A stretch of DNA of 64,000 bases, from assembly GCA_963793265.1 (NCBI GenBank), contig CAWBZI010000001.1:640001-704000 (forward strand), written 5' to 3'. Position numbers and translations under genes: made by a program. Positions 1 to 64,000 of this stretch are shown piece by piece. The stretch comes from an uncultured cyanobacterium. GTDB lineage: Bacteria; Cyanobacteriota; Cyanobacteriia; Phormidesmidales; Phormidesmidaceae. Each line of letters starts with the position of its first letter. Within the stretch, counting starts at the first letter, position 1. A model generated the notes under the pieces. It ran no database searches, was not told the DNA's origin, and saw only the letters and a list, made by a program, of their open reading frames with translations.

Positions 1-24
1 GAGTCCCTAAACACCGAGAACCCC

Positions 25-414
25 TTGAACGCACCTCTAAATGCGCCCTTGAATGCACCCTCGAATACAGTGAGTAGTTCTGAGCCCCTGACCCATCAGT
101 CCCCACAAGATATGCCAGCGGATCTCGCGCAGTTGGTGCAGGTTGTTCAAGCAGCGGCCCAAAGCAGGGAGGGCGATTGCGTAGAGCTACTAGCGCTGCT
201 AAGGCTGCTAAACGAACTGCACTACAACATTCGAGACACTCTTTTTCGAGAAGCGCTGCCCGACAATCGCCAGCATTTGTACCGGCTGCTCAAAGACATG
301 GAAAATAAGGGTGGCTGGCCCTATATCAGAAGAATGAAGCTAACTGCACTATTAGAGCATCTAAACGAAGAAGAGGCGGAAGCGGGAAACGAGTCTGAGC
401 AAAGTCAGGGCTGA
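25..414 (+). CDS. Conserved cyanobacterial hypothetical protein
   Basis: 129-aa ORF; core LLALLRLLNELHYNIRDTLFREALPDNRQHLYRLLKDME..GGWPYI resembles a conserved cyanobacterial family; start uncertain. Confidence 0.75.
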   Translation: MNAPLNAPLNAPSNTVSSSEPLTHQSPQDMPADLAQLVQVVQAAAQSREGDCVELLALLRLLNELHYNIRDTLFREALPDNRQHLYRLLKDMENKGGWPYIRRMKLTALLEHLNEEEAEAGNESEQSQG

Positions 415-766
415 GGATTACTGCCAATTGCATTCTTCAAATTTACGTTTACTTACGTTTCAAGCGCGCTGAGAGCCGATTTGAAGGAATAGAGCTTGTT
501 GCGTCTCTATAAGCCGCTCGCTCACTTTGTCATCTGCCTTTATTTAGCTGTCTCTAATTTCTTGCGGTTAGCATCCTTTTACCTTCGTAAGAGGATCAAT
601 GCGCTTAGGTGGCACAGCTAACCGGGCAACATCTGATCAAATCTCGTAGGATTGCTCACACCAGAGCTTCTACCTTTTTAATAGATTCCGCGATCGCGCC
701 CTTGTGAAAAAATAGCCAAAAGAATAGCGATCTCCAAAAATATAGGCAACTAAAGTACAGGCAACC

Positions 767-2386
767 ATGTTTTTTAAAGCACACTACAAAAGCCCTGATA
801 GGAGCTGGCAGCGTCTCTTGCAGTGCAATCTTCTACAGAGCGTCTTGCTATCGGGTATGGTGGCTTTGCTCTCTCAAGGCATTGCCGCCTCCCCCGCTGA
901 AGCGGCGGTGAATCGGTATTGCCAGCTATCGCAGGCAGACGCCGACAGAAAAGAGTCGCTGCGTGTGGCGGGTGCTCAAGGTGATGCTACCGCGCAGCAG
1001 CAATACGAAGACCTTAGACAGCAGCATACGCGCGATCTGCAAGACTGTCGTCGGCAAAACTGGCCAGAGAATCAGGCGATTTGGCTGCGGCTATACCCTT
1101 GTGATTTGCAGCCGGGCCGATTAGATGCGCTGATGGATCGGATTGTGAACTTGGGCTACAACCAGGTTTATATTGAGGCATTTTCTAATGGGCAGGTGCT
1201 GTTGCCTAAAAACGATAATCCGACAGTTTGGCCCAGTGTGGTGCAGTCGAGCGCGGATGCCGATCGTGATTTGCTAGCAGAAGCGATCGCCTCTGCCCAA
1301 GACAGAGACTTGACCGCCTATGCCTGGATGTTTACGCTCAACTTTGGCTATTCATACGGTCAGCGAGCCGACCGCAGGCAGGTACTTGCTCGCAATCGTT
1401 CGGGGGCAGACACACGCGACTATGCCGACAACGGAACCAGCGGCGTTTCCGAAGAATCCTTTGTTGATCCTTATAATGCAACGGCTCAGGCTGACTACGC
1501 TCAAATGGTACGCGCCGTACTTGCTCGTAATCCTGATGGCGCGCTTTATGACTACGTACGCTATCCTCGCCTCACAGGTGCGGCTTCTGTGGTTAGCCAG
1601 GTGAGCGACCTATGGATTTACGGCTCAGCAGCGAGCAATGCGCTTGTGCAGCGTGGCATGAACAATAAGGGGCGAGCGCTTATTCAGAAGTTTTTACAGC
1701 GCGGCTACATCACAGATACAGACGTAGCCCAGGTTGATAGTCAGTATCCCACTGAAGGAGAACCGCTATGGCAGAGCCGCAATCCACCCGCAGTAGAGCC
1801 TAAAGATTTAGCCGCCCCTTCCGAGCGTAGGCCAGGGCTACAGGTAGAGCTATGGCGACTGAGCGTAGCCCATGCAATTCAGGGTGTCGTAGACTTTTTA
1901 CAGGCGGGCGCTATGCCTGCTCGTCAAGCGGGCATCCCTGCCGGAGCCGTCTTTTTCCCTTATGGCAACCGAGCCGTTGGCAGTGGCTACGACGCCCGGT
2001 TGCAGCACTGGAACCGCTTTCCTGAATGGATGGATGCTCATCCGATGGCGTATGCGGTCTGTGGAAATGCAAACTGCATTGTGGACGAAGTGCGGCGCGT
2101 AACCAACATTCGACAAAACACTAGAACCGTGAAGCCTGCGCTAGCGGGAACGTGGGGCGTCGCACAGCCAAACCGGCCTTCTCTAGAAGTGCAAATGGAC
2201 GCACTACAGCGGAACTTTCCACAGATCAATACGGTGAGCCATTTTTCGTTTGCCTGGCAAGATTCCGAGTTTGATCGGTTTCGGAAGAGTTGTGGCGTGG
2301 GTAGAGCGCAAGGGCCGGACTTGGATGTGCTCAGAAGCAGAGTTCGCTTAGACGAGACGAGTGAGCAGGCAAATAACTTTCAATAG
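767..2386 (+). CDS. Glycoside hydrolase-like family 10 (DUF187/GHL10) protein, probably exported
   Basis: Signal-like N-terminus; AIWLRLYPCD, GYNQVYIEAF and DG.LYDYVRYP motifs. Confidence 0.75.
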   Translation: MFFKAHYKSPDRSWQRLLQCNLLQSVLLSGMVALLSQGIAASPAEAAVNRYCQLSQADADRKESLRVAGAQGDATAQQQYEDLRQQHTRDLQDCRRQNWPENQAIWLRLYPCDLQPGRLDALMDRIVNLGYNQVYIEAFSNGQVLLPKNDNPTVWPSVVQSSADADRDLLAEAIASAQDRDLTAYAWMFTLNFGYSYGQRADRRQVLARNRSGADTRDYADNGTSGVSEESFVDPYNATAQADYAQMVRAVLARNPDGALYDYVRYPRLTGAASVVSQVSDLWIYGSAASNALVQRGMNNKGRALIQKFLQRGYITDTDVAQVDSQYPTEGEPLWQSRNPPAVEPKDLAAPSERRPGLQVELWRLSVAHAIQGVVDFLQAGAMPARQAGIPAGAVFFPYGNRAVGSGYDARLQHWNRFPEWMDAHPMAYAVCGNANCIVDEVRRVTNIRQNTRTVKPALAGTWGVAQPNRPSLEVQMDALQRNFPQINTVSHFSFAWQDSEFDRFRKSCGVGRAQGPDLDVLRSRVRLDETSEQANNFQ

Positions 2387-2391
2387 CCTAT

Positions 2392-4284
2392 TCAAGTTAG
2401 CCCACCTAAGTAGCCTCGGGGCGTGATAAACCAGCCTTCATAGGTGCGACTGCTGCGGTTACCGATGATGACGGTGGTGAGCATGTCTATGGGGTGCTCG
2501 AACATTTCGCCCAGGCTAGTCAGGGTGATTTGTTCGTCGGGGCGGTAGAGCGATCTGGCTAATGCCACAGGCGTATCGGCACTTCTGTGCTTTAAGAACG
2601 TTTCTTGCGCGAACACGATTTGATCAGTGCGTGTTTTTGATTTGGGATTGTATAGCGCCACTATGAAATCAGCTTCAGCAGCGGCCCGCAGTCGGGTTTG
2701 GATTACTTCCCACGGCGTTAGCAGGTTGCTCAGGCTGATAGCGCAAAAGTCGTGCATCAATGGGGCACCGACTCGTGAAGCCGCAGATTGCAGAGCGCTG
2801 ACGCCTGGAAATACTTCTACTTCAGGTGTTTTACCATCCCAAGATTCGGCTCGCAGTTGCTCTAGAACTAGACCTGCCATACCGTAGATGCCGCAATCGC
2901 CGGAGGAAATGACTGCTACTGTGAAACCTTCGTTCGCTAGCGCGATCGCTCTTTCGGCCCGCTGCCGCTCTTGAGTAATCGGTAGTCCTTCTACAATTTG
3001 ACCCGGACGTAGCAAAGGTCGAATGAGATCGACGTAGAGCTTATAGCCGATTACAACGTCTGCATTTGTAATTGCGGCCCTAGCGGCAGGCGTGATTTGG
3101 TTAAGACTGCCGGGGCCAGTGCCGACAAGGTGAAGCTTACCCGTGCGACCTATGTATTCGGTTTCTGATTGAGCGATCGCAACTGTCACCGCCCCCTTAA
3201 CACCTTCTATCTCAACATCTACCGCCTTCACAATCTGCTTTTTCACTCTCAGCGTACTTACCGTATCAGCCGCATCGCAATAGCCAACTGCCACAATGGC
3301 TGCGGCCTCAGACACGCTAGGCGTTCCTACCTCTCGTTCAACGACGCTTGAAGGCGTTGGAACAGCCACAGAATTCAGCATCTTTGCCGTAAAACACCGC
3401 AACGGCCAGTTTCGTTCTTGGGCGAGTTCAACTAAGCCCACTTCATCTGCTTTGAGATCGATGGTGGCTATTCCAGCGATCGCGCCCAAAGCCAAATGAT
3501 TCTTCCGGCATATCTCTATCACCGCATGTTCAATTAGCGCTTTGCTCGTATCCCTTTCACAGCCAATCCCTAACCACAAAACGCGAGGATGCCACTGCAC
3601 TTTTGGCAAATCAGCATCCGGTGCAAACGTTCTTTGAATGGGGCTAATCCACACGCGGCCCTTCGGCTTGGCTTTGGCGTCTCGATCTTCAAATTCTGGG
3701 AAGCCAAACTGAAAGGGATGGTCGGCAGGTAAGTGCTTTTGCCAGAGGGTGCTACCGGCTTCTTGGAGTATTTGGACTGGGGACTGCTGTGCGATCGCTG
3801 CTGCAACTCCCGTCCAATCACCAGCTCCCATTGCCCAGCCAAACGGTGTGCCGAGCGTATCTATACCAGGTAGGTTTAGAGAGTGTGATGAGCCGGTGAT
3901 AATGGGTTCGGCGTTGAGGAGCTGGCTGATGTGTTGGGTGAGGCGATCGCCCCCACCCTGATGCCCGCCGCACAAACTAATCGCCACTTTCCCATCTGGG
4001 TCAATCACAACGACAGCCGGGTCACTGGCTTTATCAGTCAACAGCGGCGCAATCAAACGAACCACCGCACCGCTGGCAAGACAAAAAACAAAGCCTTCGT
4101 ACGCTTGCCAATTCGCCTGCAAAAAAGCCGCTAATGAAGTGTCGTAAATGCGATAGCTGAGATTTAACGCATCAGCCTCGTGCTGCAATTTGGGCGAAAT
4201 CCATAACTGTGCAACCTCTCCACACAGCGGCGCTAAGCAGCGCAGGCCCGAAGGTGTCGTCGTAATTGCAGCGGTAGGTAGCAT
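2392..4284 (-). CDS. cobJ: Precorrin-3B C17-methyltransferase, CbiG-CbiH fusion
   Basis: CbiG motifs (DKASDPAVVVID, GGHQGG, LGIGC) fused to a tetrapyrrole methylase domain (VGTGPG, SSGDCGIYGM, HDFCAISLS). Confidence 0.95.
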   Translation of the reverse strand: MLPTAAITTTPSGLRCLAPLCGEVAQLWISPKLQHEADALNLSYRIYDTSLAAFLQANWQAYEGFVFCLASGAVVRLIAPLLTDKASDPAVVVIDPDGKVAISLCGGHQGGGDRLTQHISQLLNAEPIITGSSHSLNLPGIDTLGTPFGWAMGAGDWTGVAAAIAQQSPVQILQEAGSTLWQKHLPADHPFQFGFPEFEDRDAKAKPKGRVWISPIQRTFAPDADLPKVQWHPRVLWLGIGCERDTSKALIEHAVIEICRKNHLALGAIAGIATIDLKADEVGLVELAQERNWPLRCFTAKMLNSVAVPTPSSVVEREVGTPSVSEAAAIVAVGYCDAADTVSTLRVKKQIVKAVDVEIEGVKGAVTVAIAQSETEYIGRTGKLHLVGTGPGSLNQITPAARAAITNADVVIGYKLYVDLIRPLLRPGQIVEGLPITQERQRAERAIALANEGFTVAVISSGDCGIYGMAGLVLEQLRAESWDGKTPEVEVFPGVSALQSAASRVGAPLMHDFCAISLSNLLTPWEVIQTRLRAAAEADFIVALYNPKSKTRTDQIVFAQETFLKHRSADTPVALARSLYRPDEQITLTSLGEMFEHPIDMLTTVIIGNRSSRTYEGWFITPRGYLGGLT

Positions 4285-4294
4285 AGGTACATTT

Positions 4295-4729
4295 TCAAGC
4301 CGACTGGCGAGGCCGAATAGAAGCCAAGGCTTTTGATTCTACCTTTTGAGTGTGGTACAAATCCCACCGAAGCTGAAGACTCATCCAGAAGTCGGCTGAG
4401 TTGCCGAAGTACTTAGCCAAGCGCAGCGCTGTACTAGGCGTTATGGCAGTTCTGACTTTAATTATTTTGCTGACAAGCTCTAGCGGAAGGTGTATAGATT
4501 CGGCAAGTTCCTGCTCAGTAATATTCATGGGCTTTAAAAACGATTCTTCAAGCATCTGCCCCGGAGGCGTCGGCACTCGATGACTAGGCACACGAACTCT
4601 CAGTGCGGCATTCTCAAAAAACGCATCTGTCAAAGGCGGAATATCAGAGTAGTTAATACTTTCGTCTTCCATAGCCTCTCGTACTGCCCAGCCAGTACGG
4701 GAGGTACCGTTCAAGTCTTGTCCGCTCAT
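4295..4729 (-). CDS. higA: HigA-family antitoxin (XRE HTH) with a BrnA-like N-terminal segment
   Basis: C-terminus P.PPGQMLEE.FLKPMNITEQELAE...ITPSTALRLAKYFGNSADFWMSLQ is HigA-type; N-terminus INYSDIPPLTDAFFENA is BrnA-type. Confidence 0.85.
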   Translation of the reverse strand: MSGQDLNGTSRTGWAVREAMEDESINYSDIPPLTDAFFENAALRVRVPSHRVPTPPGQMLEESFLKPMNITEQELAESIHLPLELVSKIIKVRTAITPSTALRLAKYFGNSADFWMSLQLRWDLYHTQKVESKALASIRPRQSA

Positions 4730-4772
4730 TTCTATTAGCCCTTCGTGCCGAAGTAATTAAAATCACATCATA
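4705..4772 (-). pseudogene. 3' remnant of a BrnT-family toxin gene
   Basis: A minus-strand frame reads YDVILITSARRANRNERTRLERY, like the BrnT C-terminal IISARKA motif; it overlaps the antitoxin ATG and has an in-frame TGA just upstream. Confidence 0.6.
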
Positions 4773-4856
4773 CGAACAGTATTCGCATCCTGACTCAGGA
4801 AGGTATCATTCACGGTTAGAGTGGAGCTGACGACCTACGCATCGCTTTTTATATAA

Positions 4857-5530
4857 ATGTCTGAAGATAAAAGCCTTGATATCATCGGTGCAGGAAAAAT
4901 CGCTGAAGCTATTCCAGACGCGGCTTGGACAACAGTAGTAGACACTGCCTGTGATACGTTCAGGCGAACGATCCTACCACTTACAGCGATTACCAGTGGC
5001 GTTGGACGGTTGATCGAAGCAAAGTTCAATCGGTTAGTCGATGCTGAGAAAGTTGTTATCTCTAACACAATGTTCCGTGCTACGGAGAAAGCGACCCGCA
5101 ATAATCAGAAGCAGAAAGAGGCACACAAGACAGCCATCATATTGAAGGTTATAGAAAGTGCATCTAGCGAGGTTGATGCTACGCTGCAAGAGCTATGGAC
5201 AAACTTAGTCGCGAATGAACTTGTGGACGGCTCTATTCATCCAGAATTTGTCCGCATTTTATCAAGACTCAGCACTGCTGATGCCCAAAGACTGATAGAG
5301 ATTGCGCAAAGCTCTAAGCAGAGGTCGTCTCTTAAGTTAGCCTAAAAATCTTGAGTGTCGTAGAGGTGGGTTCAGTGCGTCTGAGAGGTACTAGCAAAGA
5401 ACATACAACCTTTATTGATGCACATCTATCTAATCTCAATCTAATTCAGATATCCGATATCAATACCTGCGAGCTGACTGTTACAGGTAGAGCTTTTCTT
5501 GAGTCTGTTAGTGATCCTTCTATGGAATAA
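4857..5530 (+). pseudogene. Abi-alpha (DUF4393)-like protein, split by a frameshift near 5340
   Basis: LQELWTNLVANE..IHPEFVRILSRLSTADA motif; after the stop at 5345 the -1 frame continues LKILSVVEV...ELTVTGRAFLESVSDPSME* to 5530. Confidence 0.7.
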
Positions 5531-5568
5531 TCTTCTTCAACACAAGAGTATATAGCCATTAGTCGCAC

Positions 5569-5769
5569 TCATAATTCCTGTAGCTTTCCTTTGGCCTTTG
5601 CATCCATCGCTTCTTTGAGTAGAAAGTCTAGCTTTCCTTCGGCACTATCTCTCTCAATTTGCTCATCCCAAATCTGCCAGTCCTTCTCGGCAAACCACTC
5701 CCTCAATTGATTGAAGTCTTGTTGAGGAAGCGCCTCAATTTCAGCTTTTATTTGCTCTACCTGTGTCAT
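5569..5769 (-). CDS. Small antitoxin-like protein (66 aa)
   Basis: SD GAGG upstream; LREWFAEKDWQIWDEQIERDSAEGKLDFL resembles small proteins usually paired with RelE/ParE-like toxins. Confidence 0.65.
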   Translation of the reverse strand: MTQVEQIKAEIEALPQQDFNQLREWFAEKDWQIWDEQIERDSAEGKLDFLLKEAMDAKAKGKLQEL

Positions 5770-5819
5770 GGAGATACCTCAACATAGCAAATTAGTTAAA
5801 AGAGAGGCCGCGATAACGT

Positions 5820-8609
5820 TTACACCATTTCAGACTGCTTAGCGGCAGGTTGTGGCTGTGGTTGGAACTGGAAGAGGGTGTAGACTACGTTCCGGCGGAT
5901 GCCTGTCATCATATCGAGGAAGACCTCGTAGCCTTCGCTCTTGTATTCGATGAGGGGGTCTTTTTGGCCGTAGCCGCGTAGGCCGACGGTTTCGCGGAGG
6001 GCGTCCATTTGCTGAAGGTGCTCGCGCCAGAGGTTGTCGATTTGCTGGAGGATGAAGAAGCGCTCAGCTTCGCGCATGAGGCCGGGCTTGATCATGTCAA
6101 CCTGCGCTTCTTTGAGGTCGTAGGCGATGCGAACCTGCTCTGCAAGGAAGGTTTTCATTTCACCCATGGAAAGGTTCTCTAGCTGGTCGGGAGTGAGGTC
6201 AGCGAGTAAGTAGATGAACTCTTGGACTTTGCTGACGACGCTGGCGAGATCCCATTCCTCTGAGGGCAGTTCGGGGTTGACATAGGCTTCTACGATGTCG
6301 TCCATCGTTTGCTCGGCGTAGGCTAGCACTAGCTCTTTTAGCTCTTTGCCTTCAAGTACACGGCGGCGCTCGGCGTAGATAGCGCGGCGCTGGTTGTTCA
6401 TTACCTCGTCGTATTCAAAGACTTGCTTACGGATGTCGTAGTAGTAGGTTTCTACTTTCTTTTGTGCGCCTTCGAGCGATCGCGTCAACATCCCCGATTC
6501 GATCGGCATGTCTTCTTCTACGCGGAAAGCATTCATCAGCCCGGCGACGCGATCGCCGCCAAAAATCCGCAGTAGATTATCTTCCAAGCTCAAGAAAAAC
6601 TTCGTCGAACCAGGATCACCCTGACGACCGGCCCTACCTCTAAGCTGATTATCCACCCGGCGAGACTCGTGACGCTCAGTACCAATCACGTGCAGTCCGC
6701 CTAGCTCAATGACACTATCATGAGCGGCTGAGGTAATAACCTCATATTCATCTAGCACACGGTTATAAACGTCTCTGAGCTTTTGAATTACCGGATCGCT
6801 AGTCGGCGCTTTCTCAGCAGCAACTGCAATTTTATCTTCAGCAGCTAGCTCCGAAAGGCTCTGCTCACCATAGGTTTGCGCGGCAAAAGAAACCGCTTCC
6901 TTCAGGGCTTCTTTGGTCTGTGGCGCTAAATCTGTAGGGAAGATCTGTGGCGCAACTTTCCAGGTTTTTGGCTTTTTGCCATCACCGAAGCCTTGAATAG
7001 ACTTTCCATTCTTAGCGGCTGCCACTTGAGCAACGCCAAACTTTTCGTCCTTCTCAGGCTTAACCAGTCGAGGCATGAAGTACTCGCGCACTTTCAGTCT
7101 CGCCATATAGTCAGCGTTACCACCCAAGATGATGTCGGTACCTCGGCCTGCCATGTTGGTGGCGATTGTCACTGAGCCGCTGCGTCCGGCCTGAGCGACG
7201 ATTTCTGATTCGCGCTCTACGTTCTCGGGTTTTGCGTTTAGCAGGTTGTGCTCTACGTTGAGTTCTTTGAGCAAGATGGAGAGGACTTCGGATTTTTCTA
7301 CGCTGGTGGTGCCGACGAGTACCGGGCGACCCGTTTCGTGCATTTCAGCGCATTCTTGGGCGATCGCATTCCACTTCGCGTTCTCAGTTTTATAAACCAC
7401 GTCTGGCAGATCACGCCGCTGCGAAGGGCGGTTTGTTGGAATAATCGTGACTTCCAAGTTGTAAATCTTTTCAAATTCAGCCTCTTCAGTTTTTGCCGTA
7501 CCCGTCATCCCTGAGAGCTTTGGATAGAGCAAAAAGAAGTTCTGGTAGGTAATAGAAGCCAGCGTTTGCGTCTCAGGCTGGATCTCTACGTGCTCTTTGG
7601 CCTCAATCGCCTGGTGCAGGCCATCGCTCCAACGGCGACCGGCCATTACACGTCCGGTAAATTCGTCTACGATCACAACTTCGCTATCGCGAACAATGTA
7701 GTTTACGTCTTTAGTAAATAGTTCCTTTGCCTTAAGCGCATTAAAAATGTAGTGCGCCCAGGGGTCTTTAGGATCGAATAGGTCAGTTACGTTTAGAAGC
7801 TGCTCGGCTTTCTCAAAGCCTTCATCGGTGAGCAGTACGTTGCGGGCTTTCTCATCAACTTCGTAGTCAACCTCATCGCCTTCTAGCTGAGCTGCAACCT
7901 CAGCCGCCTGCGTGTATTTCTCACCGGGGCGCTCTATTTGGCCTGAAATGATTAGAGGCGTCCTTGCCTCATCAACCAGAATTGAGTCCACTTCGTCGAT
8001 GACGCAGAAGTTAAACGGGCGCTGTACAACGTCCGCCATCTGCGTACTCATGTTGTCGCGCAGATAGTCGAAACCAAATTCGCTGTTGGTACCGTAAGTA
8101 ACGTCGCAGGCGTAGTTTCTCTTACGATCAGCGGGACTCATACCCTGCTGAATAAGGCCAACGCTCAAGCCTAAGAAGCGGTGAACCTGACCCATCCACT
8201 CAGCGTCACGCCGGGCTAGGTAGTCGTTTACCGTGACAACGTGAGCGCCTTTGCCTTCAATCGCATTTAGATAGACAGGCAGGGTAGACACCAGGGTCTT
8301 ACCTTCACCTGTTTTCATCTCGGCAATTTGCCCGTCGTGCAGCACCATGCCGCCGAGCATTTGCACGTCGTAGTGGCGCATTCCTAACACGCGCTTACCG
8401 GCTTCGCGTACAACCGCAAACGCTTCGGTCAAAATGTCGTCAGTGTCTTCGCCGTCTTTTAGCCGCTGCCGAAACTCCGCAGTTTTGCCCGTTAGCTCAG
8501 CATCAGAGAGCGCCTGCATTTCTTCTTCGAGCAGGTTGATCTCTTTGATATCGGGCTGGTAGCGCTTGAGCTTACGGGTATTAGGGTCGCCTAAAAGTCT
8601 TTTTAGCAT
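5820..8609 (-). CDS. secA: Preprotein translocase subunit SecA
   Basis: [28 protein letters not shown] and [11 protein letters not shown] motifs. Confidence 0.99.
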
Positions 8610-8995
8610 GTCAACAGCAAGGAAACGGCGGGCGGATATTATTGTATCTAACTAATCTTATGAGCGGGTAAGGCTTCGGTGGAAGAGGGTATTCCGGGCG
8701 GGTTACCCTACAAAGGTTACTGTTAGTACTAACCGTATCCCCTGAAAATGGTACCACCTGAAGGGTTGTGCTGGGGTTACGTAGGGCTGCGCTCGGGCGA
8801 ATTCTTCTATGGCTCGCCAAGTTAGGAGAAAGTCAGGAAAGCCTTACTTTTATAGCAGCAAGGTTTCTGCATAGCCACTATCCTTTACTAGAAAAGTAAA
8901 GGTATTTATTACAAACGCTCAGACTTGAATTCGGCAAGATTTTATCTGGCGTTCTTTTCCACTTCTTATGGAGGCCCAGCCGGGTTATTCGGTTT

Positions 8996-9487
8996 ATGGA
9001 CAGTCGGCATATTCAGTTTCAATACACACAGGTGTTTACGCCCGATCAGCTCACGCAACTGTGCGATTTGTTTAAGCTGGCTGCTTTTTGGGCTACAGAG
9101 AGACGGCCTTCGGAAATGGCACGGGCGATCGCTAACAGCAAACCCGTGGTCACCGCCTGGGACGATGAAAAACTAATCGGCTTCTCACGCGCTACCACCG
9201 ATGGCGTTTTTCGCGCTACGATTTGGGACGTTGTAATCCATCCTGACTACAGAGGCGCAGGGCTCGGTCGCAGACTGGTAGAGACATTAATCGCGCACCC
9301 TCATATGAATAAGGTGGAGCGAACTTATTTGATGACCACTCACCAGCAGAGCTTTTACGAGCGCATTGGGTTTGAAGAAAACAGTACGACGACGATGGTG
9401 CTGCACAATCAACTGATTGCAGAGCGCCTGACAGAAGTCGCGGCAGCTCATGGCATAGCCGTAGAGGTAGGCGTAGAGCGAGGCTAA
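8996..9487 (+). CDS. GNAT family N-acetyltransferase
   Basis: IWDVVIHPDYRGAGLGRRL acetyl-CoA-binding motif. Confidence 0.9.
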   Translation: MDSRHIQFQYTQVFTPDQLTQLCDLFKLAAFWATERRPSEMARAIANSKPVVTAWDDEKLIGFSRATTDGVFRATIWDVVIHPDYRGAGLGRRLVETLIAHPHMNKVERTYLMTTHQQSFYERIGFEENSTTTMVLHNQLIAERLTEVAAAHGIAVEVGVERG

Positions 9488-9494
9488 ACAGTTT

Positions 9495-9746
9495 TTATTC
9501 GCCTGCTTCTTCAGCCTCAATTTTTTCGCGAGAGTCGCCCCAATAAGCGCTATAAATCCATTCTTCGTTGGGGCCTTTGTCTTCGGTGCGCCAGCGGTAG
9601 ATGACGCCTTTGTTGGGGTTGACGCCGACTTCTAGCAGCTTAGCTCCCATGTAGTATTCGGTTTGCTTGAGGGTGCGATCGCGAAAAAACTGACTTTCTC
9701 GCTTAGAAATTGTCTTAGAGATATGAGCCTGGGTAGGTTTTGCCAT
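9495..9746 (-). CDS. Conserved cyanobacterial hypothetical protein
   Basis: MAKPTQAH...YYMGAKLLEVGVNP...WIYSAYWG; ATG at 9746 preferred. Confidence 0.75.
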   Translation of the reverse strand: MAKPTQAHISKTISKRESQFFRDRTLKQTEYYMGAKLLEVGVNPNKGVIYRWRTEDKGPNEEWIYSAYWGDSREKIEAEEAGE

Positions 9747-9803
9747 GGTTCTAACTACGACCAAAAGTGACCGAAGGGATAGTCAAAAAAATAATTATAT
9801 AGA

Positions 9804-10577
9804 TTAAAGCGCCCACTCCAAATTGATGCCAACTCGGCTGTCGCCTTCATCCGCCGTGCTTTGCCACTCTAGATCGGTTGAGAGCCGTAAATTTCGAGTG
9901 ACTGCGTAGCCAAAGTTTAGCTGGGTAATGCTGAGCCCTTCGCTGTCGCCCACTATCCAGGATTGATCAAGCGTGATGTCGGCTGCGCCTGTGCGAGAAG
10001 GAACAACGCGCAAACGAACGCCGAGGTTTGCGCCGCTCACGCTGTAGTCGCTGGCAGATTTTGCGTAACGGTAGCCGACAGTGGGGGCGACGTTGAAGTA
10101 GCCGCCTAAAGGTAGGACGTAGTAGTGCAGGTCGGTGCCGTAGGCTTGGCGATCGCCCCTAAAATTCTGCTGATAGTCAGCGCTTACCGTCAGCGGCGTA
10201 TTGCCAATAAAAACATCTTCAACACCGACTAAAAAGCCACTCGTACCGTCCGAAGATGGAAAGTAGCTATAACCAGCCTGGAGTCGCGTTACAAAGCTAG
10301 GGTCGTTTCGGATATCGGCTCGAACGTCGGGCACTTTCTCTAGCCAGCGCTGCAAAACCGGACTCTGTTCAATAATCTCTGGCGTGAGGTTCAAAGGCCC
10401 CGTAGGCTCAGCAGATTCGGTAGGATCAGTAGTAGATTCAGCGGGCGTAGCAAGCGCAGGAGAGAATGAAGGTTCTAATGGGTTAGCAAAAGCAGCTGTA
10501 GGGAGAAGGGCGATCGCGCCTACCGTGGCAAAACGCCCTACCGACAGACAACCCATCAAAAGTTTCTGATAATTCAT
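9804..10577 (-). CDS. Hypothetical exported protein with an outer-membrane beta-barrel-like C-terminus
   Basis: Signal peptide, alternating hydrophobic strands, C-terminal VGINLEWAL. Confidence 0.7.
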   Translation of the reverse strand: MNYQKLLMGCLSVGRFATVGAIALLPTAAFANPLEPSFSPALATPAESTTDPTESAEPTGPLNLTPEIIEQSPVLQRWLEKVPDVRADIRNDPSFVTRLQAGYSYFPSSDGTSGFLVGVEDVFIGNTPLTVSADYQQNFRGDRQAYGTDLHYYVLPLGGYFNVAPTVGYRYAKSASDYSVSGANLGVRLRVVPSRTGAADITLDQSWIVGDSEGLSITQLNFGYAVTRNLRLSTDLEWQSTADEGDSRVGINLEWAL

Positions 10578-10629
10578 GGGCCTAGCCTATCCCGCTCACT
10601 AACAAAAGTCAGCCCGCTAGACCAAAAGC

Positions 10630-11895
10630 CTACAAGAAGGCCATTGGATTTACCGGCTCGCCGCCCTGCCGCACTTCAAAATGGAGGTGAGGGCCAGTAG
10701 AAAGCCCAGTTGTGCCGATTGCCGCAATCACATCGCCTTTCTTCACGGCCTGACCTTCATACACATCTAGCCGACTGGCGTGAGCATAAAGCGTCGTCAC
10801 CCCGCCGCCGTGCTCAAGAATCACCGCATTACCGTAGCCGCCGTACCAGCCTGCATATATCACAACCCCTGTTTCTGCAGCCTGAATCGGACTGCCGTGC
10901 TCAGCGCCAAAGTCAGTACCCGCATGAAAACGGCTGTAGCCCAGTACTGGATGGAACCGACTCCCAAAATTACTGGTGATAGGCCCCTGGCTAGGCATTA
11001 GCATTTTGCCTGAGTTGCGAGCCGCCCGTAGCGCTTCTTCGCGAGCAATCTTGGCATCGGCAGCATTCGCCGCTGCGACGCGCTCTAAAATCAGCGATGT
11101 AATATTGTCGGAGTCTTTGTCTAGCTGTTTGATTGCCGCTGAGAGTGCGCCTCTATTTTCTCGCAGGCGCTCCATCGTCACTGCCTGCTGCTGAAGCTGT
11201 TCGGTGTATTGGGCGCGACTCGCCATAAGCTGCTGGCGGAGTAAGGAGATATCGTTTTTTTGCTGTTCGACGCCTTCTTGCTGCGCCACAATCTCAACGG
11301 ACTGAGCGTCTAAATCAACCAGCGTATCGCGATCAGACATGTAGACTCGTTTTAGCCGATAGCGTCTGTCTAAAAAGCTGTTGAGGTCGCTGCTTTGTAA
11401 AAGTAACGCCCAGCCCTGAGCTGCCTGCTGACGCTGCATGAACTGAAGCCGTCCGACGACAGCGGTGCGAGACTGCTCATACACCTGCTTATTGGCTTCT
11501 AAATCAAGCTCTAGGCGGTTGAGCCTCTCTTCGGCTTCGGCGAGCTGATATTCGGTGTCTGTGATCCAGGCGTCGGTGCCTTGAATGGTTTTAGAAAGAT
11601 CGCGCAGCTTTTTGTTGCCCTGATCTTCTGCCTTTTGATAGCGCTCGTCAGTTTTGCTGTGGGTGTCGAGCTGCTGATCGATTTGGTCGCGTTGCTGGCG
11701 GAGCTGTTCTAGCGTGGGAGGCGATTGGGCCTGCGTGGCTGTTGGCGTGAGTGTGACTGAGACTAGCCAGAGGGCGATTGCGATCGCCACAACAAAACTC
11801 AGATATTTCTGCCAGCGACTTAAATACTTTTGCCAACGGCAATGCAGCAAGACCATTATTTTCTCAAATCCAAGTTTAGAGCGCGCATTTCTCAA
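10630..11895 (-). CDS. M23 peptidoglycan endopeptidase / EnvC-like coiled-coil protein
   Basis: Long coiled coil plus HAGTD and HLHFEVR M23 motifs; true start probably near 11856. Confidence 0.92.
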   Translation of the reverse strand: MRNARSKLGFEKIMVLLHCRWQKYLSRWQKYLSFVVAIAIALWLVSVTLTPTATQAQSPPTLEQLRQQRDQIDQQLDTHSKTDERYQKAEDQGNKKLRDLSKTIQGTDAWITDTEYQLAEAEERLNRLELDLEANKQVYEQSRTAVVGRLQFMQRQQAAQGWALLLQSSDLNSFLDRRYRLKRVYMSDRDTLVDLDAQSVEIVAQQEGVEQQKNDISLLRQQLMASRAQYTEQLQQQAVTMERLRENRGALSAAIKQLDKDSDNITSLILERVAAANAADAKIAREEALRAARNSGKMLMPSQGPITSNFGSRFHPVLGYSRFHAGTDFGAEHGSPIQAAETGVVIYAGWYGGYGNAVILEHGGGVTTLYAHASRLDVYEGQAVKKGDVIAAIGTTGLSTGPHLHFEVRQGGEPVNPMAFL

Positions 11896-12563
11896 AGCAC
11901 CAAGGCGGTAATTCCAAAGCTCAGAATCAGTATTCCAAAGACTTTAGTTGACCAGCGATTGAACGTTGCTAGCCGTTGCGGCGTGAGTCGATTGCGCAGG
12001 TAAATCACACCTGAGACTAGCACTAACCACCATGCTGCTGAGCCCGTAAATACGCCAGCCACAAGGGTTACAGAAGTTAGCGTGCGCGTTTGCGTAATAC
12101 CTAATCCGGCGAAGATTGCGATGAAAGAGAAGATGGTTGCCGGGTTGGTTAGGGTTAGTCCTAATGTGGAGATGTAGGCGGAGAATGTGGATAGGTTTGG
12201 AGATTTGGGAAGGTCGGGAGATTTGGGGGTTGAGGATGTGCTGCCCGAGACATTCGACAAGTCCGCATCAGAAAAGTCTGTTTTAGAGAAGAAGGTAGTT
12301 AGTCCTAAATAGCAAAGGAATAAGCCACCGATTATTTGTAGATAGTTTGAGTACGTTACTAGCGCGTTAGAAATGGCGCTTAGCCCGAAAGCGGCGACTA
12401 TGCCGTAGAAACCATCGGCAGTCGCCGCGCCTAGCCCGGTTACTAACCCCACCAAACGACCCTGGCTGAGCGTACGGCGGATGCACAGTACGCCAATTGG
12501 GCCGACCGGGGCAGCGATCGCAACTCCCATCAAAACGCCTTTCAACAAAATCAAAATCAGCAC
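11892..12563 (-). CDS. LysE family amino-acid exporter
   Basis: IAAPVGPIGVLCIRR and LTLTNPATI motifs; GTG at 12563 follows a GAGGAGG SD. Confidence 0.9.
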   Translation of the reverse strand: MLILILLKGVLMGVAIAAPVGPIGVLCIRRTLSQGRLVGLVTGLGAATADGFYGIVAAFGLSAISNALVTYSNYLQIIGGLFLCYLGLTTFFSKTDFSDADLSNVSGSTSSTPKSPDLPKSPNLSTFSAYISTLGLTLTNPATIFSFIAIFAGLGITQTRTLTSVTLVAGVFTGSAAWWLVLVSGVIYLRNRLTPQRLATFNRWSTKVFGILILSFGITALVL

Positions 12564-12594
12564 AATTTCCTCCTCAAGCTTGCGCATCGAGTAA

Positions 12595-13056
12595 CTAACT
12601 TTTCTCAACCGGCAGCACTACCGCATCTTTCACTGTCGAAAGCGCAATCGTCGTCCGAGTCTGTTGAATGCCTGGCAACGCCTTTAGTCCTTCACTCAAA
12701 AACTGCTCTAAAGCAGCCGTAGAACGACAGCGCACTTTGAGTAGGTAGTCGCTATCGCCTACGACGTGATGGCATGACTGGACGCTGCTGTGCGATCGCA
12801 CATACGCCACAAACCCTTGACGATACTGAGGGTGCTCTAGCGTGACAGCCACAAACGCTGTTAAATCAACCCCCAAAGCCTCCGCACTTAGCCGCGCTGC
12901 ATAGCCAGTGATAATGCCTGCACCTTCTAAGCGACGGACACGATCAGCGATCGCAGGAGCCGACACCCCGAACTGATCGGCCAAAGACGACCACCGCACC
13001 CGACCGTCTTGCATCAACGCCGCCAATATCTTGCGGTCAAGTTCATCAATATCCAT
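12595..13056 (-). CDS. Lrp/AsnC family transcriptional regulator
   Basis: DELDRKIL..L..DGR HTH and RVRRLEGAGIITGY; directly upstream of lysE. Confidence 0.93.
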   Translation of the reverse strand: MDIDELDRKILAALMQDGRVRWSSLADQFGVSAPAIADRVRRLEGAGIITGYAARLSAEALGVDLTAFVAVTLEHPQYRQGFVAYVRSHSSVQSCHHVVGDSDYLLKVRCRSTAALEQFLSEGLKALPGIQQTRTTIALSTVKDAVVLPVEKS

Positions 13057-13344
13057 AAATCTATTTTTCTAAATCTAAATCACGCTAGATAAATTACTTA
13101 TAGCGCTTAAATTCCTAAAACGGGAAATTAAATAATCTTTATATGAAAAATAGGTTTATATAAAAAGATAAAGGATATGTGATGAAGCCGTTCCATCTCA
13201 TGTAGGAGGGGCGACAATCTGGGTAAATAAGTAGCAGTCGTACCCGTGCATCTGGCACATGGATCGCTGACAAACGTCACAAAATGGTAATGGCAGCAAT
13301 TCATAACTCAGCCAGCGCATCTACCTTTCAACATCCACATATTT

Positions 13345-14787
13345 ATGATCGGGAATCTTACTCAAGCCCTCGAACACATCGATCTCCCCGCCGATTGGAT
13401 TGGCATTAGAGCAAATAAAGAATCAAGTAGCTGGCGAGCGATGCGCGACGGTCGTCCGCAGCAAAACGAAAGAGGACTCAGCCAAGGCGCAATGGTTGAA
13501 GTGCTGGTGCAGGGGCAGTTTGGCTACAGCGCTACTAATCAGCTCACGACAGAAGCCTTGAAAGATGCTGCCAAAAGAGCTTACGAGCAGGCGCTAGAGA
13601 CGAGTCAGTGGGCAATCCATCGATTTACTCAGGCCGTGCGCCCGCAGGTTAAGGGCGAGTACATTTCTCCTTATCAGCAGGCTTTAGACTCGCTAAGCGT
13701 GGGCGATATTAATGACTTGCTGCGTAAGCTTTGCGAGCAGATGAAAGTATCGGATGAGATTGTGCGCACCAGTGCGATCGCGCGTAGTCATGAGGTGGAA
13801 TCCTGGTTTGTCAGCACGAATGGCTCTGAGGTGTACCAAAAGCTGGTGATGTTGGAGAGTCATTTAGGGGCGATCGCACAAGCCCCCGGCGTCACACAGT
13901 CCCGCTCAGACAACGGTTACCTAGCCCGCAGCTATCAAGGCGGCTGGGAGCTAATGTCAGGCTCAGACCTTTGGGATCGCGCTGCTCGAATTGGTACGCA
14001 GGCTGTAGAGCTGCTTAGCGCACCAGATTGTCCTGAAGAGGTGACAACTTTGGTACTCGCGCCCGACCAAATGATGCTTCAGCTTCACGAGAGCGTCGGT
14101 CATCCGCTAGAGCTAGACCGCATTTTAGGAGACGAGCGCAACTATGCAGGCGGCAGCTTCGTACAGCCCAAAGACTTCGGCAGTTTGGTGTACGGTTCGC
14201 CGCTGATGAACGTCACCTTCGACACGACGAAAGCGGGCGAAATTGCTAGCTATGGCTTCGATGACACTGGAACACCTGCCGAGAAACAATATTTGATTCG
14301 CGAAGGCGTTCTACAGCGCGGACTCGGGGGGCTTGAGAGTCAGGCGCGGCTAGATGTGCCTGGTGTTGCCTGCACACGGGCCTGTAGCTGGAACCGTCCG
14401 GCAATCGACCGTATGGCTAACATCAATTTGGAGCCGGGAGACACGGACTTCGAAACGATGATTAGCAGCATCGAATCTGGCGTTTATATGGAATCCAATC
14501 GCTCTTGGTCGATTGATGACCAGCGGCATAAGTTTCAATTTGGCTGTGAATACGCGCGAAAAATCGAAGACGGCAAGCTGACGACGCCGCTCAAAAATCC
14601 TAACTACCGGGCCACGACGCCTCAGTTCTGGGGCAGCTTGGTTCAGATCGGCAACGGTCAAACTTTGGAAACTTACGGTACGCCCTACTGCGGTAAAGGC
14701 GAGCCTAATCAGCTTGTTCGCGTCGGCCACGCATCGCCCGTTTGTGCGTTTGAAAATATTGAAGTTTTTGGAGGCGCTAAAGCATGA
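13345..14787 (+). CDS. tldD: TldD family metalloprotease
   Basis: HESVGHPLE zinc motif, RMANINLEPG and CGKGEPNQ. Confidence 0.92.
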   Translation: MIGNLTQALEHIDLPADWIGIRANKESSSWRAMRDGRPQQNERGLSQGAMVEVLVQGQFGYSATNQLTTEALKDAAKRAYEQALETSQWAIHRFTQAVRPQVKGEYISPYQQALDSLSVGDINDLLRKLCEQMKVSDEIVRTSAIARSHEVESWFVSTNGSEVYQKLVMLESHLGAIAQAPGVTQSRSDNGYLARSYQGGWELMSGSDLWDRAARIGTQAVELLSAPDCPEEVTTLVLAPDQMMLQLHESVGHPLELDRILGDERNYAGGSFVQPKDFGSLVYGSPLMNVTFDTTKAGEIASYGFDDTGTPAEKQYLIREGVLQRGLGGLESQARLDVPGVACTRACSWNRPAIDRMANINLEPGDTDFETMISSIESGVYMESNRSWSIDDQRHKFQFGCEYARKIEDGKLTTPLKNPNYRATTPQFWGSLVQIGNGQTLETYGTPYCGKGEPNQLVRVGHASPVCAFENIEVFGGAKA

Positions 14788-16205
14788 CCTTACGTTCATC
14801 TGAATCCAGCATCAGCACCATTGAGGACGCAAGCAGTTCGGCAGGCGAGCGCTCGCCTTCCTCCTCAGAAGCCACCTTCAACCAAATCGCCGCCGCCATC
14901 AGCACTCAGCTCTCCAATCACCCCAACTGCCACTTCACCCTTTCACTCGCGGGCGAAGACACTCAGTTCACCCGGTTCAACGGTGCCAAGGTTCGTCAGA
15001 GCGGCCAGGTTTGCGACGGGCAGCTTCGGCTGACGCTGATGACGAGCGATCGCACCACCGCCGCCCGAATTCCATTCACCAGCCACTTTGACACAGACTG
15101 GGCGATCGCAAAGCCAACCCTCGACGGCCTGCTAGCGGATCTACCCGAGCTGCCCATCGATCCCTACGTCGTGATTCCTACTAGCGATGACAAGAACAAA
15201 GGTCACAGCCGAGAGGTGCGCAATGGCAAGCTACTTCCTGCAAAAGCAGTTGCCGAAAAGCTCATTGAACCTGTGCAAAAGCTGGATTTTTCAGGCTTAT
15301 ATGCAGGCGGCATCTCGTATCGAGCCTACGCAGATTCAGCCGGGAAACGCCATTGGTTTGAAACGCCTTCCTTCACACTCGACTATTCCTTATTTAATCA
15401 CCGCAACCAGGCCGTAAAAGGCACGGTCGCAGGCAACGTCTGGAATATGTCCGACTATCAGCAAAACATCAGCGCCAGCCAGCAGCAGCTAGAACTGCTC
15501 TCTCGGCCCGTTAAAATAATCTCCAAAGGCGCTTACCGCACCTACTTAGCGCCTGCGGCTGTCGCTGATTTGCTCGAAACTGTTATCTACGGCGGACTGG
15601 GCGAAGCTGATTTGAGACAGGGCAACAGTGCCTTTGAAAAGCTGGAAAAAGGCGACGCGACGCTCTCCGAGAAGTTCTCACTACAAGAAGACTTTCAGCG
15701 CATCAGCGTGCCTCGGTTCAACAGCAATGGTGTTGTTGCCCCTGAGCAGCTATCGATTATTGAGCAAGGGCAGTGGGTTAATTCTCTTGTGAGCGATCGC
15801 AGTGCCAAAGAATACGGCAAGCCTAGCAACGCGGCCAACAGCGGCGAATTCATGCGGGCTCCGACCGTAGCGCCCGGTCAACTGCGCGAAGACCAAATCC
15901 TAGCTCAGCTCGGCACTGGCCTATATCTTTCTAACCTGCACTATCTCAACTGGAGCGATCTCACTGCCGGACGGATCACAGGCATGACCCGCTACGCCTG
16001 CTTTTGGGTAGAAGACGGCGAGATTGTCGCACCCATTGAAAATCTCAGGTTTGACGACAGCTTCTATCGCTTTTTAGGCGAAGGGCTGGTGGCGCTGACC
16101 GAAGGGCAGAGGTTTTTACCGGCAGTCGGGACGTATGATAGGCGCTCGCTTGGCGGCATGTGGATGCCAGGTATGTTGATAGACCAGTTCCGGTATACGC
16201 TGTAG
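14784..16205 (+). CDS. TldE/PmbA family protein
   Basis: 4-bp overlap with tldD; TRFN and TGMTRYACFWVEDGEIVAPIENLRF; lacks HEXXH. Confidence 0.88.
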   Translation: MTLRSSESSISTIEDASSSAGERSPSSSEATFNQIAAAISTQLSNHPNCHFTLSLAGEDTQFTRFNGAKVRQSGQVCDGQLRLTLMTSDRTTAARIPFTSHFDTDWAIAKPTLDGLLADLPELPIDPYVVIPTSDDKNKGHSREVRNGKLLPAKAVAEKLIEPVQKLDFSGLYAGGISYRAYADSAGKRHWFETPSFTLDYSLFNHRNQAVKGTVAGNVWNMSDYQQNISASQQQLELLSRPVKIISKGAYRTYLAPAAVADLLETVIYGGLGEADLRQGNSAFEKLEKGDATLSEKFSLQEDFQRISVPRFNSNGVVAPEQLSIIEQGQWVNSLVSDRSAKEYGKPSNAANSGEFMRAPTVAPGQLREDQILAQLGTGLYLSNLHYLNWSDLTAGRITGMTRYACFWVEDGEIVAPIENLRFDDSFYRFLGEGLVALTEGQRFLPAVGTYDRRSLGGMWMPGMLIDQFRYTL

Positions 16206-16234
16206 CTCCGCCTAGCATTTGCCCTTGAAACTCG

Positions 16235-17305
16235 ATGAAGTCCGAACAGCAACTTTCTATTTCGTTTAGCGGCGTACTCACAGTTTTTGCAGCCATTCCA
16301 GCCGCTATTATTGGCTGGCAGCTCAGAGGCTTGCTTCTACTCGTGATGATCTCAGTGGTGCTAGCCTGCTCTATTGCCCCTATTGTCGGCTGGGCAGAAC
16401 AGTTTCGAGTGCCCCGCTGGCTGAGCGCACTGCTCACCTATCTAGTCATCATCGGTACGCTAGTCGGCCTTGTCTTTCTAATTGGCCCTACGGTGCTCGA
16501 CCAGATTCAGCTCTTAGTCAGGCAGTTGCCGCTGCTGCTAAGAAAGGCGGCGACTCAAGTAGAAACCTGGGCGCTGACCGTGAATGAAGATCGGCCTGAC
16601 TTTACCAGTCAGGTTTTTGATCAGTTAGATGTGCAGGCGATCGCAGCCTGGGCCATCCGCTCCACCCGCCAGGTCGCCCTGAGATCCTTCAGCCTCACAA
16701 CTGGCTTCCTTGGCACACTGCTTAGCCTCGTGCTTGCCATATTCATTTCGGGCTACATGCTCGCTGATAGCAACACGCTCACCACTAACTTCATTCGGCT
16801 GTTGCCTAAGCCCTGGGACAAGCGGATTAGTCAGCAGCTACCTGAGATAGGCGATCGCATTGGCACTTACATTCGCGGACGGCTGATCGTGTCAGGAACG
16901 CTGGCGATTGTGACTGGTATAGGACTGGGGTTTTTGGGACTACAAGACTTTGCGATTGGTTTGGGGGCGATCGCAGGCGTCACTAACCTAGTACCCTTCC
17001 TCGGCCCTATTTTAGGAGCCATTCCCGCCCTCATCGTCGCTATTCCTCAAGGCGGCTGGACGGTGCTATGGGTCATCCTTTTCTACGTCGTGATTCAAAA
17101 CATTGAAACGTACCTGCTCGATCCGCTATTAGTGGGATCTTCTATCGGTGTACATCCGCTGTATCAGCTTCTTGCCGTTTTGGGAGGAGCCCAGGTTTTA
17201 GGTATTATTGGAGCGCTTATCGTGCCGCCCTGGGTTGCAGGGTTTGCCGTATTGCTCGAAAACCTCTACGTACAGCCCAAATTAAGGAGCGAAGAACCAT
17301 CCTGA
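16235..17305 (+). CDS. AI-2E family transporter
   Basis: Multiple TM helices; YIRGRL, NLVPFLGPILGAIP and IGVHPL motifs. Confidence 0.92.
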   Translation: MKSEQQLSISFSGVLTVFAAIPAAIIGWQLRGLLLLVMISVVLACSIAPIVGWAEQFRVPRWLSALLTYLVIIGTLVGLVFLIGPTVLDQIQLLVRQLPLLLRKAATQVETWALTVNEDRPDFTSQVFDQLDVQAIAAWAIRSTRQVALRSFSLTTGFLGTLLSLVLAIFISGYMLADSNTLTTNFIRLLPKPWDKRISQQLPEIGDRIGTYIRGRLIVSGTLAIVTGIGLGFLGLQDFAIGLGAIAGVTNLVPFLGPILGAIPALIVAIPQGGWTVLWVILFYVVIQNIETYLLDPLLVGSSIGVHPLYQLLAVLGGAQVLGIIGALIVPPWVAGFAVLLENLYVQPKLRSEEPS

Positions 17306-17433
17306 TAAAAGTTGATTAGCGTTGGATAGGGAGTTTGTCGGCCTGCATCCAACCGCTCACGCTTTCTATAAATGATCTCAATAATCTAAGAACTAAACAT
17401 CTCCAAACTAATCGTTTAAGCGTATCTGCCTTA

Positions 17434-17593
17434 GGAATGAGGATTAAGTAATCTACACATATCGAAGCCCTCACCCCAACCCTCTCCCGAGGGGAGAGGG
17501 AGCTAGACTCAAAGTCCTTCTCCCCTCGGGAGAAGGATTTAGGATGAGGGCTTCAATAGATGACGGTTGCGCAGTTTATTTAATCCTCGCTCC
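17434..17593. mobile_element. 160-bp MITE-like element
   Basis: 18-bp terminal inverted repeats (GGAATGAGGATTAAGTAA / TTATTTAATCCTCGCTCC, 3 mismatches), flanking TTA direct repeats and two internal GC-rich hairpins. Confidence 0.75.
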
Positions 17594-17640
17594 TTAGCGC
17601 CCCAGCAGATCGAGTTTCCTTCTATGGCTAGCGCAGTATT

Positions 17641-19428
17641 GTGAGCAGTATCGTCATCACTTTAGGCATCGTGGCCCTAGCCCTGGTGCTATTCATCGTA
17701 GAGCTATTTCCCGCAGACATCACGGCGCTAAGCGTCATGGTGGCGCTCATTCTGCTCAAGCAAGTCTCACCTGAAGAAGGCATTGCAGGCTTCAGCAATC
17801 CGGCCACCATCACCGTCATGGCGATGTTCATTCTCAGCTCAGGCGTCGCCAGAACCGGCGCGCTGCAAAAGGCGAGCGGCTGGCTAATTCAATGGGGCGG
17901 TAAAAGACTAACGCAGCAAATCATAGCGCTTGGACTAATCGTCGGCCCAATGTCGGCACTGGTAAACAACACTGCTGTCGTCTCTGTCTTTTTGCCCATT
18001 GTCGAAGACTTTTGCCAGCAGCACCGCATTTCACCGTCTAAGCTGCTGATGCCTTTGTCTTTTGCCACTATCTTAGGCGGCATGATCACCGTTATCGGCA
18101 CCTCCACCAGCGTACTAGCCAGCGGACTTTCGGCTGATTTAGGGCTGGGTGAATTCTCCTTATTTCAGTTCACCGCCCTCGGCATCATCATATTTGTCAT
18201 CGGCATGGCCTACTTAGCCTTCATCGCGCCCCGGCTCTTACCCAACCGGCAAATAGACGATCGCGGCCTCAGCCAAAAGTACGGCATGAAAGACTACGTG
18301 AGTGAGTTAGTCATTACGCCACGCTCTAGCCTGGTGGGCCAAACGCTACAGGCCAGTCAGCTACAGCGACGCTTTGACGTAGACGTGCTAGAGCTGATTC
18401 GTAACAACACCCATTTTCCACAGCCGTTTGCCGATAAAACCCTAGCGGCCAGCGATATTTTACTTGCCCGTGGCGGTAAACAAGATTTACTCAAGATTCG
18501 TGAAAGTGAAGGGCTAGAGATACTACCAGACGTTCAGTTTGGGCAAAAGTCATGGCAGGGAGGCATTGGTGAAGAGGAAGGGATCGCTGAGGCGCTGGTG
18601 ATTGCGAACTCTAATTTGATTGGCTCGACGCTGAAAGATATGCGCTTTCGGCAGCGGTATAACGTGACGGTGCTGGCAATCAGGCGAGGACAGGAGTTGT
18701 TGCGCGATCGCATGGGAAAAGTCCCCCTACGCTTCGGCGATCTGCTCCTCGTACAGGGGCCAAAACAAAGCTTAGTCGGTATTCAAACCAGCCGTAACCT
18801 ACTTTTACTAGAGCAACGCAGCCTCGAAACGCTACGCACAGGCAAAGCAAATATTGCCCTAGCCATCGGCCTTTCTGTGGTCATCGCGGCGGCTGTCACC
18901 GACTATCCCATCTTAGTTTCAGCCTTAGCCGGGGTCGTCGCCATGATCCTCACTGGCTGCTTAAAACCAGGCGAACTCTATCAGGCCGTCCGCTGGGACG
19001 TTATCTTTCTACTCGCCTGCTTGATCCCTTTAGGCACAGCCATGCAAAACTCGGGAGCCACCGAATGGATAGCGAGCCAGCTTGTCAGCGTCGGCGGCGG
19101 CATGTCTAGCTACTGGCTGCTGACGCTGCTTTATGTGATTACAGTGCTCTTAACCGCCGTATTATCAAATAATGCCTCTGTCATCTTGCTACTGCCCATC
19201 GGCGCGCAGGTCGCTAGCTCTATCGGGATCAATCCCCTCACGGCCATATTTATTGTCACGTTTGCGGCCTCTAATAGCTTTATGACGCCAATTGGCTATC
19301 AAACGAACACGATGGTCTATAGCGCTGGTGGCTATCGCTTTCTCGACTTTTTGAAAGTAGGTGGCCCGCTGGCGTTGATTATGACGATTATCACGCCGCC
19401 TTTAGCAATTTGGATCTACGGGCTGTAG
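17641..19428 (+). CDS. SLC13/DASS family permease with TrkA-C domains (putative sulfate/dicarboxylate transporter)
   Basis: GFSNPAT, NNTAVV, GTST and TPIGYQTN motifs; two central TrkA-C domains; next to cysC. Confidence 0.9.
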   Translation: MSSIVITLGIVALALVLFIVELFPADITALSVMVALILLKQVSPEEGIAGFSNPATITVMAMFILSSGVARTGALQKASGWLIQWGGKRLTQQIIALGLIVGPMSALVNNTAVVSVFLPIVEDFCQQHRISPSKLLMPLSFATILGGMITVIGTSTSVLASGLSADLGLGEFSLFQFTALGIIIFVIGMAYLAFIAPRLLPNRQIDDRGLSQKYGMKDYVSELVITPRSSLVGQTLQASQLQRRFDVDVLELIRNNTHFPQPFADKTLAASDILLARGGKQDLLKIRESEGLEILPDVQFGQKSWQGGIGEEEGIAEALVIANSNLIGSTLKDMRFRQRYNVTVLAIRRGQELLRDRMGKVPLRFGDLLLVQGPKQSLVGIQTSRNLLLLEQRSLETLRTGKANIALAIGLSVVIAAAVTDYPILVSALAGVVAMILTGCLKPGELYQAVRWDVIFLLACLIPLGTAMQNSGATEWIASQLVSVGGGMSSYWLLTLLYVITVLLTAVLSNNASVILLLPIGAQVASSIGINPLTAIFIVTFAASNSFMTPIGYQTNTMVYSAGGYRFLDFLKVGGPLALIMTIITPPLAIWIYGL

Positions 19429-19514
19429 GGGCATCGGAAAACACGGGTTCGCTAGTGCCCTCCTTGATGGTAAAACTGGTTTTTTTAGTTGATTGTTAGG
19501 AGATATCAAGAACA

Positions 19515-20078
19515 ATGCCATCAGAACTGTCATCAAAACAGAAGGGCGTTACGGTTTGGTTTACGGGCCTTAGCGGCGCAGGTAAAACCACGATTAACGA
19601 TGCGCTGACTGCAAAATTGCGCGATCGCGGCATCAAGCTAGAGGTGCTAGACGGCGACATCGTTCGCACTAATCTCACAAAAGGCTTGGGCTTTAGCAAA
19701 GAAGACCGCGATGAAAACGTGCGTCGAATTGGCTTCGTGTCTAACCTGCTTACTCGCAACGGTGTGATTGTGCTAGTCGCGGCCATTTCACCTTACCGGG
19801 CCATTCGTGAGGAAGTGCGATCGCGTATTGGCGATTTTATAGAAGTCCACGTTTCAGCGCCCGTAGAAGTTTGCGAAGAGCGCGACGTAAAAGGGCTGTA
19901 TGCCAAAGCTCGCTCGGGTGAAATCAAACAGTTCACCGGCATTAGCGATCCTTACGAGGAGCCTATGAACCCTGAAGTGAACTGTGAAACGCACAAGGAG
20001 ACTTTAGAAGAGAGCGTCAACAAAGTGATCGCTAAGCTCGAAGAAATGGGCTACGTACCTGCGGCTGTTGCAGCCTAA
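19515..20078 (+). CDS. cysC: Adenylyl-sulfate kinase
   Basis: WFTGLSGAGKTT, LDGD and FTGISDPYE. Confidence 0.97.
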   Translation: MPSELSSKQKGVTVWFTGLSGAGKTTINDALTAKLRDRGIKLEVLDGDIVRTNLTKGLGFSKEDRDENVRRIGFVSNLLTRNGVIVLVAAISPYRAIREEVRSRIGDFIEVHVSAPVEVCEERDVKGLYAKARSGEIKQFTGISDPYEEPMNPEVNCETHKETLEESVNKVIAKLEEMGYVPAAVAA

Positions 20079-20084
20079 AGCCTG

Positions 20085-21416
20085 CTAGCGCATCAAATCG
20101 TCGAGTTCGGCGTAGTCGGGTAGGGTGGTATCAATTTGCTTACCCGCGCGAATTACCGTGCGATCGCCCTGCCCCCTCGCCATCAGCTCATTAAAACTGC
20201 GCGCCTTAAACACCACAAAATCCGCCCCCATTCCCTCGCCTATCAAGCCAACCGCCAGCCCCATCATCTCAGCAGGCGTCTTCGTCACCGCCAGCGGCCA
20301 GCTCCCCACCGGACGATCCAAATGCCCAATCCGGGCTGACTGCACAAACACCTCCAGTCCATCGTGATCCCCATAGGCAAAAAACGGATCGCGACAGTTA
20401 TCTGAGGCCAAAGCCACGTTCACACCCGCTGCCTTCAGCTCATGCAGCAGCGTCACCCCTCGATACCGGGGCGTTTTTCCTGGATGCCTGTCTTGCAAAT
20501 ACAGGTTACACATCGGCAGGCTCACCACAGAAATGCCTGCCGCTTTCACTGCATTGATTGTTTTATCCACCTCTTCTTTGGACTGCACAGACAAGCTACA
20601 GCAGTGCCCGCAAGTGATTTTTCCTAAGAATTTATGTCGGATAGCAGCTTCAGCGACAAGGCGTAGGGCGATCGCATCAGAATCCAAACTCTCATCCGTA
20701 TGAAAGTCCAAATCTAACGCTCTCTCTTTCGCCAGCTCAAATACCCGATCAATTTGTTGAACAATATCGGGGTTCATGAAGGCGACGCCGCCAAGCACGC
20801 CGCCCGAATCGGATACTAGATCAGCTAGCTTCTCTCCTTTCGATCCCGAAAAGTAGTCCAGCGTTACCAGGCAAGCCGCCTGCAAATGTAGCCTGTCAGC
20901 CCAGTGCGATCGCAGCTGCCGAAACACCTCAAAGCTAATTTCTCCCTGCTCATCAAACGCATCCAAATGCGTCCGTACTGCCTGCGTACCGTGCGCGTAG
21001 CTACACTTCAGCCCAAACGCCATCCGCTGGTAAACATCTTCTGCATTCCATCGCTCACTACGGTCATTCCCGGCAGCAGATAGCGCACTCGCAAAAGTAC
21101 CATCTGGATTGGGGCTACGCGGCCAGATATGCCCTTTATCTAAGTGAGTATGTATATCTACAAAGCAAGGCCAAATCAGCCCGGAGTGAACGTCTACGCT
21201 CGGTACAGATTGAGGGATGTCTGGGGCTGCTGGTCTTATGGTTTTTATTTTGCGATCGCTCACCTCGATATCCACACCAATCAGCGCCTCATGATGGTCG
21301 CTAGAGCGTTCGATTTCTACTGTCTCAAAAGTTCCTTGAGCCAGTAGCGCCAAAGGAACTCGCCCGTTACGCAACCAGTAGCGAGGAGCGGTAGGCACCG
21401 TGCAAAAAGAACTCAT
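20085..21416 (-). CDS. codA: Cytosine deaminase
   Basis: DIHTHLDK, FHTDE, GHCCSL and SDNCRDPF. Confidence 0.9.
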   Translation of the reverse strand: MSSFCTVPTAPRYWLRNGRVPLALLAQGTFETVEIERSSDHHEALIGVDIEVSDRKIKTIRPAAPDIPQSVPSVDVHSGLIWPCFVDIHTHLDKGHIWPRSPNPDGTFASALSAAGNDRSERWNAEDVYQRMAFGLKCSYAHGTQAVRTHLDAFDEQGEISFEVFRQLRSHWADRLHLQAACLVTLDYFSGSKGEKLADLVSDSGGVLGGVAFMNPDIVQQIDRVFELAKERALDLDFHTDESLDSDAIALRLVAEAAIRHKFLGKITCGHCCSLSVQSKEEVDKTINAVKAAGISVVSLPMCNLYLQDRHPGKTPRYRGVTLLHELKAAGVNVALASDNCRDPFFAYGDHDGLEVFVQSARIGHLDRPVGSWPLAVTKTPAEMMGLAVGLIGEGMGADFVVFKARSFNELMARGQGDRTVIRAGKQIDTTLPDYAELDDLMR

Positions 21417-21504
21417 CTTCAAAATAGCCTCAAACAAAATAGGTAGCGCTGTTAGCTACACTAAACCTAGCCGCTCAGCGCCTTTTTACTAAGGCTCAGC
21501 AATT

Positions 21505-22161
21505 ATGGTTCAGCAGCTCTTCAAAATAGACTCTACAACAGACATCATCTATCCTGATTGCGACGGTCAACCCATGGCGGACAATACCGAGCAATTTCAG
21601 TGGATCGTCAACATTAAAGAGAATTTAGAAGCTATCTACAAAGACGATCCCAATGTTTTTGTAGCGGGCGACCTCCTGTGGTATCCCATTGAAGGCGACA
21701 ACAAAACTCGCCAAGCACCTGACACCATGGTTGCCCTCGGCAGGCCCAAAGGCTATCGCGGCTCATATATGCAGTGGAAAGAAGACGGCATCGCGCCTCA
21801 AGTCGTTTTTGAAATTCTTTCACCAGGGAATCGCATGGGCGAGATGTTCAAAAAATTCCACTTCTATCAGCGTCATGGCGTCCAGGAATACTACGTCTAC
21901 GACCCATACGATATAGAGCTAATGGGCTGGCAGCTTATGAATCAACGCCTGGAAATCATCGAAGGCATTGAGGATTGGACAAGTCCACTGCTTCAAATTC
22001 GTTTCGTCGTCAAACCTGACACGCTAGAGATCTATAGGCCGGATGGGAAACCCTTCTTGAGCCTAGCTGATACCCAGCAAAAGCTAGACGAATCTGAAGC
22101 TCGGAACACTCGCCTTACAGAGAAACTAAAAGAGCTGGGGATCGACCCGTCAGAAATTTAA
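21505..22161 (+). CDS. Uma2 family (DUF820) endonuclease-like protein
   Basis: YPDCDGQPMADNT, VAGDLLWYP, APD, FEILSPGN and GVQEYYVYDP. Confidence 0.92.
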   Translation: MVQQLFKIDSTTDIIYPDCDGQPMADNTEQFQWIVNIKENLEAIYKDDPNVFVAGDLLWYPIEGDNKTRQAPDTMVALGRPKGYRGSYMQWKEDGIAPQVVFEILSPGNRMGEMFKKFHFYQRHGVQEYYVYDPYDIELMGWQLMNQRLEIIEGIEDWTSPLLQIRFVVKPDTLEIYRPDGKPFLSLADTQQKLDESEARNTRLTEKLKELGIDPSEI

Positions 22162-22178
22162 TGAGCGGTATTAAGCGG

Positions 22179-23144
22179 TTACTGTGCAGCTCTTTCGACC
22201 CATTCCACAACCTGATTGCCTAGCCTTACATTGTCTAGGCGGTCAATCTCGCGGATGCCGGTAGGGCTAGTAACGTTCACCTCAGTCAGGTAGCCGCCGA
22301 TAATATCGAGTCCGACAAAAATCAGGCCATCCCGCCGTAGAGCAGGCGCAACCTGTTTGCAAATTTCTAAATCGCGCTCAGTAAGTTCGGTTTTATCACT
22401 ACGACCGCCGACTGCCATATTGCCGCGAAACTCTTTGCCAGTAGGCACCCGGTTCACCGACCCAATCGGATCGCCATTGAGCATGACCACGCGCTTATCA
22501 CCTTCTTTAGCCGCTGGTAAATAGGTTTGCACCATCACGGGCTCTTGGCCTCGGTGGGTGCTCACTTCGATAATGGAATTGAAGTTGCGATCGCCCCCTT
22601 CCAAAAACAAAATCCCTTCTCCACCCTTTCCGCCCAAAGGCTTCAGCACCCCAGCGCCCCAGCTTTCTACCGCCTCACGAATCACGTGCTTATCAGCACT
22701 CACAATCGTCTTCGGAATCGCCTCTGTGAACTGCATCGCGTACATCTTCTCATTCGCCATCCGCAACCCGCTCGGAGAGTTAATCACCTGAGTTTTCAAT
22801 GGATCGATGTAGTCAAGAATATAGGTGACATAGAGATAAGGCACCGTCACAGGCGGATCGGTTCGCATGAACACAGCACCCATATCTTCTAGCGATCGCC
22901 ACGTTGCCTCACCAAGCTGATACCAATCCGGTTCAGATATCCACCTCTGACCCTCTTGCACCACCGGCTTCATCGTTATTGGCTGCAGCCAACCGCAGGC
23001 TTTTCCATCTACCACACCCAACCGGTCAGCCTGAGTGATATACACCTGATGGCCCAAAACCTGCGCCGCCTCCATGATTGCCACACTCGTATCGTGACCT
23101 GGATCTAATCGCGCAATGGGATCAATAATGAACGCAAATTTCAA
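22179..23144 (-). CDS. gshB: Glutathione synthetase
   Basis: FMRTDPP, NEKMY, KPLGGKGG and EVNVTSPTG; TTG start with AGGAG SD. Confidence 0.96.
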   Translation of the reverse strand: MKFAFIIDPIARLDPGHDTSVAIMEAAQVLGHQVYITQADRLGVVDGKACGWLQPITMKPVVQEGQRWISEPDWYQLGEATWRSLEDMGAVFMRTDPPVTVPYLYVTYILDYIDPLKTQVINSPSGLRMANEKMYAMQFTEAIPKTIVSADKHVIREAVESWGAGVLKPLGGKGGEGILFLEGGDRNFNSIIEVSTHRGQEPVMVQTYLPAAKEGDKRVVMLNGDPIGSVNRVPTGKEFRGNMAVGGRSDKTELTERDLEICKQVAPALRRDGLIFVGLDIIGGYLTEVNVTSPTGIREIDRLDNVRLGNQVVEWVERAAQ

Positions 23145-23534
23145 TAGAATTCTCCTGAGAGAGTAGCCCTTGAATGGACATATAGAGCATAGGACAAAAT
23201 AATCGTGTTACCGCTGTAATCGTTGCACAGATACTTGTTTTGAAGGGTATTTATATCGCCTTAAGCCTTGTGCAAATGTTTGTGAAATCTTTACCCTGAC
23301 CACATCTCAGGGGGAGAAACTGCAAGCTATGTTGTACGCATATTCTGCAAGCAATAAGTTCGTCTTCAGAAGTTAGATGGACAAAGGCTGTAGTAACAGC
23401 CTGCTTAGAAAAGTTTTAGAGAAAGCTTGAATGCTGTGCCAATTCAAATTGGGTAACATTACCGATTCGCGAGTCCATTCGGAGTCTCTAATGTGAGCGG
23501 TAGCTAGGGCTGAAGGGTTGAGAGGAGATCGCAC

Positions 23535-23702
23535 ATGTTCGTTAGATTAATACAGGCCACCACCATTACGATGGCGCTATACGTTTTGCTAGGGCTGAGC
23601 GCCCTACAGACCCAAACAGCCGAAGGGAATAATGCCAAAGTTAACGTGGAGCCAGCCGAGGCACTCGTTGCACTAAAACAAGCGTTCACTCGCCGTCAGT
23701 AG
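23535..23702 (+). CDS. Small (55 aa) putative secreted or membrane-anchored protein, absent from the ORF track
   Basis: SD GAGGAG before ATG; MFVRLIQATTITMALYVLLGLSALQTQTAEG...; followed by a terminator. Confidence 0.6.
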   Translation: MFVRLIQATTITMALYVLLGLSALQTQTAEGNNAKVNVEPAEALVALKQAFTRRQ

Positions 23703-23734
23703 GCATGTCGGTAATATTCTTTGAGTATTTCAGC

Positions 23735-23771
23735 AAAAAACGCACTCTGCTACTAGCAAGGTGCGTTTTTT
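23735..23771. terminator. Bidirectional intrinsic terminator
   Basis: AAAAAA-CGCAC...GTGCG-TTTTTT between convergent genes. Confidence 0.7.
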
Positions 23772-23833
23772 ATTAATTTCATATCCGTATCAGATAACGC
23801 TTAAAACGTACTGAAACTATCAACAAAGTAACC

Positions 23834-24127
23834 CTACACCAGAGCTGGCGACGCGCTTAAGGCAGCAGGTGAAAAACTAGGCGCATAGGCTTCAATAACG
23901 CGTCCTGTCTCAGCGCACATCGTCATCAAATAGTCGCAGTGAGAGCACTGAGTACGAACAATATTTTCTTGATGGTAGCGCTCGGCGGAGCTGCCGCAGG
24001 TAGGGCAATGTACTCTTTGTACCGTCGCGGGCACAGAAGCGCTCTTGCTATCTTGCGACAAGAAGGACTCCAAAAAGTGCTTCGCGGGTCTTTCCATGGC
24101 CTTCATAGTTCTTAATGACTTACTCAT
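23834..24127 (-). CDS. Small Zn-ribbon protein (conserved cyanobacterial hypothetical)
   Basis: CPTCGS..ER...TQCSHCDYLM...GRVIEAYAP. Confidence 0.8.
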   Translation of the reverse strand: MSKSLRTMKAMERPAKHFLESFLSQDSKSASVPATVQRVHCPTCGSSAERYHQENIVRTQCSHCDYLMTMCAETGRVIEAYAPSFSPAALSASPALV

Positions 24128-24811
24128 TTTTTAGGACGCTGTTGCCTGGGGAGTATGGAATACAAACTCACAGGTTCCAGAGATTTGGCTTGCTCGTTAT
24201 CTCCCATATTATGCCAACTTATCTATGCGGTAGCAAAGCGTCTTAAGACATATGAAAAGATGGGGATCGCCTATCCTCAGACTGATCCCCGGATATCTGA
24301 AACGCTTGCCAGCTCAAGGGTAGATGAGTATTTATGCCTGCGCTAAAGGGATGAAACAAGCCTTTTTTGATGCCTCTGGCGTTTGACAAATAAAGGTTTG
24401 CTTTATAATTGAGGCCGATTGCCTTTACGGTTCTCAACACTATCTCATGTCGCAATATTGACAATAGTTAAGATAAAAATCAATGCTGTTCTTTAAACGC
24501 AGGAATGTATCAGAAAACACTTTTCTGTTTAAGGCACTATGAGGCGTTTTTAAAGCGTTTTTTAATCGGAGCTTAATGCTAAGGCTTGTGCTTAAAAGCT
24601 GAACCAAACGCCTCACAAATCAATCGACTAAATTAGTCAGTTAGGCTAATAGCCTTAGCAATAAACGTCACTAAAACTGTCAGCTTTTCTTATTAAGTGA
24701 TTTCGCTTATTTTCACCTTCTTTTTCTAACAGAAACATCCTGTAGAAACCGCGTAGCTCAGACGAACATCTGTAAACAAAGCGTGGCGAGATTCACGACA
24801 GCTTCCAACGT

Positions 24812-26734
24812 TTATGAAGCGGCTGAAGGGTGAAAGTAGTCGTAGATTTGCTGCGCAAGCTGAGGGCCAATACCGTCTACGGTCGCAAGCTGTTTGGGCG
24901 AAGCCTCACGAATATAGTCAATAGAGCGGAAGTTGGCAAGTAGCTGTTTGCGACGGTGGTGGCCAAGTCCGGGGATGTCTTCTAAGCGCGATCGCCGCAT
25001 CCGACCCATTCGCCGCTTGCGATGAAAGCTCACGGCAAATCGGTGCGCCTCATCACGCAAACGACGCAGCAGCATTACCCCAGGCTGATCGGCCTCAGTA
25101 TCCAGCGACTTCTTCTCACCCGGCAAAAAGATTTCCTCTAGCCGCTTAGCTAGGCTTACCACCCGCAGTTCACTCAGCAAGTTCATATCTTCTAGCACCG
25201 CAACAACCGCCGATAGCTGGCCCTTACCACCGTCGATCATCACTAAATCTGGCCAGTCGGGATTGCCCACGCGCTGCAAAGTCAGATCTTCTGCGTAGCG
25301 GCGGAAGCGACGACCAATTACTTCGGCCATGCTGGCAAAGTCGTCAGAGTGACCGCTGGTAACCGTAGGGTTTTTAATTTTGTACGTGCGGTAGTGCTGC
25401 TTGGCCGGGAGGCCGTCGATAAAGACAACCTGCGAGGCCACCGCATCAGAGCCCTGTACGTGGGAGATATCGTAGCCTTCAATCCGCTTAGGGGGGCCTG
25501 GCAAGTCGGCTAGCTCAGCGAGATCTTGCATGGCCTGATTGTTGCGATCGGCAAAGCGTTGGGTGCGTGCTAGCTCGTATTGGGCGTTGCGCTCCACCAT
25601 TTCTACTAGCTCAGCTTTAGACTGGCGCTGAGGCGTATCGATAGAGACTTTTCGGCCTTTTTGCACAGTTAAAAACTCAGCGAGCATGTCGCTTTCGGGT
25701 AGCGGATGCTGCGCCAAAATCTCGGCAGGGATCTCCACCGGATCGACCAGGCGATAGTGTTCTTCTAATACGCGCTGAAGGATTTCGCCAGGCGTACCTG
25801 ACTGAGTGTCGGCGACGAAGCCGAGGCGACCGACTAAGCGGCCCGCGCGGATTTGGAAGAGCTGTACGCAGGCGTGTTCATCGTCGGCAGACAGGGCGAT
25901 CGCATCCCGAGAAACCGTATCGTCTGGCAAAGCAACCTTTTGATGCGCCCCCAGCGTTTCGAGTCCCTTTACCTGATCGCGAATGAGCGCTGCTTTCTCA
26001 AAGTCAAGATCTTCAGCAGCTTTATTCATTTTGTCGGTGAGGATGTCGATCAGCTCGTGCGATCGCCCTTGAAACACCATCGCTACCCGCTGCACAATCT
26101 TGTGATATTCCTCAGGCGTAATCATCTGCTGACACACGCCAGGGCACTGCCCAATGTCGTAATTGAGGCAGGGACGATCCTTAAATAAAGGCTGACGGCG
26201 CTGCCGCAAAGGAAAAATTCGCTTAGCAATTTGCAGCGTCCGCCTGAGCAAACCCGTGTCTACATAGGGCCCGTAGTAGCGGCTTTTAGCGTCTTTTCGG
26301 CGCTTGCGCGTAATAAAAATACGCGGATAGTCCTCCCCCCAAGTAATGCAAAGGAAGGGATACTTCTTATCATCTTTGAGCAGCACATTGTACTCAGGCT
26401 GATGCTGCTTGATCAGGTTAGCCTCTAAAGCCAGCGCCTCTGCTTCAGTATCCGTAACAATAAACTCAATATCAGCCACCTTAGCCACCATCGCCGAAAT
26501 CCGAGGCGAGTGGTGATGCGCGGCATCGCGAAAATAAGAGCGGACGCGGTTACGCAGGCTTTTCGACTTACCAATGTAGAGGATTTGGTCGGTGTCATCC
26601 CGCATGAAATAAACCCCTGGCTCCTGAGGAATCTCTTTGAGCCGAGCTTCTAGCCGTTCAGCATCCTTAAGCAAGGTCTTAACCAAAGTTCCAGAGGCGG
26701 CGGTAGAGGTTTTGAGGTTTGAGAGATCAGACAC
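24812..26734 (-). CDS. uvrC: Excinuclease ABC subunit C
   Basis: GIY-YIG ([17 protein letters not shown]), [15 protein letters not shown] and C-terminal HhH. Confidence 0.98.
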
Positions 26735-26903
26735 AGTAGAGAATCTATCAGAGGGTTATCTCTATTCTAGATATTTTTTGCTCTATGGAACTTTTTGCTT
26801 GGCTTCAAAAAGGGTACATGAATCACGAAGATTTGGTATGTGAGTTGTCACATTGTTCCTGGTTAGAGGAAAATTTTAGGTATAAGTCGATACTGCAAAA
26901 AAG

Positions 26904-26921
26904 ATCCGTATTTATACGGAT
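26904..26921. promoter_or_regulatory. Palindromic candidate operator ATCCGTA-N4-TACGGAT
   Basis: Perfect 7-bp inverted repeat between divergent genes, about 40 bp upstream of the 68-aa ORF. Confidence 0.45.
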
Positions 26922-26962
26922 TTTTTTCTATCCTGATCTTTAATCCTCACCCACCGTCAACT

Positions 26963-27169
26963 GTGAACATCCAAGAATTTGAGAGCCAGTATCAAGAGTC
27001 CGTCAGCAAAATTCTCAACGAACTTCAGTCAATGGCGATCATCTCTAATCGCCTTGAGTCAACAATTGTAGAAGTCGGCTCATCTGTACAGAGCCTTAAT
27101 CAAATGGTCGAAGACTTTTTGAAAGAACAGCAAGACACAGAACCACCATCGGATCAAACGCTCGGATAG
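26963..27169 (+). CDS. Small coiled-coil hypothetical protein
   Basis: 68-aa heptad-patterned ORF with GTG start. Confidence 0.65.
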   Translation: MNIQEFESQYQESVSKILNELQSMAIISNRLESTIVEVGSSVQSLNQMVEDFLKEQQDTEPPSDQTLG

Positions 27170-27204
27170 GCCAATGTTATAAGGTGTTGCTATATAAGGT
27201 GTTG

Positions 27205-27588
27205 CTATGTAAGGGGCATTAGCTTCGCCACCGTTTCACTTAAGTCGCTAGGCAAGACAGGCTTAGTAAGATAGGCATCTGCGCCTAGCTGGTAAGCTTT
27301 TTGCTGATCTGTTGGGAGCGTGTAGCCACTGACTACCAAAATCGCGAGATGTTGCCACTGCAAGGCGGCTCGTACCTGCTCAATGATCGTAAATCCATCT
27401 ATTACTGGCATTCGTAGGTTAAGGATAAGAACGCCAGGATCGAAGTCTTGAAGACTCTCAAAAATTTTTTGCCCTTCTGAGAGGGTACGTACGCTGTAGC
27501 CGCACTGCTCTAGATAATCAGCAAACAAAACTCGATTGCCGTAATCGTTCTCTAAAATCAGGACGCGGCCTAGCGCCGGAAAAGACAT
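27205..27588 (-). CDS. Single-domain response regulator (atypical receiver)
   Basis: VLILEND...LILNLRMPVIDG...GADAYLTKP; the phosphoacceptor position appears to be Asn. Confidence 0.85.
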   Translation of the reverse strand: MSFPALGRVLILENDYGNRVLFADYLEQCGYSVRTLSEGQKIFESLQDFDPGVLILNLRMPVIDGFTIIEQVRAALQWQHLAILVVSGYTLPTDQQKAYQLGADAYLTKPVLPSDLSETVAKLMPLT

Positions 27589-27750
27589 ATTTGTAGGGTG
27601 CTGGCAATGACCAGGCAGTGAATTTTCTTAAACCTTGCTTTCATTGAATGCGCTGTTGCTGATGAATTTTGATGCAACAAACGTACAGGTATACGGACAA
27701 TTAGTAAGTATACGCAGAGTGAGGCTTGAAAAGCGCGTGCTTAAGTCACA

Positions 27751-28962
27751 TCAAGCTGCTTTATTCACAGACTCTTCACCATTGATATTAGCAAATATAC
27801 CTATTTTCTCAATAGCGGTGGTAAGCACCTCTGGCGGATGAACCAGGGCAAACCGTACATAGCCTTCACCCGACTTGCCAAAGCCTCTTCCTGGCGAAAG
27901 CGCAACACCTGTCGCCGCTACTAGCGCCGTACAAAAGTCGATAGAACGCTCTGCCCAATTATTCGACAGGCCCTCAGGTAGCTTTACCCATAAGTACATC
28001 GTTGCTTTGGGGCTAGAAACATGCCAGCCTATGCCGCGCAGCGCCTTAACGGCCGCGTCTCTCCGGTTAGCAAAGGTATCTACAACATGTTTTACAACCG
28101 TTTGCGGGCCAGTAAGGGCAGCGATCGCACCTCTCAAAATCCCTCGATACTGGTTAAAGTCCACCGTCGCCTTGACCTGCCTAAGCCCTTTAATCAGCTC
28201 AGCATTACCGATGGCATAGCCCACCCGAAAACCGCCCATGTTGTAAGACTTTGACAGCGTGAAGAACTCAATCGAAACCGATTTTGTCGGATCTGCCTGA
28301 AGAATTGAAGGTACCGGATCGCCTTCAAAGTACAGATCGGCGTAGGGAAAATCGTGAACTAGAGCTATCGCCCTCTCCTGACAAAAGGCTACGGCTGCTT
28401 TAAAAAAGTCAAGCGGCGCGACAGCCGTCGTCGGATTGTGCGGATAGCTCAAAACCATCATTGTGGCTTTTTTGACAACCGCAGCCGGGATATCGGCCAG
28501 CACAGGCAGAAAGTCATTTTCAGCCAAAATTGGCATCGGATAGATTTCACCACCTGCTAAATACACTCCGCCAACGTGAGATGGGTAGCCGGGATCAAGC
28601 AGTAGCGCAATATCGCCTGGGTTCATCACCGCTAAGGGCAGGTGGGCTGTCCCCTCTTGCGAGCCAATCAGCGGCAGCACTTCAGTCTCAGGATTAACGG
28701 CGATGCCATACTTTTGCTCGTACCACTCAGCCGCCGCGACACGCATGTCTTTTGTGCTGTTGAACAGTGCGTAGCCGTGGGTTTCAGGGTCTTGAAGGGC
28801 CTGAGCAATTGCATCCAGCACATGAGGCGGCGTTGGCAAATCAGACGAGCCCAGCGACAGATCAATGATGGGTTTACCGGCAGCGATCGCCTGCGTTTTG
28901 GCCCGATCCATATCGGCAAAAACATTGGTTTGTAAAGGAGCAAGGCGGTCTGCAATTTGCAT
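27751..28962 (-). CDS. Class I/II PLP aminotransferase (LL-diaminopimelate aminotransferase-like)
   Basis: GSQEG, YPHNPT, DFPY and SKSYNMGGFRVG. Confidence 0.9.
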   Translation of the reverse strand: MQIADRLAPLQTNVFADMDRAKTQAIAAGKPIIDLSLGSSDLPTPPHVLDAIAQALQDPETHGYALFNSTKDMRVAAAEWYEQKYGIAVNPETEVLPLIGSQEGTAHLPLAVMNPGDIALLLDPGYPSHVGGVYLAGGEIYPMPILAENDFLPVLADIPAAVVKKATMMVLSYPHNPTTAVAPLDFFKAAVAFCQERAIALVHDFPYADLYFEGDPVPSILQADPTKSVSIEFFTLSKSYNMGGFRVGYAIGNAELIKGLRQVKATVDFNQYRGILRGAIAALTGPQTVVKHVVDTFANRRDAAVKALRGIGWHVSSPKATMYLWVKLPEGLSNNWAERSIDFCTALVAATGVALSPGRGFGKSGEGYVRFALVHPPEVLTTAIEKIGIFANINGEESVNKAA

Positions 28963-29078
28963 AGGTTAGACGTTAGGATTAGGCGCTAAGAGAAGACAGG
29001 TACGAAACTAAAATCCCTCACCTAAAGATTAATCCAGGCAAGGGAAATTGAGGAAGAAGGCTATAGCCTTGACAGTAA

Positions 29079-29861
29079 CTACAGGCTATCTAGCTCACTT
29101 TTCAGCGCTTCTAGCTCACTATCAACGGCGGGGTCAGCCTTTTGATTAGGGGTCACCGCAGGTTCATCACCGGGCGGCAAAGCCTCTTGCGAAGGTGCAG
29201 CACCACCGAGCATATTTGCCTTCATCGCTTCTAGCTCATAGTCCACATCGCTACCCGACTCTAGCTGTGCAAACTGACTTTCTAAATCAGCTCCGGCTAG
29301 CTCAGCGGCAGCCTGACCACTGGCCTCCATCATCATCACCTTTTCTTCCATGCGCTCAAAAGCACCCATGGCGCTACTGGTGCTGAGGCTACCGACGCTA
29401 TTTTGAAGCTGCTCATTGGCTTTGGCCGCACTGGCACGGGCTTTGAGCATGTCTTTCTTAGTCTTCGCTTCAGAAATTTTACTTTCCAAAGCAATGAGCT
29501 GACGCTTGAGCGTATCGACTGAAGACTTTTGCTGGTCAAGCTGGGTTTGCAAAGAAGTTGCTGTTTCGGCCTGAGACTTTTTACGCACGAGCGCCTCGCG
29601 GGCTAGCTCTTCGTTACCTTTTTGCAGGGCAAGCTGAGCGCGTTGCTGCCACTGAGCAGCGGCGGTTTTGGCCTTATCAGCCTGGCTCTGAGAGCGCTTT
29701 TGAGCAGCGATCGCACGGGCTACAGCCTGACGCATCTGCACCAAATCTTCCTGCATGTCGATGATGGCCTGATCCAGAATCTTTTCAGGATCTTCAGCAG
29801 AACTCACGGCTGCATTCAGGTTAGAGCGCACCACTCGGCTAACGCGATCAAACAATCCCAT
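29079..29861 (-). CDS. vipp1: PspA/IM30 family protein Vipp1
   Basis: MGLFDRVSRVVRSNLN..EDPEKIL; carries the Vipp1 C-terminal extension (VDSELEALKSEL). Confidence 0.92.
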   Translation of the reverse strand: MGLFDRVSRVVRSNLNAAVSSAEDPEKILDQAIIDMQEDLVQMRQAVARAIAAQKRSQSQADKAKTAAAQWQQRAQLALQKGNEELAREALVRKKSQAETATSLQTQLDQQKSSVDTLKRQLIALESKISEAKTKKDMLKARASAAKANEQLQNSVGSLSTSSAMGAFERMEEKVMMMEASGQAAAELAGADLESQFAQLESGSDVDYELEAMKANMLGGAAPSQEALPPGDEPAVTPNQKADPAVDSELEALKSELDSL

Positions 29862-30042
29862 GTCGTTATATCCCTCAGTTCTTCTACGAAATGCTTACTA
29901 TCTAGTATACGCAGCCATTCTAGAATGGTGAGCCGCATTCATCAGTAAAGATAGCCGTCCTTGAACACCATCACAGGCAATGTGTTGTCGGACAGTTACT
30001 CAAAAGATACCGCACGAAACGGATGAATTCCCGATTATAAAT

Positions 30043-31146
30043 CTAATATTTCTTAAGCAGTGAGAGCGTTTTGCGAGCCGTGTCTATGGAGGGAAGTGGG
30101 GGAATGTGGGGACTTAGGGCATTAGGGGAAACGCCCGCTCGGTAGGCGGCGATCGCACCTGCTACCTCTAAATAAGTACTCAACGCAATTGTCTCTATCT
30201 GCAAATCAGCCGCACTCACTGACATCGCTGTCCTATTCTCACCAACCGCAATCACCTGCCCGCCTCGTTTTGCAAGCATAGGAGCCAAACTCATCACCGC
30301 GCTGCCGCCAAAGGCAGTAGCTGGAACCACAACGGTATCGACCTGATGAGCAGAAATCGCTTCAGGTAAGCTATCAGCAAGATCCGTAACAAACTGAGGA
30401 GCCCGGCTCAAGCCTGCTAGTACGCAGGGTAGAAACGTATAGCCCAGTTCCTCAGCCGCCGAACGCGGCGAAATATTAGGATCTAGCGGTAAAGGTAAGA
30501 GAGCAGGTGCGTGAGCACAAGGAATTTTGAAGGTGCGTACGACTAAGTGGCTGATTACCGCCTCGACTCCGGCTAGCGGATCGACGCCTCGGCCCTGACG
30601 ATAAGCCTGAAGTTCTGGTGAGCTGTCGTCATCAGGGAATCGAGCAACCACTGCGATCGCCCGCACGCTCGCTTCAGTCATTAATCTTTCTACCGCCCGC
30701 AGCAAACTCCCTGGATTTTCTAGCGTCCCCCAAGATGCGCCTGACTCGATTGTTTTTAAGGCCACGCCTAGCGGTGCATCCGTCACCACATGCGCGCGAA
30801 TGTCTAAGCCCAGGGTGGCTCTAGCAGCATCGGCGGCCTGGAGGTGGCGCGATCGCAATTCATCTTCTACCCCTCGATCAATTACCAGCCCAATCGGGTT
30901 CTGATGCACTGGCTGCAAATTCCACTTACCCGCTGCAAACTGATCGAGCCCATACCCTTCTACGTAATAGGTATTCTGCATCGGCCAATATAGCTGCGCC
31001 CCGTTCATCACATTTGGATGCGTGATTAGCCGGTCAGTCACCTGCGCTATGGTTCTTGCAACCGGCAGTGCGTCTCCAGCATAGCCGCCAATGGCCGCGC
31101 CAATCCCGGTCGGGATAATCAGCACCGTCGTGTGGGGTCGGGTCAT
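30043..31146 (-). CDS. DUF3326 family protein
   Basis: IPTGIGAAIGGYAGDALP, THPNVMNGA and AAEELGYTFLPCVL. Confidence 0.88.
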   Translation of the reverse strand: MTRPHTTVLIIPTGIGAAIGGYAGDALPVARTIAQVTDRLITHPNVMNGAQLYWPMQNTYYVEGYGLDQFAAGKWNLQPVHQNPIGLVIDRGVEDELRSRHLQAADAARATLGLDIRAHVVTDAPLGVALKTIESGASWGTLENPGSLLRAVERLMTEASVRAIAVVARFPDDDSSPELQAYRQGRGVDPLAGVEAVISHLVVRTFKIPCAHAPALLPLPLDPNISPRSAAEELGYTFLPCVLAGLSRAPQFVTDLADSLPEAISAHQVDTVVVPATAFGGSAVMSLAPMLAKRGGQVIAVGENRTAMSVSAADLQIETIALSTYLEVAGAIAAYRAGVSPNALSPHIPPLPSIDTARKTLSLLKKY

Positions 31147-31155
31147 TAGAGCGGA

Positions 31156-31383
31156 TTATTTTAGGGTGGTTACGACGGCTTCAACGTGGGCGGTTTTGGC
31201 GAGGGGGTTGATGCTGGTGATGGCCCAGCGCAGAGGATCGCCGTGCTGGGAAAGGAGGGTTTCTATGTGCGATCGCAGAGCGTCGGAGCGCAGCAGATTA
31301 GTACCTCTCGCAGCCTCTCGCAGCTTGCTTGGCGAGGCTAGTAAAGACACATCCAGCGTAATTAGTTTTGTCTGCATCGGCAT
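31156..31383 (-). CDS. Small conserved hypothetical protein with an apparent 15-aa insertion
   Basis: C-terminal HGDPLRWAITSI..AHVEAVVT; lies in a run with ferredoxin and DUF3326. Confidence 0.7.
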   Translation of the reverse strand: MPMQTKLITLDVSLLASPSKLREAARGTNLLRSDALRSHIETLLSQHGDPLRWAITSINPLAKTAHVEAVVTTLK

Positions 31384-31409
31384 GTTGCTTTTACTAGAAA
31401 GATGGAGCC

Positions 31410-31730
31410 CTATCCCGGCTGACCAAACTGGCGCTGATATACCTCGTCTTCTTTTTCAGTCTCTATTTTGAGATCAGACGTGGGAAAAGCAACACACAGC
31501 AGCGCATAGCCATCTGCTTGCAGCTCAGGGCTCACGCCCATACCGTCCGTTTGATCCACCGTACCTTCTAAAATCAATGCGGCGCACGTTGTACATACGC
31601 CCGCATTGCAAGAAGTCGGCAAATCAAGCCCAGCCTCTTGCGCTGCGACCAACACCGTTTGATCCTCGGCCACCTGAATGCTGTGAACCTCGCCCTGGTG
31701 GTTGATTTCAGCCGTAAACGTTTTACCCAT
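31410..31730 (-). CDS. Plant-type [2Fe-2S] ferredoxin-like protein
   Basis: SCNAGVCTTC...LLCV. Confidence 0.93.
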   Translation of the reverse strand: MGKTFTAEINHQGEVHSIQVAEDQTVLVAAQEAGLDLPTSCNAGVCTTCAALILEGTVDQTDGMGVSPELQADGYALLCVAFPTSDLKIETEKEDEVYQRQFGQPG

Positions 31731-31782
31731 GTCTTGAGTTTTCTTCGCTAAATTTTTTAGAGTCAGTTTTTCAATAGACCTT

Positions 31783-31965
31783 CTAAGAGGCTACCTGACC
31801 AGGGAAAGCGCGATCAAACTCTTCAAGCAAATCATCAATTTCTTCTAGCGCCTGATTGATATCGATGCGCAGCGTACCAATCCCTGGCTGCTCTAGCAAA
31901 CGGATTAACGACTGACGTTTAGAGCGAATAAGTTCAATTCTGGTTTGGAGTGCGGCAAATTCCAT
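31783..31965 (-). CDS. Small conserved hypothetical protein
   Basis: 60 aa, LLEQPGIGTLRIDINQALEEIDDL; GGAG SD. Confidence 0.7.
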   Translation of the reverse strand: MEFAALQTRIELIRSKRQSLIRLLEQPGIGTLRIDINQALEEIDDLLEEFDRAFPGQVAS

Positions 31966-32064
31966 ATCAAACGGATCTCCGAGATGAGTTACATTTCTTT
32001 ATAGGATTATAGAGTAAGCGATCATAAGAAACCCCATAAGGAAATAAACAGGAAAAGAACGAGT

Positions 32065-32610
32065 ATGCTGCGCAAAATTCCCCTTGGCACCGTCCTGCTT
32101 GTCGTTGGAACCATTCTGACGGCGATGGGCTTTGTTGCCTACGCCCAAGAAAACGCCACGCTCAACCTAGTCGGATTCTTTTACGGCGTCCCAATCTTAT
32201 TGGGGGGACTCGCGCTGCGCGCTGCCGAATTAGAGCCCGTACCCTACACCAAGCCCGCTAGCGAATCAGTTATTGCCCTGCGAGATCAGGCCACGCAAAC
32301 GCAAACGCAAGTCCGTAAAGACGTTACCCGCTACCGCTACGGCCAAGAAGCCCACCTGGACGATACCTTAGAGCGCTTGGGCCTGAGCCCGACTGATCCC
32401 CAGCGTCCTGTGCTCGCTGGACTGCATGAGGAGCAGAGAGAAGGCGCTTATACGCTGGTTTTAGAGTTTGATTCGCCGCACGTGCCTTTTGAAAAGTGGC
32501 AGGAGAAGCAGCCCAAAATTGAGGCTTTCTTTGGCCCTGGTATTAAAGCAGAAGTGAGTCAGCCTGCGGAGAAGAAGGTGGAGCTGGCAATGAAGGCGGT
32601 AGTTGCTTAG
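32065..32610 (+). CDS. DUF2854 family membrane protein
   Basis: Two TM helices, FYGVPILLGGLAL, DVTRYRYG and FFGPG. Confidence 0.85.
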   Translation: MLRKIPLGTVLLVVGTILTAMGFVAYAQENATLNLVGFFYGVPILLGGLALRAAELEPVPYTKPASESVIALRDQATQTQTQVRKDVTRYRYGQEAHLDDTLERLGLSPTDPQRPVLAGLHEEQREGAYTLVLEFDSPHVPFEKWQEKQPKIEAFFGPGIKAEVSQPAEKKVELAMKAVVA

Positions 32611-32644
32611 GCGTTTTCATATAGGCTCAAAGCGTCGTCGAACG

Positions 32645-32899
32645 TCACTTTTCCAGGCGCACTGCATACCACTGCACCGACTCACCTGGCGCTGTTTCAA
32701 ACTCGCAGTGTGTTTCTAGCAAATACTTAGCCCGCTCATCATCGGAAGCCAGCTTTTGCAAATCAGGCGAAAGCTGGCTTTTTGCTTGCAGCACTTCCTT
32801 GAGCTTGTCTATTAATTCTGGCGGCGTCATGAAAGTCTCAGTCGCATCCGGCGTCAAAAAGACAAACATTTCCTCGCTATACATCATCGAATCAGACAC
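32645..32899 (-). CDS. Chlororespiratory reduction 7 (CRR7)-like protein
   Basis: C-terminal CEFETAPGESVQWYAVRLEK; AGGAG SD. Confidence 0.85.
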   Translation of the reverse strand: MSDSMMYSEEMFVFLTPDATETFMTPPELIDKLKEVLQAKSQLSPDLQKLASDDERAKYLLETHCEFETAPGESVQWYAVRLEK

Positions 32900-33089
32900 T
32901 TAAATAAAGCTCCTATGGCAAAGTTTGGGCCGTTAGCATCTGGGCAGCTCACAGATGCGACGTTATGAACGCGATATTTTGAACACGATGTTAAATAACA
33001 TGTCGCACTTTGCATCAGAATAAGTCGTTTTCTTTAAAACTGAACACCTTCTCTGGGCTACGGTGATAAAATTTCTACATATACACCGC

Positions 33090-33114
33090 AATCCCGACCG
33101 GGTTACCGGGGATT
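33090..33114. promoter_or_regulatory. Inverted repeat upstream of sir, candidate regulator site
   Basis: AATCCC-N13-GGGATT about 90 bp upstream of the sir ATG. Confidence 0.4.
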
Positions 33115-33205
33115 AAAAAGAATACATCCCCAACACGCACCAGGCATTCACTTAAGAATACTTACCTCGACAATCATCCACTTCGATACCTCCCCCGACT
33201 TCCCC

Positions 33206-35138
33206 ATGGTTCACACGCCCATTAAGCCCGCCGCCCTTAACAACGCCGAAAAGAAAGTTTCTAAGCTCGAAGGCATCAAAGAGCGCAGTCAGTTTCTGCG
33301 GGAGCCCGTGGCAACTGAGCTAAAGCAAGACACGACTCACTTCACCGAAGCAGGCATCCAAATCCTGAAGTTTCACGGCTCCTACCAGCAGTACAACCGC
33401 GACGAAGTGGTACGCGGCGAAGAGAAGCCGTATTCAATGATGCTGCGCCTGCGCAACCCAGGCGGCTACATCCCCCCCGAGCTATATCTCACCTTAGAAG
33501 ACATCTCGAACAAGTATGGCAACGGCACTCTACGCGCCACCACTCGCCAAGCCTTTCAGCTACACGGCATCCTCAAGCAAAACCTGAAGGCCACGCTGGC
33601 AGACATCATTCGCAGCATGGGCTCTACGCTAGGAGCCTGCGGCGACCTTAGCCGCAATGTCATGGCCCCACCCGCCCCGTACACAAATAAGCCTGAGTAC
33701 GTGCTGGCCCGCAAATACGCCACCAATATTGCCGATTTGCTCACGCCCCAAACGCCTGCTTACTACGAAGTTTGGCTCGATGGAGAGAAAGTAATCACCA
33801 CCGAAGAAGACCCGGCAGTGGTGGCCGCTCGTGAAGGCAGAGCTGGCCGCGTGAGTAATGACAACGACGGCGCAGTTAGGCCAGTTGAGCCTATTTACGG
33901 CACTCACTACATGCCGCGCAAGTTCAAATGTGCGGTGACTGTACCTGGTGATAACTCTGTAGATGCCTACACGCAGGACATTACGCTGGTCGTCATCACT
34001 GACGATAACGGTGAGCTGCAAGGCTTTAACGTCATGGCTGGCGGCGGCATGGGGCGCACTCACAACAAGGAAGAGACGTTTGCGCGCACTGCCGATCATA
34101 TTGGCTATGTAGACAAAGACGATGTGTATGACTTGGTGAAGGCGATTGTATTCACCCAAAGAGACTATGGCGAGCGCTATAACCGCCGCGTATCTCGGAT
34201 GAAGTATCTGGTGCATCACTGGGGGTTGCCTAAGTTTATTGCTGAGGTTGAAAAGCGCTTTGGCAAACAGTTTGAACCCTATAGAGAGCTGCCTGAGTGG
34301 AAGTTTGAAGACTATTTGGGCTGGCACGAACAGGGCGACGGCAAGCTGTTTGTAGGTGTGCATATTCGCAATGGCCGGGTGCATAAGCAAGGCAAGCTGA
34401 ACAACAAAAGAGCGCTGAAAGGAGATTGTTGAAACCTTTAAGGTGCCGATGCGAGTAACGCCTAACCAAAGCGTTATTCTGTGCGATATTGAGCCCGGCG
34501 ATAAGGCTGCGATCCAGGCGATTTTGGATCGTGATGGTATTACGCCTGATAGCAAAGTAGAGTCGCTAGAGCGCCTTTCGATGGCCTGCCCGGCGCTGCC
34601 AACTTGTGGTTTGGCGGTGACTGAATCTGAGCGGATTATGCCGTCAATTTTGGAGCGTATTCGCAAGCAGCTCAATAAGCTGGGGCTCAAGAATGAGACG
34701 TTTGTGACGCGGATGACGGGCTGTCCGAACGGCTGCGCGCGGCCCTATATGGCTGAGATGGGATTTGTCGGTCAAGCGCCTAAGAGCTATCAGCTCTGGT
34801 TGGGAGGAAGTCCTAACCAAACTCGGCTGGCTCGCCCTTATATGGACAGGCTACATGAGGACAATTTGGAGACGATCCTAGCGCCGCTGTTTGTTTGCTT
34901 TAAGCAGAACCGGAATGAAGGTGAGAGCTTTGGTGATTTTTGCGATCGCTACACCTTCGAGGCTCTCCGTCAGTTCTCTGAAACCTACGTGCCACCCAAG
35001 CCAGTAGGCTCAGGTCGCCGTCGCAATCGAATCGGCGTCACTGACGATTTATTTGCCAAACTCAAAGCCAAAGCCAGCGCAGAAGGCATCAGCCTGGCAG
35101 ACGCCCTAGAAAACGCTATTGGCGACAGCTTAGGCTAG
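33206..35138 (+). CDS. sir: Ferredoxin-dependent sulfite reductase, with a +1 frameshift near 34419 (probable sequencing error)
   Basis: [27 protein letters not shown] and TGCPNGC; removing one A at 34418-34420 joins the ORFs as [15 protein letters not shown]. Confidence 0.93.
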
Positions 35139-35160
35139 TTAGCTTTTAGACGACCTTCGT

Positions 35161-35201
35161 AACCGCCTTTTCAAAGTCCTTATGGCTCTTGAAAGGCGGT
35201 T
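35161..35201. terminator. Stem-loop after sir
   Basis: AACCGCCTTT...AAAGGCGGTT inverted repeat. Confidence 0.55.
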
Positions 35202-35256
35202 ATTTGGTGAAGACGGTACGATTGACGCTCAGAGAATACACTCACGCAAAACACCT

Positions 35257-36372
35257 ATGACCTCCAAAACAAACCTATCTCACCTGCTCAGTCCTATCAA
35301 AATCGGCCCACTCTCTCTTAGAAACCGCGTTGTTATGGCCCCACTAACGCGCGGACGCTCAGGCGCAGACCGAATTCCTAATGCACTGATGACAGAGTAC
35401 TATTCTCAGCGAGCAGGGGCGGGTCTGATCATCTCTGAAGGCACTGCGCCTTCTAAGCAGGGCAACGGCTGGCTACATGCACCCGGTATCTACAGCGCTG
35501 AGCAAACTGAAGCCTGGAAGCCAGTAGTCAACGCAGTCCATGAAAAAGGAGCTGCCTTCTTTGTACAGCTATGGCACACCGGCAGAGCGTCTCACAGCAG
35601 CTTTCAAGCGAATGGACAGCTCCCCGTTGCGCCCTCAGCTATCAAGATCGAAGGCGAAACGCACACGCCTAATGGCACTCAGCCTTACGAGGTGCCTAGA
35701 GCGATAGAAACCAAAGAGATTTCAGGGGTAGTGGAAGACTTTCGCAAGGCGGCTGAAAATGCAAAGGCCGCAGGCTTTGATGGGGTAGAGATTCATAGCG
35801 CGAACGGCTACTTTATTGACGAGTTTTTGCAGTCAAAAACAAACCAGCGCACTGATCAATACGGTGGTAGTCTCGAGAATCGCTACCGGCTACTCAAAGA
35901 GATTGTTGAAGCTGTTTTGACCGTTTTACCTGCCAAAAGTGTCGGGGTCAGACTTTCTCCAAATGGCGTCTTTAATGATATGGGTTCGCCCGACTATCGA
36001 GAGACGTTTACCTACGTCGCCAAGCAGCTTAGTTCGTACGATTTGGCCTATTTGCACCTGCTGGATGGATTGGCTTTTGGCTTTCATGAGCTGGGCGAAC
36101 CGATGACGCTCGCTGAGTTTAGAGCGGTGTACAAGGGCGCGATTATTGGTAACTGTGGGTACGACCGGGAGGCGGCAGAAGCAGCGATCGCATCTAGCAA
36201 TGCAGACATGATCGCCTTCGGTCGCTCATTCATCAGCACCCCTGATCTCGTGTCTCGCTTTCAAAACCATCAAGAACTCAATTCCGCACCCGATCAAGAC
36301 ACCCTGTATTCATTCGGCAGCGAGGGATACACCGACTATCCTACCTACGAAAAATCAGAGGTTGCAGCGTAG
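35257..36372 (+). CDS. Alkene reductase (Old Yellow Enzyme family)
   Basis: NRVVMAPLTR, QLWHTGR and GFDGVEIHSANGY; ATG 35257 preferred because the upstream ATG lies inside the hairpin. Confidence 0.93.
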   Translation: MTSKTNLSHLLSPIKIGPLSLRNRVVMAPLTRGRSGADRIPNALMTEYYSQRAGAGLIISEGTAPSKQGNGWLHAPGIYSAEQTEAWKPVVNAVHEKGAAFFVQLWHTGRASHSSFQANGQLPVAPSAIKIEGETHTPNGTQPYEVPRAIETKEISGVVEDFRKAAENAKAAGFDGVEIHSANGYFIDEFLQSKTNQRTDQYGGSLENRYRLLKEIVEAVLTVLPAKSVGVRLSPNGVFNDMGSPDYRETFTYVAKQLSSYDLAYLHLLDGLAFGFHELGEPMTLAEFRAVYKGAIIGNCGYDREAAEAAIASSNADMIAFGRSFISTPDLVSRFQNHQELNSAPDQDTLYSFGSEGYTDYPTYEKSEVAA

Positions 36373-36377
36373 GGACA

Positions 36378-36917
36378 GTGGAAAATCAGATGAAATTCAA
36401 AAGCACTCCCAACCGCTGCATTCAACACGAAGGCAAAGAGATTTGGATTAGCCGCAGCGTCACTGTTTTACCTGTGCTCTTTTGCGTGAGCAAAGGCATT
36501 CAGTACGTGCCGCTCGGCCTGCGGGGTGAAGATCTGCCAGAAGGCGTCGGGCAGTGGGGGCTGCCTGGCGGCTATTTAGACTATGACGAAACGGCCACTC
36601 AGGCCGTTTATCGCGAAGTTTGGGAAGAGCTGGGCCTTGATATTCCTCAGCTCGTCGAAGACTTTAAGTTTGAAGGCAATCTAGCGCAGCCTTATGACGT
36701 GTATAGTACGCCGCTACGACGGCAAAACGTAACGCTTAAGTATGCGCTGATGTTTCACTTAGGCGAGGTGGATTTACCTGCGCTAGATCCTCAAGTTTCC
36801 AAAGGTGAAGTGGTTGAAGCCAAGTGGGTTGAAGTCGAAAAAGCGCTGACGATGAAGCTTGCGTTCAATCATCATGAGGTGATTAAAGAATGCTTAGAAC
36901 GCTGCTATTCACAATGA
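36378..36917 (+). CDS. NUDIX hydrolase
   Basis: LPGGYLDYDETATQAVYREVWEELG Nudix box. Confidence 0.92.
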   Translation: MENQMKFKSTPNRCIQHEGKEIWISRSVTVLPVLFCVSKGIQYVPLGLRGEDLPEGVGQWGLPGGYLDYDETATQAVYREVWEELGLDIPQLVEDFKFEGNLAQPYDVYSTPLRRQNVTLKYALMFHLGEVDLPALDPQVSKGEVVEAKWVEVEKALTMKLAFNHHEVIKECLERCYSQ

Positions 36918-37009
36918 TAGATCCCCCTTCAGCTATAGTTCTTTAGCTCAGGGCTCCTATACGATTGAAGCCAATTAAATCTTATGCAAAACGATTGGCT
37001 CACCTTTCT

Positions 37010-37915
37010 ATGCTCAACCTTCCATTCATCGATACCAAAAGCGTAGAAACTCAGCTTGGGCAAATCACTTACTATTTACCGGCCTTGCCCGAATATCCAG
37101 CCAATGAGGCTATTGATGAGCGATCACCCCTAATTTTTCTACATGGTTTTGGCGGCGGCTCCTCTGCCTTTGAATGGTCAAAAGTCTTTCCAGCATTTGC
37201 CAGCGACTATCGCGTACTCGCCCCTGACCTCATCGGGTGGGGAAGCTCAGATCACCTTGAGCGCGACTATACGATTGATGATTATTTAAACAACATACCG
37301 GAGTTTATTCGCGCGACCTGCCCAGGCGAAAAGGTGACGGTTGTCGCCTCTGCGCTGACTGCGGCTTTCATGGTGCGAATCGCAATTATTCAGCCCGATT
37401 TATTCAACTCCCTTATTTTGATGACGCCTTCGGGTCTATCAGATTTTGGCCGTGACTATACGCGATCACCCTTCGCCCAAATTGCCAGCACGCCTTTTAT
37501 TGATAAATGGATTTACGGGGGTGCAATCGCCACGCAGTTCGGCATCGAAAACTTTCTCAAAACCCGCCAGTTTGCAGATCCCAACCGCATCTCACAAGAC
37601 ATCGTTGAAGCTTACTTAAAATCAGCCCAAAAGCCCAATGCAGAATACACAGCGCTCTCATTCGTACGCGGCGACCTGTGTTTTGATCTTGCAGACTATA
37701 TCGGCAAACTAACCGTACCGACAACTTTGCTATGGGGTGAAAAAGCCGCCTTTACTGGCCCTGATCTTGGTCGCAAGCTGGCTCAGAAAAACCCAGATGC
37801 GATCAAGCTCTTTGAGGTAATTAAATCTACCGGGCTTACCCCTCAGCTAGAGCTACCGGCGTTTACTATTGGCATGATTCGGACTTGCCTATCAGTGCTA
37901 GAGAAAGCGCATTAG
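37010..37915 (+). CDS. Alpha/beta fold hydrolase
   Basis: FLHGFGGGSS and LAPDLIGWGSS; ATG 37010 preferred. Confidence 0.88.
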   Translation: MLNLPFIDTKSVETQLGQITYYLPALPEYPANEAIDERSPLIFLHGFGGGSSAFEWSKVFPAFASDYRVLAPDLIGWGSSDHLERDYTIDDYLNNIPEFIRATCPGEKVTVVASALTAAFMVRIAIIQPDLFNSLILMTPSGLSDFGRDYTRSPFAQIASTPFIDKWIYGGAIATQFGIENFLKTRQFADPNRISQDIVEAYLKSAQKPNAEYTALSFVRGDLCFDLADYIGKLTVPTTLLWGEKAAFTGPDLGRKLAQKNPDAIKLFEVIKSTGLTPQLELPAFTIGMIRTCLSVLEKAH

Positions 37916-37926
37916 CGACAACAGTC

Positions 37927-39159
37927 CTAGCCTTGCAGCAGCAAAAACACCGCCTGCAAGCTCCCAATTACAAACCCCAAGATACCGCCAAGATTCACAA
38001 TCGCCTGTAGCTCATTTTTCACAATATTCTGAATCGCCTTCTCCAACTCCTGCGGCGAGGTTGCATTCACCCGCTCAACAATCACCTGATCGATATTGAG
38101 AATAGGGATCGTCTGCATCACAATCTTCTCTAAGTCTCGCTCTAAGTAGCGCTCTAATACCGACGCTAGCTCCTGGCTGACCAAATCCAAAGAGTCAGTC
38201 ATCACCGGAGACGCTTGCAGTCGGCCCAATAGCTGCAAAGCCAGTTTCTCCCAATCTATCGATACGCTTAGCGTCTGCAGCAAATCGCTGCCGTTCTCTT
38301 TCAAGTAGGTTTTAATCGTTTTCCTGAGCGTAGCCCGTAGCTGCCTCACGGTAGAAACAGGCAGCTCTTGTAAAGAAAACTGCTGGAGCCACTTTTGCAG
38401 GCGAACTTTCACGCCCAAACCCGCCGTCAGCTCAGCAATACGGGCATTGCTCTTCTCTGGCTCATCAGTGCAAACGTTCCGCAATCGAGTCAGCGCATTC
38501 CGAACGCCAAAGATATTAGCAACCACCCAGTAAGTGCCGCTTGTTTTAGCGCGCAGGGTTTCATCAATCACCTGAATGTTGTAGTCGCTCAAAAAATCAA
38601 TCAGCAGCTCGCGCACCCGGTTCGGTGGCAGTACGCCGTTTACCGCCCAGTCAGACACCTGAGCTGACTGCTCAGCATTGAGCTGAAAGTCGAGCAAAAC
38701 CTGATCAAAAATTTGGTTAAGCTGAACTTCTAAAAAGTCATCTCGCCTAGACCACACGCGCAGTAGCCGAGGCAAAGATTGCCCCATCAAGTCCTGTAAA
38801 ATGTTGCCCAAGATTTTAGCAGTCTTGGTTTGCGCGCTGCCCTGCATTTGCTCTAGGGCAAGCTGCAATAGCCAGCTAATGGCTTTTTCGGTGCGTTCGG
38901 TTTGCAGCAGGCGGCGGGCCAGCTTTTGCATTTCTTCGGGGGTGAGAAGCGATCGCATAATCACCTCCGAAATCTTATTCGCCAGCCGCTGCTGATTGCT
39001 GGGTATCAGCCCTGGGGTAAACGGAATTCTCTGACCAAATATATACTTCGGCTTATAGGGCCGAAACAGCATTTTAATCGCAACATCGTTCGTAAAATAG
39101 CCAATCACGCCTCCCAACACGGGGGGCAAAAGCACTATCCACAAATTAGCTGCACTCAT
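37927..39159 (-). CDS. DUF445 family protein
   Basis: [19 protein letters not shown] and [13 protein letters not shown]. Confidence 0.9.
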
Positions 39160-39208
39160 ACGAATCCTTACAACATTTGCCAGTTCAATCTCTACTGGTC
39201 AATACTCA

Positions 39209-39973
39209 TCAGCCAGTCTTACTAGCCACTAAAACGCCCATCATGCCGCCCGCAATCGGGTAGTGTACCGCCTGCTCAAATCCTGCGTCTTTAGCCAAAG
39301 CAACCTGCCTAGCACCTTGAGGAAAGCGATCTACGCTGGGGCCAATGTAAGCATACTCCTCACTCATGCCAAACCGCTCTGCCGTAGGCACGACAATCGT
39401 GTCTAAATACCACTGCTGAAACTGATTGACCAGTGGGTTAGTCGGCGTATGAAAGTCCAGAATTGCAGCTTTTGCACCTGGCTTTAGCACCCGGTAGAGT
39501 TCGGCTAAGCCCTGTGGAATGTTGGTGAGGTTGCGCAAACCGTAGGCCATTGTAGCGGCGTCAAAAATACTGTCATCAAATGGAAGCGCTAGGGCATCGG
39601 CTTCTATCCAGCTCAGGCGGGTTTGTAGATGAGGGCTGCGTTGAGAGGCGATCGCTAACTGCTCGGTTGCAAAATCCGCCCCAACCACCTCACCCGTCTC
39701 ACCCACCTGCCGCGCCAGCAGCAAAGCCAAGTCCCCACTGCCACAGCAAACATCTAGGCACTTCATGCCCGCGCCCGCGCCGCTCCAGCGCACCGCCATC
39801 TGCTTCCACACTCGATGTAGGCCAAAGCTCATGTCCTGATTCATTTGGTCGTACTGTGGCGCAATCCGATCGAACAGTTGACGAATGCGATCGGCCTCTG
39901 GCTGCTGCTGGCTCGTGAGTGAGGTATCCCCCATAGATCTTCTGATAGTTCCTTCTTGTAATTCCTTAGGCAT
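39209..39973 (-). CDS. menG: Demethylmenaquinone/phylloquinone methyltransferase (UbiE/MenG)
   Basis: FDRIAPQYD, LDVCCGSGDL and YGLRN. Confidence 0.9.
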   Translation of the reverse strand: MPKELQEGTIRRSMGDTSLTSQQQPEADRIRQLFDRIAPQYDQMNQDMSFGLHRVWKQMAVRWSGAGAGMKCLDVCCGSGDLALLLARQVGETGEVVGADFATEQLAIASQRSPHLQTRLSWIEADALALPFDDSIFDAATMAYGLRNLTNIPQGLAELYRVLKPGAKAAILDFHTPTNPLVNQFQQWYLDTIVVPTAERFGMSEEYAYIGPSVDRFPQGARQVALAKDAGFEQAVHYPIAGGMMGVLVASKTG

Positions 39974-40010
39974 TTCGCGCTAGCGTTAAGAGTCTAGCGG
40001 TTTACAAGCT

Positions 40011-40051
40011 AAAAAAGCCTGAAGCCATGCTTCTCAAACACGGTTTCAGGC
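40011..40051 (-). terminator. Intrinsic terminator of the response regulator gene
   Basis: GCCTGAAGCC...GGTTTCAGGC stem followed by T6 on the minus strand. Confidence 0.6.
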
Positions 40052-40093
40052 CCCATGAATACTCCTAACTTCAGACCCAAAGCTGCTAGCAGA

Positions 40094-40996
40094 TTAGAGC
40101 CCTGCTGCTTTTAAGCAAAGCGATACCTGTGGAGCTACGATACTCAGCATTTGCGTAACATCGCCTACCGTCGCGTAAGCAGTTGACCACTGAAGCGAGA
40201 CTGCCGCTAGCGTTTCGCCCTGATAAACAATCGGCACAACTGCATGGCATTGAGTACCGTTAGCGTAAAGGGCTTCGTTAGCTTTGGTTTCGTCGGCTTG
40301 GATATTGACTGCGGCCTGTGAAGATTGGGATGCGATCGCCTCCCCCACCAGTACATTCACCGCCGTCGCTTCACCATCCGCCATCCCAAAGCAGCCCGTG
40401 CCCCGGTTGTCCCTCAGCAACAGCGTACAGCCATCCGCACCTAGAATCTGACCAAACCCAGCCGCTAAAAACGTCAGCACCTCATCAGTTGCCATCGTCT
40501 GCGCCGCAAGCTGACCCACCGTCACCATCAGCTTTGATTGCTTTTCAGCCAAATGCAGCGCCTCATTTTGCTGCTTAATCAAATCGTAGGTTTCCGAGGC
40601 TCTAGCCACCACATGCTTCAGCTCATCAGGATCCCAAGGCTTAGTAATGTAGCGGTACACCTGACCAGCATTAATCGCATCTACCAGATCTTCCACATCG
40701 GTAAAGCCCGTCAAGATAATCCGCACCGTATCCGGGAAATCTGGCACCGTCTTGCTCAAAAACTCAGTGCCCTTCATCTCCGGCATCCGCTGATCGGAAA
40801 TAATAACGGCAACTTCGCCCTCACTTTCCAAAACTTTCAGCGCATCTACACCGCTCTCGGCGCGCAATACCTTGAACTCGCGGCGAAAAGTGCGGTATAG
40901 CAAATCTAAGTTATCAGGCTCATCATCAACCACCAGCATCCGAGGCTTTTTAGAAGGAATGTAGCTCGCCAAAGTGAGTGGACTGATGGTGCTCAT
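40094..40996 (-). CDS. Response regulator with a C-terminal GAF-like domain
   Basis: VVDDE, ISDQRMP, LTG and KPW receiver motifs plus a GAF-like VVPIVY segment. Confidence 0.9.
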   Translation of the reverse strand: MSTISPLTLASYIPSKKPRMLVVDDEPDNLDLLYRTFRREFKVLRAESGVDALKVLESEGEVAVIISDQRMPEMKGTEFLSKTVPDFPDTVRIILTGFTDVEDLVDAINAGQVYRYITKPWDPDELKHVVARASETYDLIKQQNEALHLAEKQSKLMVTVGQLAAQTMATDEVLTFLAAGFGQILGADGCTLLLRDNRGTGCFGMADGEATAVNVLVGEAIASQSSQAAVNIQADETKANEALYANGTQCHAVVPIVYQGETLAAVSLQWSTAYATVGDVTQMLSIVAPQVSLCLKAAGL

Positions 40997-41115
40997 GTGG
41001 GTTTAGGGAGGTATAACAAAGTGATGATTTCTCCTTTCAGTAAGCCCAAGCACTCATCAAAAATATCCTCTGTAACCCCCAACAAACCCATGATTTCACT
41101 GACCTCTAGAGCCCT

Positions 41116-41481
41116 CTAGCTGACCTCTAGCAGCTCCACAACGTTACCGTCAGGGTCTTTTACAAACAGCGCAGCCCTGCCTGACGAACTCATCTGAAAA
41201 GGCACCTGCCGCTCGCCCAAATCCGCTTTCACCGCAGCCAAATCATGAATCGCAAACGTGATGTGAGGATGCCTACCCCATTTGTCTTCTCGAACCGGAT
41301 TTTTTGCCCAGTCGCTCACAATCAGGTGCAGTTGAAAATTACCCACCTGGTACCAAGCGCCTGCAAACGTAAGCTGCCGGTCTACCTTTTGTAGCCCAAT
41401 CACCTCTGTATAAAACACTTCAGATTGCTCTAGGTCACTCACCTGCACGGCAACATGCAGCGGGTACAAAATATCTGCCAC
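41116..41481 (-). CDS. VOC/glyoxalase family protein
   Basis: HVAVQVSDL..S..FY and DPDGNVVEL; GTG at 41481 with an AGGAG SD removes the overlap with the next gene. Confidence 0.9.
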   Translation of the reverse strand: MADILYPLHVAVQVSDLEQSEVFYTEVIGLQKVDRQLTFAGAWYQVGNFQLHLIVSDWAKNPVREDKWGRHPHITFAIHDLAAVKADLGERQVPFQMSSSGRAALFVKDPDGNVVELLEVS

Positions 41482-41521
41482 GGTTCTTTCTCCTAGCGAT
41501 TTCGCTTTATCATCTATTGCT

Positions 41522-42472
41522 ATGAAAACATTATTTTTGCTCTTAACGGCCCTTGCGCTAGCCCTGCTGCTCATCGAAACTGTCCTAAGGGTTGGCTATG
41601 GCTTCGGCAATCCTCCGCTATATATCGGGGATGAAAAGATAGGCTATTTGCTTGCGCCCAATCAGAAGGTGCGGCGATTGAATAATCGAATTGAGATTAA
41701 CGAATATTCGATGAGAGCTGGGGCGATCGCACCTCTCCCCAAACCCAACACCCTCCGCGTTTTCCTACTAGGCGACTCCCTAGCCAACGGCAACTGGTGG
41801 ACAGATCAGCCCGATATTTTATCCGAAAGAATTGCCCACTACTTACGGCCTAAACTGCCTAAAGGCTATGAAACTGTAGAAGCTATCAACGCTTCTGCCA
41901 ATTCTTGGGGGCCACGTAATGAGCTGGCCTATCTCGAACGCTATGGAACATTCGGAGCCCAGGTGCTCGTACTGCTGCTGAATACCGATGATCTATTTGG
42001 CACGCAGCCTTCGCCTTTACAGGTAGGACGCGATCGCAGCTATCCCGATAAAAAGCCACCTTTTGCTGTTACTGAAGTGCTAAACCGATTCAAAAAACCT
42101 CAGCCAATTCCTGGGCTTGAAGAGATTCAGCAAGAGAAGGGTGATCGCGTTGGCAAAAACATTGAGGCGATTAATGGGATTCATCAGCAGGCGATCGCCG
42201 CCAACAGCCAGTTCATCCTCGTACTCTCACCGCTCAAACGCGAACTACCACAGCCTCGCGACTACGAAATTGTTGCCCGCCAGCGCCTTACTGACTGGGC
42301 CGAGAAAGTAAACGTACCGTACTTAGACTTCTTAGAGACTTATCAGAAGCACCATCCTGGCCCCGAACGTCTCTATCGCGATCATATTCATTTGAGCCCT
42401 GAGGGTAATGAGCTGGTGGGGGATGCGATCGCCCAAGCCATCCTCAGATTCTCACTACCCCAGTCTCCCTAA
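41522..42472 (+). CDS. SGNH/GDSL hydrolase family protein
   Basis: N-terminal TM, LGDS and DHIH. Confidence 0.88.
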   Translation: MKTLFLLLTALALALLLIETVLRVGYGFGNPPLYIGDEKIGYLLAPNQKVRRLNNRIEINEYSMRAGAIAPLPKPNTLRVFLLGDSLANGNWWTDQPDILSERIAHYLRPKLPKGYETVEAINASANSWGPRNELAYLERYGTFGAQVLVLLLNTDDLFGTQPSPLQVGRDRSYPDKKPPFAVTEVLNRFKKPQPIPGLEEIQQEKGDRVGKNIEAINGIHQQAIAANSQFILVLSPLKRELPQPRDYEIVARQRLTDWAEKVNVPYLDFLETYQKHHPGPERLYRDHIHLSPEGNELVGDAIAQAILRFSLPQSP

Positions 42473-42494
42473 CCTGCAAATCTCGCCAACTTCT

Positions 42495-43652
42495 TCACAC
42501 CACCACTGGCTCCAACGCCATCTTTAACTCATCTTGAGACTTCCAAGCCTGTCCATCCAAGGCCATCTGCTCAATCACACTTGCCAACCGCAGCGCCTTC
42601 AGCGCCTGCTCGCCCCCCACAGAAGGCTTATCACCCCCTCGCACACACTGTACAAAATGCTCTAATTCAGCATGAAGCGGCTCCGTATTACTCGTCGAAA
42701 CCTGCTCAATCAGCCCATCCTGGCGATACATCACCTGGCCATAGTCAGCCATACAGTTCTCTTTCGTCTGCCGGTGGATCTGAATCTTATTCGCCAAAAA
42801 ATCAGCCTCCGTCAAAGAATTACGACAGTGTGCCGAGATACTTCTAATTTTGCGATGTGTCACCTTACTCGCTGTCACCGTCGCCACAATGCCATTAGCA
42901 AAGCCCAGCGTAGAAGTCACATAGTCTAAATACGGCGAGTCCGTCCCTTTACTGCCATTCGCCGTCAGCTTCACCACAGGCGAATTTGCCAGCTCCAAAA
43001 TCAAATCAATGTCGTGGATCATCAAATCTAACACCACCGACACATCATTTGCCCGCTTAGAATAAGGGCTCATCCGCCGCGCCTCAATCGCCAGCACTTC
43101 CTCCGTTCTAAGCACGTTATGCAGCTCCTTAAAAGCTGGATTAAACCGCTCGATATGGCCCACCTGCAAAATGCAGCTATAGTCCGCCGCCGCATTCACC
43201 AGCGACTCAGCCTCAGCAATACTCGCCGCAATCGGCTTCTCAATCAGCACATGCACACCCGCCTTTAGGCAAGCCATTCCCACCGTATGATGCAGCCGAG
43301 TCGGCACCGCGACACACACCGCATCCACGTGCTGCAACAGGTTCTGATACTCTTCAAAATAATGAACCTGATACTTACTCGCCGTCTCGATACCGCGCTC
43401 AATATTGACATCCGAGACGCCCACTAGCTGCACATCTTTTAGCCGCGAGAGCACCCGCGCGTGGTGCTGGCCCATATTGCCGATTCCAATTACGCCCACT
43501 CTCACCGGCTCAGACCGATTGCGATTATAAGGACGAGGTTCAGACAGCGAGATAGCAGCCCCCACTAATGGAGTGGTATCAGCGTTAGCGAGCGGTAAAG
43601 AATTCGCGTCGGCTAACGGTAGCGGTTGGCTCTGCACAGTCTCACACCTCAA
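42495..43652 (-). CDS. Gfo/Idh/MocA family oxidoreductase
   Basis: GIGNMG, EKP, GHIERFNP and DLMIHDID. Confidence 0.93.
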   Translation of the reverse strand: MRCETVQSQPLPLADANSLPLANADTTPLVGAAISLSEPRPYNRNRSEPVRVGVIGIGNMGQHHARVLSRLKDVQLVGVSDVNIERGIETASKYQVHYFEEYQNLLQHVDAVCVAVPTRLHHTVGMACLKAGVHVLIEKPIAASIAEAESLVNAAADYSCILQVGHIERFNPAFKELHNVLRTEEVLAIEARRMSPYSKRANDVSVVLDLMIHDIDLILELANSPVVKLTANGSKGTDSPYLDYVTSTLGFANGIVATVTASKVTHRKIRSISAHCRNSLTEADFLANKIQIHRQTKENCMADYGQVMYRQDGLIEQVSTSNTEPLHAELEHFVQCVRGGDKPSVGGEQALKALRLASVIEQMALDGQAWKSQDELKMALEPVVV

Positions 43653-43777
43653 GTTGCGGCAGTACGTAAACAGTACTACACATAATACTAATAAATATTA
43701 CAGCTCTAAAGCACGGCAGTTAGAATTGATCCCGTTGCCGGTTGTTGATCTGTCCTACGCTAAGGAACCCTTTGAGA

Positions 43778-45238
43778 TCATCTGCCATGTCTACGCGCGC
43801 CCTGAGCGGGTCTTTTTGCTGACGACGTAGACTTATCAGCCGATTTTCTGACTGCGACAGGCGCGGTGGTGTTCGTCAGCCTGAGTCTGAGTCCGGGTCG
43901 GTGAATCTGAATTTTGTCGAGCCGGGGGCCTTCAGCCTCAACGATTGTAAATTCTAAAGGGTGCTCTAGCTTTTGGTACGTTAGCTGCTCGTTCACCTGT
44001 GGAATCTTTTGCATCTCAAAAATGACAAATCCGCCCAGGCTGAGATATTCATCGCTAGTCGGCAAATGGATCGACAGGCGCTCGTTCACGTCTTCCAAGT
44101 CAGTTTGAGCCGGGAAAATAACGGTGTGACTATCTTTTTGAATCACCTGCATCTCAGGCGTAGGCGTATCGACATCGCCAATGATCTCAGCCGTCAAATC
44201 TCGCCAGGTAACCAAACCTGCGGTGCCGCCATATTCATCGACGACCATCACCATCTCTCTAGCTGACTGCTGCATTTGGGTCAGCAGCTCATTCAGCGGC
44301 AGCAGCTCTGGCACGACTCGCGCAGGCTGAAGCCATCTGGCAACTAGCGTATCGGGCAATAGCTCACCTTTTGAGAGCGGCACGGCCAAATCGTTGAAGT
44401 GAAGAATGCCGCGAATATCGTCTAGAGATTCGCCTGTAATCGGATAGCGCGAATGGCCAGATGTCACCATTTCATTAAGAAAATCCTGAAAAGTGGCCGT
44501 GTCAGGCAGTGCGGCGATGCTCGTACGCGGCACCATAATTTCTTCGACCGTCGCCACTCGGAACTCAAAGACGTTGCTTAAAATCTCACGCTCCTCTTGC
44601 TGAAGCTCTGGAATTTCTGTGGCTGTTGTAATCAGTAGCCGCAGCTCGTCGGGCGTTACTCGGCCATGGTGACCGGGGCCATGATTTTTGATGCCTGCTA
44701 ACGAGAGCAGTAGTCGGGTAGAGCGATTCAATAGCCAGACAAAAGGGTTTAGCAGTCGGGCAATCGTGAGGCTGGGTGGGCCGAGAAACCGAGCAATTTT
44801 CTCAGGATAGATAAGAGCGACTGACTTAGGGCACAGCTCGCCTAGTACTATCTGTAAATAGGCCAACAGTAAGAAGGCGATCGGAACGGCGGCTGAGTGA
44901 GAGAGAAACTGGGTAGCGTTTGGCGCAAGCGGAAGCCAAAGGGCAAAGCGAGTGAGCTGGTGCTTGATCAATGCCGCCATGGTGTGCTCGCCAATCCAGC
45001 CCAACGCTAGGCTAGAGAGCGTGATGCCTAGCTGGGTTGTAGAGAGCAGACTGTTGAGCTGTCGCTGTAGTTTTTGGACGGTTTGAGCTTGGGTGTCGCC
45101 TGCGAGGACAAGCTGATTTATGCGCGATCGCCGCACCGAAACAATCGAAAACTCCACCGTCACGAAAAAAGCATTCAGCCCGATTAAAGTCACTACCGAT
45201 AGCAACCGAATCATCACTTGTGTATCAGTCAGCGACAT
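43778..45238 (-). CDS. Hemolysin family (DUF21-CBS-CorC) protein
   Basis: NAFFV, GELCPKS, SRYPI and VDEYGGTAG. Confidence 0.92.
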   Translation of the reverse strand: MSLTDTQVMIRLLSVVTLIGLNAFFVTVEFSIVSVRRSRINQLVLAGDTQAQTVQKLQRQLNSLLSTTQLGITLSSLALGWIGEHTMAALIKHQLTRFALWLPLAPNATQFLSHSAAVPIAFLLLAYLQIVLGELCPKSVALIYPEKIARFLGPPSLTIARLLNPFVWLLNRSTRLLLSLAGIKNHGPGHHGRVTPDELRLLITTATEIPELQQEEREILSNVFEFRVATVEEIMVPRTSIAALPDTATFQDFLNEMVTSGHSRYPITGESLDDIRGILHFNDLAVPLSKGELLPDTLVARWLQPARVVPELLPLNELLTQMQQSAREMVMVVDEYGGTAGLVTWRDLTAEIIGDVDTPTPEMQVIQKDSHTVIFPAQTDLEDVNERLSIHLPTSDEYLSLGGFVIFEMQKIPQVNEQLTYQKLEHPLEFTIVEAEGPRLDKIQIHRPGLRLRLTNTTAPVAVRKSADKSTSSAKRPAQGARRHGR

Positions 45239-45272
45239 CTGGGCGATTATCCGCAAAAACTATTGACTTCAC

Positions 45273-45521
45273 TTAGTTACCGCTATCGATTCGCGCGTTC
45301 ACTTCATCAATAATTTTATCTTCATCCAAAAGCACAAGCTGACCGTGCTTCTCTCCAGCACGATTAGCTGTAGCGGCATTAGAAGGCCGCGTTTCGGGCT
45401 GGCGCACACCCGTTAGAGCCTGCCTTCCTAGCGCATAGCCCCAGGAAGAACTTACGATACCAGCGCCAAACATTAGCGTCAGTAAAATCAGCGTAAAGGC
45501 AACAGCCGGATTAATTCTCAC
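45273..45521 (-). CDS. Small membrane-anchored hypothetical protein
   Basis: N-terminal TM helix and WGYALGRQAL.GVRQP. Confidence 0.7.
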   Translation of the reverse strand: MRINPAVAFTLILLTLMFGAGIVSSSWGYALGRQALTGVRQPETRPSNAATANRAGEKHGQLVLLDEDKIIDEVNARIDSGN

Positions 45522-45708
45522 AGATTTGTTCTCGCAGGTATTTTAGACAAGTAATGTTAGAAGTATGGTTTTGGACAGGTGATTTTGGGAGTCTACCCGA
45601 TCTCGCTCCCATTTAGTAGCACTGAACCTAAACTTGAATTTCTTTTCTATCTTTTTAGGTGGTTCCCGGTAGATACAAAGGCAGGCAAGATAGTATATTA
45701 GCAACTGA

Positions 45709-45781
45709 CCAGGGTTGGCCGAGCGGATTAGGCAGCGAACTCATAATTCGCCCCAGGCAGGTTCAACTCCTGCACCCTGGA
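45709..45781 (+). tRNA. tRNA with anticodon CAT, probably tRNA-Ile2 (lysidine-modified)
   Basis: Acceptor stem CCAGGGT/ACCCTGG, anticodon arm GCGAA-CTCATAA-TTCGC, T-arm GCAGG-TTCAACT-CCTGC; no encoded CCA. Confidence 0.93.
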
Positions 45782-45844
45782 TTTATATATCTGTGTAAAC
45801 TGTGTAAAACGCGGATCTTCGCCTGAAGCGAGAAAGGCAGAAAC

Positions 45845-45883
45845 AAAAAAGGGATGCGCAATTAGTTTTGCACATCCCTTTTT
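45845..45883. terminator. Bidirectional intrinsic terminator
   Basis: AAAAAA-GGGATG...CATCCC-TTTTT. Confidence 0.7.
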
Positions 45884-45922
45884 CTACGAAGAGCGGATTA
45901 ACGCCTTTCCTATTAGCGCTAT

Positions 45923-46390
45923 TTACCGGCGCGGTAGGGGCTCGAAGTTAAGCTCACTGCCAATCACTCGACTGTTGGTTTGAGAGGTCGGCAGCAGTTG
46001 TACTGACGATGTGTAAGGATTCGGCAGGTCAGGAATGCGAACGGTTGCGGTGTTTTGGGTTTGTAGCAGCATTAGCTCTTGGTAAGCCTCAGAGAGTGCC
46101 GCCGAGTCACGGTTGATGCGCTGATCGGCAAAGCCGCCTAAGCCTAAGATGAAATTACCCTGACTAAAGATGGAACGATTTTTGTAGTAGTCACCAGAGC
46201 GACGCTCGCTGATGTCTTCAACCGCTTCTAAAACTGTTTCTTGAGCGCTAGCGGCAGGTGCTAAAAGGGCTGTAGTTGCGATCGCACCCATAATCCCTAT
46301 GCCAAAGCTAACCGCGATCGCTCGACCAGACAAACCTAGAACCTTTCGTCCAAAATTAGCAGGCACTGCGCCCTGAAATTCAATAGCCAT
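45923..46390 (-). CDS. Hypothetical exported protein
   Basis: Signal peptide ending ASA-Q; C-terminal RIPDLPNPYTSS. Confidence 0.7.
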   Translation of the reverse strand: MAIEFQGAVPANFGRKVLGLSGRAIAVSFGIGIMGAIATTALLAPAASAQETVLEAVEDISERRSGDYYKNRSIFSQGNFILGLGGFADQRINRDSAALSEAYQELMLLQTQNTATVRIPDLPNPYTSSVQLLPTSQTNSRVIGSELNFEPLPRR

Positions 46391-46514
46391 GATTATTACT
46401 TTCCCTCAAGAGTGGCTGCAAACATTTCTATAGAGGGTACCCGCTTAACCCAGCAAATTCTTAGATTCCCTATACACTAATCAAGCTTTCCAAACTTAAG
46501 ATCGCCCATACGCT

Positions 46515-47123
46515 ATGACTATTTCTGCTGCCGATCTCCCATCTACCAATCTCAGCGACCTGCGCTCAGCGCTACTAGAACTTATCTGCCAGGTAGCTTA
46601 CAAAGAAGGCGACTTCACGCTTTCTTCCGGTAAAAAAAGCACCTACTACATCAACGGGAAGCAAGTCACTTTGCACGCCCAAGGCGCTTTGATGGTCGCT
46701 CGCATTTTATTAGATATGCTGCCAGCAGATACCGTTGGCGTTGGCGGACTCACATTGGGAGCCGATCCGATGGTGAGCGCAGTCGGGATTGTGGGCGCTT
46801 ACGAAAACAAGCCCGTGACGCCGCTGATTATTCGCAAAGAAGCTAAAGGACACGGCACTCGCGCCTATATAGAGGGGCCAGAGCTACCGGCAGGCAGCCC
46901 TGTCACGATTTTGGAAGACGTAGTAACGACAGGCGCTTCAGCCTTGAAGGCCGTAGAACGATTGCGAGATGCAGGCTATAAGGTGAATGACATTTTAGCT
47001 CTAGTTGATCGGCAGCAGGGCGGACGCGAGCTGTACGAAAAGGAGGGGCTGAACTTTCGGCCTATCTTTACGATTGAGGATTTGCAGGCTTATGTGCGAT
47101 CGCAAAAAACTACCGCCGCGTAG
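46515..47123 (+). CDS. pyrE: Orotate phosphoribosyltransferase
   Basis: FTLSSG, RKEAKGHG and ILEDVVTTGAS. Confidence 0.96.
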   Translation: MTISAADLPSTNLSDLRSALLELICQVAYKEGDFTLSSGKKSTYYINGKQVTLHAQGALMVARILLDMLPADTVGVGGLTLGADPMVSAVGIVGAYENKPVTPLIIRKEAKGHGTRAYIEGPELPAGSPVTILEDVVTTGASALKAVERLRDAGYKVNDILALVDRQQGGRELYEKEGLNFRPIFTIEDLQAYVRSQKTTAA

Positions 47124-47148
47124 CCGAAAAACCACCCTCTCAAATGAG

Positions 47149-47187
47149 CTACAGAAGCGCGAAGATTGCTATTCTGCGCCTCTGTAG
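47149..47187. terminator. Stem-loop between convergent pyrE and DUF561 genes
   Basis: CTACAGAAGCGC...GCGCCTCTGTAG. Confidence 0.5.
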
Positions 47188-47209
47188 TCGCTAAATTCAC
47201 GACTGACTC

Positions 47210-47971
47210 TTACCGAACGGCAGTCTTCTCAACCGACACAGCCTGCATCGCCTCAACTAAGCTACGAACTACAGCCACCATCGCCAGCGGATCGTTCAGC
47301 TTGTTTACAGCCGAACCCACGCCTACACCAGCCGCACCGGCTGCCAAAGCCATCGGTGCAGTCACATCAGAAATCCCCGAGGCGCACAGCACAGGTACAG
47401 ACACCGCGCGCGAAATCGCATGAGCAGCAGCCAAAGTTGGCCCGGCCTTCTCAATCAGGCCCAAAACGCCGCCATGAGTAGGTGCACTGCTTGTACCGCC
47501 CTCAGTTTGGATGATATCGGCCCCTGCTAAAACTAACGCCTCTGCCAGTTGAACCTGAGCATCTAGCGTCAAAATATGAGGCACCGTCACCGACAGCGTG
47601 ACGTTAGGTAGCAGCGCTCTTGTCTGCTGCGTCAAAGCCAATACTTCAGGGCCTTCAAACCGTCTGCCTTGCGCATAGAAGGCATCAAAGTTACCAATCT
47701 CAATCAAATCAGCGCCCGCTTCTACTGCTGAGACAAACTGATCGGGTTCGACTGCCGAGACACAGACGGGAAGATCTATCAGACTTTTTACAAGGCGAAC
47801 AAGCTCTGGATCAGCCGCAATATCCACAAAGGTTGCGCCGCCCTGCTGAGCCGCTTTGACAACATCAGCAACGTTTTTGCGATCCAAGTTAGTAAGGCCG
47901 CTAATAATCTTCAGCGCCGCAGAATTGTCGAGTGCGCGTTGCAAAGCAGCCGTCTGGTTAGAAATAGTCAT
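47210..47971 (-). CDS. DUF561 (Ycf23) family protein
   Basis: LKIISGL, GATFVDIAAD, EIGNFD and IQTEGG. Confidence 0.88.
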   Translation of the reverse strand: MTISNQTAALQRALDNSAALKIISGLTNLDRKNVADVVKAAQQGGATFVDIAADPELVRLVKSLIDLPVCVSAVEPDQFVSAVEAGADLIEIGNFDAFYAQGRRFEGPEVLALTQQTRALLPNVTLSVTVPHILTLDAQVQLAEALVLAGADIIQTEGGTSSAPTHGGVLGLIEKAGPTLAAAHAISRAVSVPVLCASGISDVTAPMALAAGAAGVGVGSAVNKLNDPLAMVAVVRSLVEAMQAVSVEKTAVR

Positions 47972-48245
47972 TGATGAGTTCTGTTGAGAATTTGTATGCA
48001 AGTTAAGCGTTTATTTTGACAGAGATTTGCCTAGCCGCTTCGAGATCGAAACGTCACTTAAAAGTGCTTACCAAAAGAGATAGCCACAGGGCAGCTAAAA
48101 GGCAATCTTTGTGCTTGTCACTGCTTCTGGCGCGTAGTATCATCAAAGACTGCGAAGCAAACGCAATCGTAGGGCTTCTTTTGACTTGAGACTAATTCTT
48201 TCAGAGTCTAAGAGCTTATCTGAACTTCAAATCTCTACAATTTTT

Positions 48246-48443
48246 ATGCCTAAGCTAAAAACCCGCCGCGCCGCCGCTAAGCGGTTCCGCCGCAGTGGAA
48301 GTGGCAAAATTATGCGCCGCAAAGCGTACAAAAACCATCTTCTAGAGCGCAAAGATCAAGACCGTAAGCGCAAGCTTTCTAAAATGACTACGGTGCATGA
48401 AACCGATGCTAAAAGGGTTGAACTGATGATGCCTTATCTGTAA
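48246..48443 (+). CDS. rpmI: 50S ribosomal protein L35
   Basis: [14 protein letters not shown]. Confidence 0.97.
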
Positions 48444-48513
48444 GCTTCACGGCTAGCAAGTATAAGCATCCGAACTTCAACGAAAGATTCAAAACGAAAG
48501 GAAAAACTAGACC

Positions 48514-48867
48514 ATGGCACGTGTTAAGCGCGGTAATGTAGCTCGCAAACGCCGCAAGAAAGTTCTTAAACTGGCTAAAGGCTTCCGGGGTTCGCACTCT
48601 AAGCTATTTCGCACCGCTAATCAGCAAGTAATGAAGGCATTGCGCAATGCCTACCGCGACAGACGCCGCCGCAAGCGCGACTTCCGCCGGTTATGGATTG
48701 CCAGAATCAATGCCGCCGCTCGCCTCAATGGCACAACGTACAGCCGTTTGATTGGTGATCTGAAAACGGCCAATATCGAAATTAACCGTAAGATGCTTGC
48801 GCAGCTAGCGGTGTTGAATCCTGAGAGCTTTACTAAAGTGGTCGAGAAGGCTAGTAATAGTAAGTAG
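48514..48867 (+). CDS. rplT: 50S ribosomal protein L20
   Basis: MARVKRG and [12 protein letters not shown]. Confidence 0.99.
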
Positions 48868-48910
48868 ACAAGCACGGTTTTTAGTTGTGCGCAATCTGTT
48901 GACATCAGAG

Positions 48911-49969
48911 ATGAAGCCGCTAAGGCTAACGCTGAAGAAACTAGGATTGAGATTGGGGGTGCAGCTATTGCTGTTGCCCCCATTTTTCGTGACCGGGTTT
49001 ATAGCTAGGTTTTCGCATAACGAAGCGATCGCTGCCGACCTCTCAGAAATTCGCGATCGCGGCTACATCACCATCGCCGTCAAAAACAACCGCGCCCCGC
49101 TTGCCTTCCTCACCGCAAGCGGCGAGCTTAGCGGCTACGAAATAGACATTGCCCGGCGTTTAGCAGATGAACTCTTAGGCGACAGCTCAGCGGTTCGACT
49201 GGTGCCCGTACGCAATACAGATAGGCTGAGTGCGGTGCTAGATGAGCGGGTGGATATTGCGATCGCAGCTATTACCATCACCGAAGCCCGCCGCCGCCTA
49301 ATCAACTTCAGCGATCCCTACTATCTTGACGGCACCGCCTTCATCACTAACCAGCCGAACATCCAATCTCTCCAAAACCTTCGCCTTGCAAAAGTCGCCC
49401 TGATCGACCGCTCGAGCGCCGTCCCTAGCGTTCGCTATATCTTGCCCGGCGCTCAGCTCATCGGCGTAACCTCCTACGCCGAAGGGCAGCGCTTACTTAC
49501 CGCTGGTAGCGTGGATGCCTTTGCTGGAGATGCCTCGGTGCTCACCAGTTGGCTATCTAATAGCAGCGCCGACTACCGCCTTCTAGAGAGCATCATCACC
49601 GCCGATCCGCTATCAGTCGCAATCCCTAAAGGCACACAATACACATCGTTAAAAGAAGCCATTAACCGGGCACTCCGACGCTGGTATACAGAAGGCTGGC
49701 TACAAGAAAGAGCCGCTTATTGGGGTCTGCCCGCCGAATCATCGCAGTTTGTGAACATCGGGCCTGCCCCACCAGCAGAGCCTCCCGACAGCGAACCGAT
49801 TGATATCGACATAGAAATAGAACCGTCTGCAGAAGAACCTTTTGGCATCGATGTCGATATTGACTTAGACCCCGAACAAGAAGAAGTAGACCTCGATTTA
49901 AACCCTGAAGAATCTGACAGCAGGCCAGAGAATGAGCTACCCAACATTGGCCCAGTCGATAACGAATAG
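48911..49969 (+). CDS. Amino-acid ABC transporter substrate-binding protein (family 3) with an acidic C-terminal tail
   Basis: GYEIDIARRLA and ITITEARR..NFSDPYY. Confidence 0.88.
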   Translation: MKPLRLTLKKLGLRLGVQLLLLPPFFVTGFIARFSHNEAIAADLSEIRDRGYITIAVKNNRAPLAFLTASGELSGYEIDIARRLADELLGDSSAVRLVPVRNTDRLSAVLDERVDIAIAAITITEARRRLINFSDPYYLDGTAFITNQPNIQSLQNLRLAKVALIDRSSAVPSVRYILPGAQLIGVTSYAEGQRLLTAGSVDAFAGDASVLTSWLSNSSADYRLLESIITADPLSVAIPKGTQYTSLKEAINRALRRWYTEGWLQERAAYWGLPAESSQFVNIGPAPPAEPPDSEPIDIDIEIEPSAEEPFGIDVDIDLDPEQEEVDLDLNPEESDSRPENELPNIGPVDNE

Positions 49970-50094
49970 CTAACAAAATAAGCAGCTCAGAAAATAGATA
50001 ATAGATGCTGCGTTTTGTGAGCGCGCCCTCAAGGATTGGTCTGTTGATATAAAATAAGGCCAGCGTAGAGAAATCAAAGACACCACCGCCGACC

Positions 50095-50622
50095 ATGGAA
50101 AATGGCAACTATTTAATCGTTTACTTAGGAATCTTGCTAGGGCTTTTGAGCATAGCGACCTTTTTTGTTGTGAAGCAGGTGTGGGTCACCCGCCGAGTAG
50201 AGCTGACCCTATCCGACTTACAGACAAAGCTCACTAACGGTAAAGGCGACGCCGTAGAGTATTACGAGCTAGGCAGCATTTTGCTAGATAAAAAGCTATA
50301 CGCACAGGCCGCTGTTTATCTTAAAAAAGCGCTCAAAGAACTCTCGAAAGAAGGAACCAGTGAAAACGAAGTGCTAGTGCACAATGCACTGGGATATGCC
50401 TACTTTGCGCAGGATCAGTTTGACTCAGCCATTCGTCAATATAACGAAGCGCTTAAAATTAGCCCTGGCTATGTCACAGCGCTCAATAACCTGGCTCATG
50501 CCTACGAACGCAAACAGCTCATGCCGCAGGCTTTAGAAACCTATGAAAAGTCTCTGACGGCTGAGCCCAAAAACGAAACGGCCCAGCGCCGAGCAGCCTC
50601 TTTGCGCAAGCGTTTAGCTTGA
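50095..50622 (+). CDS. TPR protein, Ycf37-like
   Basis: N-terminal TM plus TPRs (YYELGSI, NALGYAYF, ALNNLAHAYE). Confidence 0.85.
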   Translation: MENGNYLIVYLGILLGLLSIATFFVVKQVWVTRRVELTLSDLQTKLTNGKGDAVEYYELGSILLDKKLYAQAAVYLKKALKELSKEGTSENEVLVHNALGYAYFAQDQFDSAIRQYNEALKISPGYVTALNNLAHAYERKQLMPQALETYEKSLTAEPKNETAQRRAASLRKRLA

Positions 50623-50642
50623 AATTAGACAGCCTTTAAAGG

Positions 50643-51353
50643 TTGGATGAAATGGCTGGTTTAGGAGCTGACCCCGTTGAGAGAGCCACCGTTGATGCCT
50701 TATCTGAGGTAAGAGCAAGCTGGGTGGCGCTCTTAGAAAAGCATCGGGCGATCGCGATCATTAGAGCCACCTCCGTACAAACGGGCCTCGCGATGGCAAA
50801 GGCCGCTGCCTCAGGTGGTTTTTGCCTAATTGAGGTGGCTTGGAATCAAAACGCGCAGCCCGCTGTGATGATAAAAGCTATTCGGCAAGCGCTGCCCCAG
50901 TGCATAGTGGGCGTTGGGACGGTGCTGAGCGTGGATGACTTGAGAGCGGCGATTGCGGCTAAAGCCCAGTTCTGTTTCACCCCGCATACCGATCGCAAAC
51001 TCATTTCACTTGCTCAAAAGCACCACATACCGCTCATTCCGGGCGCGATGACACCCACAGAAATTGTCACCGCCTGGCGAGCAGGTGCCACTAGCGTCAA
51101 AGTATTTCCAATTGCAACCATCGGTAATGGCGCTTACATTCGCAGCATTCTACAGCCGCTCGGGCCGATTCCTTTGGTGCCTACAGGCGGAGTCACCAGT
51201 GAGAGTGCTGCTGAACTTATTGAGGCGGGCGCAGTTGCAGTAGGTCTTTCGAGCGCACTGTTTCCCAAGCACGAAGTCGAAAACGGTGACTGGGTAGCCA
51301 TTGAGGCCAGATCGCGCTATCTGCTGACGCTGCTTTCGTCTATTCGTCATTAG
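50643..51353 (+). CDS. eda: KDPG/KHG aldolase
   Basis: IAIIR, GVGTVL, PGAMTPTEI, KVFP and PTGGV. Confidence 0.9.
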   Translation: MDEMAGLGADPVERATVDALSEVRASWVALLEKHRAIAIIRATSVQTGLAMAKAAASGGFCLIEVAWNQNAQPAVMIKAIRQALPQCIVGVGTVLSVDDLRAAIAAKAQFCFTPHTDRKLISLAQKHHIPLIPGAMTPTEIVTAWRAGATSVKVFPIATIGNGAYIRSILQPLGPIPLVPTGGVTSESAAELIEAGAVAVGLSSALFPKHEVENGDWVAIEARSRYLLTLLSSIRH

Positions 51354-51363
51354 CTGCCCTTAA

Positions 51364-51807
51364 CTAACTACCTAGCTTGAAGGCTTCGACAAATAAACCA
51401 TAGATTAGGCCGAGCTTGAAAGCATTAAGTGATTCGGCGAGGGTGGAGCGCGATCGCACAGGCCCAACATCAAGCCCCGTAGGGATCACCGAACTAGGAT
51501 CTAGCAAACTAGGTGGCGTGGCGTTGGGTGCAACAAGCTGCTCATTGATATTTGCGGCCTGCTGTCTTCTAGGCGTAAATCGATAGTAAAGCCAGCTAAT
51601 AGACTCCACAAGCAGCAGTAGAAAAGCCGCGATGGTGACATCGAGCTTTGCCGCCTGCCCCGCCGTCGCTGAAATTGCTGTCGCAAAGAAATTGCCTAGC
51701 AGCAGACTGATCAAAATCACTGATAGCCGCCGCCATGGATTGAATACCCACTGTCTGAAGCGCAGCGTAATTTGGTTGAAAATTGTATTGAGTCGAGTTC
51801 TTTGCAT
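51364..51807 (-). CDS. DUF565 (Ycf20) family membrane protein
   Basis: MQRTRL, NPWRRLS and GLFVEAFKLGS. Confidence 0.88.
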   Translation of the reverse strand: MQRTRLNTIFNQITLRFRQWVFNPWRRLSVILISLLLGNFFATAISATAGQAAKLDVTIAAFLLLLVESISWLYYRFTPRRQQAANINEQLVAPNATPPSLLDPSSVIPTGLDVGPVRSRSTLAESLNAFKLGLIYGLFVEAFKLGS

Positions 51808-52076
51808 AGGCTTTGCCAGGGGCGATCGCTAAAAAGTAAATAAACCAAAAGGTACGTTAAAAAAACTTAGCTACGAAGGCTCAGCAGCGTAGCTCTGGTA
51901 CTGTTGCAATATGGTAGTTTCTCAAAACGCCATTGCATGAAGTGTCACAGCTTTCGCAACCAGAGCAGAGCCCGTGAAGCTACGATCTAACTATAAATAC
52001 GCGGCTGTTAATTAGCCAGACACCTTTACAAGTCGTTTGCGCTATCAGCAGCTTTTTACCCTTCCTGAAACTCACT

Positions 52077-52490
52077 ATGCGACGCCTACCTGCTTTACTT
52101 TTAGCTTCAGTCGCTGCTCTATCTGTCGGTTCTATCGGCTCTACAGCATCGGCACAGTCCATTGCCCGCACACCATTAGCTGCGCCCATTGAGCTAACTG
52201 GGCGTACAGGCGGAAACCAAAATTCGACCTGCGGAAACATTAACCCGTCTGCGGGCCAAACTGTTAGCGTCACTGAAATGTTCGCCTCCCTGAGTTTTGA
52301 AGTAGAAAGCCAGGGCGACTACACATTGCTGATCACCGGCCCGAATGGCTTTAGTGAGTGCGTGTTTGCACACAACTACGATGGCGGTGTAATTCAAGCG
52401 CCAGGGCTGCTTAACCAGGGTGAGTATCGGGTGTTTGTGGGCGATCGCAAAGGCGAAAGCCACCCTTACACACTCTCTATTAGCCAATAG
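52077..52490 (+). CDS. Hypothetical exported protein
   Basis: Signal peptide ending ASA-Q; TLLITGPNG and G.YRVFVG beta-sandwich-like pattern. Confidence 0.75.
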   Translation: MRRLPALLLASVAALSVGSIGSTASAQSIARTPLAAPIELTGRTGGNQNSTCGNINPSAGQTVSVTEMFASLSFEVESQGDYTLLITGPNGFSECVFAHNYDGGVIQAPGLLNQGEYRVFVGDRKGESHPYTLSISQ

Positions 52491-52529
52491 TTTCATCGAT
52501 CAACGGTCACTGCGCTAAAACAAACCACG

Positions 52530-52568
52530 AAAAAGGACGCTCGAACTACATCAGGCGTCCTTTTTTTT
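52530..52568. terminator. Bidirectional intrinsic terminator
   Basis: AAAAA-GGACGC...GCGTCC-TTTTTTTT. Confidence 0.7.
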
Positions 52569-52596
52569 ATTTTGAGTATGTGATAAAAGACCAGCG

Positions 52597-53343
52597 CTAA
52601 AGCCCTCCGGTCACATCAATGAATGAACCTGTCGTATACGAAGCCTCGTCCGACAGCAGCCAAAGCACCGCGCGAGCCACTTCTTCAGCCTCACCGCCGC
52701 GCTGCATCGGCACCTTATACTTAACGCGATTCACCCGGTTCGGCTCGCCGCCGCTCGCATGAATATCTGTGTAAATCATGCTTGGACGAACTGCATTCAC
52801 CCGAATTCCTTCAGTGGCGACTTCTCTAGCTAGCCCTACTGTCATCGTATCGATTGCACCTTTAGAAGCAGCGTAATCTACATATTCACTAGGCGAACCC
52901 GAACGAGCCGCGCCAGAAGAAACATTAACAATCGCGCCACCTTTCCCACCGTGTATCGTAGACATCCGTTTGACTGCTTCTTTCGCGCACAAAAAGCTAC
53001 CCGTGATATTCGCTGCAAACACTCGGTTTAAGCGGACGGCATCCATGTTCTCCACACGCATCTGCGGCTCTAAAATACCTGCGTTGTTTACCAATGCTGT
53101 TACCGCGCCTAATTGTTCGTCTACCTGACTGAACAGATGGTGCACGTCTGCTTCTGAAGCGATATCGGCAGCGATCACAATTACCTTCCGCCCGCTCTGC
53201 CGAATAGAGTCAGCAACACCCTCAGCCGCCTCTCGATTACGGCGATAGCTAACACAAACATCGTAGCCTCTCGCCGCAGCCAAACGAGCCGTCGCCGCAC
53301 CGATACCGCGCCCGCCCCCAGTCACGATCATTACCCGATCCAT
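52597..53343 (-). CDS. SDR family oxidoreductase (YgfF-like)
   Basis: TGGGRGIG, NNAG and YAASK. Confidence 0.93.
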   Translation of the reverse strand: MDRVMIVTGGGRGIGAATARLAAARGYDVCVSYRRNREAAEGVADSIRQSGRKVIVIAADIASEADVHHLFSQVDEQLGAVTALVNNAGILEPQMRVENMDAVRLNRVFAANITGSFLCAKEAVKRMSTIHGGKGGAIVNVSSGAARSGSPSEYVDYAASKGAIDTMTVGLAREVATEGIRVNAVRPSMIYTDIHASGGEPNRVNRVKYKVPMQRGGEAEEVARAVLWLLSDEASYTTGSFIDVTGGL

Positions 53344-53365
53344 TACCGACAGCTCCTTTGCAAGA

Positions 53366-53818
53366 TCACCTGTCAGCGTCAGGCAATCTCTGCACTTCTA
53401 CATCAATCGTCGTCGCTGAGGTATCGCCAAGTTCTACCGGTGTACTCTGCACATTCGATGCCTGCACATCCACCGCCTGAATATCAATCACCCCTTCAGG
53501 GGCCGACCGCTCAAATCCATCGCCCGTCACCGCCAGCTCTGTACCGCAATTAGGACAAGGCATCTTTGAATTTTTCAGGCCCGCCAGCGTCTGAGAACAA
53601 ACCGGACAGCTCCCGTTAACCAAGTTGCGCTTTACCCAAAACTGAAGGGCAAAAAAGGCTAGGACAGGTGCGAGTACTACAAACAGCACAATCGCGAAAA
53701 CTGACTTAATCAGGCCGCCAATACCGATCGCCCCAATCAGCCAGAATGCACCCAGAACAAACAGCCAGCAGCCCAAACCGGGAAATCGAACCTGTAGCTG
53801 ATTAAAATTTTGATTCAC
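53366..53818 (-). CDS. Membrane protein with a Zn-ribbon (hypothetical)
   Basis: Two TM helices plus CPVC...CPNCG. Confidence 0.78.
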   Translation of the reverse strand: MNQNFNQLQVRFPGLGCWLFVLGAFWLIGAIGIGGLIKSVFAIVLFVVLAPVLAFFALQFWVKRNLVNGSCPVCSQTLAGLKNSKMPCPNCGTELAVTGDGFERSAPEGVIDIQAVDVQASNVQSTPVELGDTSATTIDVEVQRLPDADR

Positions 53819-53924
53819 GGTTGTCGTACCTCACCAGTGAGGAAAATTACTTCGATGTATACACCCCATCGTAGTGCTAAGCACAACCAGCGCAAAGCTG
53901 GCAAACCGTACCAATCTTGCCAAA

Positions 53925-55043
53925 CTAGCCAACCTCTAGCAGTTCGCCCAGCCGACTTACCAATGCTGGAGCGCTAAAGTTTGCTAGGCTCTCTTGCCGC
54001 AGCCACAGCCCATCGCATCGCTGATCCTTACCGCTCAACGCTTCAATACAAGCCGCTGCCACTGCTTCAGAATCTCGATAAGGCACCTGCCAACCAACGC
54101 GTCCATCTTGCAGCGGATCGGCTGAGCCATCATCATCACCAGCAACCACAGGAATACCGCAGGCCATTGCTTCTAAATAAACAATGCCAAAGCCTTCCTT
54201 AGAAGGCATCACGTACACGTCAGCCATTCGGTAGTGGTCTATCAGCTCATCGTCTGGCACAAAGCCCGCAAAAACAACGCGATCAGCAACGCCCAGATCA
54301 GCTGCTAGCTTCGCCAAACGCGGCTGGTCGTCGCCTCGTCCAATCACCACATATTTCACATTAGGAAAGGCAGCAGCAATTTTAGGCAGGGCGCGAATTG
54401 TGACATCAACGCCCTTATAAATGTCACCGGGCCAAAGGCGAGCGACCGTTGTTAAGACGCGCGAGTCTTGTAGTTGATAGCGCTCTACTAAAGCCTCTGG
54501 CGCGGCTCCTGGCGTAAAGATGCTGCCATCGACGACACAGGGAAGCATGTCAAATTTTTCTTTGGGCACATGATTAGCCTGATGGGCTAAGTCCCGGCTA
54601 TAGCGGCTGATTGTCCACACGCGGTCAGCCATAGACAGCGCTTTTTGGTCTTTATCGGGTAGCTCGTACCAAACCTCCTTGCCGTAGGTCAGTAGGGTAT
54701 AAGGAATTCTGAGCGCGCGGCACAGCGGGCCGACCATCGGCGCTAGGTTGATATGGCCGCAAAAAACCCGCTCGGGCCGGTAGCGAATGAGATAAGTCAG
54801 CAGTGATAGGGTTAGCTGAACCCGGCCTGTCATCGGGCGATCGCTCTGGAAGTAATGATAGCTAAGACTGCCGCCCTGCAAGGAATGCGGCATCTCAGGA
54901 TCCCTGAGCAAAAACACATCCGCCCTCATGCCCTTATCACTCTGGCGCGCAAGCTGATCGTAAGCGCCCAAAATATCTTTTATATAAGATTGAATTCCAC
55001 CTTCGCAGCCAAACACCTCCAAAAATACAAACACATGTCTCAT
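53925..55043 (-). CDS. Glycosyltransferase family 4
   Basis: YKGVD and EGFGIVYLEAMACG. Confidence 0.93.
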   Translation of the reverse strand: MRHVFVFLEVFGCEGGIQSYIKDILGAYDQLARQSDKGMRADVFLLRDPEMPHSLQGGSLSYHYFQSDRPMTGRVQLTLSLLTYLIRYRPERVFCGHINLAPMVGPLCRALRIPYTLLTYGKEVWYELPDKDQKALSMADRVWTISRYSRDLAHQANHVPKEKFDMLPCVVDGSIFTPGAAPEALVERYQLQDSRVLTTVARLWPGDIYKGVDVTIRALPKIAAAFPNVKYVVIGRGDDQPRLAKLAADLGVADRVVFAGFVPDDELIDHYRMADVYVMPSKEGFGIVYLEAMACGIPVVAGDDDGSADPLQDGRVGWQVPYRDSEAVAAACIEALSGKDQRCDGLWLRQESLANFSAPALVSRLGELLEVG

Positions 55044-55044
55044 C

Positions 55045-56034
55045 CTACTTAGCTCCTACAGGGGCAACGGTTCCAGCCTTTAAACGCGCCAGATCCGCCT
55101 GCACCATTTTAGCTACCAATGCCTCGAAACTAACCTGAGGCTCCCAGCCTAAATTCTGCTTAGCCTTCGTTGGATCGGCCACAAGCTGAAAGTGCTCATC
55201 CTCCCGAATCAGTCCCGGATCGACTTCCGCATACTTCTGCCAGTCCAAATCAACGCAGTCAAAGGCAGCAGCCACCAAATCTCGAACCGTATGCAATACG
55301 CCCGTACCAATCACGTAGTCTTCAGCCTGCTCAGCTTGGAGCATTCGCCACATAGCCTCCACATGATCGCCTGCAAACCCCCAGTCCCGTTTGGCGTCTA
55401 AGTTACCGATTGAGAGGCGATCGCTCAACCCTAATTTGATAGAGGCTGCTGCCAAGGAAATCTTACGGGTGACAAACTGCGGCGGACGGCGCGGCGACTC
55501 GTGGTTGAATAAAATGCCGCTACAGGCAAATAGATTGTAGCGATCGCGATGATGAACCATTGTCCAGTGGGCATGTAGCTTTGCAGCGCCATAAGGATTC
55601 TTGGGTCGAAATGGCGTTTCAGATGTCTGTGGAGCAGATTGAACATCGCCAAAGATCTCTGAAGAACTCGCCTGATAGAACCGAGTCGGCAGTCCTAACT
55701 GCCGCGTGGCACTCAACAGCCGAGTCGCCGTACCTGTGACTAAATCAAGCGTACCGAGCGGATCTTCCCAGGAAGCAGGCACAAAACTAGGCGCAGCTAA
55801 GTTGTAAATCTCAGTCGGCTGTAACTGCTTTACCGCCTTAGTGAGCGCCGCCGCATCGGTCAAATTCACTGCATAGATCTCAACCTGATCGGCTAGATCA
55901 TCCAGTTTTGCAACGCTACTTTGCCGTGCAGGCGGCACCAGTCCGACAACGCGGTAGCCCTTACCCAACATCAACCGGCTCAGGTAGTAGCCATCCTGCC
56001 CCGTTATCCCCGTGATCAGTGCAGTTTTCGTCAT
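55045..56034 (-). CDS. gmd: GDP-mannose 4,6-dehydratase
   Basis: ITGITGQDG, QASSSE, YGAAK and FNHESPRR. Confidence 0.92.
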   Translation of the reverse strand: MTKTALITGITGQDGYYLSRLMLGKGYRVVGLVPPARQSSVAKLDDLADQVEIYAVNLTDAAALTKAVKQLQPTEIYNLAAPSFVPASWEDPLGTLDLVTGTATRLLSATRQLGLPTRFYQASSSEIFGDVQSAPQTSETPFRPKNPYGAAKLHAHWTMVHHRDRYNLFACSGILFNHESPRRPPQFVTRKISLAAASIKLGLSDRLSIGNLDAKRDWGFAGDHVEAMWRMLQAEQAEDYVIGTGVLHTVRDLVAAAFDCVDLDWQKYAEVDPGLIREDEHFQLVADPTKAKQNLGWEPQVSFEALVAKMVQADLARLKAGTVAPVGAK

Positions 56035-56146
56035 AGGCTTTTTAAATAGTCAGGCGTACGGAACCAAAAGTAGAGCAATCTCAATCGGCCTCAAGGTTCC
56101 ATTTAATACTGTGCGGCAGGCGATCGCGACACCGCAACCCTATAGT

Positions 56147-56680
56147 TCACACAATCTTTGACGTTTTTACAATTCTCAGGCGGTTGCGCTGAACTTGGGA
56201 ACGCGCTTGCGATCGCTCTATCTGCTCTGGCGTGTTCTGGTCTATTGCCGTCTGCTCAGAATCATAGGTAACCTGATCGGCTAGTCTACGCAGCAAAAAC
56301 CAGCCATAGCCCCCCTCTCTTAATGATCCAGGTTCCGGTTCATTGAGACTTTCAGGGTCAAAAGGAGGCCCCTGATCCAAAATATGAATTTCAATAATAT
56401 TAGCGTTAGACTTGCCAAGCTGAACCCAAAGCTCCACCTCAATCGGCGTACTGCTAGGAAGCTCGGCATGTGCGTGTCGAACAGCATTGGTAAAGCCTTC
56501 AGCCAGCGCCAGGTTCAACTTATCAAACTGACGATTGAGCGAAGGATACTCTGCTGCTAAGTCATTGTATAGAGCTTGAAACCACTTCTGTACAGTTGAT
56601 AGCTCTTCTAAATGGCTGCTGACCGATAGACGAGCCTGTTTATGCATCTTTCTAAATTCAGCGCTCCTTGTACGTTTCAC
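56147..56680 (-). CDS. RsbW-like anti-sigma factor / HATPase_c Ser kinase
   Basis: LALAEGFTNAVRHA, DQG and GGYGWFLL. Confidence 0.88.
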   Translation of the reverse strand: MKRTRSAEFRKMHKQARLSVSSHLEELSTVQKWFQALYNDLAAEYPSLNRQFDKLNLALAEGFTNAVRHAHAELPSSTPIEVELWVQLGKSNANIIEIHILDQGPPFDPESLNEPEPGSLREGGYGWFLLRRLADQVTYDSEQTAIDQNTPEQIERSQARSQVQRNRLRIVKTSKIV

Positions 56681-56747
56681 CTTAACTAGATAATGTCGAA
56701 TTTGTAGTTGTGCTTCATTAAAGCAACCTTAGCAGTCATTCAATATG

Positions 56748-56783
56748 AAAATCGCCCAGATTCCGAAGAGTCTGAGCGATTTT
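56748..56783 (-). terminator. petBD terminator hairpin
   Basis: AAAATCGCCCAGA...TCTGAGCGATTTT. Confidence 0.6.
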
Positions 56784-56840
56784 GAGCTTTAGAAAGGCAT
56801 ACATACCTTACAAAAGAAGAAGTCTAATGCTTCCGTACGC

Positions 56841-57323
56841 TTAGAAAAGACCCAGCGTCAAAGAAGTGTCGATCGGGAACGTAGCGCCAATACCCAGCCA
56901 TAGCGTTGCAAATGTACCAAACAGGAACACAGCCGTTGCAATAGGGCGACGGAATGGGTTTTGGAACTTGTTGACGTTCTCAATGAAGGGAACAAGGATC
57001 AGGCCCAAAGGAATAGCCGTCATTGCTGCAATCCCTAGCAGCTTGTTAGGCAGTACGCGCAGCATTTGGAACGTTGGGTACAGGTACCACTCAGGCAAAA
57101 TTTCCAGCGGCGTTGCAAATGGGTTTGCAGGCTCGCCAACCAAAGCAGGATCAAGAACTGCTAGACCTACGCAGCAGGCAATCGTACCCATGATTACGAT
57201 TGGGAAAACGTAGAGAAGGTCGTTAGGCCAAGCGGGCTCACCGTAGTAGTTGTGACCCATGCCCTTCTTGAGCTTCTCTCTGAGCATAGGATCGGTTAGA
57301 TCTGGCTTCTTGAGAATTGACAT
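56841..57323 (-). CDS. petD: Cytochrome b6f subunit IV
   Basis: [14 protein letters not shown] and PEWY. Confidence 0.99.
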
Positions 57324-57491
57324 CGATATACTTCCTAAAAATTAATGACACCAACAGCTAGTACTTAGTTTAGCCTGAGCCGTTACACCTCTAACACCTT
57401 CATAGGAAAGATTAACTGCATAACGGCCCTGGCTTATACCGAGTAGTCGCGAGCGCTGGCAACACGCGACTCAAATCTTCAAATCGCGCCT

Positions 57492-58160
57492 TTACAAGGG
57501 GCCAGAGATGCCCTGCTTGCGAATCATAATGAAGTGCAAAAGCATGAAGACGGCGATGAACCATGGCAATACGAACGTATGCAGGCTGTAGAAACGAGTA
57601 AGCGTTGCTTGACCTACACTCTCGCTACCACGCATCAGCTCAACAATGGTGCTGCCGACAACCGGAATGGCGCTAGGCACACCCGATACAATCTTCACAG
57701 CCCAGTAGCCAACCTGATCCCAAGGGAGAGAGTAGCCAGTCACGCCGAAAGAAACGGTGATAACCGCGAGGATTACGCCCGTGACCCAAGTTAGCTCACG
57801 GGGCTTTTTGAAGCCGCCTGTGAGGTACACGCGGAACACGTGCAGGATCATCACAAGCACCATCATGCTGGCGCTCCAGCGGTGAACAGAGCGAATGAGC
57901 CAGCCGAAGTTTACATCGGTCATGAGGTACTGCACGGAAGCAAATGCGTCCGTTACAGTAGGCCGATAGTAAAAGGTCATCGCAAAGCCAGTGGCAAATT
58001 GGATGATGAAGCAGACGAGGGTGATCCCTCCCAAGCAGTAGAAGATGTTGACGTGGGGCGGAACGTATTTGCTAGAAATATCGTCGGCCAGCGCCTGGAT
58101 TTCTAGCCGCTCATCGAACCACTGATAGGTTTTGGAGTCGGTGACTTGCTTAGTAAACAT
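57492..58160 (-). CDS. petB: Cytochrome b6
   Basis: MFTKQVTDS start, [15 protein letters not shown] and KQGISGPL. Confidence 0.99.
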
Positions 58161-58573
58161 GAAGCAAAAATTTATGTCTGAAGGGTTTGTACCAATACTA
58201 AAAAATGTAACACAGTCAAAGGGTTCCAACCCAGTAAGCGCGGCAATAGTTGGCGATAGACTCAGCTCTATCTGAGCGGAACCATCAATTTTTCTCTCAG
58301 GATTCCTCTCGTAATTTGCGTACTCTTGGCGCTCTCAGGGCGTTTTTGACAGACAAATCAGTATCACTCCAAACAATTTGGAAGGCAACTTTAAGAAAAA
58401 CAAATATTTCGTATACTTTACATACCTTCATAGAAGCCGTCTGACAGATAGGACGTTGGCGAGAAAGGGTGAGATATTTGCGATCGCCCAGTCACTTTCA
58501 AGTCAGGCTGTATCTTAGTAAAGAGGGCACTTTCATTAATGATGTTATTGGCTTGAGACGTTTGCTGAACTTT

Positions 58574-59915
58574 ATGAGAAGACGGATTTTTCGAGCGGTG
58601 GCGGCGGTAGGTTTGACAATCACACTTTGGAGTAGCTCACTGCTGGTAGGCTCACTCGGCCTGTCAAACGGTGTGCCAAACAGCTTACTTAGTCGTATAG
58701 ATACCGCTGGAACCGCGCTGGCCTTTACCAATCAGCAGCAGATGGTGATGGAGGTGTGGCGCATCGTTAACCGTAGCTACGTCGATGAAACGTTTAATCA
58801 TCAAAACTGGTGGTTTTTGCGGCAGAAGGTGCTGCGTAAGCAACTGCCAACCTGGGATGAGACGTACACTGCCATTCAAGAAATGCTGGCCGTGCTAGAC
58901 GACCCTTACACGCGCTTTTTACCGCCTGAGCAGTATCAAAGCTTGCAGACAAATACGAACGGTGAGCTGCTGGGCGTAGGTCTACAAATTGCTAAGAGCG
59001 AGGAAATGGCGAATCTGCGAGTGATCGCGCCCATCGAGGGATCGCCAGCGGAGGCCGCAGGCATTTTGCCTCAAGATGAAATCTTAGAGATTAACGGGAC
59101 GCCGACAAACAGTATCAGCTTGGATGAGGCCGCTGCTCGGATGCGGGGATCGATTGGTAGCCAGGTGGCTTTGAAGGTGGGCAGGGAAGGTCAGGAGCCT
59201 TTTGAAGTGAGTGTGAGACGCGATCGCATCGAAATCAATCCTGTCTCAGCCGAGCTACGCGCAGAAGCCGGTTTGCCTAAGCTAGGCTACGTGCGGCTTG
59301 GACAGTTCAACGGCAATGCCGCCGATGAGCTGAAGTCATCACTTAAAGACTTGGAGAAGCAGGGAGCTGACGCCTACATTCTGGACTTAAGAAATAACCC
59401 TGGCGGGCTGCTCAACGCGGGCATTGAGATTGCTAGGATGTGGATGGACGAAGGCACCGTAGTTTATACCGTGAACCGTCAGGGCGGGCTCGGTAACTAC
59501 GACGCTATTGGTAAGGCAATTACAGACGATCCGTTAGTTGTGCTGGTGAATAAAGGCACCGCTAGCGCCAGTGAAATCTTAGCGGGCGCTTTGCAAGATA
59601 ACGGACGGGCACAGCTCGTGGGAGAAACGACGTTTGGGAAAGGTCTAATTCAGTCGTCTGTTCGATTTGCCTAATGGAGCGGGGCTAGCGGTAACCATCG
59701 CTAAATACGAGACGCCGAATCATCACGACATTAATAAGCTCGGTATTACGCCTGATGAAACGGTAGAGACTTCTGTGGAGCTGCGAAAGCAGTTTGGCAC
59801 GGAGGAGGATGCGCAGTATAGAGCAGCGATCGCCCTACTCTCAAAGTCGTTTGGCTTAGAGCAAACCGAGTCAGAAACACTGGCCGCAAAACCCCTAGCG
59901 GCGGCGCAGAAGTAA
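58574..59915 (+). CDS. ctpA: Carboxyl-terminal processing protease (S41), with a +1 frameshift near 59657 (probable sequencing error)
   Basis: PDZ, DLRNNPGG, TASASE and TFGKG; deleting one base gives QSLFDLPNGAGLAVT; divergent from petBD as is usual. Confidence 0.9.
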
Positions 59916-59919
59916 ACCC

Positions 59920-61194
59920 GTGACCGGAACCACTCGCACCTACCACGACCCGCTCCACGGTGCGATTACGCTAAACACCGCTGACCCTGTAGAAGCGCTG
60001 CTGACGAAGCTAATAGAAACTAGCGCCTTTCAACGGCTGCGGCGAATTCGGCAGCTTGGGCCAGCGAGCCTGGTTTTTCATGGGGCAGAAATGTCTCGGT
60101 TCACCCATTCACTGGGCGTGATGGCCGTCGCGCGTAGGGCCTTTGATCGCTTGGCTAGTCTGCATCCCGAACTGCTGGAGCATCGAGCCACGGTGTTGTG
60201 TGCGGCGCTACTACACGACATTGGGCATGGGCCTTTTAGCCATACTGCCGAAGAGGTATTTGGCTCTCATCACGAAGAATGGACGATGGCGATTGTGGCG
60301 CGATCGCCCGAAGTACGCACTCTGTTAGATAGCTACCACCTCGATCTATGGCAATGGATCAGCCAGTCTTATGAGCACACCCATCCTGTACCCTGCGTGT
60401 GGCAGTTGGTGTCTAGTCAGTTGGATTGCGATCGCATCGACTACCTCATGCGAGACAGCTATTTCACAGGCGCTTCTTACGGCCAGCTCGATCTCGACCG
60501 AATTTTGCTCGCGCTCAACTACGACCCAACCAATCAACAGCTCGTCGTAGAGCGAAAAGGCTTAGCGGCAATTGAGCACTACTTAGTCGTGCGCTCATTC
60601 ATGTACGCCCAAATTTACAACCATCCGAAGAACCTCTCAGCGACCTGGGTACTAGAGCAGGTTTTTAGCCGCGCGCGCGAGCTAATGAAACGGGGCGAGC
60701 TAGAGGCCGATCCCACCGTGACCGACTGGCTACTCAAACCCATGCAAGAAATTTCTCTATCGCGATATTTAGAAAGCGACGATATCGTCTTTACCTATCA
60801 CGTGCAGCGCTGGCAGCACCACAACGACCCTACCCTGTCTGACTTTTGCAGCAGATACCTCAATCGCAGGCTGCTTAAAGCACTAGAAGTAACCTACGCA
60901 ACGCCTGATGAGCAAGAAAAATTGCTAGCGAACGTACAGCAGCAGCTAGCCGACGAAGGCGTTGAAGCCCATCGATACAGCGGCCTTCGCGACACTTGGA
61001 GTAAGGGCTATAAGATCTATCAAGAAGGCATCAAAATTAAGACCAGGCGCGGGCTGATAGAGATCAATCAGCTTTCGCCTTTAGTTCAAACACTGGCTAA
61101 GCCTGCGCAGCGAACCTGGCTAATTTATCCGAGTGAAGTCGCGGTGGAAGTGTGCCCGTTGCCTGAAGAAAGCGTGGATATGCCCGCCGATTAG
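59920..61194 (+). CDS. HD domain phosphohydrolase (dNTPase-like)
   Basis: FQRLRRIRQLG, RFTHSLG, LLHDIGHGPFSH and DCDRIDYL. Confidence 0.92.
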   Translation: MTGTTRTYHDPLHGAITLNTADPVEALLTKLIETSAFQRLRRIRQLGPASLVFHGAEMSRFTHSLGVMAVARRAFDRLASLHPELLEHRATVLCAALLHDIGHGPFSHTAEEVFGSHHEEWTMAIVARSPEVRTLLDSYHLDLWQWISQSYEHTHPVPCVWQLVSSQLDCDRIDYLMRDSYFTGASYGQLDLDRILLALNYDPTNQQLVVERKGLAAIEHYLVVRSFMYAQIYNHPKNLSATWVLEQVFSRARELMKRGELEADPTVTDWLLKPMQEISLSRYLESDDIVFTYHVQRWQHHNDPTLSDFCSRYLNRRLLKALEVTYATPDEQEKLLANVQQQLADEGVEAHRYSGLRDTWSKGYKIYQEGIKIKTRRGLIEINQLSPLVQTLAKPAQRTWLIYPSEVAVEVCPLPEESVDMPAD

Positions 61195-61198
61195 GCTT

Positions 61199-61951
61199 TT
61201 ACAATCCAGCAGAAGCCATCTTCAAAGCCTCCCAATCAACAGATTGGAGCTGGGTATAAGCTTGAGCAATCTTTTTCTCACCACGTAGAAAGCCGGTGCT
61301 AGCGCCTGGGCAAATGTAGCTGAGATTGTCAGGGGTGAAGTCGATGAGAAGCTGCTGAGCGTGGCGGAGTTGACGCGGCCAGTGGAAGGTTTTTGAAAGT
61401 CGGAGCGGAGCGGGTATGCCTTCGCGGGTGGGGAGTAGGTGACGGCCCGTGAAGAGGATGCCACCGCGGCTGCTGTGATAGAGGCAGGCGGAGCCGGGGG
61501 AGTGTCCGGGATTCCAGACGACGCGGCTGGTAGGGGAAAGCTGGTGATCGCGATGAAATGTCTCAGTTTTTACAGTGGGCAGCAAGTACGCCTCCTGCTC
61601 TTGAATGAGCACCTGGCAGTCAAATACTTTTTGAAACTCAGGCACCTGTGCCATACCGCCGCGATGCGTGATAAACAGCGTGCTGATGCCGCCGCTTGCT
61701 GTGATGAAATCTTGATGCGTTTCATTCAAGGCGGGGCAGTCCACGAGGATGTTGACGCTGTTACCTGCTGCGTCTTTTTCGCAGATGAGATAGGCCGTGC
61801 CGCCTAGCGTTTCGCGGTTTGGCGGGAAAGCAAAAATGTCAGGGGCATCACGGGAGATATCACGGGAGATATCACCGGGGATATCGCTGGGGGCATCCGC
61901 TGTCGAAGCAGATGTAAAAACAGGCTGGGGGGCTTTGGTCGAAACCGGCAT
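61199..61951 (-). CDS. MBL-fold metallo-hydrolase
   Basis: FPPNRETLGGTAY, ITHRG and PGHSPGS. Confidence 0.85.
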   Translation of the reverse strand: MPVSTKAPQPVFTSASTADAPSDIPGDISRDISRDAPDIFAFPPNRETLGGTAYLICEKDAAGNSVNILVDCPALNETHQDFITASGGISTLFITHRGGMAQVPEFQKVFDCQVLIQEQEAYLLPTVKTETFHRDHQLSPTSRVVWNPGHSPGSACLYHSSRGGILFTGRHLLPTREGIPAPLRLSKTFHWPRQLRHAQQLLIDFTPDNLSYICPGASTGFLRGEKKIAQAYTQLQSVDWEALKMASAGL

Positions 61952-62047
61952 GGGTGAGCGCTCTAAATAAAAAGAAAAGGCTGAGTGACTGACCTACAAT
62001 GTGTCAAGTATGCAGTTATTGCAAATGCGATCGCGAGCGAAGTTTTC

Positions 62048-63625
62048 ATGCCTCTTGTTTTACTGGCTCTGTTTTTAGGATTAGTAACCTATTTGGTGAT
62101 TAGCCGTAGCTTCACCAATATGACCACAACGCCCATCTGGATGCTCTGGCTGGTGATGATGACACCTGTGCTAGTGCTAACCCTATGGATGTTGATCAAT
62201 GGAGAAGAGCCACCGCCCCCTATTTTGATCTACGGCCTGCTAATTTTGTGCCCGCTGCTGTACGCGGTGATGATTATGGTAGGCACCTCTAGTCAAAAAG
62301 GTAAGTCGGGGAAAAAAGACGCCGCTGGTGATAAAACGCTGGCACAGAAAACGGCTCAAAATCAGGTCAAGGCTCAGCCCAAGGCGAAGACAAAGCCAAT
62401 CACCAGGGATGAAGAGACGTTACTACAACGATGCTTTCCCTGGTCAATTTACTACCTGCAAGATATTGAATATCGCCCTCAAGCGATGATCTGCAAGGGT
62501 AAGCTCAAAACGTCGCCCGGTGAAGCGTATCAGGCCGTTCAAGAAAACGTAGAGAGCAGCTTTGGCGATCGCTTCCTGGTGCTTTTTCAGGAGGGTCTAA
62601 ACGGCATTCCTTTCTTTGCCCTCGTGCCTAACCCCCAGTCTAAAACGCCGCCCGTCCCGGTTCCACCCGACGCCGACGCCGCTGAGGCTAATCCCATTAA
62701 GGAGATACAGGCAGCTCATGCGGCTCGCCTCCGAAAGTTAAATGAATCAAAGCTAACGCGCCCAGGGCTGGCGATCGCACTGGCAATTACAACCCTGGTC
62801 ACCACCACCTTTGCAGGCATCGCCTTTATCGGCGGCGTGGAAGATCCACAGGCGCTTCAAGCCGACCCGACGCTACTAAGACAGGGATTTGCCTACGGCC
62901 TCTCGTTGATGTTCATTTTGGGCGTTCATGAAAGCGGCCATTATCTGGCAACGCGCTATCACAAGCTCAGATCTACGCTGCCGTATTTTATTCCAGTCCC
63001 TTTCTTTTTGGGCACATTTGGCGCGTTTATTCAGATGCGATCGCCCATGCCCAACCGCCGAGCCCTATTCGATATCGGCATTTCAGGCCCGCTCTCAGGC
63101 TTAGTCGTCAGCCTCCCCATTTTGTTTTGGGGATTAGCCAATTCCACCATCGTGCCGTTAGGCGACGAGTCTCAGCTTTTTACCTTTGAAACGCTTGATC
63201 CAAGCCGTTCGCTACTGCTACTTGTCATTAGCAAGATAGCCTTGGGCAGCGCGCTATTAGCCGACAGTGCGATCAACCTGCATCCACTCGCCATATCAGG
63301 CTGCTTGGGTCTGATCGTCACGGCCCTAAACTTGATGCCTGTTGGGCAGCTAGACGGTGGTCACATCGTTCATGCGATGTATGGACAGCGAACAGCGGCA
63401 ATCGTGAGCCAGGTGGCTAAGCTGCTGATGCTGCTACTGTCTTTTGCCTATCAGGAGTACTTCTTGTGGGCGATATTGCTGCTGTTTATTCCGCCCGCCG
63501 AGCCTGCTCTTAACGATGTGAGCGAACTCAATGGGCCCCGTGACTTTTTAGGGCTCGCTGCCTTAGCCCTGTTGGTGCTGATTATTTTACCTGCGCCTGC
63601 CTCACTGTCCAGGCTGCTGTTTTAA
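62048..63625 (+). CDS. Site-2 protease family (M50) protein
   Basis: HESGH and NLMPVGQLDGG. Confidence 0.93.
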   Translation: MPLVLLALFLGLVTYLVISRSFTNMTTTPIWMLWLVMMTPVLVLTLWMLINGEEPPPPILIYGLLILCPLLYAVMIMVGTSSQKGKSGKKDAAGDKTLAQKTAQNQVKAQPKAKTKPITRDEETLLQRCFPWSIYYLQDIEYRPQAMICKGKLKTSPGEAYQAVQENVESSFGDRFLVLFQEGLNGIPFFALVPNPQSKTPPVPVPPDADAAEANPIKEIQAAHAARLRKLNESKLTRPGLAIALAITTLVTTTFAGIAFIGGVEDPQALQADPTLLRQGFAYGLSLMFILGVHESGHYLATRYHKLRSTLPYFIPVPFFLGTFGAFIQMRSPMPNRRALFDIGISGPLSGLVVSLPILFWGLANSTIVPLGDESQLFTFETLDPSRSLLLLVISKIALGSALLADSAINLHPLAISGCLGLIVTALNLMPVGQLDGGHIVHAMYGQRTAAIVSQVAKLLMLLLSFAYQEYFLWAILLLFIPPAEPALNDVSELNGPRDFLGLAALALLVLIILPAPASLSRLLF

Positions 63626-63694
63626 CCGCTTTTTGCCAGCTTTGCCGTAAGCTGCTGAGTAATGAGGATGTGATCGTCAAGAGGAGAATGGTTG

Positions 63695-64000
63695 ATGTCT
63701 CAAGATGTGGCTCAGTGGCTTGCTGAGGTGCAGTCGCTTCAGCGAAAGGTAGCTGAGCTTCAGCAGGAACGCGATCGCGCCTATGCTAGTGCGGACAACC
63801 TACGCAAGCTGTACGAATCAGAGGCGACGCAGCGGCAGCGGGATACTGCCTCGGCGCAGCGAAGGGTGGAGATGTTGGAGAGAGCGGTTGCAGAATTGCG
63901 ATCGCCTCAAGATGAGGGTGATGGCAAGCTAGGGATAGAAATCGCCCGAATCAAAGGCAATTATTCAGTGGAGCAGCTACAGACTCAGCTCGTCGCTGCT
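63695..64000 (+). CDS. Coiled-coil hypothetical protein (partial, runs off the window)
   Basis: GAGGAG SD; MSQDVAQWLAEVQSLQRKVAELQQERDRAYASADNLRKLYESEA... Confidence 0.7.
   Translation, partial: MSQDVAQWLAEVQSLQRKVAELQQERDRAYASADNLRKLYESEATQRQRDTASAQRRVEMLERAVAELRSPQDEGDGKLGIEIARIKGNYSVEQLQTQLVAA

What the first reader, a model, noticed from the sequence alone, without database searches (positions are those of the whole stretch)
5820..63906. Base-composition skew flips at HIP1 sites: G/T-rich before, C/A-rich after
Seen: the + strand is repeatedly G/T-rich up to GCGATCGC and C/A-rich after it, often over hundreds of bp, in genes on either strand. Examples are secA (5820-6475 G-rich, then C/A-rich; again at 7360), lysE (12120-12513, then aactcccatcaaaacgcc), 11780, 34942 in sir, 38949, 40332, 41723 (gagagctggg|gcgatcgc|acctctccccaaacccaacaccctcc), 42425 (C/A-rich for about 1 kb), 52441 and 59220. 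The pattern is strand-symmetric about the palindrome, and flips inside single genes argue against transcription bias. Established: HIP1 is methylated in many cyanobacteria, its function is unresolved, and single-stranded DNA accumulates C>T and A>G changes. Inference: HIP1 may be an entry point for nicking and 5'->3' long-patch excision/resynthesis, exposing the strand 5' of the site and leaving a mutational footprint. Exceptions exist (33150-33600 is C-rich with no nearby HIP1). I cannot tell whether this has been published.
Basis: partly seen in the sequence, partly recalled or inferred. Interest (0 to 1): 0.8.

Follow-up and report, generated by a model that had tools for sequence, protein, structure and literature searches.

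The report
One-way G-to-C flip at HIP1
In this cyanobacterium, silent DNA positions are G-rich just before and C-rich just after most copies of the abundant 8-letter palindrome GCGATCGC (HIP1), a mirror-image footprint with no rise in substitution rate that likely marks HIP1, a word of long-unknown function, as a one-way starting point for mismatch correction.

Summary
G-over-C skew falls across 72 of 81 HIP1 sites in the window and 86% of 6,887 in the genome (45% at random points). At fourfold-degenerate sites 6-10 nt away, G/C is 0.45/0.11 before and 0.11/0.47 after. It fades over about 70-85 nt with a long tail, holds inside genes on both strands, in all frames and in intergenic DNA, and needs the full octamer. 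It is mainly G versus C; T versus A is minor. Three related genomes show no rise in substitution rate and no rise in C>T near HIP1; changes that put G on the strand 3' of the site are suppressed. No nicking enzyme was found. The flip is seen in many cyanobacteria but absent in several HIP1-rich ones, and absent at E. coli GATC and Chi and the Neisseria uptake sequence. Ten paper searches found no description. This scan has reported the same pattern before, in this genome and others.

The parts
690..63905 (.). 81 HIP1 octamers GCGATCGC, starting at 690, 1283, 2942, 3173, 3476, 3791, 3943, 6476, 6549, 7360, 9125, 9675, 10149, 10510, 11780, 12514, 12792, 12947, 13774, 13870, 15046, 15102, 15793, 16637, 16851, 16967, 18704, 19621, 19817, 20160, 20668, 20906, 21252, 22587, 22892, 24988, 25896, 26059, 28121, 28883, 29707, 30149, 30653, 30849, 31269, 34942, 36184, 38949, 39648, 40332, 41723, 42030, 42191, 42425, 45124, 46278, 46314, 47096, 49025, 49053, 49259, 50748, 51450, 51822, 52441, 54837, 55417, 55540, 56120, 56209, 58480, 59220, 59826, 60300, 60428, 62027, 62565, 62771, 63037, 63771, 63898; on average each has a G-rich 5' arm and a C-rich 3' arm on both strands
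5820..6475 (+). G-rich arm inside secA (minus-strand gene 5820-8609), GC skew +0.14
6476..6483 (.). HIP1 inside secA; flip to -0.20 over 6484-6900
11780..11787 (.). HIP1; 100-nt GC skew +0.41 before, -0.27 after
12514..12521 (.). HIP1 in lysE; C-rich arm clear (-0.53 over 100 nt), G-rich arm interrupted in its last 100 nt
34942..34949 (.). HIP1 in the 3' part of sir; +0.30 before, -0.19 after
40332..40339 (.). HIP1; +0.25 before, -0.47 after
41723..41730 (.). HIP1 in a plus-strand GDSL lipase gene; +0.36 before, -0.37 after
42425..42432 (.). HIP1 that starts a long C-rich arm
42433..43433 (+). 1-kb C-rich arm, GC skew -0.34
52441..52448 (.). HIP1 in or near a short ORF; +0.28 before, -0.29 after
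33150..33600 (+). Exception: C/A-rich stretch (-0.24 GC, -0.23 TA) with no HIP1 or common one-off variant within about 500 nt

Best explanation
Each DNA strand is G-rich and C-poor for some hundreds of bases 5' of HIP1 and C-rich and G-poor 3' of it, likely because HIP1 is a one-way entry for mismatch correction in which the strand running 3' from the site is predicted to be opened at HIP1 and trimmed 5'->3'. Newly placed bases on that strand that form well-recognised G-containing mispairs (G:G, G:T) would be removed, while C:C and C:T mispairs would escape. Over time the corrected strand loses G and gains C, and the kept strand does the reverse. The mismatches could be replication errors at a half-methylated site, or donor-recipient differences in recombination or transformation heteroduplexes; the data do not separate the two. 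Shown: the composition footprint, its octamer specificity, its decay, and the substitution-rate pattern. Inferred: nicking, excision direction, the roles of MutS/MutL/RecJ and of methylation.
For: (1) The footprint is polar and mirror-symmetric and decays with a 69-nt single-exponential scale (11 + 85 nt in a double fit), with a tail to about 600 nt at isolated sites. It has no clear 10-11 nt period and no pairing between mirror positions. (2) Both arms appear in 25 of 25 bins of 250 kb and are about equal on regionally G-rich and C-rich strands, so both strands are treated alike. (3) Three-genome likelihood fits use 2,898 fourfold sites within 40 nt, 6,384 within 100 nt and 12,240 far sites. 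Read on the 5' flank strand, G>C is 0.46-0.65, T>C 0.66-0.75 and G>A 0.73-0.90 of the far rate with or without the equilibrium assumption, and models allowing only rate increases gain at most 1.1 log units with a free root. These suppressed changes are C>G, A>G and C>T on the 3' strand, that is new G:G, G:T and T:G pairs. (4) The fitted base ranking on the 5' strand is G 1.04, T 0.55, A 0.42, C 0; this is the order expected from the MutS recognition hierarchy (recalled). (5) The genome has MutS, MutL with an EQHIAHERVLYE endonuclease-type motif (motif recalled) and two RecJ matches. It has no MutH, ExoI or NucS match. (6) A conserved C5 methyltransferase, found in 9 of 9 genus relatives searched, is a candidate CGATCG enzyme. 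GTGATCGC, the C>T decay product at the methylated position, is 3.5-fold over-represented and keeps a flip of 0.67 against 0.88, as expected if about 72% are former HIP1 sites. It is also the commonest single change at lost sites, 10 of 23. (7) Elhai proposed HIP1-directed mismatch repair on other grounds (PMC4390886 section 3.4), and methylated HIP1 raises transformation about 100-fold (bioRxiv 2024.09.10.611283).
Against: No HIP1-recognising nickase was identified. Several HIP1-rich genomes with MutS and MutL show no flip: G023 0.01+-0.03 (233 sites), G026 -0.05+-0.06, G020 0.08+-0.07 and L041 -0.03+-0.06. The candidate methyltransferase does not track the flip. It is present where the flip is not detected (L040 0.06+-0.12, L082 0.11+-0.15) and not found with this query where it is clear (L042 0.31+-0.07, L048 0.38+-0.10). 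Seven-base sites carrying G-C on one strand only show no one-armed flip (-0.09 and -0.12 on the two sides, 421 sites), which Elhai's version would suggest. Under equilibrium A>G on the 5' strand is raised 1.3-1.4-fold, which better repair of one strand alone does not give; with a free root it is 0.87-0.93. The fixation-bias, redistribution and decrease-only models cannot be told apart with a free root. The same base signature marks this genome's regional skew, so a synthesis-direction cause fits too. The rates come from three relatives, not from this genome. I could not confirm the mispair hierarchy in a paper (one search found none).
Confidence: 0.5

Rival explanations
1. HIP1 fixes the local direction of DNA synthesis. 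Lagging-type synthesis (primer, restart or patch refill) starts at HIP1 on either strand, so the 5' flank strand always acts as a lagging-strand template and ordinary replication asymmetry is written locally.
For: The HIP1 signature matches the regional skew signature at fourfold, twofold and intergenic sites. Context dependence over 32 contexts correlates (r 0.63, p 1e-4 at 81-250 nt; 0.33, p 0.06 at 15-80 nt). The A>G/T>C ratio of about 2.2 under equilibrium is close to the 2.44 lagging-template bias in repair-defective E. coli (bioRxiv 10.1101/346874, passages). The six-parameter strand-redistribution model fits as well as any. Many cyanobacteria replicate from multiple origins (PMC7198777, passages).
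Against: Both arms are equal whatever the regional skew, so it is not Okazaki priming on the lagging strand only. The polarity is terminus-like, and forks converging every 800 bp are implausible. Extra synthesis alone should only add errors, and increase-only models fail.
Confidence: 0.2
2. Selection or molecular drive. DNA is cut or engaged at HIP1 during uptake or recombination, and fragments whose 3'-ending strand is G-rich next to the site are taken up or paired better, so such alleles spread.
For: A three-parameter additive fixation-bias model nearly equals the 12-parameter free model (327 against 335 log units). The rate is not raised. Methylated HIP1 boosts transformation, HIP1 abundance tracks uptake machinery (PMC13756078, part 1 and passages), and ComEC is found in 35 of 37 genomes.
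Against: No specific flanking word or period was found; the words most enriched near HIP1 were mainly pieces of HIP1 itself. T is hardly favoured over A, unlike the GT preference of RecA (recalled). The Neisseria uptake sequence shows no flip (-0.05+-0.12 and 0.03+-0.09, 45 in-gene copies). Plasmids of PCC 7002 and PCC 6803, where HIP1 aids transformation, show none (0.06+-0.07 and -0.10+-0.11).
Confidence: 0.17
3. One reading: excision or resection from HIP1 leaves the 5' flank strand single-stranded, where C>T and A>G damage accumulates.
For: The direction is right: T over C and G over A on the 5' strand at twofold sites. A>G is raised under equilibrium.
Against: C>T is not raised (0.88-1.04) and the total rate is not raised. 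T does not rise at fourfold sites. The model fits far worse than reciprocal models, and adds nothing with a free root.
Confidence: 0.07
4. A by-product of codon use, amino-acid motifs, transcription, hairpins or assembly error.
For: Amino-acid use does shift near HIP1 (V, M, E up before; T, N, H down after; up to about 0.3 log units).
Against: The effect is largest at fourfold sites, present in intergenic DNA and equal on plus and minus genes. It is equal in all three frames. It is positive at 1,928 of 2,262 and 1,844 of 2,160 sites lying at least 150 nt inside one gene. It is absent at 139 other palindromic 8-mers and 64 6-mers. There is no mirror pairing, and it is repeated in other genomes.
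Confidence: 0.01

Closest known systems
HIP1 and Elhai's proposed G-methylC-directed mismatch repair (Life 2015, PMC4390886; sections 2.4, 2.6 and first part of 3.4 read, plus passages)
   Same: Same octamer, 39-fold over-represented here; MutS and MutL without MutH; HIP1 proposed as the strand signal, nicked on the opposite strand.
   Different: The text read predicts no polarity and no flanking skew (the word skew does not occur) and lists only 1-2 base palindromic extensions. Its 7-mer sites should be active, but show no one-armed flip here.
Dam/MutH methyl-directed mismatch repair of E. coli (GATC)
   Same: A methylated palindrome marks which strand is corrected.
   Different: It is bidirectional (PMC8744996, passages) and leaves no such flip at 663 GATC sites (0.03+-0.035). 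MutH is absent here.
Replication GC skew at origin and terminus
   Same: Same base signature (G/C much larger than T/A) and similar context dependence.
   Different: It repeats about every 800 bp, has terminus-like sign, is larger than the regional skew, and is tied to a sequence word.
Chi sites and DNA uptake sequences (Neisseria); Hex repair of donor strands in pneumococcus
   Same: Over-represented short words tied to recombination or uptake; donor-strand-biased mismatch removal (PMC12606429, passages).
   Different: Chi and the uptake sequence are non-palindromic and show no flip in the samples tested.

Membership tests
HIP1 | GCGATCGC strongly over-represented genome-wide | tested here: met
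   1.16-1.35 per kb on 7 of 7 contigs; observed/expected 39
HIP1 | Conserved between related genomes and present in all reading frames | tested here: met
   255 of 385 aligned sites shared by three relatives; all frames and intergenic. No control-motif conservation was computed.
HIP1 | Methylated at the first C of CGATCG by an orphan methyltransferase | tested here: inconclusive
   Candidate C5 enzyme G000:C4:631026-632336, conserved in 9 of 9 genus relatives; C>T decay at that base. Specificity and methylation not measured.
Dam/MutH methyl-directed mismatch repair | MutH endonuclease | tested here: not met
   0 of 37 genomes; E. coli control positive
Dam/MutH methyl-directed mismatch repair | MutS and MutL present | tested here: met
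   37 of 37 genomes each
Dam/MutH methyl-directed mismatch repair | GATC alone is the signal | tested here: not met
   GATC and CGATCG outside HIP1 show a flat profile
Elhai's G-methylC-directed repair (hypothetical) | One G-methylC 7-mer suffices to direct repair on one strand | tested here: inconclusive
   421 isolated 7-mers show no one-armed flip, only about -0.1 on both sides, possibly ascertainment
Elhai's G-methylC-directed repair (hypothetical) | A nicking enzyme that reads the methylated site | not testable with these tools
   None identified; NucS and MutH families not found in G000
Replication-associated GC skew | Leading/lagging-type base signature | tested here: met
Replication-associated GC skew | Sign change only at origin and terminus, replichore scale | tested here: not met
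   Sawtooth between neighbouring HIP1 sites in all 6 gap classes
Chi / DNA uptake sequence | Non-palindromic, oriented word | tested here: not met
   HIP1 is a palindrome (sequence); Chi and the Neisseria word give no flip
Chi / DNA uptake sequence | Stimulates recombination or uptake | not testable with these tools
   Shown for HIP1 in PCC 7002 by others, not in this organism

The most novel reading that the evidence does not exclude
HIP1 is the entry site of an undescribed, MutH-free, strictly one-directional DNA editing pathway of cyanobacteria. An unknown enzyme opens the strand at the methylated octamer and mismatches 3' of it are resolved in favour of the other strand. This acts as a strand-specific, motif-anchored biased gene conversion, strong enough to reshape codons and amino-acid use around thousands of sites and perhaps to maintain HIP1 itself.
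Probability: 0.35. Interest if true: 0.9.

Novelty: new variant of a known kind. Interest (0 to 1): 0.78.

Why it matters
HIP1 has lacked a function for three decades. The footprint gives the unknown process a direction, a reach (tens to hundreds of bases), a sequence requirement (the full octamer) and a rate signature (reciprocal shifts, no extra substitution). It also gives natural positive and negative lineages for finding the missing factor. These predictions can be tested directly in mutS, mutL, recJ and methyltransferase mutants. The pattern also means that codon-use, GC-skew and selection analyses in these genomes carry a hidden kilobase-scale bias.

Tried and rejected
Hairpin or cruciform selection: no excess pairing between mirror positions at 4-60 nt, and a deficit at 1-3 nt.

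Helical phasing: no clear period.

UV or CpG context: the shift appears in all 8 codon boxes and all next-base contexts.

T mimicking methyl-C in GTGATCGC: not needed, since former sites account for the flip and GTGATCAC is neither enriched nor flipped (26 sites).

Enzyme content as the cause of species differences: MutS, MutL, RecJ and ExoVII are in 37 of 37 genomes, ComEC in 35, MutH and ExoI in none, and NucS-like hits are scattered. N6/N4 methyltransferases are in 22 of 26 and could not be assigned a target.

Polymorphism test: public contigs differ from the window by too few bases, and many listed differences come from other organisms, so it gave no result.

Whether the skew follows gain of a site: 14 young gains gave a flip of 0.49 and 27 recent losses 0.65, too few and mixed with regains.

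Parsimony on 104 kb was replaced by likelihood. One search was meant to stratify by codon box but returned the unstratified values; it was redone. Free-root fits imply decay of the skew in all three lineages, which site heterogeneity can mimic, so both versions are reported.

About 200 kb of outgroup sequence could not be added, so the three-way set is smaller than planned. Plasmid searches for the methyltransferase and SecA gave nothing useful beyond control records.
Full report
OBSERVATION. The window is part of a 5.68-Mb, 7-contig genome with 1.16-1.35 HIP1 per kb on every contig. Its best named SecA relative is a Phormidesmis record at 95% amino-acid identity. The G-C count falls across 72 of 81 sites and the T-A count across 56 of 81. 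The summed effect is about 14 standard deviations above 2,000 random placements. Genome-wide, 86.4% of 6,887 sites show the fall, against 45.1% of random points.

WHERE IT IS WRITTEN. I called 4,907 genes with my own hexamer model. At fourfold sites 6-10 nt from the nearest HIP1, G is 0.447 and C 0.114 on the 5' side, and C 0.470 and G 0.112 on the 3' side, against about 0.27 each far away. The pattern is the same for plus and minus genes, and intergenic DNA shows +0.24/-0.28. It holds in all three frames. It also holds at 1,928 of 2,262 and 1,844 of 2,160 sites lying well inside single plus or minus genes. A and T barely differ between flanks at fourfold sites, so this is a G/C flip more than a G/T versus C/A flip. 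It reaches into proteins: V, M and E are up before HIP1, and T, N and H after it.

SHAPE. The skew decays with a 69-nt scale (11 and 85 nt in a double fit). At isolated sites it runs 0.64, 0.53, 0.43, 0.34, 0.27, 0.21, 0.17, 0.13, 0.13, 0.11 and 0.07 out to 750 nt, making a sawtooth between neighbours. Both arms appear in 25 of 25 bins of 250 kb and add to the regional skew. There is no clear helical period and no mirror pairing.

SPECIFICITY. Among 140 palindromic 8-mers with at least 20 sites, HIP1 scores z 103 and the next 2.5. None of 64 palindromic 6-mers away from HIP1 flips, and GATC and CGATCG outside HIP1 are flat. Of 12 one-off variants only GTGATCGC keeps most of the flip, and GAGATCGC and GCAATCGC keep a little. 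GTGATCGC is 3.5-fold over-represented, which accounts for its flip as decayed HIP1. C>T at that base, the one methylated in Synechocystis (PMC6105098, passages), is the commonest single loss in relatives. Seven-base sites show no one-armed flip.

SPREAD. The fourfold flip is positive in 17 of 17 genus loci, 16 of them with z above 2. Among 78 SecA loci from other cyanobacteria, 46 had at least 10 sites: 41 are positive, 5 negative and 19 have z above 2; 32 loci were left out for too few sites. These genomes are related, so they are not independent. Pooled Nostocales give 0.47+-0.07 at 3-30 nt, and Nodosilinea-like loci 0.59+-0.06 with a short reach.

WHERE IT IS ABSENT. It is not detected in G023 (0.01+-0.03, 233 sites), which resembles Synechococcus elongatus by recalled size, GC and density; Elhai reports no CGATCG methyltransferase in that species. 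It is also not detected in G026, G020, L041, or at the alternative word GGGATCCC in G021, nor on 50-kb samples of three cyanobacterial plasmids. E. coli GATC and Chi and the Neisseria uptake word show none in 100-150 kb samples.

RATES. No relative is close enough to this genome, so I used three genus members: sisters G009 and G004 at 87% identity, and outgroup G007. They share 255 of 385 aligned HIP1 sites and flip by 0.55-0.67. Pairwise fourfold divergence is flat with distance, 0.30-0.32. In likelihood fits the total rate near conserved sites is 0.89-0.92 of the far rate. With codon-box strata, read on the 5' flank strand, the results that hold under both root assumptions are G>C 0.46-0.65, T>C 0.66-0.75, G>A 0.73-0.90, C>T 0.88-1.01, C>G 1.17-1.69 and C>A 1.20-2.07. 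A>G is 1.27-1.41 only under equilibrium and 0.87-0.93 otherwise.

MODEL COMPARISON. Within 40 nt under equilibrium the gains are: deamination 173, increases only 275, decreases only 300, fixation bias 327, redistribution 328, free 335. With a free root they are 0, 1.1, 17.5, 13.7, 14.8 and 19.9. Added damage is therefore rejected, while one-sided repair, strand redistribution and biased conversion remain open. Equilibrium is plausible because the three tips have nearly the same composition.

MECHANISM. The suppressed changes are those that place G opposite G or T, or T opposite G, on the strand running 3' from HIP1. By my recollection these are the best MutS substrates and C:C the worst; a search for a paper stating this found none. 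The pneumococcal passages read confirm only the broad classes and donor-strand bias. I therefore infer a nick at HIP1 with 5'->3' removal of that strand. The genome has MutS, MutL, two RecJ matches and ExoVII, and no MutH, ExoI or NucS match. The same set occurs in flip-negative genomes, so the deciding factor is unknown. The candidate methyltransferase does not track the flip either. The strongest rival is a locally fixed direction of synthesis, because the signature equals the regional skew's and resembles E. coli's lagging-template bias. Drive through uptake or recombination is third.

PRIOR WORK. Ten full-text searches found no report of a flanking skew at HIP1; five of them targeted HIP1 or motif-anchored skew. 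In Xu 2018 (PMC5861425, passages) and Elhai 2015 (sections and passages) the word skew does not occur. In PMC13756078 (part 1 and passages) it refers to sampling. Of the Kamoku and Nielsen preprint I read parts 2-4 of 4. PMC5101192, PMC7198777 and PMC8744996 were seen as passages. Supplements were not read, and most subscription papers are not in the library, so absence from print is not proven. This scan has noted the same pattern four times in this genome and four times in others; those are unchecked notes, not independent support. The short notes I saw do not mention the rate analysis, the decayed-site accounting or the GATC, Chi and uptake-word controls.

VERDICT. A real, large, motif-specific footprint that I could not find in print. 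One-way mismatch correction from HIP1 is the best reading, at about even odds.

Noticed in passing
window 33206-35138: The sulfite reductase gene is split into two frames (33206-34432 and 34449-35138). Contigs of runs X1 and X2 lack one base at 34417, so this is probably an assembly insertion.
   Followed up: yes
window 58598-59915: An S41 peptidase (CtpA-like) gene is split likewise; contigs of X2, X3 and X5 lack one base at 59656.
   Followed up: partly
window 34658-36342: Differences from conspecific contigs cluster here (28 of the 30 listed in 4 kb), while the pieces listed for 40001-60000 mostly differ by 0-3 bases; it may be a recombined tract.
   Followed up: no
G000:C6:84222-85778: ComEC is about 519 aa here; open frames are 502-545 aa in the genus and in G031 and G040 but 730-830 aa in most others searched, suggesting loss of the C-terminal domain in lineages that also have a strong flip.
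   Followed up: no
genome-wide: Extended palindromes are avoided: positions 1-3 on either side of HIP1 pair less than expected (z -14.5). Several palindromic 6-mers are nearly absent away from HIP1 (CCCGGG 5, GGCGCC 5, GAGCTC 6, GCCGGC 6), suggesting restriction avoidance.
   Followed up: no
genome-wide, and L001-L017 versus Nostocales loci: GTGATCGC is common in this genus (31 per 331 HIP1) but rare in Nostocales (5 per 326), which also have the candidate methyltransferase; repair of deaminated methyl-C may differ.
   Followed up: partly
L033-L062 (Nodosilinea-like loci): The flip has a much shorter reach (0.59 at 3-30 nt, 0.10 at 31-80 nt) than in this genus (0.82, 0.41), so tract length differs by lineage.
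   Followed up: partly
L071: A Nodosilinea locus with no HIP1 in 13 kb but 24 CCATGG and 6 GCCATGGC: a possible further alternative HIP word.
   Followed up: no
G000 50-kb blocks: Regional fourfold skew far from HIP1 ranges from about -0.26 to +0.21 in blocks of hundreds of kb, a scrambled replichore-like pattern.
   Followed up: partly
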